This document shows, in pieces, positions 1-64,000 of a DNA stretch of 64,000 nucleotides. The notes under the pieces are model-generated. The model was not told the DNA's origin. It searched no databases and worked only from the letters and a program-made list of their open reading frames with translations. The stretch covers positions 158,288,001 through 158,352,000 of the forward strand of contig CM059431.1 in assembly GCA_030390025.1 (NCBI GenBank), in the 5' to 3' direction. A program made the position numbers and the translations under genes. The DNA comes from Squalus acanthias. Its lineage: Eukaryota. The first letter of the stretch is position 1. Each line of letters opens with the position of its first letter.

Positions 1-1498
1 ATAGTAGATGCATTGCAATACATCTTCCAACATTCGATGGAATCTGGATCTGTATCCATGGATTGGAGGCTAGCTAATGTTATCCTACTATTCAAAAAGG
101 GTGGTAGAGAGAAAGCGGGGAATTACAAACATCGGTAGTGGGGAAAATGCTAGAGTCCATTATAAAGGATGTAATAGCTGAGCACTTGAAAAACAGTGAC
201 AGGATCGGACAAAGTCAACATGGATTTACAAAAGGTAAATCGTGCTTGACTGATCTACTGGAAATCTTTGAGAATGTAACTGGGAAAATAGATAAGGGAG
301 AACCAGTAGATGTGATGTATTTGGACTTTCAAAAGGCTTTCGATAAGGTCCCGCATGAGAGATTAGCGTGTAAAGTTAAGGCACATGGGATTGGGGGCAA
401 GGTATTGACTTGGATAGAGAACTGGTTGGCGGACAGAAAACAAAGAGTAGGAATTAATGGGTCTTTTTCTGAGCGACAAGCAGTGACTAGTGGGGTACCG
501 CAGGGATCGGTCCTTGGACCCCAGCTATTCACAATATGCATTAATGATCTAGATAAGGGAACAAAATGTAATAACTCCAAATTTGCCGATGACACAAAGC
601 TGGGTGGGAGTGTGTGCTCTGAGGAGGATACCGAGAAACTCCAGGATGATTTGGACAGGTTGGGTGAGTGGGCAGAAGCGTGGCAGATGCAATATAACGT
701 GGATAAATGCGAGGTTATCCACGTTGGTGTCAAAAACAGAAAGGCAGACTATTATCTGAATGGCAATAGATTGGGAGAAGGGGAAGTGCAACGAGACCTG
801 GCTGTCCTTGTGCACCAGTCGCTGAAGGTAAGCATGCAGGTGCAGCAGGCGGTGAAGAAGGCAAATGATATGTTGGCCTTCATAGCGAAAGGGTTTGAGT
901 TTAGGAACAGTGATGTCCTGCTGCAGTTGTACAGGGCCTTGGTGAGACCACACCTTGAATATTGTGTGCCGTTTTGGTCACCTTATCTGAGGAAGTATGT
1001 TCTTGCGATGGAGGGAGGTCAGCGAAGATTCACAAGGCTGATACCTGGGATGGCAGGAATGACATATGAGGAGAGATTGGGTCGATTGGGCTTATACTCG
1101 CTTTAGTATAGAAGAATGAGAGCGGATCTCATCGAAACATATACAATTCTGACAGGTCTGGACAAACTAGATGCAGGAAGAATGTTCCCGATGGCCGGAG
1201 AGTCCAGAACCAGGGGTCATAATCTAATGATAAGGGGTAAGCCATTTCGGACAGAAATGAGGAAGAATATCTTCACCCAGAGTGTGGTGAACCTGTGGAA
1301 TTCTCTACCACAGAAGATAGTTGAGGCCAAGTCATTAAATATATTAAAGAATGTGTTAGATATATTCCTTAGAGCTAAAGGTGTCAAGGGATATGGGGAG
1401 AAGGCAGGTACAGGGTACTGAGTTTGGATGATCAGCCATGATCTCATTGAATGGCCGAAAGGCCTACTCCTGCTCCTATCTTCTATGTTTCTATGTTT
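1..1498 (+). mobile_element. CR1-clade LINE, 3' part of ORF2 (RT) plus 3' UTR, with stop/frameshift lesions
   Basis: ORFs 138-1106 and 1116-1421 carry QHGFTKGKSCLT, YLDFQKAFDKV, SGVPQGSVLGP, KFADD and VRPHLEYC motifs. Ends in cctactcctgctcctat plus (tctatgtt)n tail. Confidence 0.95.
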
Positions 1499-1640
1499 CC
1501 CTTTAGATGGTCACTCCCTTTGATCTTTCTACTCAGCCTCTGTCCTGTTCCATCTTCCTGTGTGAAGTGCAGTTGCTTGCACGAGATCTGGACCCTCTGT
1601 CAGGACAGAAATTATATTTAAGAGTATTTTCTGAACTTAC

Positions 1641-1704
1641 CTGTGTCCACTCTTATTCTTTTGGAAGATGCTGGATCTTCTCCCCTGTTTGGACCTTCAG
1701 CCAT
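1641..1704 (-). CDS. First coding exon (ATG exon) copy 1 of CARD/NLR-like gene family: MAEGPNRGEDPASSKRIRVDT + phase-1 donor
   Basis: ATG at 1704 (aacATGG), 64 nt open, donor ACAG|gtaagt, upstream acceptor tttattacag (exon starts ~1736). Resembles N-termini of chondrichthyan NLR-like proteins as I recall them. Two paralogous copies in window. Confidence 0.7.
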
Positions 1705-1959
1705 GTTGGGAACAGGCATTCCCAAATTCTGATTCTCTGTAATAAATATAATATTAACAGGAGTGTTCGTTGGAAATATTAAAATGAGAAGGAGAACGCT
1801 GCCTTGTTAAACATGATATCAAGTCCCTCCTCCCCCATCAGTACAACAGCTGTTAGCTCCGGGATCGAGCATTTCCCGAGTGTTACGACCAACACTTCAC
1901 ATCAGTTGTGACACAGAGAGCTGCCAAGTGAAAACCAGTGAGGCCCGCTGATCTTGCGT

Positions 1960-4900
1960 GTGCACTTCTATTTCCACTTTTTTCTCCCCTTTTCCTTTTC
2001 TCTCCATCACTCCCTGATTGCTCTCTTCTCTCATTATGGCTCCTTTCATCTATCCTCTCTCGGTACACTGCCCTTCCAATCCCTACACCTACCCTTCATT
2101 ACTCATCGACATTCCTACTCTCCTGCTGACTTCCCAGGCTTGAATCCCTCTTAGATAAGTCTACAGCTTCCCTATGTGCCTCTCTTGGCATCCTCCGAAA
2201 GGCCCACCGTGGCAGTCGTTGCGGCCTCCTCACGAGCAGCAACCACAACTGTATCAGCCTACTCTTTCGCCGACCTTCCCGCAAAGTCCGTACGTAGGGT
2301 TCTAATCTTGTCAAGCTCCTGTCCGTCCAACTCACCCCTCCCAGCGCTCACCCTGTGGACACTGGCAGTGGGTTAGATTTCACTGAACCTCTCCACATCT
2401 CTCTCCAGAATGTTCATTCTCTTGCGAACCAGATCCAAACATCCATGAGATAATCATGAATGATTTCATCGACATCATGGCTCTGACGGAATCTTGGCTG
2501 AGGGTTGATTACACCTTACCCTTAAATGAAGCCTCCCCAACGGGCCATACCTTCCAGCACTTGCCCAGCCCAGACAGCCATGGCGACAGTGCGGTTCTCA
2601 TCATCAAATCATACCTTTTGCTGTCCCATACTCGTCCGCCACGTTCTCCTCCTTTGAGCATCCCACCTTATTTCACAATTCTCATCTCATTTAAAATGCT
2701 CGTTCTCTATCGCCCACCAAAGTACCATTATAATTTTATCACCGAGATAGCTTCACTGCACTCCTCCCTCAGCATCTGCAACACGCGAATTCTCATCCTC
2801 GGTGATATCAACCTCCATCTCAATTCATCATGCTCTCTCTCCACTGAGTTCACTGCCCAGCGAACTCCCTTAATCTCTCCCTCCATGTAAACGTCCCAAC
2901 CGATATTCACGGTCACCCCCTCGACCTAGCCATCTCTCGTGGCCTCGATACTCTCCTCGTGTCAATGGCATATAAGGCCATCTCTGACCATTTCCTTCTA
3001 TCACTCTCCACCCACATCCCCCTTCTCCCCCATCCCTACTTCGTTCTTTTTCCTCCCCTGGAAATTAAACTCTCTCCCAATTCTCTTACAACAGCACTTA
3101 CGAAATCCCAACTCTCCAGCCTTTCGCCCTCCATTCGCCACAACATTTCTGCAGCTAGCGATCTGCTCAACCACACCCTCACCACCACCATCGATGCTAT
3201 AGTCCCAATTAAATAAATTACACTGTCTCACCCTAGCTGTTCTAATGGGTACGGGTCTCATCTTCGCTCGCTTAAGTGCAAGAGACGCAGACTTGAACAG
3301 ATTAAGCAGACAACTGGTTTAGCGTTTCTCTGCCAGATCTGGCTGGACCACCTAAAGCATTACCGGGACTTCCTCTCGTCTGTCAAAAGTGCTCACTGTT
3401 CCAGAATCATTATAGGAATGCAAAGCTAAACCCCGGCTTCTATTCTGCACTGCAAACCAGCTTCTTCAACCCTTGTCCCCTGTCTCCTACAGCCTCACCT
3501 CCAATAACAAGAGTGAGAAGCTCATGAACTTCTTTGGCCCTAAGATTGAGACCATGCGATCAGCGGCCTCTGCCACTTCTCTTCCTTCCCCTAACTCACG
3601 GGCCAAACTTCAACTAAGTCTCCGCCCTGCCCTAGCCCTGATCTCGCAACTTTCTCCATTTTCTCTCCGATCTCCGCTCCTGATCTCTCCGCGCACAACT
3701 TGTCCATAAGTCTCACTTCCTGCTACCTCGACCCTATTCCCACCAAACTGCTAACCAGCCAACTTTCTTTTCTAGCTACTTTGTCAGCTGGCATTGTTAA
3801 CGGTACTCTCTCCACAAGTACTGTTCCTCCCTCCTTCAAATTTGCCGTTATCACCCCTCTCCTTAAATAAAACAACTCTTGACTCCGACGACCTTGCAAA
3901 CTTTCGCCCCATTTACAAACTCCCTTTCTGCTAAAAAGTCCTTGAACATGTTGTCGCCTCCCAAATCCATTCTCATGTTTCCTGCAACTCCATGTTTGAA
4001 TCCCTCCAATCAGGTATCTGCCCCTGCCACAGTACCGAAACGGCTGTCATCAAAGTCACAAATGACATCCTTTGTGACTGTGACAAAGACAAACTATCCC
4101 TCTTCGTGCTTCTCGACTTCTCAGCAGCTTTTGACACAATTAACCGCTCCACACTCCTCCAATGCCTTTCCAAAGACGTCCAGCTGGGTGGGACTGCACG
4201 CGCCTGGTTCCATTCTTATCTATCATAGGCAGAGAATAATCTGCAATGGCTTCTCTTCCCGCTCCAGCATCGTTAGCTCTGGTGTTCCCCAGGAATCTAT
4301 CCTTTGCCCCCAGCTATTTCGCATCTACATGTTGCTCATTGACAATATCATAGGAAACACCGCGTCAGGTTCCACATGGACGCTGACGTCACCCGTTTCT
4401 ACCTCACCACCACTTCTCTCGAACCCTCAACTGTCTCTAAATTGTCAGTCTGCTTGTCTGACATCCAGTTCTGGATGAGCAGAAAAGTTCTCCTGTTAAA
4501 TATTGGGAAGACATTGTTTTCGTGCTCCGCCTCCGAATTCATCCCTCTCCCTAACATCTGTCTGAGGCAGAACTACACTGTTCGCAAAATAGGAGTCATA
4601 TTTTACCCTGAAATGAGCTTCCCACCACATAGCCATGGCATATCTTAGACCGCCTATTTCCACCTCCGTAACACCGCCCGACGCCACCCCTGCATCAGCA
4701 CATCTGCCTATGAAATCCTCATCCATGCCTTTGTTAACTGTAGACTTGACTATTCCAACACACTCCTGGCTGGCCACCCACGTAAATTATGGTCATCCAA
4801 AACTCGAGAGCCAGTGTCCTAAATCGCACCCAGTCACATTCACCCATCACCCCTGTGCTCGCTGACCTACATAGGATCCCGGTTAAGCAACGCATCGATT

Positions 4901-5230
4901 TCAAAATTCTCACCCTTGTTTTGAATTCCCTCCATGGCCTCTCATCTCCCTACCTCTAATCTCTTCCAGCCTCATGCCTGCCCTTCCCGAGATAAATGTG
5001 CTCCTATCATTTCCACTCTTGAGCATCCCGGATTAAATCGCTCAACCCTTGGTGGCCGGGCCTTCAGTTGTCAAGGCTCTAAGCTCTGCAATTTCCTACC
5101 TAAACTTCTACACCTCGCTACCTCTCTTTCCTCCTTTAAGTCGCTCCTTAAAACCTATCTCTTTGAGCAAGCTTTTAGTCATCTGCCCTAATTTTCCTTT
5201 GTGGCACGGTGTCAAATGTTTGTCTTATAA
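1960..5230 (+). mobile_element. Degenerate L2-clade LINE (APE endonuclease + RT)
   Basis: Fragments MALTESWL, LYRPPK, ILGDINLH, HSTETAVIKVTNDIL, LLDFSAAFDTI, SGVPQESIL, FKSLLKTYLF. Many stops and frameshifts. Confidence 0.9.
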
Positions 5231-5460
5231 CAACATCTTTTATTTCTACAGCGCCTTTAAAGTAGTAAAACATCCCAAGGCACTGCAATGGAGTATTGTA
5301 AGACAAAAAATTTGACACTGAGCCACATAAAGATAAATTAGGGTGGGTGACCAAATGCTTCGTCAGAGAGGTAGGTTTTAAGGTGCATCTTAATAGAGGG
5401 AAGTGTGGTAGCGCGGCGGAACGGTTTAGGGACGTATTTCATTGGCTTTGGCTAGAGGCA
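5229..5460 (-). mobile_element. Inverted L2-type 3' end / L2-tail SINE fragment
   Basis: Reverse complement of the L2 tail seen at 28430-28538. Similar fragments at ~15510-15890, ~19220-19590 and ~30210-30430. Confidence 0.7.
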
Positions 5461-5480
5461 ACAGTGAGCGATTAGAAATA

Positions 5481-5550
5481 GGTTTATAGTCCAACAGTTT
5501 TATTTGAAATCACGAGCTTTCGGAGCGCTGCTCCTTCGTCAGGTAGAGTG
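5481..5550 (-). mobile_element. Penelope-like element terminal-repeat relic with hammerhead-ribozyme-like core
   Basis: Minus strand reads cactctac-CTGACGA-a-GGAGC-agc-GCTCC-GAAA-gctc-gtgatttc-AATAAA-actgttggactataa. Confidence 0.6.
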
Positions 5551-5769
5551 AAGGAATACCAATCAGCAAAGCATATATAGAGAGAGAACAATGTGTAGCG
5601 TACAGTGTCAGACGACTACAGTAAATCTTACTGACTGCCCTCCATCTCACCTCGGCAGAGATACAATCAAGGATGGCATTACATCAAAGACACAGCAAAA
5701 TACCGCTAAGACAATGAGCTGAGGTAACAAGGGGTCTAACGTGCCAACAAAAAACCTGTGCCCCACCTC

Positions 5770-6530
5770 ATTTTCTTAGAGTTAGAGACTATTCTGCAGG
5801 GATACATGGAGCGGGTGATCATTGATGAATTAAATGATCCTTCACGAGGTTTAACAAAGTCTGGCGGTATAATATTATACTTGCTCACAGATTTTTGTTT
5901 AATATTTTGGATTTGTTGTGTTTTGATATTAAATTCTGGTAGTTTATGACTGTGATATCTATCCACACACAAGATATAGCTGGGAGTGATCCCTCAGTTC
6001 TCTATGGTAAGTGACATTGTCCGTGTTTCCATGGAGCTGTGATCTGGTTGGTGATTCTATTTTAATATCTTGACCATATCTCTCCTGGTTGCAGCACTGA
6101 CTGATGAGCACTGTAGGAGGTGAGGAAATTTTCCACTGTTCCACTAATATACACACTAATGCATAATGTCAAGTCACTTTAAACAGTGAGATGATGCACA
6201 GCATTGATTAGTGGAATATATTTTGGGCTGACAATCTCAGAATTGTCCATAAATATGCAAGTGGTAGATTTGCCTGCAGTTTTACAAACACAATTCTCCA
6301 CTTGTGCGCGTGTCTCGCTGTGTGTGTGTCCACACACGTGCGTCCAATCAAACACTTAGTCGCATCCTTTCCTTTCCCAACTGGAAATGTAAAAGCGATT
6401 CAGTCTCGGATCAGTAACTTCTCCAAATTAAGGTCCAAGATCTTTGATAAAATTAATTTAGAACTGAGTTTGAGACCTTGTAAAATTCAGTTATCTGCTG
6501 TTTCATCTTCTTCTTTTTACCTAGAATAAC
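5770..6530 (-). pseudogene. Paralogous copy of terminal exon + 3' flank of the TM gene (orphaned)
   Basis: Co-linear with 28640-29390. Acceptor gttattctag at 6521-6522, ends ACAGCAGATAACTGA (stop 6487-6489) but has an early in-frame TAA. Upstream side replaced by RTE sequence. Confidence 0.6.
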
Positions 6531-8570
6531 GGGTGGGGCAGACAGTGGTTGAAGGGGCGGGTGGGTGGGGTGCTTGTGTTGACGTGCGCTCCTTGCGCTG
6601 TTTGTGCTTGGCTTCCACTCGCTCCCGGCGAAGTGACTCGAGGTGTTCGGCGCATTCCCGGATGCTTCTCCTCCACTTTGTGCGGTCTTGGGCCAGGGAT
6701 TCCCAGGTGTCGGTGTGGATGTTGCACTTTTTCAAGGAGGCATTGAGGGTGACCTTGAAGCGTTTCCTCTGCCCACCTGGGGCTCTCTTGCCGTGTCCGA
6801 GCTCCGAGTACAACGCTTCTTTTGGGAGTCTCGTATCAAGCATACGGACGATGAGACCCATCCATCGGAGCTGATCGAGCGTGGTCTAAGCTTCGATGCT
6901 GGGGATGCTGGCCTGAGCGAGAGCACTGACGTTGGTGCACCTATCCTGCCAATGGATTTGCAGGATCTTGTAAGGTAGCGTTGGTGGTACCGCTCCAGTG
7001 CTTTGAGGTGCCTGCTGTACATGGTACATGTCTCTGAGGCATACAGGAGGGCGGGTATTACTACTGCTCTGTAGACCATGAGCTTGGTGACGCAGTTTGA
7101 GGTTCTGGTCTTCAAACACTCTCTTCCTCCTGCCCTGGCACACTGAAGGCTGCGTTGGAATTCGTCATCAACGTCTCCCCTTGTTGACAGTAGGCTCCCG
7201 AGGTATGGAAAGTGTTTCACGGTGTCCAAGGCGTTGTCGTGGATTGTGATAATCGGGGGGCAGTACTGTGTGGCGGGGGCAGGTTGGTAGAGGACCTTTT
7301 TCTTACAGATGTTTAGTATAAGGCCCATGCTCTCTTACGCTTCGGTGAAGGAGATAACAATGGTTTGGAGTTCGACCTCCGCTTGTGCGCAGATGCAAGC
7401 GTCGTCTGCACACTGTAATTCGATGACAGAGGATGGGATGACCTTGGATCTGGAATTGAGACGACGGAGTTTGAAAAGTTTCCCATTTCTTCTGTAAATT
7501 AACTCCACTCCAGCAGTGCTTACTGATGGTGAAATGGAGCATTGCAGCAAGGAACACCGAGAGCGCGTTGGTGCGATTACACAGCCTTGCTTGACCCAGT
7601 TCCGTACGTGAATTAGGTCTGTGGTGGAAACGTTGGTCAGGATCACGGCTTGCATGTAGTCCTGAAGCAGGCGGAGGATGGTGACAAACTTTGGAGTGCA
7701 GCCGAATTTGAGGAGGACACTGCCTAATCCCTCACGTTTGACAGTGTCAAATGCCTTTGTTCGTTCGAAGAAGGCCATGTACAGCGGTTGGTTCTGTTCC
7801 CTGCATTTCACTTGTAATTGGAGAGCTGTGAAAATCATGTCCATTGCACCACTTACTGGTCGGAATCTGCATTGCGACTCTGGGAGGAGATCTTCAGCCA
7901 CTGGGCGAAGGCGATTGAGGAGGATTTTTGCGATGACTTTCCCTGTGGCTGATTGCAGCGAAACTCATCTGTAATTAGCGAAATCGGACTTTTCACCTTT
8001 CTTGAAAATGGTCACAATTACGGCGTCTCTGAGATCCCCTGGCATGCTCTCCTCCTTCCAGATAAGCTAAGTGAGTTCATGAATTCGCACCAGCAGTGCT
8101 TCTCCGCCATGCTTTCGTGCCTCGGCAAGGATTCCATCTGCTCCTGAGGCCTTGTTGTTCTTCAGTTGTTGGTTGGCCTTTTCAACCTCATGCCGGGCTG
8201 GGGTTGTGCTGAGATGGTGGTGGGTAGCATGTTGAGAGATGGAGTTGAGGACACTAGCGTTGAAGACAGAGTCTCGGTAAGGAGTTGTTCGAAGTGCTCC
8301 TTCCAGCGGTCACTGACTGCCTCCTTGTCCTTGATGAGTACCTCCCCGTTCTTGGCCAGCAGTGGGTTAGGACCTTGGGTGATTGGGCCGTAGGTGGTCT
8401 TGACTGCGCTAAAGAATCCACCCACGCCGTGTTTGTCGGCGACCTGCTGGATCTCCTGCGCTTTCTCCACCAACCTTCTGTTCTTTAGATCGCGAATTTT
8501 TTGTTGGACCTAAGCCTTAAGGCATCTGTAGAGCTGCTTTCTTGCTCTCCAGTTCTGTTGCTGGGTAAAA
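6531..8570 (-). mobile_element. RTE-clade (BovB-like) LINE fragment, RT region
   Basis: ORFs with LLPESQCRFRP, DMIFTALQLQVKCREQNQPLYMAF, VKQGCVIAP, ELQCADD, HFPYLGS, YRAVVIPALLYASET, GGQRKRFK. Confidence 0.93.
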
Positions 8571-9399
8571 GTGCAAACAAGCGAGGGCAGTCCCACTGAA
8601 CTAGACAACGGGGGAGAGGTGTTGGATGATGTTGTGCTCGACCGTGTAAAGGCTGCAGAGGTCAAGAAGAATGAGGAGGGATAGTTTACCACGGTCACAG
8701 ACATAGAACGTTTCATTTGTGACTTTCATTATTGTCACCTTAGTGCTGTGGCAGTAGCGGAAAGAGATTCAATCATGTCCTTGTGTGAAAGATGGGCAGA
8801 GATTCGAGAGCCGACAAAACATTGTTGGGAAAGTGAGGCTAGAGATGGAGATAAACATGTCTAACTCTTCACCCACGTGTTAAACTGGGCACATCCCTGT
8901 GTTCAAACTCTATCCTCTGAAATACACAAGTCTCATTTGTGGTTTAATGGTAGAGAGATTGTTAAACTCATTACACTTTCACAGATCATTCCACCTGCTC
9001 TCACTGGGCGACTGGAATCTCCAAGTTCCACCGGAGGGGTTTGCGAGCTGCAGGTTACAGAATTAGAGCAAAGCTTTCGATATCCTTGTTTTACAAAACT
9101 GCTTCAGAAAATGCAGTGCCGTCACTTCACTTTTGTTAATACACAGAATTACACAGAATGTGAAGCTCAGAAAGAGTCAATTCCATTCAACTGGTCCATG
9201 CCTGTGTTTATACATCACATGAAAATCCTACCATTCCTCTTCATCTAACCCTATCACAAACTCTTCTAATTCCTTTCTTCCTCTTGTTTATCTCGCATAC
9301 CCTTAAATGCATATCTTCATTGCAGTGAGGCTCTGTAACCTGGAGCTTGCCCTATCATTGACCCAATACAGAACACGTGCTGTTGTTCATATGTCCAAC

Positions 9400-12300
9400 T
9401 GACCCAACCCCGTCCCCCCAACGACTCAGCCCGCCCCCCAACCGAAACAGCACTACCCCCACTGAACCAGCCCCAACAATCCCACTGATCCATCCCCGCC
9501 AAGCACCGACCCAGCACTGCCCCCCCCCCAACGACCCAGCCCAACTTCCACTGACCCAGTTCCAACAGCCACATTGATCAAGCCCCGCCTCCCACTAACC
9601 CAGCCCCGAAACCCAAAATGAACCAGCCCAGACACACTCACGGACCCAGACCCGACACCATCACTGACCGAGCCCCAACACCCATCACTGACCCAGCCCC
9701 GACACAATTAACTGACCCAGACCTGACACCTTCACTGACCCAACCCCGACACCCTCACTGACCCAGCCGCGACACCCTCATTACCCAGCCTCTACACCCT
9801 CAATGATCCAGCCCCGACACCCTCATGACCCAGCCCCGACACCCTCACTGACCCAGCCCCGACACGCTCACTGACCCAGCTCCGACACGCTCACTGATCC
9901 AGCCCCGACACCCTCACTGACCCAGCCCCGACACCCTCACTGTACCAGCACCGACACCCTCACTGACCCAGTCCCGACACCCTCACTGACCCAGCTCCGA
10001 CACCCTCACTGACCCAGCACCGACACCCTCACTGACCCTGCCCCGACACCCTCACTGACCCAGCTCCGACACCCTCACTGACCCAGCCCCGACACCCTCA
10101 CTGACCCAGCTCCGACACCCTCACTGACCCAGCCCCGACACCCTCACTGACCCAGCTCCGACACCCTCATTACCCAGCCTCGACACCCTTACTGATCCAG
10201 CTCCGACACCCTCACTGACCGAAACCCGACACCCTCACTGACCCAGCCCCGACACCCTCATTACCCAGCCTCTACACCCTCAATGATCCAGCCCCGACAC
10301 CCTCATGACCCAGCCCCGACACCCTCACTGACCCATCCCCGACACGCTCACTGACCCAGCTCCGACACGCTCACTGATCCAGCCCCGACACCCTCACTGA
10401 CCCAGCCCCGGCACCCTCACTGTACCAGCTCCGACACCCCCACTGACCCAGTCCCGACACCCTCACTGACCCAGCTCCGACACCCTCACTGACCCAGCTC
10501 CGACACCCTCACTGACCCTGCCCCGACACCCTCACAGACCCAGCTCCGACACCCTCACTGACCCAGCTCCGACACGCTCACTGATCCAGCCCCGACACCC
10601 TCACTGACCCAGCCCCGGCACCCTCACTGTACCAGCTCCGACACCCCCACTGACCCAGTCCCGACACCCTCACTGACCCAGCTCCGACACCCTCACTGAC
10701 CCAGCTCCGACACCCTCACTGACCCTGCCCCGACACCCTCACTGACCCAGCTCCGACACCCTCACTGACCCAGCCCCGACACCCTCACTGACCCAGCTCC
10801 GACACCCTCACTGACCCAGCCCCGACACCCTCACTGACCCAGCTCCGACACCCTCATTACCCAGCCTCGACACCCTTACTGACCCAGCTCCGACACCCTC
10901 ACTGACCGAAACCCGACACCCTCACTGACTCAGCCCCGACACCCTCACTGATCTTGCCCTGACACCCTCTCTGAACAAGCCCCAACACACTCACAGATCC
11001 AGCCACGACACCCTCATTTACTCTGCCCCGGCACCCTCACTGACCAGGCCACCATCACCCTCACTGAAGCAGCCACTATACATTCACTGACCTAGCATCG
11101 ACATCCTCACTGAGAAAGCTCTGACATCCTCACTGAGCCAGCTCTGACAGCCTCACTGATTTACCCCGACAGCCGCACTGACCGAGTCCCAACACCGTCC
11201 CTGACCCAGCCACGACACCCACACTGACCAAGCCCCGACACGCTCACAGACCCAGCCCCGATAGCCTCACTGACATAGCCCCGAAACTCTCACTGACCCA
11301 TCCCCGACACCTTAACTGACTCAGCACTGACACCCTCACTTACCCCGCCCCGACACCCTCACTGACCAGCCCCGACACCTTCACTGAACCAGCTCCGACA
11401 CCCTCACTGACCCAGTCCCGACACCCTCACTGACCCAGCTCCGACACCCTCACTGACCCAGCCCCGACACCCTCAATGACCCAGCTCCCACACCCTCACT
11501 GACCCAGCCCCGACACCCTCACTGACCCAGCTCCGACACCCTCACTGACCCAGCCCCGACACCCACACTGACCCAGCTCCGCCACCCTCACTGACCCAGC
11601 TCTGGCACCCTCACTGACCCAGCCCCGACACCCTCACTGAACAAGCTCCGACACCCTCACTGACCAAGCCCCGACACCCTCACTGACCCAGCTCCGACAC
11701 CCTCACTGACCCAGCCCCGACACCCACACTGACCCAGCTACGACACCCTCACTGACCCTGCCCCGACACCCTCACTAACCCAGCTCCGACACCATCACTG
11801 ACCCAGCCTCGACAACCTCACTGACCCAGCTCCGACACCCTCACTGACCCAGCCTCGACACCCTCACTGACCCAGCTCCGACACCCTCATTACCCAGCCT
11901 CGACACCCTTACTGACCCAGCTCCGACACCCTCACTGACCGAAACCCGACACCCTCACTGACCCAGCCCCGACACCCTCACTGATCTTGCCCTGACACCC
12001 TCTCTGAACAAGCCCCAACACACTCACAGATCCAGCCACGACAACCTCACTTGCTCTGCCCCGGCACCCTCACTGACCAGGCCCCCATCACCCTCACTGA
12101 AGCAGCCAATACACCTTCACTGACCCAGCATCGACATCCTCACTGAGAAAGCTCTGACATCCTCACTGAGCCAGCTCTGACAGCCTCACTGATTTACCCC
12201 GACAGCCCCACTGACCGAGTCCCAACACCCTCCCTGACCTAGCCACGACACCCACACTGACCCAGCCCCGACACCCTCACCGACCCAGCCCCGATAGCCT

Positions 12301-14275
12301 CACTGACACAGCCCCGAAACTCTCACTGACCCATCCCCGACACCTTAATTGACTCAGCACTGACACCCTCACTTACCCAGCCCCGACACCCTCACTGACC
12401 CAGCCCCGACACCCTCACTGAACCAGCCTCCGACACCCTCACTGACCCAGCTCCGACACCCTCACTGACCCAGCTCCGACACCTCACTGACCCAACCCCG
12501 ACACCCTCACTGACCCAGCACCGACACCCTCATGACCCAGCCTCTACACCCTCAATGATCCAGCCCCGACACCCACATGACACAGCCCTGACACCCTCAC
12601 TGACCCAGTCCCGACACCCTCACTGACCCAGCTCCGACACGCTCACTGATCCAGCCCCGACACCTTCACTGACCCAGCCCCGACACCCTCACTGAACCAC
12701 CTCCGACACCCTCACTGACCCAGCTCCGACACCCTCACTGACCCAGCCCCGACACCCTCACTGACCCAGCTCCGACACCCTCACTGACCCAGCCCCGACA
12801 CCCACACTGACACCAGCTCCGACACCCTCACTGACCCAGCCCCGACACCCTCACTGACCCAGCTCCGACACCCTCACTGACCCAGCCCCGACACCCTCAC
12901 TGACCCAGCTCCGACACACTCATTACCCAGCCTCGACACCCTTACTGACCCAGCTCCGACACCCTCACTGACCGAAACCCGACACCCTCACTGACGCAGC
13001 CCCGCCACCCTCACTGATCCTGCCCTGACACCCTCTCTGAACAAGCCCCAACACACTCACAGATCCAGCCACGACACCCTCACTTGCTCTGCCCCAACAA
13101 CATCACAGCCCCAGCCGCGAAACCCCCACTGACTCAACCCCAACAGCCTCACTGAACCAGCCCCGACATCTCCAAAGACCCAACACCGTAACCATCACAG
13201 CCCCAGCCCCGAAACCCCCACTGACCCAAGCACGACATCCTCACTGACCCAGCCGCGAAACCCTCACTGATTCAGCCGAACACCTCCACTAAGCCAGTCC
13301 CGACACCCTCACAGACCAAGGCCCGACAGCCTCACTGTCCCAGGCCCGACACCCTCACAGACCCAGAAGCGACACCCTCTCTGACCCAGCCCCGAAACCC
13401 TCACTGAGCCAGCCCCGACACCGTCATTGACCCAGCCCCATCACCCTCACTGACCCAGACAAATCACCCTCTTTGACGAAGACCCGCACCGCCCTCCAAT
13501 GAAACAGCCTCGACCCGACACCACCACTGACCAAGCCCACGACAGATACCCAACTGATCCAGCCTCGACACGCTCACTGACTTAGTATCGAATCCCTCAC
13601 TGACCTTGGCAAGCCCCGACATCCCACTGACCCAGCCCAACACCGGCTCTCTCACTGACCCAGCCGCGACACCTCCCTGACCCAGCGCCGAATCTCTCAC
13701 TGACGTAGTATCGAATCCCTCACTGAGCCAGCCCAACACCGATACCCCACTCACCGAGCACAAAACCGACACCCTCACTGACTCAACCCAACACCGTCAC
13801 CCTCACTGACCCAGCCCCGACACCCCACTGACCCAGCCCAACACCGACACCGCACTGACCCAGCCCAACACCGACACCCCACTGCCCCAGCCCAACACCG
13901 AAACCCCACTGACCCAGCCCAACACTGACAACCCCCTGACTCAGTCCTACAAAGGAACCCCACTGAACCAGCCCAACACTGACACCCCCCCTGACTCAGC
14001 CTTTCACCGACACCCCGCTGACCAAGCCATACACCGATACCCTCATTGACCCAACAGCGACATCCCACTGACCCAGCCGAACACCGTCACCCGAATGACG
14101 AAGTCCTTCACCGACACCCCACTGACACAGCCCAACACCGAACACGCACTGACCGAGCCCTAAACCGACACCCCACTGACACAGCCATACATCAACATCC
14201 CACTGAACCGTCCGAAAGAGACACGCCACTGACACAGCCCTACAACGACACCCCACTGAACAAGCCCAACACCGA
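9400..14275. repeat. C-rich 23-bp minisatellite (cccagcYccgacaccctcactga)n with degenerate edges and higher-order repeats
   Basis: Directly visible tandem array. Further pieces at ~15137-15270 and ~18455-18975. Confidence 0.97.
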
Positions 14276-15136
14276 TGTAGGATACGGTGCATCTGTATGA
14301 TTTAGTAAACATTATTAAGATTCTAAAATCATTTTTGTATAACTATAATATGTGAAAATGTATGTTAAAAACCTAGAAACATGTAGAAAATGGCGCTTGG
14401 CTGAGAACAAGGCAGGAGGGGGAAATTATGCCAACCTGACTAAAAACCTTTGTTTTCAATTACTGAAGTAATGAAATGAATGCTAAGTCTACGGAGACTG
14501 TCAGGGACGTGGTAATCGGTAACGTTATGGGAAAGAGTTAAGAGTTAGAGAAGAGAGAATGGGATTGGGGGCATCCCTCAGTAATACCACTATAAGATGG
14601 ACAGACTGCTTCGACAAAATCTTGAGAAATGATCTTTGAAAAGAGAACATCTAAAGCTAAGGGCACTTTTTTATGCAGAAAGGGAGACCTAGAGGAATCA
14701 ACAAGGTCAATAAATGTCCTATGGAGACTGACAAGGAAAGCAGGGATATTTACCAGGAGTCAGAGAGCTGATTACTGTCAGGTAGGCAAAAGGAAGAGAA
14801 AGGGTATAAAGATACAGATGTTGAACACTGAAAGCAGCTCGCACCGCTTAATCAGAGTTGAAGAAGCTTCAGTTAACAGAACACAGCAAGAACCAAGAGA
14901 AGCGAGCTTCAGTCAACAGAACACAACAAGATAATTAAGAGACCGCGCCACAGTCACTCGGAAGGAACGCCGAGGCTCAAACGAACAAGACTGTGACTGT
15001 CTCCTTGTTAATTATGACTTCTTTGTACTGGATGCTTAATGCTTAATAGACCTGTTTTACTTATACACTATATACCTGTACCAAAGTGCTTTGTGTAGTC
15101 ACGGACAAATTATTCTAAGAGCTTTTGAAAGATACA
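14276..15136 (+). mobile_element. Solo LTR (~861 bp), TGTA...TACA, 4-bp TSD CCGA
   Basis: ccga|TGTAGG at 14276 and GATACA|ccga at 15136. Interrupts the minisatellite. TATA-like ggtataaa near 14803. Orientation tentative. Confidence 0.85.
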
Positions 15137-15352
15137 CCGACACCCCACTAAGCAGCCAAACACCTACACCCCACTGACACATCCCAACATCTGCACCCCA
15201 CTCACCCAGACCAACCCTGCACTCACCCAGCCCAACACTGACAATCCACGGACACATCCCCACCCCACAGATGGCATTGCACCGTGTCTGGCACAAGACG
15301 GCGGGCAGAGTATTCTAGTGCACCGAGCCCACATGATGGTACATTAGCTCAC

Positions 15353-15510
15353 CTGGCAGAAGATTGTGGACATGCTGAAAATACTGTAAAGTTTCTGCAG
15401 GATCCAGGGATTGATTTGGAATGAGATAGCTTGCAGAAAAGATCCTGGCTGGGTAGAATAGCCGAATTACCCGATTTATCGGTTTGATGAGGCAAGATTA
15501 CAGTCTCCGC
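15353..15510 (-). pseudogene. Orphan coding-like exon fragment, copy 1 (..LPHQTDKSG/IRLFYPARIFSASYLIPNQSLDPAETLQYFQHVHNLLP)
   Basis: Strong donor CCAG|gtgagc, one frameshift relative to paralogue at 19060-19225. Protein not recognised. Confidence 0.35.
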
Positions 15511-16437
15511 AACAACAGATTTAATTTATATAGCTTTTTTAACGTAATAAGATGTTCCAAGGAACTTCGCAGGAGCGTTATCAAACAATATTTGATACCG
15601 AGCCACATATTAGGACAGGTGACCAAATGCTAGGCCAAGGAGGTAGGTTTTAAGGAGCGTCATAAGGAGAGAGAAGGAATTCCAGACTTTATGGCAGTAG
15701 AAGGTATGATCACCAATGACGGATTTATTCAATTGGGGGGTGCGCAAGAGGCCAGAATTAGAGAATTACAGAGATCTCGAGGTTTAGGAATTGGCGAGGC
15801 CATGAAGGGTTTTGAAAACTAGGTTGAGATTTATTAAATCGAGGTGCTGCCGAATCGTGAGCCAATGTAGTTCAGAAAGCACATGTGTGATGGGTGCTTT
15901 CTATTTCAAATCTATACAGACACGTCTCAGAAAAGCTGCATCAAATAGGTCAAATACGACTTGTCTTCAGCTAATCTGTTCCAGGCTCGGCTTTATCTCT
16001 AAATGTTTACTGATTCAACCTGGAATTACAGATTCGAACAGCTTAATCACAAATAACAGTCTAACTGGTCTGCAGTTACCCGGCTGATCCTCTCTGTCTC
16101 CATTTTAACAGAGATATTGTTTGGGCTCTATCAGTCTAGATGTACATTCATGATATTATATGAGGATTGAACAACTGTGTTCAGAGTCCCTTTTATTTAC
16201 CCTATGATTTCCTTTAACAATATGGGGTGCATTATCTCTGGGTCGAGTGACTTATCCACCTCAGCTATTTTACTCAGATTCAAATCCTTCCTTACACTAA
16301 TCTCCAACCATGGACCCACATCCCCCTTCATTACATCAACATTTTCACTTCCACCATCAAAGGAATTATTTTGTATCTACTCAAACCTTCACCCTCCACG
16401 AGTTTCCCCCAGCTCCCCCTCTATCTCACCTCCACTG

Positions 16438-16600
16438 TAACGTTCCCGCTAAGCTGCACGAACGCGCAGTTATCTGGAGATCCCGCGCAGGCCGCTTACC
16501 GGTTTTTCTATGTTAGATTTGGCACAAGCGTGAAATTGTGAATGGGCCCCGCAGATCGTTATAGGCAGATGCATCCCAAAAAAAAATAGCGGGAACATTG
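16438..16600. mobile_element. Short MITE with ~14-bp TIR (caaYgttcccgcta...tagcgggaacattg)
   Basis: Terminal inverted repeats visible. Second copy at 20134-20295. No clear TSD. Confidence 0.7.
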
Positions 16601-16699
16601 CTTTTTCACTTCTTATTGCTTATCTGTGTACATATGTATTACATAGAAATACAAATATACAGCACAGAAACAGGCCATTTGGCTATCCCAACCTAAAAT

Positions 16700-17345
16700 C
16701 ATATCAGTTGATTCCCTTCCCGCTGCTCCATTCACCTATACTTTAAAACAATTGTTGGTGGGTTGAGTTCGTAGCCGTCCCTTCCCTTCTCCGTGAACCC
16801 ATTCTAGTGCCCCAACAACGTGAATCCTTCCATCTCACTCCAGACAAGGAGTCCCACATTGACTTGACACATATTTCCTCATTAAGCAGCCCAGTGCAAA
16901 ACAATACAGAGCACCACCTTGAGACCTTGTCTTTAGTCTAGTGCCTCAGTATCAATATTCCCTCTATAAACGTATTTCTATTCGTGTTACTGATTCCGAC
17001 CTTTGGTAATTTTTGCTCTCCTTTCCTTCCCAGAGATGTTCCCACCTGTTCCAGGATGTTCTTCCCTCTGGCAACAGGGAGGCAACTTATCATTTTGCAC
17101 CAGCTCAGGGCTGCAGACGAGTCTTTATATTCCCCTGACTATAGAATCTCCCACCACTATTGATTTGCTTTTCCTGTGCACCACCTGCCTCTCACCCCAC
17201 TTGGGGTGGCCTCCTGCTCCCTGCTACTACACTGTTGCTCAGCAAGACACTCCTCTGAGTCACTGTCTCTATCCAACTTACATTCCCCAATACCAGATAA
17301 CTATTGGACTGTTCCAGTACGCAATGCCTCCCTCCAACTTTGGCT
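16700..17345 (-). mobile_element. Decayed CR1 ORF1 (esterase) remnant
   Basis: Similar to VVGDSIIRG/CLPGAR region of the CR1 at 49934-50434. Paralogue at ~22500-23155. Confidence 0.6.
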
Positions 17346-17494
17346 GCGATGTCCCTCTAGATGATCACTCACTTCCCTCTTTCTACTCAGCCCCTGTCCA
17401 GTTCCCTCTTCATGTGTGAGCTGCAGGTTCTTGCACGAGATCTGGACCCTATGTCAGGACAGAAATTATATTTTAAAGTATTTTCTGAACCTAC

Positions 17495-17558
17495 CTGTGT
17501 CCTTGCTCCTGCTCAGGCTTCTGGAAAAAATGTCTCCCCTGTTTGGATCTTCAACCAT
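17495..17558 (-). CDS. ATG exon copy 2: MVEDPNRGDIFSRSLSRSKDT + phase-1 donor
   Basis: 64 nt open, acaATGG, donor ACAG|gtaggt, acceptor tttattacag (exon starts 17590). Confidence 0.6.
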
Positions 17559-17789
17559 TGTGATGACAGGCGTTCTCAGTCGCTGACGCACTGTAATAAA
17601 TATAAAATTAACAGGAGGGATAGATGGAAATATTAAAATGAGAAGGAGAACGTTGCCTTGTTAAAAAATATATCAAGTCGCTGTTAGCTATGAGATCGAG
17701 CATTTCCCGAGTGTTACGATCAACTCTCCACATCAGGTGTGACACAAACAGCTGCCCAGTAAAATCCAGTGATGCCCGCTGATCGTGTG

Positions 17790-18450
17790 TGTGCATGTTG
17801 GCTGGCGCTGCGGACCCGAACCGTTCACTTTTATTTCCACGTTTTTCTCCACTTTTCCTTTTCTCTCTATCCCTCCCTGATCGCTCTCTTTTGTCATCAT
17901 GCCTCCTTTCATCTCTTCTTCTGGCACACACTGCTCTTCCAAATCCAAACACCAACGCTTCATTACTCTTCGAACTTCCTACTTTCCTGTTGACATCCCA
18001 GGTTTGACACCCTCTTAGATAAGTCTACAGCTTCCCTCTGTGTCTCTCTTGGCATCCTCCGAAATTCCCACCGTGGCACTCGTTGCTGCTTCCTCACGAG
18101 CAGCAATCCCAACTGTATTACCCTACTCTTTCGTCAAGCTTCCCGCCTAGCTCATTCGCTGTGGTCTTATCTTGTCAATCTCCTTCCCGTCTAACTCAGC
18201 CCTCCCAGTGCTGAACCTTTGGACACTGGCAGTGGATTAGACATCACCGAATCTCTCCGCATCTACCTCCAGAATGTTGATTCTTGCCATCCATGAGCAT
18301 ATCGTGGATGATTGCATCGAACACATGGCCCTGACGGAAACTTGGCTGAGGGGTGATGACACCTTACCCTTAAATGAAGCCTCCGCGCCGAGCTATAGGT
18401 TCTTCCAATTGCCCAACACAGACAGGCATGGCGGGAGTGCGGCTCTCATT
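17790..18450 (+). mobile_element. L2 5' fragment (endonuclease start), truncated at minisatellite
   Basis: MALTETWLRGDDTLPLNEA. Paralogous to ~1960-2600 and ~23620-24290. Confidence 0.8.
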
Positions 18451-19059
18451 AACACGCCCAAACAACCCCACTGTCCCAAACCCACACTAATACCCCACTG
18501 ACCCAGCCAACACCGACACCCCACGGACCTAGCCCCGACCCCCCCACTAACCCAGCCCCACACTGACAACCCACTGACCCTGCCCCGTCACCATCACTGA
18601 CCTAGCCGCGAAACCCTCACTGACCCAGCCCCGAAAACATCACTCACCCAGCCCCGGCACCCTCACTGACCTAGCTTCGACACCCTCACTGACCCAGCCC
18701 AACCCCGACACCTCACTGACCCAGACCAACACCGACACCCTCACTGACCCAGCGCATCACCGACACGCCACTGACCTAGCCCAACACAGATACCTCACTG
18801 ACCCAGCCCAAAACCGACACCTCACTAACACAGCCCATCGCTGACACACTCAGTGACCCAGCCCATCACCGATACTCCACTGACCCAACCCAAAACCGAA
18901 ACCCCACTCACACAACCGAACACTGCACTCACCCAGCCCGACACTGACAATCCACGGACCCAGCCCCACCCCACAGGATGGCTGCACACCATGTCTGACA
19001 CAAGAGGTCGGGCTCAATATTCTAGGGCTCCGAGCCCACAGGATGGCACTGTAGCTTCC

Positions 19060-19225
19060 CTGGCAAAAGGTTGCGGACAAGATGAATGTGCTGTAAAGTA
19101 TCTGCAGCATCCAGGGACTGATTCCGAATGAGATGGCGTACAGCAAATGTCCTGTCTGGATAGAATAGCCAAATACCCGACTTACCCGGTTGATGAGGCA
19201 AGATTACAGTCTCCACAGCAACAGC
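19060..19225 (-). pseudogene. Orphan coding-like exon fragment, copy 2 (VETVILPHQPGKSGIWLFYPDRTFAVRHLIRNQSLDAADTLQHIHLVRNLLP)
   Basis: Open frame (ORF 19022-19231) but donor mutated to CCAG|ggaagc. Confidence 0.35.
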
Positions 19226-20329
19226 TTTCATTTATAAAACTTTTTTAACGTAATAAGATGTTCCAAGTTACATCGCAGGAGCGTTATCAAACAAAATTTA
19301 ACACCGAGCTAAATATTAGGACAGGTGACCAAAAGCCTGGCTAAAGAGCTATGTTTTAAGGAGCGTCATAAGGAGAGAGATGGATTTCCAGACTTTATGG
19401 CAGTTGAAAATTCGGGGATGCGCAAGTGGCCAGAATTACGGGATCGCAGAGATCTCGACGGTTTAGAGTTGGAGGAGGTGACACAGATTGGGAGTGGCGA
19501 GCCATGGAGGGATTTGAAAACACTGATGAGAATTTTTAAATCGAGGTGTTGCCGGATCGTGAGCCAGTGTAGGTCAGAATGCACATGGGTGATTGATACT
19601 TTCAATAGATCTATACAGACATGTCTCAGAAAAGGTGCATCAAAAACGTCAAATACAACTTGTCTACAGCTAATCTGTTCCAGCCTCGGCTTTATCTCTA
19701 AATGTTCATTAATTCAACCTGGAATTACATGTTCGAACAACTTTCTCACAAACAACAGATGAATTGGTCTTCAGTTACCCGCTGATCATCTCTCCCCATT
19801 TTAACAGAGACATTGTTTGGGCTCTTTCAGTCCGCCTGTACATTTCCGATATTATATGAGGATAGAAAAATTGTGCTCAGAGTTCCTTTTATCTCCCCAG
19901 TGATTTTTCTTTAACAGCCTGAGGTGCATTATCTCTGGGTCCAGTGACTTATCCACCTCAGCTATTTTTCTCAGATCCAATTCCTTCTGTAATGTGATCT
20001 CTAACGGTGGACCCACATCCTCCTCCATTACATCAACATTTTCACTTCCTCTATCAATGGAACTCTTTTTTACCTGCAAAACCTTCACCCTCCACGAGTT
20101 TCCCCCAGCTCCCCCTCTATCTCACCTCCACAGCAACGTTCCCGCTAAGCTGCACGACCGCGCAGCTAAATGGAGATCCTTCTCAGGCCGCTTACCGACT
20201 TTTCCATGGCAGATTTGTCTCATGCGCGAAATTGTGAATGGTCCGCTCAGCTCATTAAAGGGTGCCGCACCTAAAAAATATTAGGGGGAACATTGCTTTT
20301 TCCCTTCTTAATGCTTACCTTTGTACATA

Positions 20330-21840
20330 TAGATTACTTAGAATTACAAACAATATAAAGCACAGAAACAGGCCATTCGGGCCAACCAGTCCATTTATGT
20401 TCCACTCCAGCCTCCTCCCATCCTTCCTCATCAAACTATCAGCATAACCCTGTATTCCCTTCTCCCTCATAGGCTTATCAAGCCTCCCCTTAAATGCATC
20501 TATAATATTCGCTTCAACCACTCCCTGTTGTAGCGAGTTTCACATTTTCAGCACTCTCTGGCTAAAGATGTTTCTCCTGAATTCCCTATTTCATTTCTTG
20601 GTGACTATCTTATATTGATGGCCTCTAGTTTTGCTCTTCAGCACAAGTGGAAACACTCTGTCTACTGTATCAAAACCTTAAGAATTTTAAAGACTTGTAA
20701 TATGTCACTCCTAAATCCTCTCTTTTCACGAGAAAAGTGACCAAGCCTGTCCAAACTTTCCTGATATGTAGAACCGCGCAGTTTTGGTATCATCCTTGTA
20801 AATCCTTTTAGCACCTACTCCATTGCCTCTATATGCGTTTTCTATAATACGGCGACCAGAACTGTACACATTACTCCAAGTCTGGTCTAACCAAGGTTCG
20901 ATACAAGTGTATCATAACTTCCCTACTTTTCAATTCTATCCCTCTACAAAGAAATCCCAGTGCATGTTTTGCTCTTGTTATGCCTTTATTAACCTGCGTT
21001 GTAACTTATAATGATTTGTGTATTTTTAATCCGAGATCAGTTTGTTCCACTACCCCATAAAGATTCTTATTTCTAAATAATTTGTGAACTCCTCACTTTT
21101 CTAACCAAAATGTGATAAAACACATGTATCTATGTTGATATTTATTTGCCAATGATATGCCGATTCTGCAAGTTTATTAATGGCTTCCTGTAAATTATTG
21201 AAGTCCTCCTCAGTGTTGACTATCCGTCCTTATTTGAGGTTGTCCACGAATTGAGTAATTTTATATTTGATTCAAAATTCTAAATCGTTCATGTAAATTG
21301 TGAACAACAGTGGTCTCAGCACTGATACTTGTGGAGCAGCACTATCCACCTTCTGCCACTCTGAATAGCTACCCTTTACCCCTACTCTCTGATTTTTGTC
21401 CTGCAGCCACCAAGCTATCCATTCTGCTACGTGTCCCTGACTCTTCATGCTCTCACCTCATTCATTAGTTTATTATGTTGCACCTTATCAAAGACCTTTT
21501 AGAAATCCACAGAGATTACATCTACCACATTACCCCTGTCTACTCTCTCTGTTCCCTCGTCAAAGAATTCAATGAAGCTGCTCAAGCAAGAATTTCCCAT
21601 TGAAATCCATGTTGAGTATTCATTATTATATTTTTGCTTGCTAGATTTTTTTCTATTTTCTCTTTCAGTACAGTTTGCATTATTGTTCCTACTACTGATT
21701 TAAGCTGACTGGTCTTTAGTTTCCTCGATATGTTCTATCCCCCTTCTTAAATATAGGTATAACGTCAGACATCCGCGAGTCCTCTGGCATGACACCTGTA
21801 TCGAACGAATTATTCAACATGTGTAACAGTGCCTTTTCAC
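20330..21840 (-). mobile_element. Old degenerate CR1 LINE (RT 3' half + 3' UTR)
   Basis: Reverse-strand similarity to the younger CR1 copies (e.g. ccagaactgtacacattactccaagt, acatgctgtttc-type tail). No long ORF. Confidence 0.8.
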
Positions 21841-23302
21841 TATTTTACTTTAAAATGCACGGATTCTACCTTAATATAGCGCCCAGGAAGAGCCTTTTCT
21901 TCAAAACATCTCTCTCCTCCTTTGAGACGCTCCTTAAAACCTCCCTCTCTGACGAAGCTTTTTGTTCACCTGTCCGAATATCTCCTTATGTGGCTCGGTA
22001 TCACATTTTGTTTGATAACGCTCCTGTGAACAGCCTTAGGACGTTTTACTACGTTAAAGATGCTATAGAAATAAAAGTGTTTTATTGTTCTTCTAGCCCT
22101 GTCCTGGAACCCTTTCTTGTTTATGGCGTCCACAATTATTTTTCTCCTCCTCAAAATGTTATGACCAGGAACATATCTCTGAATCCAGTGGAATCCCAGG
22201 CCCTGTAGTTTCGATACTAAATCACATCATCTCTCATGCTTCTGACTTTCCAAATGTCATTGGAATGATTTGTACATTTACAGGCATAACAGTCAATCCA
22301 CAATCCAACTCTTTGTAATGTTGATCCTATTTTAACTTGAATTTTGTTAACACCTAGTCAACTCATCTCAAACTACACGAAAACAGTCTTCCATTTTCCT
22401 GCTAGTAATTTTTCACTATTTCATAAATATTCTGTTTCAGCTCCAACAGTTTTATAAATTCCGCTCTTTCATCTCAGATGTGGATTATTGCCCCCCTACA
22501 TTCATATCAGTTGATACACTTCCCACTGCACCATTCAACTATTCTGTAAAACCATTGTTGTTGGTAGGTTCAGATCGCCACCGTCCCTTCCGTTCTCCCC
22601 GAACTCACTGTAGTGTACCAACAACCCGAATCCTTCTCTCCTGCTCCAGCCAAGTAGCCCCACATTGACTTGACTCATAATTCCCTTAATAAGCGTCCCA
22701 GTGCAAAACAATCCAGAGATAAACTCTTTGAGACCATATTTTTATTCAAGTGCCTGAGTCTTAATATTCCCTCTATACATGTTTTTCTATCCGTGTTACT
22801 GATTCCGAGCATGGGTAATTTCTGCTCTCCTTTCCTTCCCAGAGATGTTCCCACCTGTTCCATGATGTTCTTCCCTCTGGCACCGGGGAGGCATTTTAAC
22901 ATTCGGCACCTGCTCTGGGCTGCATGGGAGTCGGTCTATTCCCCTGAATATTAAAAGTCCCAACACTATAGATCTCCTTTTCCTGTGCATCACATGCCTC
23001 TCATCCCACTATGGTAGCATCCTGCTCCCTGGTACCACATTGTTGCACAGGAAGACTCTCCTCTGAGTCACTGTCTCTATCCACATTACAGTCCCCAATA
23101 CCAGGTATCTATTGAACAGTTCCAGTACTCAGTGGCTCCCTCCACCTGTGACTGTGATGCCCCTCTAGATGGTCACTCACATCGCTTTTTCTACTCAGCC
23201 CCTGTTCTGTTCCCTCTTCCTGTGTGAGTAACAGGTTCTTGCACGTGATCTGGACCTTTTGTAAGGACAGGAATTATATGTTAAAGCATTTTCTGAACCT
23301 AC

Positions 23303-23366
23303 CTGTGTCTTTCCTTATCCTTTTTGAAGATGCAAGATCTTCTTCCCTGTTTGGACCTTCAGCCAT
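23303..23366 (-). CDS. ATG exon copy 3: MAEGPNREEDLASSKRIRKDT + phase-1 donor
   Basis: 64 nt open, strong Kozak gaccATGG, donor ACAG|gtaggt, acceptor tttacag (exon starts 23398). Confidence 0.7.
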
Positions 23367-23619
23367 GGTCGGGACAGGCGTTCCAATATTCTGATGCTCT
23401 GTAAACATTATAATATTAACAGGAGTGTTAGAAGGAAGTATTAAAATAAGAAGGAGAACGCTGCCTTGTGAAACATGATATCAAGACCCTCCTCCCCCAT
23501 CAGTTCAACAGCTGTTAGCTCTGGGTGTGAACATTTCCCGACTGTTATGATCAACATGTCACATCAGGTGTGACAAAGACAGCTGCCCAATGAAAACCAG
23601 TGAGTTCTGCTGATCTTGC

Positions 23620-26600
23620 GTGTGCATGTTGGCTGGCGCTGCGGATACGAACTGTTCACTTCTATTTACCACTCTTTTCTCTCCTTTACCTTATCTCTCT
23701 ATCGCTCCCTGATTGCTCTCTGCTCTCATTATGCCTCCTTTCATCTTTCCTCTCTCGGATACACTGCTCTTCCAAATCCCTACACCAACCCTTCATTACT
23801 CTTCGACATTCCAAATCTCCTGTTGACTTCCCAGGTTGAAACCCTCTTAGATAAGTATACAGCCTTCCTCTGTGCCTGTCTTTGCATTCTCCGAACGGCC
23901 CACGGTGGCATTCCTTGCTGCCTCCTCACGAGCAGCAACCCCAAATGTATTATCCTACTCTTTCGCCGACCTTCCCGCACGCTGATTGCTAACCTTGCCA
24001 ATCTCCTTCCCGTCCAACTCACCACTCCCAGCGCTAAACCTGTGGACACTGGCAATGCGTTAGCCATCACCGAACCTCTCCCCATTTCTCTCCAGAATGT
24101 CCATTCGCCATCGAACAAGGTTCTTGCCATCCCTGAGATTATCATGGATGATTGCATCGACATCATGGCCCTGATGGAAACGTGGCTGAGGGGTGATGGC
24201 ACCTTACCCTTAAATGAAGCCACCCCACCTGGCTATAACTTCCACCACTTGCCCAGCCAAGACACCCATGGCGGCAGTGTGGCTCTTATCACCAAATCTC
24301 ACCTTGGTCTGTCTCCCTACTCCTCCACTACTTCATCCTCCTTTGAGCATCACACATTATTCCACAACTCTCACCACATTTATAATTCTCGTTCTCTATC
24401 CCCCACCCAAGTAACATTATAATTTTATCACCGAGATAGCTTCACTGATCTCTTCCCTCAGCATCTGCACCGAGCGACTTCTCATCCTCGGTGATTTCAA
24501 CCTTCATATCAATTCATGATGCTCTCTCTCCTCTGAGTTCACTGCCCTGCAAACTCCCTTAATCTCTCCCTCCACATAAACGCCCAAACCCATATTCAGG
24601 CCCACAACCTCGACCTTACCATCTCTCGTGGCCTCGCTACACCCATCGTGTCAATCGCAAATAAAGCCTTCTCCTACCATTTGCTTCTGTCACTCTCCTC
24701 CCACCTCCACTTTCTCTCCAAACCCTACTACAATCTGTTTCCTCCCCTCTAAAAAAAACTCTCTCCCAACTCTCTTACAACTGCACTTATGAAATCCCAA
24801 AAACCAGCCTTTGGCCCTCCATTCACCACAACATTTCTGCAGCTACCGATCTGTTCAACCACACCCTCACCACCACCTTCGATGCCGTAGTCCCTATTAA
24901 ATGAATTACACTGTCTCACCCTGGCTGTTCCAACAGGTATGGGTCTGATCTTAGCTCCCTTAAGTCCAAGAGACGCAGACTTGAACAGATATGGCGGACA
25001 ACTGGTTTAGTCTTTCGTCAACACATCTGGCTGGATCACATAATGCATTATGGGTTCTTGCTCTCGTCTGCCAAAAATGCTCACTATTCCAGAATCATTA
25101 TTGGAATGCAGAGCTAAACCCTGGCTTCTATTCTCCACGGCTAACCAACATCTTATACCCCTATTCCCTGTCTCCTCCACTCTCACCTCAAATAACAAGA
25201 GCGTGGAGCTCATGAACTTCTTTGTTTCTAAGATTGACACCCTACTATCAGCTGCCTCTGCCACTTCTCTTCCTTCCCTTAGCCCACCAGGCCAAACTTC
25301 TCCTAAGTCTAGCCCCTACCCCACCCCTGAACTCGCATTTTTCTCCAGTTTCTCTCCGATCTCCGCTCCTGACTTCGCCGTGCTCATATGAGACATACGT
25401 CGTGCTCCCTCGACCCTATTCCCAACAAACTGCTGAAATCTCAACTTCCTTGTCAGGTTCCTTTCTTAGCTGACATTGTTAACGGTTCTCTCTCCTCCGA
25501 TACTGTGCCCCTCTCCTTCAAACCTGCCATCATCACCACTACCCTCAAAAAAACAACGCTCGACTCCTCCGTCCTTGCAATCTATCGGCCCATTTCCTAC
25601 CTTCCTTCCCGCTCCAAAGTCCTTGAACATGTTGTCACCTCCGAAATCCATGCCCATCTTTCCCGGAACTCCATGTTTGAATCCCACCAATCAGGTTTCC
25701 GCCATTGCCACAGTACCGAAACGGCTCTCATCGAAGTCACAAATGACACCGTTTGCGACTTTGACAAAGACAAAATATCCCTCCACGTCCTTCTCAACTT
25801 CTCAGCAGCCTTTGACACGTTTGACCACTCCACAGTCCTCCAGCGCCTTTCCACCATCGTACAGCTGGGGGGTGGGGGGGGGGGGGGGTGGGTGGGGCTG
25901 CACTCGTCTGGTTCCACTCTTATCTGTCGTAGCCAGAGACACAACTGGAATGACTTCTCTTCCCGCTCCCACATGGTTACGTCTGTTGTTCCACAAAAAT
26001 CTATCCTTGGCCCCCTGCTATTCTTCATCCACATGCTGCCCCTTGACGACATCATCGGAAAACACAGCGTCAGTTCCCACATTATACGCTGACGACACCC
26101 AGCTCTACATCACCGCCACTTCTCTCGACCCCTCCACGGTCTCTAAATTGTCAGACTGCTTGTCCGACATCCATTTCTGAATGATCAGAAATGTTCTCCA
26201 GTCAAATATTGCTAAAATATTGTTTTCATTCCCGCCACCGACTCCATCCCTCTCCTTAACATCTGCCTGAGGCCGAACCACACTCTTGGCAAACATATAG
26301 TCATTTTTGACACTGAACTGAGCTTTCTACCACCTATCTGCGGCGTAACTAAGACCGCCTATTTCCACCTCTGTAACATCGCCCGTCTCCGCCTCTGCCT
26401 CATCTCATCTGCTGCTGGAACCCTCATCCATGCCTGTGTTACCACTAGACTTGAATATTCCAACGCACTCCTGGCTGGCCTCCCACAATCTACCCTACGT
26501 AAACCTGACGTCATCCATATCTCGGATGCACGTGTCCTAACTCACACCAAGTCCCGTTCACCCATCACACCTGTGCTCGCTGACATACATTGGCTCCTGG

Positions 26601-28538
26601 TTAAGCAACGCCTCGATTTCAAAATTCTCACCCTTGTTTTCAATTCCCTCCATGGCCTCGACCCTCCCTACCTCTAATGTCTTCCAGAAAATGCTTTGGG
26701 CCCCGACAACATCCCGGCTATCGTGCTGAAGACTTGTGCTCCAGAACTAGCCGCGCCTCTAGCCAAGCTGTTCCAATACAGCTACAACACTGGCATCTAT
26801 CCGACTGGTAAACTGCCCAGGTATGTCCTGTCCTCAAAAAGACTAACAAATCCAACTCAGCCAGTTACCGCCCGATTAGTCTGCTCTCAATCATCAGCCA
26901 TGTGATTGAATGTGTCATCGATAGTGCTCTCAAGCGGCAATAACTCACAAATAACCTGCTCACTGTTGCCCAGTTTGGGTCCACTCAGCTCCCGAACTCA
27001 TCATAGCCTTGTTTCAAACATGGACGAATGAGCTGAATTCCAGAGGTGAGGTGAGAGTAACTGCCCTTGACATAAAGGCAGAATTTGACTGGGTGTGCCT
27101 TCAAGGAGCCCTAGTAAAATTGAAGTCATATGGGAATCGGGGGGGAAACGCTCCATTGCTGGAGACATATCCAGCACAAAGGAAGATGGTTCTGGTGGTT
27201 TAAGCTCAATCATCACAGCCCCAGGACATCGCTGCAGGAGTTCCTCAGGGCAGTGTCCTAGACCCAACCATCTTCAGCTGCTTCATCAATGACCATCCCT
27301 CCAACAAAAGGTGAGAAATGGGGATGTTCGCTGATGACTGCACAGTGTTCAGCGCCATTCACAATTCCTAATATAATTTAGCTGTCCATGCCCGCATGCA
27401 ACAAGACCTGGACGACGTTCAGGCTTGTGCTGATAATTGGCAGGTAACATTCGTGCCACAGAAGTGCCCGGCAATGACTATCTCCAACAAGTGAGAGTCT
27501 AACCATCTCCCCTTGACATTCAACATCGAATCTCCAACCATCAATACCCTGGGGGTCACCGTTGACCTGAAACTTAACTAGATCAGCCACATAAAAACTA
27601 TGGCAACAAGCGCAGGTCAGAGGCTAGGTATTCTGCGGCGAGTGTATCACCTCCTGATTCCCCAACACCTTTCCATCATCTACAAATCACAAGTAAGGGG
27701 CGTGATGGAATACTCTCCATTTGCCTGGATGAGTGCAGCTCCAGCAACACTCAAGAACCTCGACAAAATCCAGGACAAAGCAGCCCGCTTGATTGGCACC
27801 ACGTTAAACATCCACTCCCTCCGCCACCGGCGTACCGTGGCTGCAGTGTGTACCATCGAGAAGATGCACTACAGCAACTCGCCAAGGATACTTTGGCAGC
27901 ACCTCCCAAACCCGCGACCTCTTCCACTTAGAAGGACAAGGACAGCAGGCGCATGGGAACACCACCACCTCCAGGTTCCCCTTCAAGTCACACACCATCC
28001 TGACTTAGAAGTATATCGCTGATCCTTCATCGTCGCTGGATCAAAATCCTGGAACTCTGTAAATAAAAGCACTATGGGAGTATCTTCACCACACAGACGG
28101 CAACTTTTCAAGAAGGCAGGTCACCAACACCTTCTCAAGGGCAATTAGGGATAGGTAATAAATGCTGGCCTTTCCAGCGACACCCACATCCCGTAAACGA
28201 ATAAGAAGTCCCACCCCCACGCGAGATAAATGCTCTCCTATAATTCTGCCCTCTTGAGCATCCCTGATAATAATCGCTCAAGCATTGGTGGCCGTGCCAT
28301 CTGTTGCCTAGGCACTAATTTCTGGAAATCCCTCCCTATACCTCACCGACTCTCGAATTCACTTTCCTTCTTTAAGTCGCTCCTTAAAACTTACCTCTTT
28401 GACCAAGCTTTTAGTTATCTACCCTAATTTCTCCTTACCTGGCTCGGTATCAAGTTTTTGTCTTATAATACACCTGTGAAGCGCATTTGGGACGTTTTAC
28501 TCCTATCGACGCGCTATATAAATACAATTTGTTGTTGA
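23620..28538 (+). mobile_element. Degenerate L2 LINE, paralogue of 1960-5230, split by nested LINE at 26688-28208
   Basis: SCSLDPIP, YRPISYLP, HSTETALIEVTND, FSAAFDT, YADDTQLY. Tail tatataaatacaatttgttgttg. Confidence 0.9.
26688..28208 (+). mobile_element. 5'-truncated non-LTR retrotransposon of a different CR1/Jockey-group family, nested in L2
   Basis: GPDNIPAIVLKTCAPELAAPLAKLFQYSYNTGIYP, TALDIKAEFD, gttcctcagggcagtgtc (VPQGSV), YKSQVRGVMEYS. L2 sequence resumes on both sides. Confidence 0.88.
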
Positions 28539-29207
28539 TCTCCACAACCGAGTTCCAGATGTGCTCCCGTCGGCCGGGACTCCGCACTGAGAGTGCCCGT
28601 TTGTAAGCTTTACTCACGGTGCACGCCAAAACCAGCCTTATTCCTGAGGTAGAGAATATTCTGTAGCGAAATTTGGAGCTTGTGATTACTGATGAATTAA
28701 ATGATCCTTCACTAGGTTTTACACTCTGGCGGTATAATATTATATTTATTCACCGATTTTTGTTTAATATTTTGCATTTGCTGTATTTTGATATTATTTC
28801 TTGTAGTTTATGACTATGATATCGATCCACACACAAAATATTTCTAGATGTGATCCCTCTGGTCTCTATGGGCTGTGACATTGTCCGTGTGTTACTGGAG
28901 ATGAGTCCTGTTAGGTGCTTCTATTTGAATATATTGACCATATCTCTCATGGTGTCAGCACCTGAGGAATCAGCACTGTAGCAGGTGAGGTCACTTACCA
29001 CTGTTCCACTAATATTAACACTTATGAATAATATTATCAATCATGTAAACTTTAAACAGTGAGATGATGCACAGCATTGATTTCTGGAATATATTTAGGG
29101 GTCTGACAATCTCAGAATTGGCCATTAATATACAAGTGGTAGATTTAACTGCTGTTTTACAATCACAATTCTCCACTTGTGCGCGTGTCTCGCTGTGTGT
29201 GTTCACA

Positions 29208-29278
29208 CACGTGCGTCCAATCAAACTCTCAGTCAGTGTCCTTTCCTTTCCCCACTGGGGAAAAATAGTTTCAGTTCC
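29208..29278. promoter_or_regulatory. Candidate cis-element cluster: E-box, CCAAT, GGAAAGGAAAG and ISRE/EICE-like GGAACTGAAACT
   Basis: CACGTG 29208-29213, CCAAT 29217-29221, ctttcctttcc 29241-29251, agtttcagttcc 29267-29278. The first three are conserved in the paralogue at 6335-6377. Confidence 0.35.
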
Positions 29279-29357
29279 GGATAAGTAATTTCTGCAAAAT
29301 ATAGTTGAAGTTATATTTCGGAATTAATTTAGAACTAAGTTTGAGACCTTGTAAAAC

Positions 29358-29379
29358 TCAGTTATCTGCTGTTTGATAC
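29358..29379 (-). CDS. Terminal coding exon of TM gene: (Q)YQTADN*
   Basis: Acceptor ctttgttatactag, phase 2 matching previous exon, TGA at 29358-29360, AATAAA (minus) at 28745-28750. Confidence 0.65.
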
Positions 29380-29700
29380 CTAGTATAACAAAGAAATAAG
29401 TCACATAAGTCACAACAACAACTTGCATTTCCACAGCTTGAGTGGAGCACAAACGCCGGAATGGTCTGGTTGGGCGGAATCGCCTGTTCTTTGAGGTATC
29501 TCCTATGTAATCGTATGTAATTCACATTTCGAACTCCATACTTTTCTCGCATCGTGCTCTACTTCATCCGGGCATCTGCCTACTTCATTTTTTGTTAATT
29601 CTGCCTCCCATGTTTTACTAACTCCTTACGGTTCAAATGTATTTCGTTATACCCTCTATTCACCCCGCCGACAAAGATACTTCCTCTTGACGTTGCTTAC

Positions 29701-29726
29701 TGAACCGGCATCCTGCTGTGATTTAC
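29701..29726 (-). CDS. 26-nt tail exon: VNHSRMPV(Q), phase 0 to 2
   Basis: aattaatttcag| ... |gtaagc; phase fits neighbours. Confidence 0.65.
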
Positions 29727-30121
29727 CTGAAATTAATTTAGCAGATAATAAAAGAGTTCTCTTCCTTTTATTGGCAGGGATGCGGCGTTGGCAGTTTGCG
29801 GGGGCGTCCGACTCGAAACCCATCGATTGATGAATGTTACATTCATTTATTTCCCTTAACTCCAAGATCAAGCGGGTGCTCAAAATGAACAAGACATACC
29901 ATTGAACAGCGAAAGGAAACGGTGAACGGGTTAACAAGTGAAAAGGGAACATTGTGAACTCAATTGCAATCACACTAATTTTTGTGGATATCACTACAAT
30001 GAGTAAGAAGGAAATAATTTTGGGAAAACAGTTTGCGATATGAATAGAAAATAATCAGGCAGTCATCAATAATTTAGCCAATACATGACCGTAGCTGGTA
30101 TAATTAAAGAACTGAACGTAC

Positions 30122-30183
30122 ATCACTATAGAACTCAGAGGGATTTGCGGGAGTCGGGTCGGAGAAAGGCGTGAGAGTGATCT
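30122..30183 (-). CDS. 62-nt tail exon: (E)ITLTPFSDPTPANPSEFYSD, phase 1 to 0
   Basis: tctttattaacag| ... |gtacgt; open and phase-compatible. Confidence 0.65.
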
Positions 30184-30530
30184 CTGTTAATAAAGACAAA
30201 ACCTCATCATCAACAACTTGCATTTGTACGGCGTCTTTAACGTGGAAAATAAATATTCCAAGGCGCCTAAAGGAAGTTTTACAGATATAAGAACGCACAC
30301 ATCCGGGACAACGAAAATGATAAAAAGGGTTCAAAAGATGTAGATGAAGTGCAGTCAAAAAAGTAGGTTTTTGAGCATAAGTTTAATGATAACCAGGGGA
30401 CGTAGAGGTGGATAATTTAGGGAGAGAATAACAAAGTGAGTAGTGTATTTCTTTTTCTCCACCAAAAATGCAACTGGTTATTTCACTATTTGTATTTCCT
30501 GCATCTTTAATGTCGGCGGTGCAATCTTAC

Positions 30531-30659
30531 CGCGATTTTTCCGGTTTTGCCAACAACACGTCACCAGAACTCCTACGGCTCCCACCAGTATTGCAACTAA
30601 GACTGCAACCGTGACGATTATCTTGCCTTTTTCGTCCATTATTGCAGTATCGTCAATCT
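30531..30659 (-). CDS. Transmembrane exon: (E)IDDTAIMDEKGK-IIVTVAVLVAILVGAVGVLVTCCW-QNRKNR, phase 1 to 1
   Basis: 129 nt, acceptor tctttaatttacag, donor CGCG|gtaaga, ~23-residue hydrophobic stretch flanked by basic residues. Confidence 0.85.
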
Positions 30660-31518
30660 CTGTAAATTAAAGAATATGTTTGAGATTTGTTTTTCAAGTA
30701 TTCATTGACAGTCCAAATAGTCTCAAACAATTAGAAAAGCTGCTGTTATTTCATAACACTCAGAGAAAAAAAAACTCTAAGCGAAAGATGAACCATCCGT
30801 GAATATGTAAGAAAGTAAATGATAGTGTGAACTTGAGAATAAAAGCATATAATGTTGCGAAGAATAGCAGCTCTTCTTTAGAGCCTTTCAAACAGTAAGA
30901 CGGCCATTGGCGCCTCACAGAGCAGGAATTTAGAGTTAAACTGCCTCTTTTCCGTAGAGTTAAGAGAAACGACCTAGTATTTGCAACATGTGGAGGTTGT
31001 TTAAAGTAAGTAGGAAGTAAAGAGTGGAAGCCCAAGGCAACGGATTCCAGACAATGGTGCTGACGACTTTGTTGGAGTCCGGAGCAGAGGAACCAATAAT
31101 CTGGGGACCACAGCAAAGGGAGAGGATGGACCAGAAATAAAAGAGGGTTTCTGAAGATGACTGTAAAATTAAGACGCTCGAGACCGTAAAGGTAATTGTA
31201 GATGAGTAGGAGTCTTTCACAAATTGTTTGGAATAGCAAGTGAATGTCGGTCACCGACGAATGGGATTATGGAAAAGTTGAAATGACGGTGAACTGATGA
31301 ATTGAAGCAGTCGAGCTCTGGAGATTCTATCTGGCAGTGCCCAAAAGCCGTTTAAGGAATCGAGTCTAAACCTCACAAAAGCGTATCTAAATCACTAGCA
31401 AATATTCATATGTTCTCATATATCCAGAAAATTAAAATATGATGGTTGCGGACGGTGATCTGAGAATCCATTCGAAATTTATTGCTTGGAATCACCAGAT
31501 GCTGCTAATCAATTAGAA

Positions 31519-31543
31519 CTAGTCGTGACTGTCGCTTGTTAGC
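31519..31543 (-). CDS. Candidate alternative terminal exon D: (R)LTSDSHD* (DYF* in other units)
   Basis: Acceptor ttattagctctttag, phase 2 fits exon C, AATAAA at 31478-31483. Present in all units. Confidence 0.3.
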
Positions 31544-31824
31544 CTAAAGAGCTAATAAATAATGCACACATAGTTAAAGAAAGTAACAGTAAATGCAAGC
31601 TCATTCCTTCTTTCTTGGGAAAACTAAACTGCGATACGGACCGGAGAAATTGAAATACTGTGAATCTAAATGTACTCAAAATAAATTTGATAGATATCAA
31701 TACAACAATTACAAGAACACACCATTGGGATAAAGTTATTGATATCAAATTGAAAAAATAACTAAATCTCAAATACCACGTCTGAAACATGGCAATAGCT
31801 GGTAGGAATCATAATTGAATGTAC

Positions 31825-31861
31825 CTGATTCTAAAATGCCTATCGATGTAAGTAGAAAGAC
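31825..31861 (-). CDS. Candidate 37-nt linker exon C: (G)LSTYIDRHFRI(R)
   Basis: Acceptor tttagtctctctcag, donor CAG|gtacat. Copies at 38758-38794 and 58422-58458 (donor altered) and 47409-47445 (intact). Confidence 0.4.
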
Positions 31862-32809
31862 CTGAGAGAGACTAAATAAAGAACGTCCCGGAATTAGCGG
31901 TCAGCGCGAAGCAAAGGCATTTGCTGCGGCCACAAAGTAAGCTTGACACAAAGATCTCGCAATCAGGTTTTCCGAAGTGTAATTCAAATCAACGGAGCAT
32001 CATTGGGAATCCCGAGTGCAAGCTGCTGTGAAGTCAACAGGCTGTCTAAGCATCCAAACAAAACGCAGAATTCTCACAGACAGCGAACAAGGAAGTGAAT
32101 AAGCTGTTGAACTTCTAACATTTCAAAATATCATTCAGCGAACGAAACAAATATTGGGGCTCTAACATGCGGAAAATGCAAAGCAGAAATAAGGAAGAAA
32201 AATCTTTTAAAATAATTACATTTTCAGAATAATGTTAATTTTTATTTAAATGAATAAAGTTGTCTCTGCACAACATAAAAATTCGATTTTCTGGCCGTCA
32301 CATTGGTTTAGAATTCAATACGCTGTTGCAATCCAGTTACACCCTTCCCTTTCAGTCAAACTTTTAGTGGGGAATTCAAGAGCGCAATTACGGTGAAAGA
32401 GCCGAAGATTACATCAGTTTTCCTGATTTGAGAGTTTTCCCTGATGACCGGCTCTGGGTGGGCACAGGGCAGCCTCTGCAATTTTATTGGAGTCAAAGGA
32501 AGGGAACATAGGACCGAGCGAACAACGGGCAGCAGATGCAATGCCGGCCGTTTTTCGGCGAGGACAGAACACAGACCGTATCTCATCCATCGCCTGTTAT
32601 ATGTTGCGCGCGAATAAACTTGAATTGAGCTGAATATCGGGCGTGTGTGCAACTGTCGACAAATGTCATCCGGCCATTGTGTGTTCCCGACAATTAGAAT
32701 TTCATCCATCTGGACATCAACTTAAAATAAGTTTCTCGACATAAATAATGAACTCTCTTACTATGAAAGTAAACGAGATCTTTTGCAATTAGATTTTGAC
32801 ATCGCCTAC

Positions 32810-33008
32810 CTTCTAGATCATGTTTTGTCCCTGTATCTCTGTTCTGTATCTCTGACAATGTCGCTTTCAGTTTGGGTTCTGTATTCTGCAGTTGAAGAAA
32901 TATGTTCCACATTGTTCTTTCTCCCCGAGCTCCCTTTTCCAGCACGATATCGAAAATGCGTTGGGATGCATTGTTTCTGCGCGTACTTTCAGCAAGTGTA
33001 CTGATTTC
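32810..33008 (-). CDS. CARD-like exon B, unit 1: EISTLAESTRRNNASQRIFDIVLEKGARGERTMWNIFLQLQNTEPKLKATLSEIQNR(DTGTKHDLE)
   Basis: Acceptor atgtttttag, phase 0. Normal donor after 32837 reads AT; an in-frame GAAG|gtaggc donor lies 27 nt further. IFDIVLEKG matches the CARD helix-5 LxDxVxxKG pattern. Confidence 0.75.
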
Positions 33009-34473
33009 CTAAAAACATATTGCAATCATATTGAACAAAGTATTTTACAAAATCAACTAAGAAACGTCGGTTTTGTGTCTCCCTCTCTTTATGGGAGGAA
33101 TGAATAGAAAAACTCACAATCAGGTGATCAAAATCTATGTCATCGCGGTAAGTTATAAGGAGCGTCTCTAAAGAGCAGAGAATGGCAGACGGCCGGAGAG
33201 GATTACAGAGTTAATTCCAGAGTTTAGGACCGAGAGAGCACAACGCACCGCTAACAATGGTGGCGTGAAGAGAATCGGGGTTGCGCAATGGTTCAGAATT
33301 TGATGAGCACAGAGATCACGGAGGATTGTAGGGCTGGAGGATGCTGCACAGATAGAGAGGACTAGCGTTGAGTCACCGAGGGAAGTTGAATTTTCTCAAC
33401 TGATATGAAAAAATGTTAAGTGCTAAATAAAAGGGGAAAAGTCAGATTTCAGGAATATGGTTCGTGCAAAATGAAGCATTATTTGTTGTTAGTAACAGCA
33501 ATATTCTGGAAAGCTCACAAAGTGCTTTTAGAAACTCAAACTGCACAGATTGCAAAACAATGCGGGTGAAATTGGAATCGGCCAGTCGCATGACAGGTGC
33601 TGATAGCGAATGGTCGACTCGTGTTACACGCGTCCGTATTTCTTTACCATTGATTGCAATTAGACTTCCGTTCATTTCAAGTATCATTCATCGAAACAGT
33701 AGCACAAGCTTATCAGTCAATCCTTCATCTTCTATATGAAACATTTGCTTTGAATACCTGAATAGTCCTGTCTTATGAGTAACTATATTATTTGAAGTGT
33801 TTATGAAATGTGATCATTGTCCCGAAAACTGTCTCATGCCAATCACCAAATTCTTAAACTGTCAACGTTTTACCTTTTGCTCGTTAACCTCTATGTTTCT
33901 TTGATTTGATTTATATAATCAACCCCCTACATTCAATTTTTAAATCTACTTTTAATTTCCTTTTCTATGCACATCCAAATAATTCTTGTATGTGCTCCAT
34001 TGCTTTTATTATCGTGTAATTCCTTTATATAGTATCGCAATCATTTCCTAGTTGGTAACTTCGTATTGCTTCCCGACGGAATTATCTGATCCATTGCCTC
34101 CCAATATATCTGGACTAGAGTGTTGTTGATTTGTGCAAAATGGTTATCCTGTACATATACATTGCGTTGATTTACTGTTCTTCTGAATTCTAAGGATATC
34201 ATTGCTTCATAGATATCCGTTATCCGTTTGCAGAAATTGATACAATACTCATTCCTTCCCTGTTGTGCTGGAAACGTACCCATCTACCTCACGTCCTGGA
34301 TACGTGGCAGATAGCACACTCCCTCTTCCACCCGTACATCACTTCTATACTTTAGATATTTAAAGTCATCCATATCTCTGATACCCTCGCTAAAATGTCT
34401 CCATTTTTCAATATATCGCTTCCTCAATTCGTGACCCACCACTTGTGAATGAAAATGAACTCCTCATAGTTAA

Positions 34474-35294
34474 TGGCTAGGTTTTTCGATCGCAGGAATC
34501 CCGGGTGCGCAGGTCTGCAATCTAGAAGAATCTACGCCCTTACCTTCGGGTTCCCGGGACGCACACGATTCAGATCCTGGGCCTCTCCAATCTCGATTTG
34601 CGCAGGGCCCTATTATCCCAGAGGCACAGGCAGATTACAGGGAGCATGGGATCATGTGGGCCATGGGGAGCCAATCAAAGTAGGGAAACTGCATTCATAC
34701 ACGTGACAGGAAGACCTTTCAAATATATGAATGGAGATCACCCCAAAAACATAGTGGCCCAGAAATTCCTTTCGCAGGCCGCCCGCGGGCGGAGGACTGC
34801 GATCTGGAAAAATCTGTGCCCGGACCGCAGGGGTCCCGGGAGGCGCAGAGTTCCGTTGCTTGGTCTCTCCAAACTTCCGGTGCGCAGGTCCCACGTATCC
34901 CAGAGGCGCAGGCGGTTCGCAGCGTCCCTGGGATCACGTAGGGAGCCAATCAGAGAAGGGAATCTCCCTTCATACATTTGACAGGAAGACCTGCCAAATA
35001 TATGAATGGAATTCACCCCCAAAACATAGTAAAAGCAAGCCTTAGCCCTGCTTTTACCAGGCATACGATTTATAATGGTTTTCTACAGGCGGGGGTTCTC
35101 CAGAAAGCGGAAATATCCGTCCGCAGAGGACCTTCTCCAGGCTCGGCGTCCAATCTGTCAAGAGCATTCTTGACAGATCGGAAATTACGGATTTCAGCGC
35201 ATGCGGTTGGCATGCCTGAAACCGTCATTTCCGAAGTCCCTACGGTTGTGTACACAGCGCGTACACACCCGTAAGGATCCGAATATCCGGTCCA
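34474..35294. mobile_element. Non-autonomous TIR element (MITE-like) with ~275-bp internal subrepeat
   Basis: Ends ttaa-TGGC...GGCCCA-ttaa. Copies at 43122-43943, 54137-54968 and 61074-61895. Confidence 0.65.
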
Positions 35295-36048
35295 TTAACG
35301 CCAATCTCCCAGCCGTGCGCTTACATTAACCATGTCTTCATATCATAACTTCCAAGAGCATCTTCAGACAATCGCAACCTTCAACTAATCAGTTTTATTC
35401 ACCATGCTTTATTATTATATGTGTTACATAATTTCAGGAAATATTAGAAAAGAGATCAGATTGACATCATGCATGAGACTCGGAATTTTATTTTAAATAG
35501 GACATGATGGCTGTCATGACAAGAGATGCCGGTAATGTTATGTCCCTGAGCATTGGGCAGAAGAATAAACGTGAAGGCTTAAAGTTGCGTAACCCATGGA
35601 CTGGATGAATTTTGCGAGTGCTTGGTGAGACGTAGAATAATGCAGATATTTTGTGGTTGTTAACTATAAATAATAATTGTGGCAGGGAAGTTGGTAGATA
35701 GGCAGGTAGAATCAGCCATGCAGTGAAGTTGGAAGGAGAAAATTAACGGAAGCAACGACTTGGATATGTTCAGGAGAAAGTTCTAGAAATTGGTGCCACC
35801 GGCAGTGACTCACACGAATCGTCTCGTTTAATTAAAATGCACGTCACCTTTGCTAAAGAACGGACAGAATATATCGGCCGTGAGCGACAGCTTATTTTAA
35901 ATATGTCAGTTAACTTATTTTCCTGAGATTAGCTATATGTGGCTATTAGATGTTCTAACTAGCTCCAGGATATCCATTGGGTATTTGCTGAGTAGGCGTG
36001 ATGCTTGTGCTGCTAGTGGTATCTTCTTCAAATATTCATTACAATATT

Positions 36049-36802
36049 TGGCCCGTAATTTTCGTTAGGTGGCTGCCTGCGTGCGCATGCCTCCTATCGG
36101 GAAGAAATCTACGCCATTACCTGAGGGCTCCCGAGGAGGAGCCATTTCCGATCCTGTGCCTGTCCACAGTAGAAATGCGCAGTGCCCACCTGATCCCAGG
36201 GACGCTTGCGAAGCTCGTGAGCCCCTGAGATAGGTGGACAGGCGAGAGAATAGAAGGGAATCTCCCTTCATACCTTTGACAGATAGACCTGTCAAAGTTA
36301 TGAATGGAGATCACCCCAAAAGCAAATCAAAACAATAAATACCTTTTTAAAAAGCATCGCGTTTTTAAAATGAGTAACATTAATATTAATTTAAATTTTT
36401 TAAACAAAAATTTAATGTTTTAAAAAAAATAATTAAAGATTTTTACTGAGCTAAAATTAAACTTAACTTATTTAGAAGTACTTTAAAATTATAAGTGAGT
36501 GAAAAAATCTATTTTTTTTACTTTTTTATACTCCTGCGCTGGGAAAAGCCGGCTTTACGCGTGCTTTTACCAGGAGTACGATTTTTAAGTGTTTTCAAGA
36601 GCGGATGTCCTGCAGCGGAAATCTCCACCCGCAGATTCCCTTCTCTGGGGCAAGCGTCCGATTTGCCAAAATGATTCTTGACAGATCGGAAATGCCGGTT
36701 TTCAGCGCATGCGCTTCGCATGCCTGAATCTGGCATTACCGATGTCCCGACGGTTATGTACACCGAGCGTACTCACACGTTGGCATCGGAAAATACGAGC
36801 CA
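36049..36802. mobile_element. Second member of same TIR element family (tggcccgtaattttc...gaaaatacgagcca)
   Basis: Imperfect TIRs, internal similarity to 34474-35294, AT-rich core. Copies at 44697-45454, 55723-56481 and ~62662-63418. Confidence 0.65.
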
Positions 36803-37547
36803 TTGTGTCTTGGCGTGTTCCTTGCAATCCTGAAATTTGGATTAATTGCTCCTTGCATAGGATGCCATTTATGTCCGATTACAGAAACAACATTCACCCA
36901 AATCCCTGCAGAAATACGGCCAAGGTAAATAGCTTAACTGCAAGACGGTTTCCAGTGAATTATCAGTTGATTAGAAAGTCTCTTTCTGCAGATGGTTTTT
37001 GCCTGTCACTTATGCGGCACAAATGTTACTTCCTAATTATCCAACAAAACTGGAATGTTGATCAGATCTTGTTGCATACGGGCATGTACTGTTTAGTTAC
37101 CTGAGCAATTGGGAATGGAATTGAACACTGCAATCATCAGCGTACAGCCCAAATTATGACCGTATGACAGAAAAAAAATTATTGATGAAGCAGCTGACGG
37201 TATTTGGGTCGAGGATTCTTCCACAATGAACTCATGGTTATAATATGAGATGCTGTTCTCTTGTTATTTAACACATTAAAAACGACAAGTTCTGTTTCCT
37301 TTGAGACGATATTAGCTGTAATCTAAGAGCACGTGAAAGGGTGGGCCGTGAGAAGGTTGTTATCATTCACCCCATGGCAATCAAGTCCTCGCACCACCAC
37401 ACATACCCCGCGAACATAAAGTCGCCAGAGAATACAACCGTTAAACCAGCAAAGCCGTGCTGTTCCAGACCGACTTGAACAATCTCCCACCAACCCGTCT
37501 CAAATTTAGGAGGCCATTTAGACAATTCCAACATATATGTAGCATAC

Positions 37548-37717
37548 CTTATGAATTGTTTCAGTAAACACGTTTGCATCTAAGAGCGATTGACTAACAG
37601 CTTCCACGAATTCTTCAATGGACGATTCTAGTCTCTGACGGTAGCAGCCGATAATTCTTCCAAGCTGGATATCCGTGTAGCCCGCCAACATTAGTAACAA
37701 TATAGTATCTGAATTTT
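37548..37717 (-). CDS. CARD-like exon A, unit 1: (E)NSDTILLLMLAGYTDIQLGRIIGCYRQRLESSIEEFVEAVSQSLLDANVFTETIHK
   Basis: 170 nt, acceptor tttacacttttacag, donor AAG|gtatgc, phase 1 to 0, open. YRxRLExxIEExVExVS pattern as in shark NLR-like N-terminal domains (recalled). Confidence 0.8.
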
Positions 37718-39769
37718 CTGTAAAAGTGTAAATGAGAACAGGTTACAATACTATGTTTGCTTTGAAGCAATGCATAATTTGAACTAACTTTTAGAGTCGC
37801 AGCTTTTCTTTAGAGCCTTTCAAACAGTGAGACGGCCAATGGCGCCTCACAGAGCAGGAATTTAGAGTTAAAGCTGCCTCCTTTTCGTAGAGTTAAGAGA
37901 AACGACCTAGTACTTGCAACATGTGGAGGTTGTTTAAAGTAAGTAGGAAGTAAAGTGTGGAAGCCCAAGGGAACGGATTCCAATCAGTGGTGCTGACGAC
38001 TTTGTTGGAGTCCGAAGCAGAGGAACCAATAATCTGGGGACCACAGCAAAGGGAGAGGATGGACCAGAAATAAAAGAGGGTTTCTGAAGAAGACTGTAAA
38101 ATTAAGACGCTCGAGACCGTAAAGGGAATTGTAGATGAGCAGGAGTCTTTCACAAATTGTCTGGGATAGCAAGTGAATGTCGGTCACCGACGAATGGGAT
38201 TATGGATAATTGGAGATGAGGGTGAATTGATGAATTGAAGCAGTCGAGCTCTGGAGATTCTATCTAGCAGTGCCCTTAAGTCGTTTAAGGAATCGAGTCT
38301 AAACGTCACAAAAGCGTATCTAAAACACGAGCAAATATTCATATGTTATCATATATCCAGAAAATAATAATATGATGGTTGCGGACGGTGATCTGAGAAT
38401 CCATCCGAAATTTATTGCTTGGAATCACCAGATGCTGCTGAGCAATTAGAAATAGTCGTGACTGTCGCTTGTTAGCCTAAAGAGCTAATAAATAATGCAC
38501 AGATAGTTAAAGAAAGTAACAGTAAATGCAAGCTCATTCCTTCTTTCTTGGGAAAACTAAACTGCGATACGGACCGGAGAAATTGAAATACTGTGAATGT
38601 AAATGTACTCAAAATAAATTTGATAGATATCAATACAACAATTACAAGAACACAACATTGGGAAAAAGTTATTGATATCAAACTGAAATAATAACTAATT
38701 CTCAAATACCACATCTGAAACATGGCAATAGCTGTTAGGAATCATAATTGAATGTAACTGATTCTAAAATGCCTATCGATGGAAGTAGAAAGGCCTGAGA
38801 GATACTAAATAAAGAACGGCCCGGAATCAGCGGTCAGCGCGAAGCAAAGGCATTTGCTGCGGCCACAAAGTTAGCTTGACACAAACATCTCGCAGTCATG
38901 TTTTCCGAAGTGTAATTCAAATCAACGGAGCATCATTGGGAATCCCGAGTGCAAGCTGCTGTGAAGTCAACAGGCTGTCTAAGCATCCAACCAAAACGCA
39001 GAATTCTCACAGACAGCGAACAAGGAAGTGAATAAGCTGTTAAATTTCTCACAATTAAAAAAATGATTGAGCGAACGAAACAAATATTGGGGCTCTAACA
39101 TGGGGAAAATGCAAAGCAGAAATAAGGAGGAAAAGTCTTTTAAAATAATTACATTTTCAGAATAATGTTAATTTTTATTTAAATGAATAAAGTTGTCTCT
39201 GCACAAAATAAAAAAAATAGATTTTCTGGCCATCACATTTGTTTAGAATTCAATACGCTGCTGCAATCCAGTTACACCCTTCCCTTTCAGTCAAACTTTT
39301 AGTGGGGAATTCAAGAGCGCAATTACTGTGAAAGAGCCGAAGATTACATCAGTTTCCCTGATTTGAGAGATTTCCATGATTACCGGCTCTTGGTGGGCAC
39401 AGCGTAGCCTCTGCAATTTTATTGGAGTTAAAGGAAGGGAACATAGGACCGAGCGAACAACGGGCAGCAGATGCAATACCGGCCGTTTTTCGGCGAGGAC
39501 AAAACACAGGCCGTATCGCATCCATCGCCTATTATATGTTGCGCGCGAATAAACTTGAATTGAGCTAAATACGGGCGTGTTTGTAACTGTCGGCAAATGT
39601 TACCGGCCATTGTGTGTCCCCGACAATTAGAATTTCATCCTCATGGACATTAACTTAAAATAAGTTCCTCGACATAAATCATTAACTCTCTTACTCTGAA
39701 AGTAAACGAGATCTTTTGCAAATAGATTTTGACATCGCCTACATTCTAGATCATGTTTTGTCCCTGTAC

Positions 39770-39941
39770 CTGTCTTCTGTATATCTGATAATGTGGCATT
39801 CAGTTTGGGTTTTGTATTCTGCAGTTGAAGAAATATGTTCCACATTGTTCTTTCTCCCCGAGCTCCCTTTTCCAGCGCGGTATCGAAAATGCGTTGGGAA
39901 GCATCGTTTCTGCGCTGACTTTCAGCAAGTGTACTGATTTC
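39770..39941 (-). CDS. CARD-like exon B, unit 2 (EISTLAESQRRNDASQRIFDTALEKG...LSDIQKT)
   Basis: 172 nt, intact AG and ACAG|gtacag, open. Confidence 0.78.
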
Positions 39942-40198
39942 CTAAAAAAAATATTACAATCATATTGAACACAGTATTTTACAAAATCAGCTAAGAAACG
40001 TCGGTTTTCTTTCTCCCTCTCTTTAAGGGAGGAATGAATAGAAAAGCTCACAATCAGGTGACCAAAATCTATGTCAACGAGATAAGTTATAAGGAGCGTC
40101 TCGAAAGAGCAGAGAATTGCAGACGGCCGGAGAGGATTAGAGAGTTAATTCCAGAGTTTACGACCGAGGCAGCACAACGCACGGCTACCGATGGTGGC

Positions 40199-41910
40199 AT
40201 AGAACATATAGAACAGTGCAGCACATTACAGGCCCTTCGGCCCGCGATGTTGTGCCGAGCATTGTCCGAGACCAAGATCAAGCTATCACACTCCCTATCA
40301 CTCTGGTGTGCTCCATGTGCTTATCCAATAACCGCTTGAAAGTTCCTAAAGTGTCAGACTCCACTATCACAGCAGGCAGTCCATTCCACACCCCAACCAC
40401 TCTCTGAGTAAAGAATCTACCTCGGACTTCCCTTCTATATCTCCCCCCATACACCTTATAGTTATGCCCCCTTGTAACAGCTGCCTCTACCCGAGGAAAT
40501 AGTCTCTGAACATCCACTCTATCTATCCCCCTCATCATCTTATAAACCTCTATTAAGTCGCCTCTCATCCTCCTCCGCTCTAAAGAGAAAAGCCCCAACT
40601 CCCTCAATCTTTCCTCATAAGACCTCCCCCCCAAACCAGGCAGCATCCTGGTAAATCTCCTTTGCACTCTTTCCAATGCTTCTACGTCCTTCCTATAGTG
40701 AGGTGACCAGAACTGCACACAATATTCCAAATGTGGTCTCACCAAGGTCCTGTACAGTTGCAGCATAACCTCACGGTTCTTAAACTCAAACCCTCTGTTA
40801 ATAAACGCCAACACACCATAGGCCTTCTTTACTGCTCTATCAACTTGAGTGGCAACCTTCAGAGATCTGTGGATATGAACCCCCATATCCCTCTGCTCCT
40901 CCACGTTCCTCAGAACCCTGCCGTTGACCCTGTAATCCTTATTCAAATTTGCCCTCCCAAAATGAATCACCTCGCACTTATCAGGGTTAAATTCCATCTG
41001 CCATTTTTCGGCCCAGCTCTGCATCCTATCAATGTCTCTTTGCAGCCTACAACTGCCCTCCACCTCATCCACTACTCCACCAATCTTGGTGTCATCAGCA
41101 AATTTACTGATCCACCCTTCAGTCCCCTCCTCCAAGTCATTGATAAAAATCACAAACAGCAGAGGACCCAGCACCGACCCCTGTGACACACCGCTGGTAA
41201 CTGGTCTCCAGTCCGAAAATGTTCCATCCACCACCACCCTCTGCCTTCTATGAGATAGCCAGTTACTTATCCAATCGGCCAAATTTCCCTCTATCCCACA
41301 ACTCCTTACTTTCTTCATGAGACGACCATGGGGAACCTTATCAAACGCCTTACTAAAATCCATGTATACGACATCAACTGCTCTACCTTCATCTACACAC
41401 TTAGTTATCTCCTCAAAGAATTTAATCAAATTTGTTAGGCAAGACTTACCCTTCACGAATCCGTGTTGACTATCCCTGATTAAGTTGCCCCTTTCCAAAT
41501 GGTCATAAATCCTATCCCTCAGGACTTTTCCATTATCTTACCAACCACCGAAGTAAGACTAACCGGCCTATAATTACCAGGGTCATTTCTATTTCCTTTC
41601 TTGAAGAGAGGAACAACATTCGCCACTCTCCAGTCCTCTGGCACCATCCCCGTGGACAGTGAGGACCCAAAGATCAAAGCCAGAGGCTCTGCAATCTCCT
41701 CCCTTGCCTCCCAAAGAATCCTAGGATATATCCCATCTGGCCCAGGGGACTTATCGACACTCAGGTTCTTCAAAATTGCTAAAACATCTTCCCTCAGAAC
41801 AACTACCACCTCCAGCCTATCCACCTTTATCACACTCTCATCCTCAAGAACATGGCCCCTCTCCACGGTGAACACTGACGAAAAGTATTCATTCATCACC
41901 TCTCCTATCT
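40199..41910 (-). mobile_element. Young 5'-truncated CR1 LINE inserted only in unit 2
   Basis: 406-aa RT ORF 40278-41498 plus upstream frame 41519-41910. Inserted in atggtggc|gtgaagag, which is empty in the other units. Confidence 0.96.
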
Positions 41911-44900
41911 CGTGAAGAGAATCGGAGTTGTGCAATGGTTCAGAATTTGATGAGCACAGAGATCACGGAGGATTGTAGGGCTGGAGGATGTTGCAGAGAT
42001 AGAGAGGACTAGCGTTGAGTCACCGAGGGAAGCTGAATTTTCTCAACTGATATGAAAAAATGTTAAGTGCCAAATAAAAGGGGAAAAGTCAGATTTCAGG
42101 AATATGCTTCGTGCAAAATGAAGCATTATTTGTTCTTAGTAACAGCAATGTTCTGGAAAGCGCACAACGTGCTTTTAGAAACTCAAACTGCTCAGATTGT
42201 AAAACAATGCGGGTGAATTTGGAATCGGCCAGTCACATGACAGGTGCTGATACCGAATGGTCGGCTCGTGTTGCACGCGTCCGTATTTCTTTATCATTGA
42301 TTGCAATTAGACTTCCGTTCATTTCAACTATCATTCATCGAATCAGCAGCACAGGCTTATCAGTCAATCCTTCATCTTCTATATGAACCATTTGCTTTGA
42401 ATACCTGAACAGTCCTGTCTTATGAGTAACTATTTTATTTGAAGTGTTTACGAAATGTCATCATTGTCCCGAATTCTGTCACCTGCCAATCAACAAATTC
42501 TTAAACTGTCAACGTTTTACCTTCTGCTCGTTAATCTCTATGTTTCTTTGATTTGATTTATATAATCAACCCCTTACATTCAATTTTTAAATCTACTTTT
42601 CATTTCCTTTTCTATGCACATCCAAATAATTCTTGTATGTGCTCCACCCGTTTTATTATCGTGTAATTCCTATATATCGTATCGCAATCATTTCCTACTT
42701 GGTACCTTCGTATTGCTTCCCGACGGAATTAACTGATCCATTCCGTCCCAATATATCTGGGCTAGTGTGTTCTTGATTTGTTGAAATTGGTTATCCTGTA
42801 CATATATATTGCTTTGATTTACTGTTCTTCTGAATTCTAATGATATCATTGCTTCTTAGATATCAGTTATCCGTTTGCAGAAATTGATACAATACTCATT
42901 CCTTCCCTGTTGTTCTGGAAACGTACCCATCTATCTCACGTCCTGGATACGTGGCAGATAGCACACTCCCTCTTCCACCCGTACATCACTTCTAAACTTT
43001 AGATATTTAAAGTAATCCATATCTTTGATACCCTCGCTAAAATGTCTCCATTTTTTCAATATATCGCTTCATCAATCCGTGACCCACCACTTGTGCATGA
43101 TAATGAACTCCTCATAGTTAATGCCCAGTTTTTGCGATCGCAGGAATCCTGGGTGCGGAGGTCTGCAATCTGGAAAAATCTACGCCCTTACCTTCGGGAT
43201 CCCGGGCCGCACAGTATTCCGATCCTGGGCCTCTCCAATCTCCACTTGCGCATGGCCCTATTATCCCAGAGGATCAGGCAGATTACAGGGTGCCTGGGAT
43301 CATGTGGGCCATGGGGAGCCAATCAAAGTAGGAAAACTGCATTCATACACTTGACAGGAAAACCTTTCAAATATATGAATGGAGATCACCCCAAAAACAT
43401 ATTGGCGAAGAAATTCCTTTCGCAGGCCGCCCGCGGGCGGAGGACTGCGATCTGGAAAAATCTGTGCCTGGACCGGAGGGGTCCCGGGAGGCGCAGAGTT
43501 CCGTTGCTTGGTCTCTCCAAACTTCCGATGCGCAGGGCCCACGTATCGTAGAGGCGCTTGCGGTTCGCAGCGTCCCTGGGATCACGTAGGGAGCCAATCA
43601 GAGAAGTGAATCTCCCTTCATACACTTGACAGGAAGACCTGTCCAATATATGAATGGAATTCACCCCGAAAACATAGTAAAAGCTAGCCTTAGCCCTGCT
43701 TTTAGCAGGCATACAATTTCTAATGGTTTTCTGCAGGCGGGGGTTCTCCAGAAAGCGGAACTATCCGTCCGCAGAAGACCTTCTCCAGGCTTGGCGTCCA
43801 ATCTGTCAAGAGCATTCTTGACAGATCGGAAATTACGGATTTGAGCGCATGCGCTTGGCATGCCTGAAACCGGCATTTCCGATGTCCCTGCGGTTGTGTA
43901 CACAGCGCGTACACACCCGTAAGCATCGGAAAATACCGGCCCATTAACGCCAAGCTCCCAGACGTGCGCTTACATTAACCATGTCTTCATATCATAACTT
44001 CCTAGAGCATCATCAGACAATCGCAACCTTCAACTAATCAGCTTTATTCAGCATCCTTTATTAATATGTGTTATATAACTTCAGGAAATATTGGAAAATA
44101 GATCAGATAGACATCAAGGATGCGATTCGGAATTTTATTTTAAATAGGACATGATGGCTGTCGTGACAGTAGATGCCGGTAATGTTGATGTCCCTGAGCA
44201 TTGGGCAGAAGAATGAATGTGAAGGCTTAAAGTTGCGTAACCCATGGACTGGATGAATTTTGCGAGTGCTTGGTGAGACGTAGAAAAATGCAGATTTTTT
44301 GAGGTGGTTAATTATAAGTAATAACTGTGGCAGGGAAGTTGGTAGATAGGCAGGTAGAATCCGCCATGCAGTGAAGTTGGAAGGAGAAAAGAAATGGAAG
44401 CAACGACTTGAATATGTTCAGTAGAAAGTTCTAGAAATTGGTGCCACGGGCAGTGACTCACACGAATCGTCTCGTTTAATTAAAATGCTCGTTTGCTTTG
44501 CTAAAGAACGGACAGAATTTCTCGGCCGTGAGCGACAGCTTATTTTAAATATGTCAGTTAATTTCTTTTCCTGAGATTAGATATATGTGGCTATTAGATG
44601 TTCTATCTAGCTCCAGGATATCCATTGGGTCTTTGCTGAGGACGCGTGATGGTTGTGCTGCTAGTGGTATCTTATTCAAATATTCATTACAATATTTGGC
44701 CCGTAATTTCCTTTAGGAGGCTGCCTGCGTGCGGTTGACTCCTATCGGGAATAAATCTACGCCCTTACCTGAGTGCTCCCGAGGAATAGCCATTTCCGAT
44801 CCTGGGCCTGTCCACAGTAGAAATGCGCAGGGCCCACCTGATCCCAGGGACACCTGCGACGCTCGTGAGCCCCTGAGATATGTGGACAGGCGAGAGAATA

Positions 44901-46198
44901 GAAGGGAATCTCCCTTCCTACCCTTGACAGATAGAGCTGTCAAAGGTATGAATAAAGATCACCCCAAAAACAAATCAAAACAATAAATACATTTTTCAAA
45001 AGCATCGCGTTTTTAAAATGAGTAACATTTAAATTAATTTATATATTTTAAACAAAAATGTAATGTTTTGAAAAAATTTATTATAGATTTTTACGGATCT
45101 AAAATTAAACTTACCTTATTTAGAAGTTCTTAAAAATTATAAATGAGCGAAAAAATATGTATTTTTTTACTTTTTTAAACTCTGGTGCTCTGAAAAGCAA
45201 GCCTTACGCCTGCTTTTACCAGGAGTACGAATTTTAACTGTTTTCAAGACCGGATGTCCTGCAGCAAGCGGAAATCTCCACCCGCAGAGGCCCTTCTCTG
45301 GGGCAAGCGTCTGATCTGTCAAGATGATTCTTGACAGATCGGAAATGCCGGTTTTAGCGCATGCACTTCGCATGCCTGAAACCGGCATTACCGATGACCC
45401 TACGGGTGTGTACACAGCGCGTACTCACACGTAGGCATCGGAAAATACGAGCCATTGTGTCTTGGCGTGTTCATGCAATCCTGAAATTTGAATTAATTGC
45501 TCCTTGGATAGGATGCCATTTATGTCCGATTACAGAAACAACAGTAACCCGAATCCCTGCAGAAATACGGCCAAGGTAAATAGCTTAACTGCAAGACGTT
45601 TTCCAGTGAATTATCAGTTGATTAGAGAGTCTCTTTCTGCAGATGGTTTTTGCATGTCACTTATGCGGCACAAATGTTACTAGCTAATTATCCACCAAAA
45701 CTGGCATGTTGACCAGATCTTGTTGCATACGGGCATGGACTGTTTAGTTACCTGAGGAATTGGGAATGGAATTGAACACTGCAATCATCAGTGTACAGCA
45801 CAAATTCTGACCGTATGACAGAAAAAAATGAATTGATGATGCAGCTGACGATATTTGGGTCGAGGATTCTTCCACGATGAACTCATGGTTATAACATGAG
45901 ATGCTGCTCTCTTATTATTTAACGCATTAAAAACCTCAAGTTCTGTTTCCTTTGAGACGATATTAGCTGTAATCTAAGAGCACGTAAAAGGGTGGGCCGT
46001 GAGAAGGCTGTTATCATTCACCCCATGGCTTTCAAGTCCTCGCACCACCACACCTACGACGCGAACATAAAGTCGACAGAGAATACAACCTTTAAACCAT
46101 CAAAGCCATGCCGTTCCAGACCGACTTGAACAATCGCCCAACAACTCGTCTCATATTTAGGAGGCCATTTAGACAATACAAACATATATGTAGCATAC

Positions 46199-46368
46199 CT
46201 TATGAATTGTTTCAGTAAACACGTTTGCATCTTAGAGCGATTGACTAACAGCTTCCACGAATTCTTCAATTGACGATTCTCGTCTCTGACGGTAGCAGCC
46301 GATAATTCTTCCAAGATGGATATCGTTGTAGATCGACAACATTAGTAACATTTTAGTCTCTGAATGTT
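46199..46368 (-). pseudogene. CARD-like exon A, unit 2, with nonsense codon
   Basis: Splice sites intact, but TTA(Leu)->TAA at 46232-46234. Confidence 0.75.
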
Positions 46369-48395
46369 CTGTAAAAGTGTAAATGAGAACAGGTTACAAT
46401 ACTATGTTTGCTTTGAGGTAATGAATAATTTGAACTAACTTTTAGAGCAGCAGCTTATCTTTAGAGCCTTTCAAACAGTGAGACGGCCAATGGCGCCTCA
46501 CAGAGCAGGAATTTAGAGTTAAAGCTGCCTGTTCTTCGTAGAGTTAAGAGAAACTACCGAGATCTTGCAACATTTGGAGGTTGTTTAAAGTAAGTAGGAA
46601 GTAAAGAGTGGAAGCCCAAGGCAACGGATTACAGACAGTGGTGCTAACGACTTTGTTGGAGTCCGGAGCAGAGGAACCAATAATCTGGAGAAAACAGCAA
46701 AGGGAGAGGATGGACCAGAAATAAAAGAGGGTTTCTGAAGAAGACTGTAAAATTAAGACGCTCGAGACCGTAAAGGGAATTGTAGATGAGTAGGAGTCTT
46801 TCGCAAATTGTCTGGGATAGGAAGTGAATGTAGGTCACCGACGAATGGGATTATGGATAAGTGGAAATGAGGGTGAATTGATGAATTGAAGCAGTCGAGC
46901 TCTGGAGATTCTATCTGGCAGTGCCCAAAAGTAGTTTAAGGAATCGAGTCTAAAGCTCACAAAAGCGTATCTAAAACACGAGAAAATATTCATATGTTAT
47001 CATATATCCAGAAAATTAAAATATGATGCTTGCGGACGGTGATCTGAGAATCCATTCGAAATTTATTGCTTGGAATCACCAGATGCTGCTGAGCAATTAG
47101 AAATAGTCGTGACTGTCGCTTGTTAGCCTAAAGAGCTAATAAATAATGCACAGATAGTTAAAGAAAGTAACAGTAAATACAAGCTCATTCCTTCTTTCTT
47201 GGGAAAACTAAACTGCGATACGGACCGGAGAAATTGAAATACTGTGAATCTAAATGTACTCAAAATAAATTTGATAGATATCAATACAACAATTACAAGA
47301 ACACACCATTGGGATAATGTTATTGATATCAAATTGAAATAATAATTAAATCTCAAATACCACATCTGAAACATGACAATAGCTGGTAGGAATCATAACT
47401 GAATGTACCTGATTCTAAAATGCCTATCGATGGAAGTAGAAAGACCTGAGAGATACTAAATAAAGAACGGCCCGGTATTAGCGGTCAGCGCGAAGCAAAG
47501 GCATTTGCTGCGGCCACAAAGTAAGCTTGACACAAAGATCTCGCAATCAGGTTTTCCGAAGTGTAATTTAAATCAACGGAGCATCATTGGGAATCCCGAG
47601 TGCAAGCTTCTGTGAAGTCAACAGGCTGTCTAAGCATCCAACCAAAACGCAGAATTCTCACAGACAGCGATCAAGGAAGTCAATAAGCTGTTAAACTTCT
47701 GACATTCAAAAAAAATGAATGAGCGAACTAAACAAATATTGGGGCTCTAACATGGGGAAAATGCAAAGCAGAAATAAGGAGGAAAAATCCTTTAAATTAA
47801 TTACATTTTCAGAATAATGTTAATTTTTATTTAAATGAATAAAGTTGTCTCTGCACAAAATTTAAATTAGATTTTCTGGCCATCACATTTGTTTAGAATT
47901 CATAACGCTGTTGCAATCCAGTTACACCCTTCCCTTTCAGTCAAACTTTTACTGGGGAATTCAAGAGCGCAATTACTGTGAAAGAGCCGAAGATTGCATC
48001 AGTTTTCCTGATTTTAGAGATTTCCCTGATTACCGGCTCTGGGTGGGCACAGCGCAGCCTCTGCAATTTTATTGGAGTCAAAGGATGGGAACATAGGACC
48101 GAGCGAACAACGGGCAGCAGATGCAATACCGGCCGTTTTTCGGCGAGGACAAAACACAGGCCGTATCGCATCCATCGCCTATTATATGTTGCGCGCGAAT
48201 AAACTTGAATTGAGCTGAATATCGGGCGTATGTGTAACTATCGGCTAATGTGATTCCGGCCATTGTGTGTCCCCGACAATTAGAATTTCATCCTCCTGGA
48301 CATTAACTTAAAATAAGTTCCTCGACATAAATAATGAACTCTCTTACTCTGAAAGTAAACGAGATCTTTTGCAATTAGATTTTGACATCGCCTAC

Positions 48396-48594
48396 CTTCT
48401 AGATCATATTTTCTCCCTGTATCTCTGTTCTGTATCTCTGACAATGTCGCTTTCAGTTTGGGTTTTGTATTCTGCAGTTGAAGAAATATGTTCCACATTG
48501 TTCTTTCTCCCCGAGCCCCCTTTTCCAGCACGGTATCGAAAATGCTTTGGGAAGCATCGTTTCTGCGCTGACTTTCAGCAAGTGCACTGATTTC
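48396..48594 (-). CDS. CARD-like exon B, unit 3 (EISALAESQRRNDASQSIFDTVLEKG...EIQNR(DTGRKYDLE))
   Basis: Open. Normal donor after 48423 reads AT; in-frame GAAG|gtaggc donor 27 nt downstream, as in unit 1. Confidence 0.72.
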
Positions 48595-49569
48595 CTAAAA
48601 ACATATTACAATCATATTGAACACAGTATTTTACAAAATCAGCTAAGAAACGTCGGTTTTGTTTCTCCCTCTCTTTATGGGAGGAATGAATAGAAAAGCT
48701 CGCAATCAGGTGACCAAAATCTGTGTGAACGAGATAAGTAATAAGGAGCGTCACTAAAGAGCAGAGAATGGCAGACGGCCGGAGAGGATTACAGAGTTTA
48801 TTCCAGAGTTTATGCCGAGGCAGCACAACGCACGGCTACCAATGGTGGCGTGAAGAGAATCCGGGTTGCGCAATGGTTCAGAATTTGATGAGCACAGAGA
48901 TCACGGAGGATTGTACGGCTGGAGGATGTTGCAGAGATAGAGAGGACCAGCGTTGAGTCAACGAGGGAAGCTGAATTTTCTCAACTGATATGAAAAAATG
49001 TAAAGTGCCAAATAAAAGGGGAAAAGTCAGATTTCAGGAATATGGTTCGTGCAAAATGAATCATTATTTGTTGTTAGTAACAGCAATGCTCTGGAAAGCT
49101 CACAACGTGCTTTTAGAAACTCAAACTGCACAGATTGTAAAACAATGCGGGTGAAATTGGAATCGGCCAGTCGCATGACAGGTGCTGACAGCGAATGGGA
49201 AGCTCGTGTTACACGCGTCCGTATTTCTTTCCCATTGATTGCAATTCGAATTCCGTTCATTTCAAGTATCATTCATCGAAACAGCAGCACAAGCTTATCA
49301 GTCAATCCTTCATCTTCTATATGAACCATTTGCTTTGAATACCTGAATAGTCCTGTCTTATGAGTCATTATTTTATTTGAAGTGTTTATCAAACGTGATC
49401 GTTGTCCCGAATTCTGCCTCATGCCAATCACCAAATTCTTAAACTGTCAACGTTTTACCTTCTGCTCGTTAACCACTATGTTTCTTTGATTTGATTTATA
49501 TAATCAACCCCCTACATTCAATTTGTAAATCTCCATTTCATTTCCTTTTCTATGCACATCCAAGTAATT

Positions 49570-52500
49570 GGCTGCTCGAGGAACTCCGGCTCCGTGTTGA
49601 TGAGCTGGAGTCCGAGCTTCAAACACTGCGACACATCAGGGAGGGGGAGAGTTGCCTGGACTCCGTGTTTCAGGAGGTAGTCACACCAATTAGAGTAACT
49701 AATTCAGAAGTAGCCCGTGGTCAGGGACAGGAAGGTGTGACTACGAGTGAGGCAGGTACAGGGATCCAGGAGGTAGTGTTGGAGGAGACGCAGCCCTTGC
49801 TCTTGTCCGACAGGTTCGAGGCTCTTACTCCCTGTGTGGATAGGAGCGGTGACTGCAGGGAGGATGAGCAACCTGGCCACAGCACCGTGGTAAGGGGGGC
49901 CATTCAAGTGGGGGAGTAAAAAGAAATGTTGTTGTGGTAGGGGATAGTATCATTAGGGGGATAGATAGGGTTCTTTGCAGCCAAGAGCGAGAGTCCCGAA
50001 GGCTGTGTTGCCTGCCCGGTGCCAGGGTTAAGGACATCTCCTCTGGACTGGAGAGAAACTTGGAGTGGGAGGGGGAGGATCCAGTTGTCGTTGTCCATGT
50101 TGGTACCAATGACATAGATAGGACAAGGAAAGAGTTTCTGCTGAGGGAGTTTGAGCAGCTAGGGGCCAAATTAAAAAGCAGAACCTCGAGGGTAATAATA
50201 TCTGGATTACTACCTGAGCCACGAGCAAATTTGGCTAGGGTAACTAAAATCAGGGAGTTGAATGCGTGGCTCAAAGACTGGTGTGGGAAAAATGGGTTTT
50301 GCTTCTTGGGACACTGGCACCAGTCCTGGGGCAGGAGAGAGCTGTTCCGTTGGGACGGACTTCACTTGGCCAGTGCTGGGACTAGTGTCCTGGCGAATCG
50401 AATAACTAGCGCTTTGGAGAGGGCTTTAAACTAATTAGTGTGGGGGAGGTTTCAAGAGAGCAAAAAATAAAAATGACAACAGAGAGGGTCATAGACATAG
50501 GTAGCAGTAGGGGAATCACAAATCAGAGCGTTGCAGGAAGGGACAGATTGTGTGGAGTAAAAGGTAAAGTGGTAAAAAGTGAAAAAGCAGGAACTAAGTG
50601 CCACAAAGCATATTTGAAAGTTCTCTATCTGAATGCACGTAGCATTCGTAACAAAATAGACGAGTTAATAGCACAAATAACTATATATGGTTATGATATT
50701 GTGGCCATTACAGAAACATGGCTGCAGGATGACAATGCCTGGGAATTAAACATACCAGGTTATTTAACGATCAGGAAGGACAGGCAGGAAGGAAGGGGAG
50801 GTGGGTTGGCTATGTTAATAAAGGAAGGAATCACTGTAATACAGAGTAATGATATTGGGTCAAAAAATCATGATCATGAAACAGTTTGGGTGGAGATAAG
50901 GAATAATAAGGGGAAAAAAACACTAGTGGGCGTAGTCTATAGGCCTCCGAACAGTTGCAACTCTGTTGGACGGAGTATCAATCAGGAAATGGTTGAGGCA
51001 TGTAATAAGGGAATATCTATAATTATGGGGGATTTTAACTATCATATTAATTGGACAAATCAAATGGGGCAGGGCTGCCTTGAGGATGAGTTCATTGAGT
51101 GTATTAGGGATGGGTTTCTTGAGCAGTATGTAACTGAACCGACCAGGGGGCAAGCAACCTTAGATCTGGTCCTGTGTAACGAGACAGGATTAATTAAAAA
51201 TGTCCTAGTAAAGGATCCCCTTGGAATGAGTGACCATAACATGGTTGAATTCCATATTCAATTAGAGGGCGAGAAGGTTGGATCTCAAACAAGCGTGCTA
51301 AGCTTGAATAAAGGAGACTATGAAGGTATGCGAGCGGAATTGAGTAGAGTGGATTGGGAAAATAGATTAAAGGCTATGACGACACATGATCAGTGGTGTA
51401 CATTCAAGGAGTTATTTTACAACTTCCAAAAAATATATATTCCACTGAAAAGAAAAGGGTGTAAAAGAAAGGACAGTCATCCGTGGCTAAGTAAAGAAAT
51501 TAAGGATTGTATGCGACTAAAAACAAGGGCATATAAGGTAGCGAAATCTAGTGGGAGGACAGAGGATTGGGAAATCTTTAAAAGGAAGCAAAAAATAACA
51601 AAAACATTGATTAAGAAAGGGAAGATAGATTATGAATGTAAATTAGCAAAAAATATAAAAACAGATAGTAAGAGTTTTTATAGTTATATAAAAAGAAAAA
51701 GGGTGGCTAAAGTAAATGTTGGTCCCTTAGAGGATGAGACCGGGAAATTAATGGTGGGAAATATGGAGATGGCAAAAACACTGAATGAATATTTTGTATC
51801 AGTCTTTACAGTAGAGGACACTAAGAATATCCCAACACTGGACAAACAGGGGTCTATAGGGGGAGAGGAGCTAAACACGATCAAAATCACTAAGGAAGTT
51901 GTACTCGGTAAAATAATGGGACTCAAGGCGGATAAATCACCTGGACCTGATGGCTTACATCCTAGAGTCTTGAAGGAAGTGGCGGTAGGGATTGTAGATG
52001 CATTGGTAATAATTTTTCAAAACTCCCTGGATTCCGCTAAGGTCCCGGCAGACTGGAAAACTGCTAATGTAACACCCTTATTTTAAAAGGGCAGCAGACA
52101 GAAGGCTGGTAACTATAGACCGGTTAGCCTAACATCTGTGGTAGGTAACATTTTGGAGTCCATTATTAAGGAAACAGTAACAGGACATTTGGATAATCAT
52201 AATTTAATAGGACAAAGTCAGCATGGTTTTACGAAGGGGAAGTCATGTTTGACAAATTTGCTGGAGTTCTTTGAGGAAGTAACATATAGAGTGGATAAAG
52301 GGGAACCAGTGGACGTAGTGTATTTAGACTTCCAAAAGCCATTTGACAAGGTGCCACACAAAAGATTATTGCTTAAGGTAAAAAATCACGGGATTGGGGG
52401 TAATATTCTGGCATGGATAGAGGATTGGCTATCTAACAGAAAGCAAAGAGTTGGGATAAATGGTTCATTCTCAGACTGGCAATCAGTAACTAGTGGTGTT

Positions 52501-53654
52501 CCACAGGGGTCAGTGCTGGGTCCCCAACTCTTTACAATCTATATTAACGATTTGGAGGAAGGGACCAAGTGTAACATATCAAAATTTGCAGATGATATAA
52601 AGATGGGAGGGAAAGTAGTGAGTGAGGAGGACATAAAAAACCTGCAAGGGGACATAGACAGGCTAAGTAAGTGGGCAGAGATTTGGCAGATGGAATACAA
52701 CACTGGAAAGTGTGAGGTGATGCACTTTGGCAGGAAAAATCCTAGAGCAATTTATTATCTTAATGGCAAGAAACTGGAGAGTACTGAAGTGCAAAGGGAT
52801 CTGGGGGTCCTGGTGCACGAAACTCAAAAGATTAGTATGCAGGTGCAGCAAGTGATTAAGAAGGCAAATGGAATGTTGGCTTTCATTGCTAGGGGGATAG
52901 AATATCAAAATAGGGAGGTATTGCTTCAGTTGTAAAAGGTATTGGTGAGACCGCACCTGGAATGCTGCATACAGTTTTGGTGTCCTTACTTAAGGAAAGA
53001 CATCCTTGCTCTCGAGGCAGTGCAAAAAAGGTTCACTCGGTTAATGCCGGGGATGAGGGGGTGGTCATATGAGGAGAGGTTGGGTAGATTGGGACTCTAC
53101 TCATTGGAGTTCAGAAGAATGAGAGGCGATCTTATTGAAACATATAAGATTGTGAAGGGGTTGGATCGGGTGGATGCGGGGAGGATGTTCCCGATGACGG
53201 GTGAGACTAGAACTAGGGGACATAGTCTTAGAATAAGGGGCTGCTTTTTTCAAAACTGAGATGAGGAGGAACTACTTCACTCAGAGGGTGGTAGGTCCAT
53301 GGAATATGCTGCCACAAAAAGCTGTAGAAGCTACATCTTTAAATAAATTTAAAACATAAATAGACAGTTTACTAGAAGTAAAGGGCATTAAGGGTTACGG
53401 GGTGCGGGCAGGAATTTGGACATGAGTATAGGTTCGGTTCGGTCATGGCCCTGTGGGTAGTGGAGCGGGCCCAGGGACCGTGTAGCCTGATTCTGCTCCT
53501 ATTTCGTGTGTGCAATTCTGTTAGATGCAGGAGATGGTACTGTGATAGATAGTAGATTGGCGGTTAGGATCAGATCAGCCATGATCTTATTGAATGGCGG
53601 AGCAGGCTCGAGGGGCCGATTGGCCTACTCCTGCTCCTATTTCTTATCTTCTTA
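49570..53654 (+). mobile_element. Near-complete CR1 LINE (partial ORF1 with SGNH esterase, ORF2 APE+RT, 3' UTR) inserted only in unit 3
   Basis: VGDSIIRG/VHVGTND/DGLHL; YLNARSI, ITETWL, YRPP, MGDFN, SDH; RT motifs. Stops at ~49917, 52084 and 52933. Empty site aatt[cttgtatg]tgctcc in other units. Confidence 0.97.
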
Positions 53655-56600
53655 TGCTCCACCCGTTTTATTATCGTGTAATTCCTATAAATCGTATAGC
53701 AATCATTTCCTACTTGGTACCTTCGTATTGCTTCCCGACGGAATTATCTGATCCATTCCGTCCCAATATATCTGTGCTCGTGTGTTCTTGATTTGTTGAA
53801 ATTGGTTATCCTGTACATATATATTGCTTTGATTTACTGTTCTTCTGAATTCTAATGATATCACTGCATCTTAGATATCCGTTATCCGTTTGCAGTAATT
53901 GATCCAATACTCATTCCTTCCCTGTTGTTCTGGAACCGTACCCATCTATCACACGTCCTGGATACGTGGCAGATAGCACACTCCCTCTTGCACCCGTACA
54001 TCACTTCTATACTTTAGATATTTTAAGTCCCCCATATCTCTGATACCCTCGCTAAAATGTCTCCATTTTTTCAACATATCGCTTCCTCAATTCGTGACCC
54101 ACCAGTTGTGAATGAAAATTAACTCCTCTTAGTTAATGGCCAGGTTTTTCGATCGCAGGAATCCCGGGACCGCAGGTCTGCAATCTAGAAGAATCTACGC
54201 CCTTACCTTCGGGATCCCGGGACGCACACGATTCCGATCCTGGGCCTCTCCAATCTCCACTTGCGCAAGGCCCTATTATCCCAGAGGCACAGGCAGATTA
54301 CAGGGTGCCTGGGATCATGTGGGCCATGGGGAGCCAATCAAAGTAGGGAAACTGCATTCATACACTTGACAGGAAGACCTTTCAGATATATGAATGGAGA
54401 TCACCCCAAAAACATAGTGGCCCAGAAATACCTTTCGCAGGCCGCCCGCGGGCGGAGGACGACGATCTGGAAAGATCTGTGCCTGGACCGGAGGGGTCCC
54501 GGGAGGCGCAGAGTTCCGTTGCTTGGTCTCTCCAAACTTCCGGTCCGCAGGACCCACGTATCCCAGAGGCGCAGGCGGTACGCAGGCGGTTCGCAGCGTC
54601 CCTGGAATCACGTAGGGAGCCAATCAGAGAAGGGAATCTCCCTTCACACATTTGACAGGAAGACCTGACAAATATATGAATGGAATTCACCCCCAAAACA
54701 TAGTAAAAGCAAGCCTTAGCCCTGCTTTTACCAGGCATACGATTTCTAATGGTTTTCTGCAGGCGGGGGTTCGACAGAAAGCGGAATTATCAGTCCGCAG
54801 AGGACATTCTCCAAGCTCGGCGTCCAATCTGGCAAGAGCATTCTTGACAAATCGGAAATTACGTATTTCAGCGCATGCGCTTGGCATGCCTGAAACCGGC
54901 ATTTCCGCTGTCCCGACGGTTGTGCATACAGCGTGTACACACCCGTAAGGATCGGAATATGCGGCCCATTAACGCCAAGCTCCCAGCCGTGCGCTTACAT
55001 TAACTATTTCTTCATATAATAACTGCCTAGAGCATCATCAGACAATCGCTACCTTCATTTAATCAGCTTTATTCACCATGCTTTATTAATATATGTGTTA
55101 TATAACTTCAGGAAATATTCGAAAAGAGATCAGATAGACATCATGGATGAGACTCGGAATTTTATTTTAAATAGGACATGATGGCTGTCATGACTGGAGA
55201 TGCCGGTAATGTTATGTCTCTGAGTGATGGGCAGAAGAATGAACGTGAAGGCTTAAAGTTGCGTAACCCATGGACTGGATGAATTTTGCGAGTGCTTGGT
55301 GAGACGTAGAATAATGCAGATATTTTGAGGTTGTTAATTATAAATAATAACTGTGGCAGGGAAGTTGGTAGATAGACAGGTAGAATCAGCCATGCAGTGA
55401 AGTTGGAAGGAGAAACCAAATGGAAGCAACGACTTGGATATGTTCAGTAGAAAGTTCTAGAAATTTGTGCCACCGGCAGTGACTCAAATGAATCGTCTCG
55501 TTTAATTAAAATGCACGTCACCTTTGCTAAAGAACGGACAGAATTTCTCGGCCGTGAGCGACAGCTTATTTTAAATATGTCAGTTAATTTATTTTCCTGA
55601 GATTAGATATATGTGGCTATTAGATGTTCTATCTAGCTCCAGGATATCCATTGGGTCTCTGCTGAGGACGCGTGATGCTTGTGCTGCTAGTGGTATCTTA
55701 TTCAAATATTCATTAAAATATTTGGCCCGTAATTTCCGTTAGGAGTCTTCCTGCGTGCGCATGCCTCCGATCGGGAATAAATCTACGCCCTTACCTGAGG
55801 GCTCCCGAGGAGGAGCCATTTCCGATCCTGGCCTGTCCAGAGGAGAAATGCGCAGGGCCCACCTGATCCCAGGGACGCTTGCGAAGCTCGTGAGCCCCGG
55901 AGATAGGTGGACAGGCGAGAGAATAGAAGGGAATCTCCCTTCATACATTTGACAGATAGACCTGTCAAAGGTATGAATGTAGATCACCCGAAAAAGAAAT
56001 CAAAACAATAAATACATTTTTACAAAGCATCGCGTTTATAGAAATGAGTAACATTTATACTAATTTAAATAATTTAAACAAAATTTAGTGTTTCGAAAAA
56101 AATAATTAAAGATTTTTACGGAGCTAAAATTAAACTTACCTTGTTTAGAAGAACTTTAAAATTATAAATGAGCGAAAAAATATGTATTTTTTTTACTTTT
56201 TTAAACTCTTGTGTGTGGGAAAAGCACGCCTTACGCCTGCTTTTACCAGGAGTACGATTTTTAAGTATTTTCAAGAGCGAATGTCCTGCAGCAAGCGGAA
56301 ATCTCCACTCGCAGAGGCCCTTCTCTGGGGCAAGCGTCCGATCTGTCAAGATGATTCTTGACAGATCGGAAATGCCGGTTTTAGCGCATGCGCTTCGCAT
56401 GCCTGAAACCGGCATTACCGATGTCCCTCCCGGTGTGTACACAGCGCGTACTCACACGTAGGCATCGGAAAATACGAGCCATTGTGTCTTGGCGTGTTCC
56501 TTGCAATCCTGAAATTCGGATTAATTGCTCCTTGGATAGGATGCAATTTATGTCCGATTACAGAAACAACAGTAACCCGGATCCCTGCAGAAATAGCTTA

Positions 56601-57212
56601 ACTGCAAGACGTTTTCCACTGAATTATCAGTTGATTGGAGACTCTCTTTTTGCAGAAGGTTTTTGCATGTCACTTATGCGGCACAAATGTTATTTGCTGA
56701 TTATCCACCAAAACTGGCATATTGACCAGATCTTGTTGCATACGGACATGGACTGTTTAGTCACCTGAGGAATTGGGAATGGAATTGAACACTGCAATCA
56801 TCAGTGTACAGCCCAAATTCTGACCGTATGACAGAAAAAAATGAATTGATGATGCAGCTGACGATATTTGGTTCGAGGATTCTTCCACGATGAACTCATG
56901 GTTATAACATGAGATGCTGTTCTCTTATTATTTAACGCATTAAAAACGACAAGTTATGTTTCCTTTGAGACGATATTAGCTGTAATCTAAGAGCAGGTAA
57001 AAGGGTGGGCCGTGAGAAGGCTGTTATCAATCACCCCATGGCTTTCAAGTCCTCGCACCACCACACCTGCGCACGCGAACATAAAGTCGCCAGAGAACAC
57101 AACCTTTACAGCAGCAAAGCCATGCCGTTCCAGACCGACTTGAACAATCTCCCACCAAACCGTCTCAAATTTATGAGGCCATTTAGACAATTCCAACATA
57201 TATGTAGCATAC

Positions 57213-57382
57213 CTTATGAATTGTTTCAGTAAACACGTTTGCATCTAAGAGCGATTGACTAACAGCTTCCACGAATTCTTCAATTGACGATTCTAGTGTC
57301 TGACGGTAGCAGCCGATAATTCTTCCAAGCTGGATATCCGTGTAGCTCGCCAACATTAGTAACATTTTAGTATCTGAATTTT
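57213..57382 (-). CDS. CARD-like exon A, unit 3 (..MLLMLASYTDIQLGRIIGCYRQTLESSIEEFVEAVSQSLLDANVFTETIHK)
   Basis: Open, donor intact. Canonical acceptor AG->AC (57383), but an in-frame ttcag lies 9 nt downstream. Confidence 0.65.
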
Positions 57383-59434
57383 GTGTAAAAGTGTAAATTT
57401 GAACAGGTTAAAATACTATGTTTGCTTTGAAGCAATGAATAATTTGAACTAACTTTTAGAGCAGCAGCTTTTCTTTAGAGCCTTTCAAACACTGAGACGG
57501 CCAATGGCGCCTCACAGAGCAGGAATTTAGAGTTAAACTGCCTCCTTTTCGTAGAGTTAATAGAAACGACCTAGTACTTGCAACACGTGGAGGTTGTTTA
57601 AAGTAAGTAGGAAGTAAAGAGTGGAAGCCCAAGGCAACGGATTCCAATCAGTGGTGCTGACGACTTTGTTGGAGTCCGGAGCAGAGGAACCAATAATGTG
57701 GGGACCACAGCAAAGGGAGAGGATGGACCAGAAATAAAAGAGGGTTTCTGAAGAAAACTGTAAAATTAAGACGTTCGAGACCGTAAAGGGAATTGTAGAT
57801 GAGCAGGAGTCTTTCATAAATTGTCTGGGATAGCAAGTGAATGTCGGTCACCGACGAATGGGATTACGGATAAGTGGAAATGAGGGTGAATTGATGAATT
57901 GAAGCAGTCGAGCTCTGGAGATTCTATCTGGAAGTGCCCTTAAGTCGTTCAAGGAATCGAGTCTAAACGTCACAAAAGCGTATCTAAAACACGAGCAAAT
58001 ATTCATATGTTATCTTATATCCAGAAAATTATAATATGATGGTTGCGGACGGTGATCTGAGAATCCATTCGAAATTTATTGCTTGGATTCACCAGATGCT
58101 GCTGAGCAATTAGAAATAGTCGTGACTGTCGCTTGTTAGCCTAAAGAGCTAATAAATAATGCACAGATAGTTAAAGAAAGTAACAGTAAATGCAAGCTCA
58201 TTCCTTCTTTCTTGGGAAAACTAAACTGCGATACGGACCGGAGAAATTGAAATACTGTGAATGTGAATGCACTCAAAATAAATTTGATAGATATCAATAC
58301 AACAATTACAAGAACACAACATTGGGAAAAAGTTATTGATATCAAATTGAAATAATAACTAATTCTCAAATACCAGATCTGAAACGTGACAATAGCTGGT
58401 AGGAATCATAATTGAATGTAACTGATTCTAAAATGCCTATCGATGGAAGTAGAAAGGCCTGAGAGATACTAAATAAAGAACGGCCCGGAATCAGCGGTCA
58501 GCGCAAAGCAAAGGCATTTGCTGCGGACACAAAGTAAGCTTGACACAAAGATCTCGCAATCAGGTTTTCCGAAGTGTAATTCAAATCAACGGGGCATCAT
58601 TGGGAATCCCGAGTGCAAGCTGCTGTGAAGTCAACAGGCTGTCTAAGCATCCAACCAAAACGCAGAATTCTCACAGACAGCGAACAAGGAAGTGAATAAG
58701 CTGTTAAACTTCTAACATTTAAAAAAATGACTGAGCGAACGAAACGAATATTGGGGCTCTAACATGGGGAAAATGCAAAGCAGAAATAAGGAGGAAAGGT
58801 CTTTTAAAATAATTACATTTTCAGAATAATGTTAATTTTTATTTAAATGAATAAAGTTGTCTCTGCACAAAATAAAAAAATAGATGTTCTGGCCATCACA
58901 TTTGTTTAGAATTCAATAAGCTGTTGCAATCCAGTTACGCCCTTCCCTTTCAGTCAAACTTTTAGTGGGGAATTCAAGAGCGCAATTACTGTGAAAGAGC
59001 CGAAGATTACATCAGTTTCCCTGATTTGAGAGATTTCCCTGATTACCGGCTCTGGGTGATCACCGCGCAGCCTCTGCAATTTTATTGGAGTCAAAGGATG
59101 GGAACATAGGACCGAAGGAACAACGGGCAGCAGATGCAATACCGGCCGTTTTTCGGCGAGGACAAAACAAAGGCCGTATCGCATCCATCGCCTATTATAT
59201 GTTGCGCGCGAATAAACTTGAATTGAGCTGAATATCGGGCGTGTATGTAACTGTCGGCAAATGTCTACCGGCCATTGTGTGTCCCCGACAATTAGAATTT
59301 CATCCTCCTGGACATCAACTTAAAATAAGTTCCAAGACATAAATAATGAACTCTCTTAATCTGAAAGTAAATGAGATATTTTGCAATTAGATTTTGACAT
59401 CGCCTACATTCTAGATCATGTTTTGTCCCTGTAC

Positions 59435-59606
59435 CTGTCTTCTGAATCTCTGACAATGTCGCTTTCAGTTTGGGTTTTGTATTCTGCAGTTGAAGAAATA
59501 TGTTCCACATTGTTCTTTCTCCCCGAGCTCCCTTTTCCAGCGCGGTATCGAAAATGCGTTGGGACGCATCGTTTCTGCGCTGACTTTCAGCAAGTGTACT
59601 GATTAC
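59435..59606 (-). CDS. CARD-like exon B, unit 4 (VISTLAESQRRNDASQRIFDTALEKG...LSEIQKT)
   Basis: 172 nt, intact splice sites, open. Its exon A would lie just beyond 64000. Confidence 0.78.
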
Positions 59607-62600
59607 CTAAAAAAATATTGCAATCATATTGAACAAAGTATTTTACAAAATCAGCTAAGAAACGTCGGTTTTCTTTCTCCCTCTCTTTATGGGAGGAATG
59701 AATAGAAAAGCTCACAATCAGGTGACCAAAATCTATGTCAACGAGATAAGTTATAAGGAGCGTCTCGAAAGAGCAGAGAATTGCAGACGGCCAGAGAGCA
59801 TTTGAGAGTTAATTCCAGAGTTTACGACCGAGGCATCACAATGCACGGCTACCAATGGTGGCGTGAAGAGAATCGGAGTTGTGCAATGGTTCAGAATTTG
59901 ATGAGCACAGAGATCACGGAGGATTGTAGGGCTGGAGGATGTTGCAGAGATAGAGAGGACTAGCGTTGAGTCACCGAGGGAATCTGAATTTTCTCAACTG
60001 ATATGAAAACAGGTTAAGTGCCAAATAAAAGGGGAAAAGCCAGATTTCAGGAATATGCTTCGTGCAAAATGAAGCATTATTTGTTGTTCGTAACAGCAAT
60101 GTTCTGGAAAGCTCACAACGTGCTTTTAGAAACTCAAAACTGCTCAGATTGTAAAACAATGCGGGTGAAATTGGAATCGGTCAGTCACATGACAGGTGCT
60201 GATAGCGAATGGTCGGCTCGTGTTACACGCGTCCGTATTTCTCTACCACTCGTTGCAATTCGACTTCCGTTCATTTCAAGTATCACTCATCGAATCAGCA
60301 GCACAAGCTTATCAGTCAATCGTTCATCTTCTATATGAAACATTTGCTTTGAATACCTGAATAGTCCTGTCTCATGAGCAACTATTTTATTTGAAGTGTT
60401 TATGAAATGTGATCATTGTCCCGAATTCTGTCAACTGCCAATCACCAAATTCTTAATCTGTCAACGTTTTACCTTCTGCTCGTTAACCTCGATGTTTCTT
60501 TGATTTGATTTATATAATCAACCCCCTACATTCAATTTTTAAATCTACATTTCATTTCCTTTTCTATGCACATCCAAGTAATTCTTGTATGTGCTCCACC
60601 CGTTTTATTATCGTGTAATTCCTATATATCGTATCGCAAACATTTCCTACTTGGTACCTTCGTATTGCTTCCCGACGGAATTAACTGATCCATTCCCTCC
60701 CAATTTATCTGGGCTAGTGTGTTCTTGATTCGTTGAAATTGGTTATCCTGTACATATATTTTACTTTGATTTACTGTTCTTCTGAATTCTAATGATATCT
60801 TTGCTTCTTAGATATCCGTTATCCGTTTGCAGAAATGGATCCAGTACTCATTCCTTCCCTGTTGTTCTGGAAACATACCCATTTATCTCACGTCCTGGAT
60901 ACGTGGCAGATAGCACACTCCCTCTTCCACCCGTACATCACTTCTATACTTTAGATATTTAAAGTCATCCTTTTCTCTGATACCCTCGCTAAAATGTCTC
61001 CATTTTTTCAATATATCGCTTCCTCAATCCGTGACCCACCACTTGTGCATGATAATGAACCCCTCATAGTTAATGCCCAGTTTTTTCGATCGCAGGAATC
61101 CTGGGTGTGCAGGTCTGCAATCTGGAAAAATCTACGCCCTTACCTTCGGGATCCCGGGACGCACACGATTCCGATCCTGCGCCTCTCCAATCTCCATTTG
61201 CGCAGGGCCCTATTATCACAGAGGATCAGGCAGATTACAGGGTTCCTTGGATCATGTGGGCCATGCGGAGCCAATCAAAGTAGGAAATCTGCATTCATAT
61301 ACTTGACAGGAAGACCTGTCAAATATATGAATGGAGATCACCCCAAAAAAATAGTGGCCCAGAAATTCCTTTCGCAGGCCGCCCGCGGGCGGAGGACTGC
61401 GGTCTGGAAAAAATCTGCGCCTGGACCGGAGGGCTCCCGGGAGGCGCAGAGTTCCGTTGTTTGATCTCTCTAAACTTCCGGTGCGCAGGGCCCACGTATC
61501 CCAGAGGCGCAGGCGGTTCTCAGCGTCCCTGGGATCACGTAGGGAGCCAATCAGAGAATGGAATCTCCCTTCATACATTTGACAGGAAGACCTGTCAAAT
61601 ATATGATTGAAATTCACCCCCAAAACATAGTACAAGCAATCCTTAGCCCTGCTTTTAGCAGGCATACAATTTCTAAGGGTTTTCTGCAGGCGGAGGATCT
61701 CCAGTAAGCGGAAATATCCGTTCGCAGAGGACCTTCTCCAGGCTCGGCGTCCAATCTGTCAAGAGCATTCTTGACAGATCGGAAATTACGGATTTCAGCG
61801 CATGCGCTTGGCGTGCCTGAAACCGGCATTTCCGATGTTCCTACGGTTGTGCACACAGCGCGTACACACACGTAAGGAACGGAATATCCGGCCCATTAAC
61901 GCCAAGCTCCCAGCCGTCCGCTAACATTAACACGTAGTTGTTAATGTCTTCATATCATAACTTGCTAGAGCATCATCAGACAATCGCTACCTTCAATTAA
62001 TCAGCTTTATTCACCATACTTTATTAATATATGTGTTACATAACTTCAGGAAATATTCGAAAAGAGATCAGATAGACATCATGAATGAGACTCGGAATTG
62101 TATTTTTAATAGGACATGATGGCTGTCATGACAGGAGATGCCGATAATGTTGATGTCCCTGAGGATTGGGCAGCAGAATGAACGTGAAGGTTTAAAGTTG
62201 CGTAACCCCTGGACTGGATGAATTTTTCGAGTGCTTGGTGAGACGTAGAATAATGCAGATTTTTTGAGGTTGTTAATTATAAGTAATAACTGTGGCAAGG
62301 AACTTGGTAGATAGGCAGGTAGAATCAGCCATGCAGTGAAGCTGGAATGAGAAAAGAAAAGGAAGCAACGACTTGGATATGTTCAGTAGAAAGTTCTAGA
62401 AATTGGTGCCACCGGCAGTGACTCACACGAATCGTCTCGTTTAATTAAAATGCACGTCTGCTTTGCTAAAGAACGGACAGAATTTCTCGGCCGTGAGCGA
62501 CAGCTTATTTTAAATATGTCAGTTAATTTATTTTCCTGAGATTGGATATATGTGGCTATTAGTTGTTCTATCTAGCTCCAGGATATCCATTGGGACTTTG

Positions 62601-64000
62601 CTGAGGACGCGTGATGCTTGTGCTGCTAGTGGTATCTTATTCAAATATTCATTACAATATTTAGCACGTAATTTCAGTTAGGAGGATTCCTGCGTGCGGA
62701 TGCCTCCTATCGGGAAGAAATCTACGCCCTAACCTGAGGGCTCCCGAGGAGGAGACATTTCCGATCCTGGGCCTGTCCACAGTAGAAATGCGCAGGGCCC
62801 ACCTGATCCCAGGGACGCTTGCGAAGCTCGTGAGCCCCTGAGATATGTGGACAGGCGGGGGAATAGAAGGGAATCTCACTTCATACCTTTGACAGATAGA
62901 CCTGTCAAAGGTATGAATGGAGATCACCCCAAAAACAAATCAAAACAATAAATACATTTTTAAAAAGCATCGCCCTTTTAAAATTAGAAACATTTAGATT
63001 AATTTAAATAATTTAAACAAAAATGTAATGTTTTGAAAAAAAATTAAAGAAATTTACGGAGCTAAAATTAAACTTACCTTATTTAGAAGTACCTTTTAAT
63101 TATAAATGAGTGAAAAAATATATATATTTTTACTTTTTTAAACTCCTGTGCTGGGAAAAGCAGGCCTTACGCCTGCTTTTACCAGGAGTACGATTTTTAA
63201 GTGTTTTCAAGAGCGGATGTCGTGCAGCAAGCGGAAATCTCCACCCGCAGAGTCCCTTCTCTGGGGCAAGCGTCCGATCTGTCAAGATGATTTTTGACAG
63301 AGCGGAAATGCCGGTTTTCAGCGCATGCGCTTCGCATGCCTGAAACCGGCATTACCGATGACCCTACGGGTGTGTACACAGCGCGTACTCACACGTAGGC
63401 ATCGGAAAATACGAGCCATTGTGTCTTGGCGTGTTCCTTGCAATCCTGAAATTTGAATTAATTGCTCCTTGGATAGCATTGCATTTATGTCCGATTACAG
63501 AAACAACAGTAACCCGAATCCCTGCAGATATACGGCCAAGGTAAATAGCTTAACTGCAAGACGTTTTCCAGTGAATTATCAGTTGATTAGAGAGTCTCTT
63601 TTTGCAGATGGTTTTTGCCTGTCACTTATGCGGCACAAATGTAATCTGCTAATTATCCACCAAAACTGGCATTTTGACCAGATCTATTAGCATACGGGCA
63701 GGGACTGTTTAGTTACCTGAGGAATTGGGAATGGAATTGAACACTGCAATCATCAGTGTACAGCCCAAATTATGACCGTATGACAGAAAAAAATTAATTG
63801 ATGATGCAGCTGACGATATTTGGGTCGAGTATTCTTCCACGATGAACTCATGGTTATAACATGAGATGCAGTTCTCTTCTTATTTAACGCATTAAAAACG
63901 ACAAGTTCTGCTTCCTTTGAGGCAATATTAGCTGTAATCTAAGAGCACGTAAAAGGGTGGGCCGTGAGATGGCTGTTATCATTCACCACATGGCTATTAA

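Follow-up and report, generated by a model that had tools for sequence, protein, structure and literature searches.

Cytosolic NLRs signal through polymers of CARD or PYD domains, and the site at which such polymers are seeded is a central question. The best-known case is MAVS, which sits on mitochondria and carries an N-terminal CARD and a C-terminal membrane anchor. CARDs also occur on their own, as in the CARD-only inhibitors ICEBERG/CARD18, COP/CARD16 and INCA/CARD17. CARD19/BinCARD-2 is described as having an N-terminal CARD and a C-terminal membrane anchor on mitochondria (PMC8997538). A literature search on cartilaginous fish turned up no account of CARDs arranged in tandem arrays or anchored in membranes; an excerpt of the whale-shark genome report describes an expanded NLR family near the NLRPs and within that excerpt mentions no CARD arrays or TM forms (PMC8455134).

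We analyzed a 64,000-nt stretch of the Squalus acanthias genome (contig CM059431.1, positions 158,288,001 to 158,352,000), here called the window, in which an initial annotation had seen a candidate membrane-anchored CARD gene. In it lies the 3' end of a young array that repeats a two-exon CARD cassette in tandem, the cassette being derived from the effector domain of the expanded shark and ray NLR family. At least seven units make up the array, which extends past the window to about +82.6 kb; two units have grown to 8.65 and 11.0 kb, each with LINE-type ORFs inside. The cassette features are as follows.

30938-64000, minus strand: tandem A+B array, unit of ~6.93 kb, 93-97% identity between units
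37548-37717, minus strand: exon A1, first half of the CARD, 170 nt, phase 1-0, intact
32810-33008, minus strand: exon B1, second half of the CARD, 199 nt, phase 0-1, last base G
39743-39941, minus strand: exon B copy 2, last base T, so that the long form joined to the next exon gives TAA or TAG
46199-46368, minus strand: exon A copy 2, frame interrupted by a stop
48396-48594, minus strand: exon B copy 3, open frame, last base G
57213-57382, minus strand: exon A copy 3, open frame, acceptor AG changed to AC
59408-59606, minus strand: exon B copy 4, last base T, with an alternative GT donor giving a form that ends at 59435

The exon pair of the last cassette was predicted correctly: its splice sites are good, its phases compatible and its frames open. 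Exon A1 has acceptor ttttacag/ and donor AAG/gtatgc (the slash marks the exon boundary) around an open frame of 56 aa, and exon B1 has acceptor tttttag/ and donor AAG/gtaggc around one of 66 aa. In alignments, the join between A and B is an uninterrupted stretch in database proteins, RefSeq models included. An alternative end of exon B at 32837 had also been proposed and does not hold, as B1 has no GT there (ACAGAG/ATACAG). A GT at this position is found only in the copies ending at 39770, where it gives exon B copy 2 a 172-nt form, at 59435 and, outside the window, at 74054.

The joined A+B peptide belongs to the N-terminal CARD-type domain family of the expanded elasmobranch "NLRP3-like" NLRs, which agrees with the earlier assignment to an NLR-type CARD of the death fold; phmmer, Pfam on homologues and structure models of homologues all bear on this. 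A phmmer search with exon B returns 17 matches at E≤1e-3 among 1.84 billion representatives. The fourth of these, P0005, a low-complexity repeat protein, was dropped as spurious. NLR models of Mustelus asterias (XP_078087540.1), Pristis pectinata (XP_051865185.1) and Hemitrygon akajei (XP_072892439.1) carry the same domain family (E 1e-23 to 6e-4); the elasmobranch models split the CARD over two exons as in the window, and several contain 2-3 tandem copies. Among the homologues, P0007 passes the Pfam CARD cut-off (PF00619; 30.3 bits against 23.9), P0004 (23.4) and P0006 (22.9) fall just under it, and P0002 is labelled 'CARD domain-containing protein' in UniRef. The window exons scanned one by one give no Pfam CARD match, which is expected since each encodes half a domain.

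Structure searches place the fold more closely, the comparison resting on two homologue models (P0013 and the second domain of P0006) rather than on the window's own joined peptide. Both are six-helix bundles nearest to solved CARDs, in agreement with the death-fold prediction. The AF2 model of P0013 has a pLDDT of ~97 over residues 10-120, and in VIA it comes closest to the CARD of NLRC4 (Z 12.0, rmsd 2.8, 89 of 90 residues aligned); the first 35 matches are all CARDs except one designed protein, and DD and DED domains reach no more than Z 7.4. For the P0006 domain, CARDs are likewise on top, led by that of SP100 (Z 12.2, rmsd 1.8, 96 aligned). Foldseek also ranks CARDs first, ICEBERG being among the matches, yet with E≥0.18. 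A phmmer search of P0002 and P0007 against PDB sequences yields nothing significant, with the caspase-1 CARD at E 0.47. Word-index protein searches return no match to longer proteins for exon B or the TM open frame at the thresholds used, and only itself for P0006, which indicates that the searched collection holds no close annotated relative.

The CARD family as a whole appears to be functional. Among its older copies (≤80% identity), stops are absent from 72 of 75 matches to exon A and from 107 of 118 to exon B, where, for the share without a stop, a substitution-only neutral simulation predicts 24-48%, and we count this excess in favor of function. Unlike the elasmobranch NLRs, the array in the window has no NACHT or LRR within 50 kb, and a TM exon stands in their place. 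The reported absence of a NACHT exon was confirmed by tblastn with six NACHT-bearing proteins over the window and 50 kb on each side (164 kb): five of the six matched CARD exons only, and P0008 matched nothing. Among the 95 of 481 candidates that were scored, the closest NACHT exons of the contig are >500 kb away. Over the 164 kb, then, no NACHT NTPase exon was matched that would class the gene as an NLR.

The array ends at a breakpoint, and the sequence beyond it carries the TM exon.

30866..30867, no strand assigned: breakpoint, with tandem-unit homology up to 30866 and TM-segment homology from 30867
30531-30659, minus strand: TM exon, 129 nt, phase 1-1, acceptor tttacag/, donor CGCG/gtaaga
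30104-30183, minus strand: most likely candidate for the final coding exon behind the TM exon, 26 codons plus stop, acceptor ttattaacag/
25589-30867, minus strand: segment with the TM exon and its downstream flank, present again in inverted orientation at window +107801 to +113066 (91.6% identity)

The breakpoint lies ~80 bp short of the next exon-A acceptor, expected near 30784. The phase-1 TM exon stands as first described, with its splice sites, its hydrophobic run and its position in frame after A+B. It encodes a 24-residue hydrophobic run ending in CCW (best 19-aa Kyte-Doolittle mean 3.06), followed by a basic stretch. The computed join of A, B, TM and the next exon is open over 191 residues (phases 1-0, 0-1, 1-1), of which the intact frame is 183 aa only, starting from an internal Met in exon A of the last cassette. 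On these grounds the unit may well be, as a tentative reading, a gene type for a CARD protein with a C-terminal membrane helix, composed of NLR cassettes and a TM segment. An old rearrangement put a segment with the TM exon and a short putative tail exon in the place of the next exon A, and the resulting unit of CARD cassettes, TM and short tail was later copied to several sites on this chromosome. The product here, if made, would have ~183 aa and comprise one CARD, the TM helix and ~32 residues beyond, only the last cassette being in frame.

Of the CARD(n)-TM-tail architecture drawn earlier, the CARD followed by an in-frame TM exon is retained. More than one CARD is not readable within the window, because a stop interrupts the frame of one A exon and another has lost its acceptor. 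The proposed tail is unsupported: its three exons, described as phase-perfect and leading to a stop, do not stand out from chance, as a permissive scan yields 22 in-frame chains. The candidate exon 30104-30183 encodes a YxxV motif and ends in S-V-L, and is open in 6 of 6 paralogues; another candidate, 29900-29993, lacks the AG acceptor in 3 of 6. Comparison among paralogues is uninformative for picking out conserved tail exons, as these loci are 93-98% identical throughout. The basic stretch and Tyr motif after the helix would suit either a tail anchor or the tail of a type I receptor with its N-terminus outside.

Three small runs under the same species label, presumed to be RNA, give contigs on 23000-37870 that are mostly transposon, with no B-TM or A-B joint listed. 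One 239-nt contig, 90% alike, spans 32856-33007, and its match ends at the exon-B acceptor; this is compatible with a spliced paralogue or, equally, with a diverged intron.

The TM exon has 12 copies in the genome. The B-to-TM layout recurs at four loci on this chromosome, with the TM exon 2.0-2.2 kb after the last exon B and one TM exon per array of 1 to 9 cassettes; besides the window, the junction is present at C7:158.83, 155.03 and 155.30 Mb. At a fifth TM locus, at 159.18 Mb, the last exon B is deleted, and in the 155.3-Mb copy the last B has its near-invariant Trp replaced by Arg. The high identity of these loci includes their non-coding DNA, and the B-to-TM junction thus counts as one event: all B-to-TM loci of this genome go back to a single junction, which young segmental duplications have multiplied.

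A single origin of the junction also fits a different explanation, in which there is no gene at all: the locus would be a decaying by-product of the segmental duplication of NLR 5' exons, and the TM exon an orphan fragment beside the array with no mRNA joining the two. Several features point this way. The A exons of the array are disabled in three of six cases, by a frameshift, the AG to AC acceptor change and the in-frame stop; exons of the young paralogues diverge at about the pace of introns, the TM exon with a pN/pS of 1.83 (six copies) and exon B with one of 0.84 (30 copies); and exon-A matches with a stop are commoner in the young subfamily above 80% identity (6 of 43) than among older matches (3 of 75). 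Upstream of the array, no ATG exon was found as far as +114 kb, ~30 kb past the last recognisable array sequence, a stretch occupied by a retroelement and the inverted copy of the TM segment, nor was one found before the first A of two sister loci. An intact gene, with start exon, uninterrupted frame and constraint, was thus not recovered. Against this explanation, A1, B1, the TM exon and the exon after it still have their splice sites and open frames, none of the 32 exon-B matches above 80% identity has a stop (these copies not being mutually independent), and a protein model of another shark, P0006, shows the same domain order. We consider the no-gene explanation somewhat unlikely. The window copy is probably decaying.

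The MAEGPNR-type 'ATG exon' of the initial annotation is located on the downstream side of the TM exon and does not precede the array.

23303-23398, minus strand: 96-nt 'ATG exon' (MAEGPNR type), with its own acceptor and donor, open in phase 1-1
1641-1736, minus strand: second copy of the 96-nt ATG exon
17495-17590: third, diverged copy of the 96-nt ATG exon

The co-duplication from which a repeating gene unit had been deduced is real (23161-29377 against 1499-6506, 81-82% identity), but the TM exon and the next exon both fall outside the block, which therefore defines no gene unit; further copies of the block are found elsewhere.

Gene models of two other sharks place a TM segment ending in CC[FW] and basic residues next to these CARDs. 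P0006 (XP_078390056.1, LOC144671995, uncharacterized), from the basking shark Cetorhinus maximus, reads CARD, CARD, hydrophobic helix and short tail, the order proposed here. Its second CARD is 57% identical to exon A of the window and 48% to exon B, and the junction from the CARD end to the TM lies at the same place. P0006 is an automatic gene model and its predicted helix has a lower hydrophobicity (best 19-aa mean 2.32, window 3.06); the TM segments are only 28-32% identical, and the tails are unlike. In P0003 (the Mustelus model above) a similar TM segment precedes the CARDs rather than following them as in the window, in the order hydrophobic leader, Cys/N-glycosylation-type stretch, TM ending in CCF and basic residues, Y-x-x-L, three CARDs, and NACHT-LRR. 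The match of the window TM exon to the TM segments of both models is weak (E 0.04-0.1 in small local databases), and a tblastn search of the locus with the N-terminus of P0003 and the ends of P0006 gives weak TM matches only.

The order in P0003 raises the prospect of a reverse arrangement, with ectodomain, TM, linker, CARDs, NACHT and LRR, in which the TM exon would belong to a type I module reading downstream, for instance into the 96-nt exon at 23303-23398, whose acceptor and phase would permit it; the flanking charges and Tyr motif would suit a cytoplasmic tail. We regard this arrangement as quite improbable, since the next ~80 kb downstream on this strand are free of A, B and NACHT exons, and neither the locus nor the genome, the latter searched with P0003 residues 1-131, yields an exon like the P0003 N-terminus.

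Returning to a CARD protein with a C-terminal helix, the cassettes might also be variable, one or two CARD units being spliced to a constant TM-tail to give diversified membrane-anchored CARDs. All units are phase 1-1 with near-identical splice sites, exon B has two forms with different donors, each set of 1 to 9 cassettes has its single TM exon, and P0006 uses two CARDs only. We hold such cassette choice to be improbable: no promoter or start exon of its own was found for any cassette, and the differences between cassettes are few and look near-neutral. A broader version of the idea would be a new class of shark innate-immune adaptor made from NLR parts, with cassettes spliced singly or a few at a time onto the constant TM-tail, and the variable anchored CARDs nucleating or capping CARD polymers of the genome's hundreds of NLRs; its mirror form (TM, CARDs, NACHT, LRR, as in Mustelus) would be a membrane-tethered NLR. 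This remains doubtful.

Taken overall, the reading as a membrane-anchored CARD keeps its CARD, its in-frame TM exon, its recurring layout and the matching order in P0006, and finds no support here for multiple CARDs, a start exon or the proposed tail; the gene-unit argument fails. By analogy with MAVS, CARD19 and the CARD-only inhibitors, a membrane-held CARD of the type found in neighbouring NLRs could seed or cap CARD-CARD polymers and act as a scaffold or decoy. If the reading is true, the family would offer a simple system for how an expanding set of receptors gains scaffolds or decoys, and an instance of phase 1-1 modules being shuffled as exons within a vertebrate immune locus. Should the loci be pseudogenes, they still record how fast shark NLR-derived arrays arise and decay.

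Compared with known systems, the predicted product would resemble MAVS and CARD19 in its single CARD, its TM helix towards the C-terminus and the basic residues after that helix. The structural matches include the CARD of BinCARD (Z 10.5 and 10.6), but there is no specific sequence kinship, since it ranks no higher than many other CARDs. Unlike MAVS and CARD19, the product would have ~32 residues after the predicted TM, and the likeness would be one of architecture. CARD-only inhibitors likewise consist of a CARD without an enzymatic or NACHT part and come from duplicated CARD exons of a signalling gene, but they are soluble and have a single CARD, whereas the window has a tandem exon array and a membrane anchor. 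RIG-I, MDA5 and NOD2 also have at least two CARDs in a row, and the CARDs of RIG-I and MDA5 match structurally (Z 9.6-11.2). In those proteins, however, two diverged CARDs are fixed before a helicase or NACHT, while the cassettes here are near-identical and form arrays of up to 9 or more.

Splice sites and reading frames were checked for the candidate gene on the minus strand, where exons A and B form a cassette encoding the two halves of a CARD and are followed by a transmembrane (TM) exon. The exon phases proposed in the initial annotation were recovered unchanged:

37548-37717, minus strand: exon A, with acceptor consensus, GT donor and open frame, phase 1-0
32810-33008, minus strand: exon B, with acceptor consensus, GT donor and open frame, phase 0-1
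30531-30659, minus strand: TM exon, with acceptor consensus, GT donor and open frame, phase 1-1

Alignment with database proteins shows the A/B join as uninterrupted sequence. The computed join of A, B, the TM exon and a candidate terminal exon (30104-30183) runs for 191 residues to a stop, or 183 from the first methionine, located inside exon A, and the hydrophobic stretch of the TM exon reaches a best 19-residue Kyte-Doolittle mean of 3.06. Followed upstream from the TM exon, the frame stays open across this last cassette (B1, A1) and the short form of the next exon B (B2), and is then closed by a stop in A2. In the B1 copy, no GT stands at 32837, the alternative end of exon B; a GT for the short form is found in the copies that end at 39770 and 59435, and at +74054 in flanking stretch L029 (plus signs continue the window numbering past 64,000).

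We used exon B as a phmmer query against 1.84 billion representatives, which returned 17 matches at E<=1e-3. One of these, the repeat protein P0005, is spurious, and all others are shark and ray proteins, including NLRs named 'NLRP3-like' by NCBI, with the domain N-terminal and often in two or three copies, and short proteins of 2-4 domain copies. With the Pfam CARD cut-off at 23.9 bits, match P0007 scores above it (30.3 bits), and matches P0004 and P0006 (XP_078390056.1 of the basking shark Cetorhinus maximus) fall just under it. Structure models of two homologues, P0013 and P0006, stood in for the joined peptide of the window: the former has a pLDDT of ~97 over residues 10-120, and the latter displays two confidently modelled helical domains followed by a helix across residues 263-313. 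In a structure search other than Foldseek, CARDs rank first for both models (P0013 against the NLRC4 CARD, Z 12.0; P0006 domain 2 against the SP100 CARD, Z 12.2), with death and death-effector domains only at Z <=7.4 for P0013 and the first death-fold row other than CARD at Z 8.3 for P0006. Foldseek again places CARDs first, with weak E-values (>=0.18). Since CARDs rank first for both models, the A+B domain is, by modelled fold, a CARD with one additional N-terminal helix. The phmmer relatives and the CARD-topped structure searches of the two homologues agree with the earlier proposal of a CARD-type domain from a shark NLR family; existing annotation already covers this CARD family and its NLR context.

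The A and B exons are the coding content of a tandem unit of ~6.93 kb, with copies 93-97% identical; two units are longer (8.65 and 11.0 kb), and both contain LINE-type ORFs. With 50 kb added per side, the array comprises seven B and six A exons, from 32.8 kb in the window to +82.6 kb, and beyond its top are an LTR retroelement, a partial unit and an inverted copy of the TM segment. Repeats are abundant in the window (C7:158,288,001-158,352,000 of the 3.7-Gb assembly of this cartilaginous fish). The elements in and around the array are:

108-1421: LINE-type ORF (endonuclease and reverse transcriptase)
40278-41962, minus strand: LINE-type ORF, reverse transcriptase only or with endonuclease, inside the second array unit, enlarged to 8.65 kb
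50410-53259, plus strand: LINE-type ORF, endonuclease and reverse transcriptase or the latter only, inside the third array unit, enlarged to 11.0 kb
+84001 to +94000, plus strand: LTR retroelement encoding protease, reverse transcriptase, RNase H and integrase in long open frames, in flanking stretch L033 just above the array top
9549-13839 and 13721-14276: GC-rich 23-nt satellite, ~186 copies, with 27-nt and longer-period variants
18513-18923: smaller patches of the 23-nt motif, 5 kb on
30960-31250, 37893-38183, 46544-46834, 57557-57847, minus strand: 96-aa open frame shortly ahead of exon A, retained in all array units, with no Pfam match

Across the genome, at least 150 exon-B and at least 118 exon-A matches occur, nearly all on C7 at 153.7-159.6 Mb, in arrays with periods of ~4.5 or 7 kb. 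At identities of <=80%, stops are missing from 72 of 75 matches to exon A and from 107 of 118 to exon B, against 24-48% stop-free expected from a neutral simulation with substitutions only. The older cassette copies are clearly kept open, and taken as a whole the cassette family is therefore functional. The older arrays at C7 153.7-155.6 Mb and 158.03-158.09 Mb (plus strand) have 65-75% identity, a period of ~4.5 kb and up to ~14 units; they are nearly stop-free, and neither a TM exon nor a scored NACHT exon is listed beside them.

Homology between tandem units stops at 30866, ~80 bp short of the expected next exon-A acceptor (~30784), and homology of a separately duplicated TM segment begins at 30867. 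These adjoining breakpoints thus place the TM exon in the position of the next exon A. Twelve copies of the TM exon are present in the genome, and at four loci the exon follows the final exon B of an array at a distance of 2.0-2.2 kb:

C7:158.32 Mb (window)
C7:158.83 Mb
C7:155.30 Mb
C7:155.03 Mb

A fifth locus, at 159.18 Mb, lacks the last B, and its TM exon is preceded by an A exon. These TM-bearing loci are 93-98% identical, in coding as in non-coding DNA, so the B-to-TM junction arose once and was then copied. Among the genome-wide exon-B and TM matches, no TM exon is listed directly after the more divergent arrays. At the window locus, the TM segment (25589-30867) is 91.6% identical to the inverted copy at +107801 to +113066, with the array between them. 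Two sister arrays have their second TM copy ~50 kb upstream on the same strand, and the inverted copy may therefore reflect an inversion or an assembly error.

The 96-nt ATG exon, taken in the initial annotation as the start exon, has three copies, all downstream of the TM exon:

23303-23398, 17495-17590, 1641-1736, minus strand: ATG exon with its own acceptor, open in phase 1-1

No ATG exon was found upstream of the array out to +114 kb, or ahead of the first A at the 155.03-Mb locus or the 158.83-Mb array; the first A exons there are preceded by an ~80% copy of window 23.7-29.4 kb without the ATG exon. With an acceptor of its own and a frame open in phase 1-1, this NLR-family start exon could also be used as an internal linker. 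Its carrier segment repeats further downstream with a period of ~15.5 kb (at -8.9, -24.3 and -39.9 kb). The tail had been proposed as phase-perfect exons; a permissive scan yields 22 in-frame chains, and phase agreement therefore carries no weight. One tail candidate (29900-29993) has no acceptor in three of six paralogues. The candidate exon at 30104-30183 keeps acceptor and frame in all six; it contains a YxxV motif, has S-V-L at its C-terminus and would end the protein ~32 residues past the TM helix. No NACHT exon was found in the window, as previously noted, or in the 50 kb on either side.

The window copy is partly decayed. Three of the six A exons are intact (37717, +64333 and +72001) and three are disabled:

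46368: in-frame stop
57382: acceptor AG changed to AC
+80396: frameshift

None of the seven B exons is interrupted. The window copies 39941 and 59606 have a final T, which would produce TAA or TAG at the next junction, and a GT donor 27 nt upstream that circumvents this stop. Among 30 close genome copies of exon B, 13 carry a GT donor 27 nt ahead of the usual one, and six have the stop-making T. Sister loci bear other lesions. Exon B diverges by 4.1% versus 5.75% in flanking introns (pN/pS 0.84, 30 young copies) and the TM exon by ~5%, like its introns (pN/pS 1.83, six copies); these counts have little power and rest on paralogues that are not independent of one another. The main rival explanation is that the young CARD-TM loci are not expressed at all. 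No A-B or B-TM joint is listed among the contigs of three small same-species runs, presumed to be RNA, and these contigs are mainly transposon sequence. A CARD cassette array of a shark NLR family with a fixed in-frame TM-exon junction is a recurrent layout, and we infer that it constitutes, or did so until recently, a gene whose product is a CARD protein with a C-terminal anchor. The window copy could still encode the predicted 183-aa single-CARD form. The boldest reading would be alternative cassette use with a constant TM-tail.

The basking-shark RefSeq model P0006 has the order CARD, CARD, hydrophobic helix and tail, and its CARD-to-TM junction falls where it does in the window. The second rival is the reverse arrangement, found in the automatic model P0003 (XP_078087540.1) of Mustelus asterias: a hydrophobic leader, a short Cys-containing stretch of N-glycosylation type, a TM segment ending in CCF and basic residues, three near-identical CARDs, NACHT and LRR. 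P0003 may be an NLR tethered to the membrane, or else a gene model produced by merging. TM segments of similar style thus accompany these CARDs in three sharks, but may stand before or after them. The TM similarity itself is weak (E 0.04-0.1 in small local searches). In our literature search, which included passages of PMC8455134, no paper turned up that deals with CARD exons arrayed in tandem, or with CARD derivatives anchored in a membrane, in cartilaginous fish. By analogy with MAVS, CARD19 and the CARD-only inhibitors, an anchored CARD would serve at the membrane as a scaffold for polymerisation between CARDs or as a decoy.

Follow-up and report, generated by a model that had tools for sequence, protein, structure and literature searches.

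How the number of CARD domains changes within a shark immune gene cluster, and what kind of protein such a change may produce, are questions raised by a Squalus acanthias locus in which a two-exon module is repeated ahead of a TM exon. Within the window analysed (64,000 nt of CM059431.1, positions 158,288,001-158,352,000), self-BLAST and unit alignment bore out a ~6.93-kb tandem array of at least four units, as an earlier, sequence-only reading had proposed: three complete 6,932-bp units, and a fourth cut at the window edge, lie on the minus strand. Unit 1, proximal to the TM exon (30867..37798; 6,932 bp), contains exons B1 and A1; unit 2 (37799..46449; 6,938 bp plus a CR1 insert) contains B2 and A2; unit 3 (46450..57463; 6,929 bp plus a CR1 insert) contains B3 and A3; and unit 4 (57464..64000, cut by the window edge) contains B4, its exon A being expected just past 64000. 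Three A exons and four B exons thus lie inside the window. These lengths apply after removal of CR1 sequence from units 2 (40199-41911) and 3 (~49570-53654), upon which pairwise unit identity is 93.1-94.9%. The inserts comprise a 5'-truncated CR1-type LINE in the A2-B2 intron (40199..41911, minus strand, in gene sense, 258 nt from the B2 acceptor), whose 419-aa open RT frame was matched by Pfam RVT_1 and which we take to be of the CR1 family from its RT and tail, and a 4.1-kb CR1-type LINE in the A3-B3 intron (49570..53654, plus strand, antisense to the gene) with frames of 188, 558 and 282 aa. That the array is an assembly artefact is scarcely credible, given that divergence between units is 5-7% and tree-like, and that LINE inserts of 1.7 and 4.1 kb are each confined to one unit. 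An Rfam search of 28000-64000 gave no matches.

A exons start in phase 1 and end in phase 0, B exons start in phase 0 and end in phase 1, and the TM exon starts in phase 1, confirming the proposed symmetry of the A+B module as class 1-1, with phase-1 introns on either side and intronic breakpoints. The intron retained at the unit boundaries measures 81 nt ahead of A1 (start 37717) and 207 nt ahead of the TM exon (start 30659), in line with the ~80 and ~205 bp first estimated, and unit-to-unit identity is 90-99% per 100 columns right up to the edge. The pentamer gcagc, earlier described as shared at the junction, consists simply of the bases that close the unit alignment, and at two of the three junctions identity extends by a further base; microhomology was rejected as unshown, the other array flank lying outside the window. 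The family's ATG leader exon occurs in three copies left of the array and in none inside it, and no leader, TM or NACHT exon was found within the repeat unit, in agreement with duplication of an exon module and not of a whole gene.

The module was assigned tentatively, by proxy, through related shark proteins. The Pfam CARD model (PF00619) matched 0 of 6 single window exons, each of which encodes half a domain. In an uncharacterised 1,405-aa model from Scyliorhinus torazame (P0006, XP_072354261.1; older model GCB66031.1, P0001), the same model scored 40.4 bits versus a cut-off of 23.9, with its best stretch at 641-711, and the P0006 module containing this stretch shares 54% identity with window module 1. 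An uncharacterised 342-aa gene model from Cetorhinus maximus (P0003, XP_078390056.1) scored 22.9 bits, slightly below the cut-off. All seven window exons matched the shark family by tblastn and HMM, joined modules scoring 125-139 bits on a 168-module HMM; modules of P0006/P0001 and P0003 are 38-54% identical to module 1 and fall in the same clade (100/100), and subfamily modules average 39% identity versus 76% for generic NLR CARDs. The two-exon module is thus homologous to a shark-specific CARD subfamily and likely encodes a CARD, in keeping with the CARD assignment made at the outset. For exon B1, the best ESM Atlas matches were CARD clusters at 0.85, taken as a lead only, and a word-based protein search scored 0 of 23 candidates, a seven-row alignment returning only P0001 and P0003 of 7,999. 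P0003 gave no usable ESM Atlas match, and its single-sequence structure model (mean pLDDT 42) was too low in confidence to use and had no Foldseek match. PDB sequence searches gave no CARD among their matches, weak hits to annexin, FXR and further helical proteins being regarded as chance, and one further PDB search matched through NACHT/LRR only.

The exon copies, all on the minus strand, vary in their integrity and splice sites. A1 (37548..37717; 170 nt, phase 1-0) and B1 (32810..33008; 199 nt, phase 0-1) are open. A2 (46199..46368) bears an in-frame TAA at codon 45 (46234-46232), and in A3 (57213..57382) the canonical acceptor is changed from AG to AC, with an in-frame AG 9 nt downstream giving a start at 57373. 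B2 (39770..39941) and B4 (59435..59606; phase 0-1) are 172 nt long, with second in-frame GTs at 39743 and 59408, respectively, and the first B donor is absent from both B1 and B3 (48396..48594; 199 nt), the second donor of B3 reading AAG/GTAGGC. The alternative sites are all offset by 9 or 27 nt, which keeps the frame, and the sites originally named for B-to-A junctions (39770, 37717, 59435 and 57373) are genuine GT/AG sites. The full exon chain meets a stop at residue 222; the chain without module 2 is open, and the path B4-A3-B3-A1-B1-TM is open throughout.

Splicing was assessed from contigs of three RNA-type runs. These come from a paralog ~85-90% identical to the array units, since, among 11 listed exonic variants that were checked, 7 are absent from every window unit, assigning the contigs to another copy. 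The A-to-B joint was found in 3/3 runs, at the ends given for A1, and a B-to-A joint from the B1-type donor 32810 to 37708 in 2/3; the latter uses the +9 acceptor, counterpart of the in-frame AG of A3. B-to-A splicing at the predicted sites is present in RNA, from this paralog only. RNA depth over the TM exon was 0, 1.17 and 0 in the three runs and no B-to-TM joint was among those listed; these blanks are given no weight, since a diverged paralog TM would be missed by placement at 85%. Back-splicing may be the source of the B-to-A joints in the contigs, but a linear multi-module transcript is the better fit, in that two different A-B contigs with comparable depths (35.7 and 33.7; 52.5 and 59) end at an identical base.

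Our preferred reading, to which we assign a probability of roughly 0.55, is that at least four tandem CARD-module units precede the TM exon, that their number rose long ago from one to two and then to four and they are now relaxed or decaying, and that a membrane-anchored multi-CARD protein would result only if the stop-bearing module 2 is skipped. Among 89 informative sites, 60 group units 1 and 3 versus units 2 and 4, with 13 and 16 for the other groupings (binomial p 5e-11; bootstrap 100), and this alternation points to a 1-2-4 unit history. The array history is not a clean doubling; divergence between units is 5.3-7.3%, is greater for units 1 and 3 (6.6%) than for units 2 and 4 (5.3%), and the alternation weakens over the final kilobase (0/6 sites). 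A first step would have been an intron-to-intron duplication of A+B together with almost all of the B-to-TM intron, in which splice signals survived because the 81 nt immediately ahead of exon A were retained; judging by the shared sites, the two copies then probably crossed over unequally, which doubled the pair. Because that crossover may fall anywhere in the unit, the proposal that the breakpoints bracket one module holds for the boundaries of the first step and not for the doubling. Nor can each added unit be taken to add one CARD, since the second step likely added two together and unit 2 brings a stop. The two LINE insertions, the A2 stop and the A3 acceptor change came later, each in one unit alone. 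With such divergence, and CR1 insertions later than the units, the data do not bear out an expansion caught in progress, and the copies are likely old and drifting, not expanding now.

A quite improbable alternative places the 30867 boundary at a joint where the TM exon was attached to a pre-existing multi-module array, or imports the 6.9-kb unit from a paralogous array. Multi-module proteins are indeed available in the family (39 of 122 carry at least two B halves), and the paralog described above already splices B to A; however, the CARD-then-TM order is common to the basking shark and catshark models and hence likely older than the array, and unit 1 is equally similar to the other units at its extreme edge as elsewhere. 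Under the preferred stepwise history, the locus provides a base-resolved record of CARD number change in a shark immune cluster, comprising a step at the module edges and then a homology-based doubling. The duplication mechanism being textbook and the copies apparently relaxed or decaying, amplification by itself adds only modestly to what is known. Comparable known cases are tandem duplication of symmetric class 1-1 exon modules and the N-terminal repeats of zebrafish NLR-B30.2 genes (PMC4852459); the window differs in repeating a whole two-exon death-fold domain before a TM helix.

Exon and intron rates were indistinguishable, exon B having 23 changes in 199 columns versus 760 in 6,285 for intron, and exon A 14 in 170 versus 623 in 6,531 (Fisher p 0.91 and 0.69 for the two exons). 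The ratio of observed to expected nonsynonymous changes was 0.93 (95% CI 0.61-1.35) and pooled dN/dS was 1.0, from 34 changes that exclude only constraint stronger than ~0.6. Together with the stop in A2, this gives no sign of purifying selection on the added copies, and a dN/dS near 1 across units is what had been set down beforehand as one half of the neutral case; the other half, an absence of B-to-A splicing, does not hold for the family, as the paralog RNA shows. Just one of the seven exon copies carries a stop or frameshift, so the frame may have been maintained; neutral simulation gave 0-1 broken copies in 18% of 5,000 runs. We consider it unlikely that these values instead reflect a working receptor with diversifying CARD repeats, in which relaxed and positive selection on an exposed ectodomain would combine to a dN/dS of ~1 and module 2 would be routinely skipped. 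Such a receptor would account for no more than one broken copy, for in-frame sites used in the paralog covering both the A3 acceptor loss and the missing first B donor, and for the low mean identity of subfamily modules relative to generic NLR CARDs. Yet so few lesions arise in nearly a fifth of neutral runs, exons change at the rate of introns, and the expressed contigs come from another copy.

The single-copy TM exon (30478..30659, minus strand; phase-1 start) encodes a 19-residue segment of hydropathy 3.06, then CC and basic residues; its flanking net charges (-2 before, +1 after), with CC at the end, fit a type I membrane protein and also a tail anchor. From exon order and frame, this exon is likely spliced onto B1. 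P0003 and P0006 likewise possess several modules in series and then, right after a B half, a TM segment alignable with that of the window, at scores reached by 3/5,000 (P0003) and 1/5,000 (P0006) block shuffles. Their modules are old and mutually diverged, whereas those of the window share 88-91% identity, were amplified in this lineage and include one with a stop. A Mustelus asterias protein named 'NACHT, LRR and PYD domains-containing protein 3-like' (P0002, XP_078087540.1) carries three near-identical subfamily modules, an independent recent amplification, with a TM weakly similar to that of the window (60/5,000 block shuffles reach its score); unlike the window, its order is TM, CARDs, NACHT-LRR, hence its CARDs would be cytosolic.

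The TM exon may end at an internal phase-1 donor after 30531 or read through to a stop at 30478, and a candidate last exon (30104..30183, minus strand), without homolog or RNA match, would add in frame a 26-residue tail with a YxxV motif and then a stop. The phase-1 donor, and the passage from TM into CARD-NACHT-LRR in P0006 and P0002, would also suit a gene running on past the left edge to such exons, as the membrane-anchored NLR P0006 does; we regard this as a long shot, as the 30 kb downstream contain no A, B or NACHT exon by tblastn with 122 proteins or by the 168-module HMM and hold three leader exons that belong to other NLR genes. An elasmobranch NLRP3-like N-terminal module is present, and no NACHT or LRR match was found with the 122 proteins anywhere in the 64 kb, a span that takes in 30 kb downstream.

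Given a product, we slightly favour a type I membrane protein with lumenal or extracellular CARD repeats and a short cytosolic tail over a MAVS/CARD19-like adaptor with cytosolic CARDs. By hydropathy, an N-terminal hydrophobic stretch occurs in 3/3 TM-bearing proteins versus 1/119 others (122 proteins), calls made on automatic gene models that represent two independent lineages only, P0003 and P0006 sharing module pairs and so counting as one. These signal-peptide-like starts suggest that CARD repeats may lie outside the cell; the 5' end of the window gene lies beyond 64000. Death-fold domains are known as cytosolic adaptors, and vertebrate NLRs as soluble proteins. Should the signal-peptide-like starts of the relatives prove real, CARD repeats would be exposed extracellularly and some NLRs would cross the membrane, a receptor design new to jawed vertebrates. 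A literature search covering a minority of subscription journals found no paper describing extracellular CARD repeats or membrane-spanning NLRs of such kind. A tentative extension, which we consider possible and on balance doubtful, is that sharks have a type I membrane protein family whose ectodomain is a variable-length CARD string from duplication of a two-exon cassette, some members reaching a cytosolic CARD-NACHT-LRR across the membrane, and that this locus is one member showing ectodomain length change.

Among known systems, MAVS and CARD19 share with the predicted B-to-TM splice product the placement of a CARD ahead of one TM helix; according to PMC8997538 they lie at the mitochondrial outer membrane with one CARD toward the cytosol, whereas the window gene has several modules and relatives with signal-peptide-like N-termini. 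No homology to MAVS or CARD19 was found, with 5/5 matches, and the best 120 of 317, being shark/ray NLR-like or uncharacterised proteins. Anthozoan membrane-bound NLRs also join NLR-family domains to TM helices; as described in PMC5094078, they have 3-5 N-terminal TM helices, stated to be anthozoan-specific, and lack CARD repeats ahead of a single TM. Elasmobranch NLRP3-like NLRs (the whale shark 'NLRP-related expansion'; PMC8455134, in part) possess a homologous N-terminal module, 33-44% identical and in 1-3 copies per protein, and three of their leader exons lie in the window; generic members differ in forming a separate conserved clade, in having NACHT-LRR and in lacking TM or signal-like segments (0/118 with a TM), and the excerpted account does not describe tandem or membrane-linked CARDs. 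N-glycosylation sequons, which do not decide the topology, total 6 across the six pre-TM modules from relatives, 2 across three modules in the window and 2 across four post-TM modules, with a mean of 0.34 in 155 generic modules.

Self-comparison of the window delineated a head-to-tail array running from 30867 to the right window edge, comprising units U1 (30867-37798; 6,932 bp), U2 (37799-46449; 6,938 bp without its LINE insert), U3 (46450-57463; 6,929 bp without its LINE insert) and U4 (57464 to beyond 64000). All six unit pairs are 93.1-94.9% identical (K2P 5.3-7.3% in the unit alignment), and mis-assembly is considered a very improbable source of the array. On the minus strand the exons follow in the order B4, A3, B3, A2, B2, A1, B1, TM, where one A+B pair forms the module of each unit and TM is a single-copy transmembrane exon (start 30659, phase 1). 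Exon A (170 nt) runs from phase 1 to 0 and exon B (172 or 199 nt) from phase 0 to 1; B2 and B4 possess the first B donor, whereas B1 and B3 lack it and use of a stronger-looking donor 27 nt further on would take its place. The junction retains 81 nt of intron upstream of exon A and 207 nt upstream of the TM exon. Self-comparison and exon mapping confirmed the breakpoints and exon sites of the sequence-only reading; the gcagc it noted at the junction is present and is merely the end of the aligned unit. Symmetric exon-module duplication is a known process. The A-B intron also carries two kinds of GC-rich repeats of ~265 bp (34490-35296 and 36049-36804, with equivalent places in each unit), likely of SINE type, which lack an Rfam match and are abundant in aligned contigs (depth up to ~1,250).

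Phylogenetic signal among the units grouped U1 with U3 and U2 with U4 at 60 of 89 four-way informative sites, the other groupings receiving 13 and 16 (p 5e-11, bootstrap 100), and this split recurs in the presence or absence of the first B donor. We infer a history from one to two to four modules, in which a single module would have been duplicated and the resulting pair then doubled through unequal crossing-over, such that breakpoints at the module edge would be required for the first step only. This history is not wholly clean: divergence is unequal (U1-U3 6.6%, U2-U4 5.3%) and none of 6 sites in the final kilobase carries the alternating signal, suggesting some conversion or internal crossover. 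Terminal branches (2.5-3.6%) are far longer than the internal branch (1.0%), and the LINE inserts in U2 (40199-41911) and U3 (~49570-53654) are each absent from all other units; array growth therefore appears to have been a short burst, with the visible units uncopied since. Given this divergence, the long terminal branches and the unit-specific inserts, an expansion caught in progress, as earlier proposed, is unsupported for these four units. With the mutation rate reported for the epaulette shark (7e-10 per base and generation; PMC10587355), the array would be 38-52 million generations old, or 19 million if the upper confidence limit is taken, an order of magnitude only since the rate is genome-wide and borrowed from another species. 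The insert at 49570-53654 is probably comparatively young, since it has long, nearly open frames (188, 558 and 282 aa); its nearest copies inside the window are just 66-70% identical.

Exonic change proceeds at the intronic rate, both in exon B (23/199 columns versus 760/6,285 in introns; Fisher p 0.91) and in exon A (14/170 versus 623/6,531; p 0.69). Nonsynonymous changes numbered 26.5, where the intron rate predicts 28.6 (ratio 0.93, 95% CI 0.61-1.35), and pooled dN/dS across units is 1.0, the near-neutral value that the sequence-only reading had named, jointly with absence of B-to-A splicing, as evidence against its own proposal. Strong purifying selection is ruled out; decay, relaxed and diversifying evolution are all compatible with these data, and a working, diversifying receptor is an unlikely reading. 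Exon A2 carries a TAA at codon 45 and exon A3 has lost its canonical acceptor AG. The full exon chain terminates in A2; with module 2 skipped, the frame is open through TM with either tail. Two observations speak against a simply dead locus: a stop or frameshift occurs in just 1 of 7 exon copies (so few in 18% of 5,000 neutral simulation runs), and all alternative splice sites preserve the frame. Our favoured reading, at a probability of roughly 0.55, is that a module of a CARD-TM gene was amplified long ago and that its copies are now drifting, so that a product would require module 2 to be skipped.

Contigs presumed to be RNA, from three runs of one study, were aligned to 29000-38000 at 85%. 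All three runs showed an A-to-B joint, bounded by GT-AG at the predicted positions. A B-to-A joint was also found, leading from the B donor at 32810 back to the A acceptor at 37708 (9 nt inside the canonical A acceptor), in two of the three, and the sites used are precisely those that B3, B1 and A3 would require. Series splicing is thus documented in a paralog rather than in the window copy, because mismatches between the contigs and unit 1 number 26/162, 15/102 and 12/119 bases, against 5-12, 3-9 and 6-8 for the other window units, and because 7 of 11 exonic variants checked, among the variants listed, match no window unit. Back-splicing is a possible alternative source of the joint. Contigs 6 and 12 extend ~920 nt upstream of exon A outside the aligned pieces shown, which would hold the paralog 5' end.

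Protein homologues of the window exons were all elasmobranch (5/5 matches in one search, and all 120 listed of 317 in another). None of six single exons matched Pfam CARD; joined in silico, three complete modules scored 125-139 bits against an HMM built from 168 homologous modules. Module 1 shares 54% identity with the module containing Pfam's best CARD stretch in P0006 (Scyliorhinus torazame XP_072354261.1; protein score 40.4 bits, cut-off 23.9); P0004 also lies above the CARD cut-off and P0003 (Cetorhinus maximus XP_078390056.1) narrowly below. One structure model reached pLDDT 42 without a structural match, and PDB sequence searches returned no CARD. On the homology to P0006, the module would adopt a CARD fold. 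A tree of 41 modules was constructed from all 13 of P0006, its older model P0001 (GCB66031.1), P0003 and P0002 (Mustelus asterias XP_078087540.1), three from the window, and a random sample of 25 of the remaining 155. With bootstrap not fully settled, the window modules were monophyletic (98/92) inside a 16-row clade (100/100) of catshark, smooth-hound and basking shark proteins, separate from generic N-terminal modules of NLRP3-like NLRs; mean identity is 39% within the window-related clade versus 76% within generic modules. Repeated modules are frequent in the family: counting isoforms, the 122 proteins comprise 83 with a single B half, 33 with two, five with three and one with five. In smooth-hound, judging from their sequences, the three near-identical modules of P0002 (residues 135-487) arose by a separate amplification of this cassette that is far younger.

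A TM segment occurs in 3/122 proteins, all three members of the window-related clade, and a hydrophobic N-terminal stretch in four, three of them the TM bearers. In P0003 and P0006, non-independent in that they have module pairs in common, TM directly follows a B half and aligns with the window TM exon (score reached by 3 and 1 of 5,000 block shuffles); in P0002 the similarity is weaker (60/5,000) and TM precedes the CARDs. The B1-to-TM splice is considered probable, and capture of TM or import of the unit is regarded as quite improbable. At face value, these automatic gene models, with signals called from hydropathy only, would read signal-2 CARDs-TM-tail (P0003), signal-4 CARDs-TM-CARD-NACHT-LRR (P0006) and signal-short ectodomain-TM-3 CARDs-NACHT-LRR (P0002). 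P0006 and P0002 are possibly membrane-spanning NLRs, or else fused models, as may apply to the NACHT links. That the window TM is likewise internal to a longer NLR is rated slightly lower again than capture; A, B and NACHT exons are absent within 30 kb downstream of the array.

C-terminal to the window TM helix lie two cysteines and basic residues (net charge -2 before, +1 after), a pattern that would fit a type I protein and also a tail anchor. N-glycosylation sequons, which did not discriminate between topologies, number 6 across the 6 modules ahead of TM in relatives, 2 across the 3 window modules and 2 across 4 modules behind TM, while 155 generic modules average 0.34. Given a product, extracellular or lumenal CARDs are slightly favoured over a cytosol-facing adaptor, and for this gene type an extracellular CARD is a tentative reading. 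MAVS and CARD19 are described, in the part of PMC8997538 concerned, as single cytosol-facing CARDs on mitochondria, and excerpts of PMC5094078 report membrane-bound NLRs as anthozoan-specific. Zebrafish NLR-B30.2 genes are known to have repeated N-termini (PMC4852459), and an NLRP-related expansion is reported for whale shark (PMC8455134), in a portion of text that is without tandem or membrane-linked CARDs. Within the literature searched, no description of shark poly-CARD membrane proteins was found.

As the sequence-only reading held, no ATG exon lies in the unit: three minus-strand NLR leader exons (23366-23303, 17558-17495 and 1704-1641; each of 64 nt with a phase-1 donor at its end) all fall outside the array, downstream of it, in segmental duplicates ~78-82% identical. 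The leaders at 23366 and 17558 look like orphan 5' ends, because from each of them the next leader is reached without an intervening CARD exon. This flank also contains a C-rich 23/27-bp minisatellite (9394-14275, 18445-18975 and 15134-15260), with a main block of 4.3 kb (~186 copies) and shorter copies in the duplicated segments.
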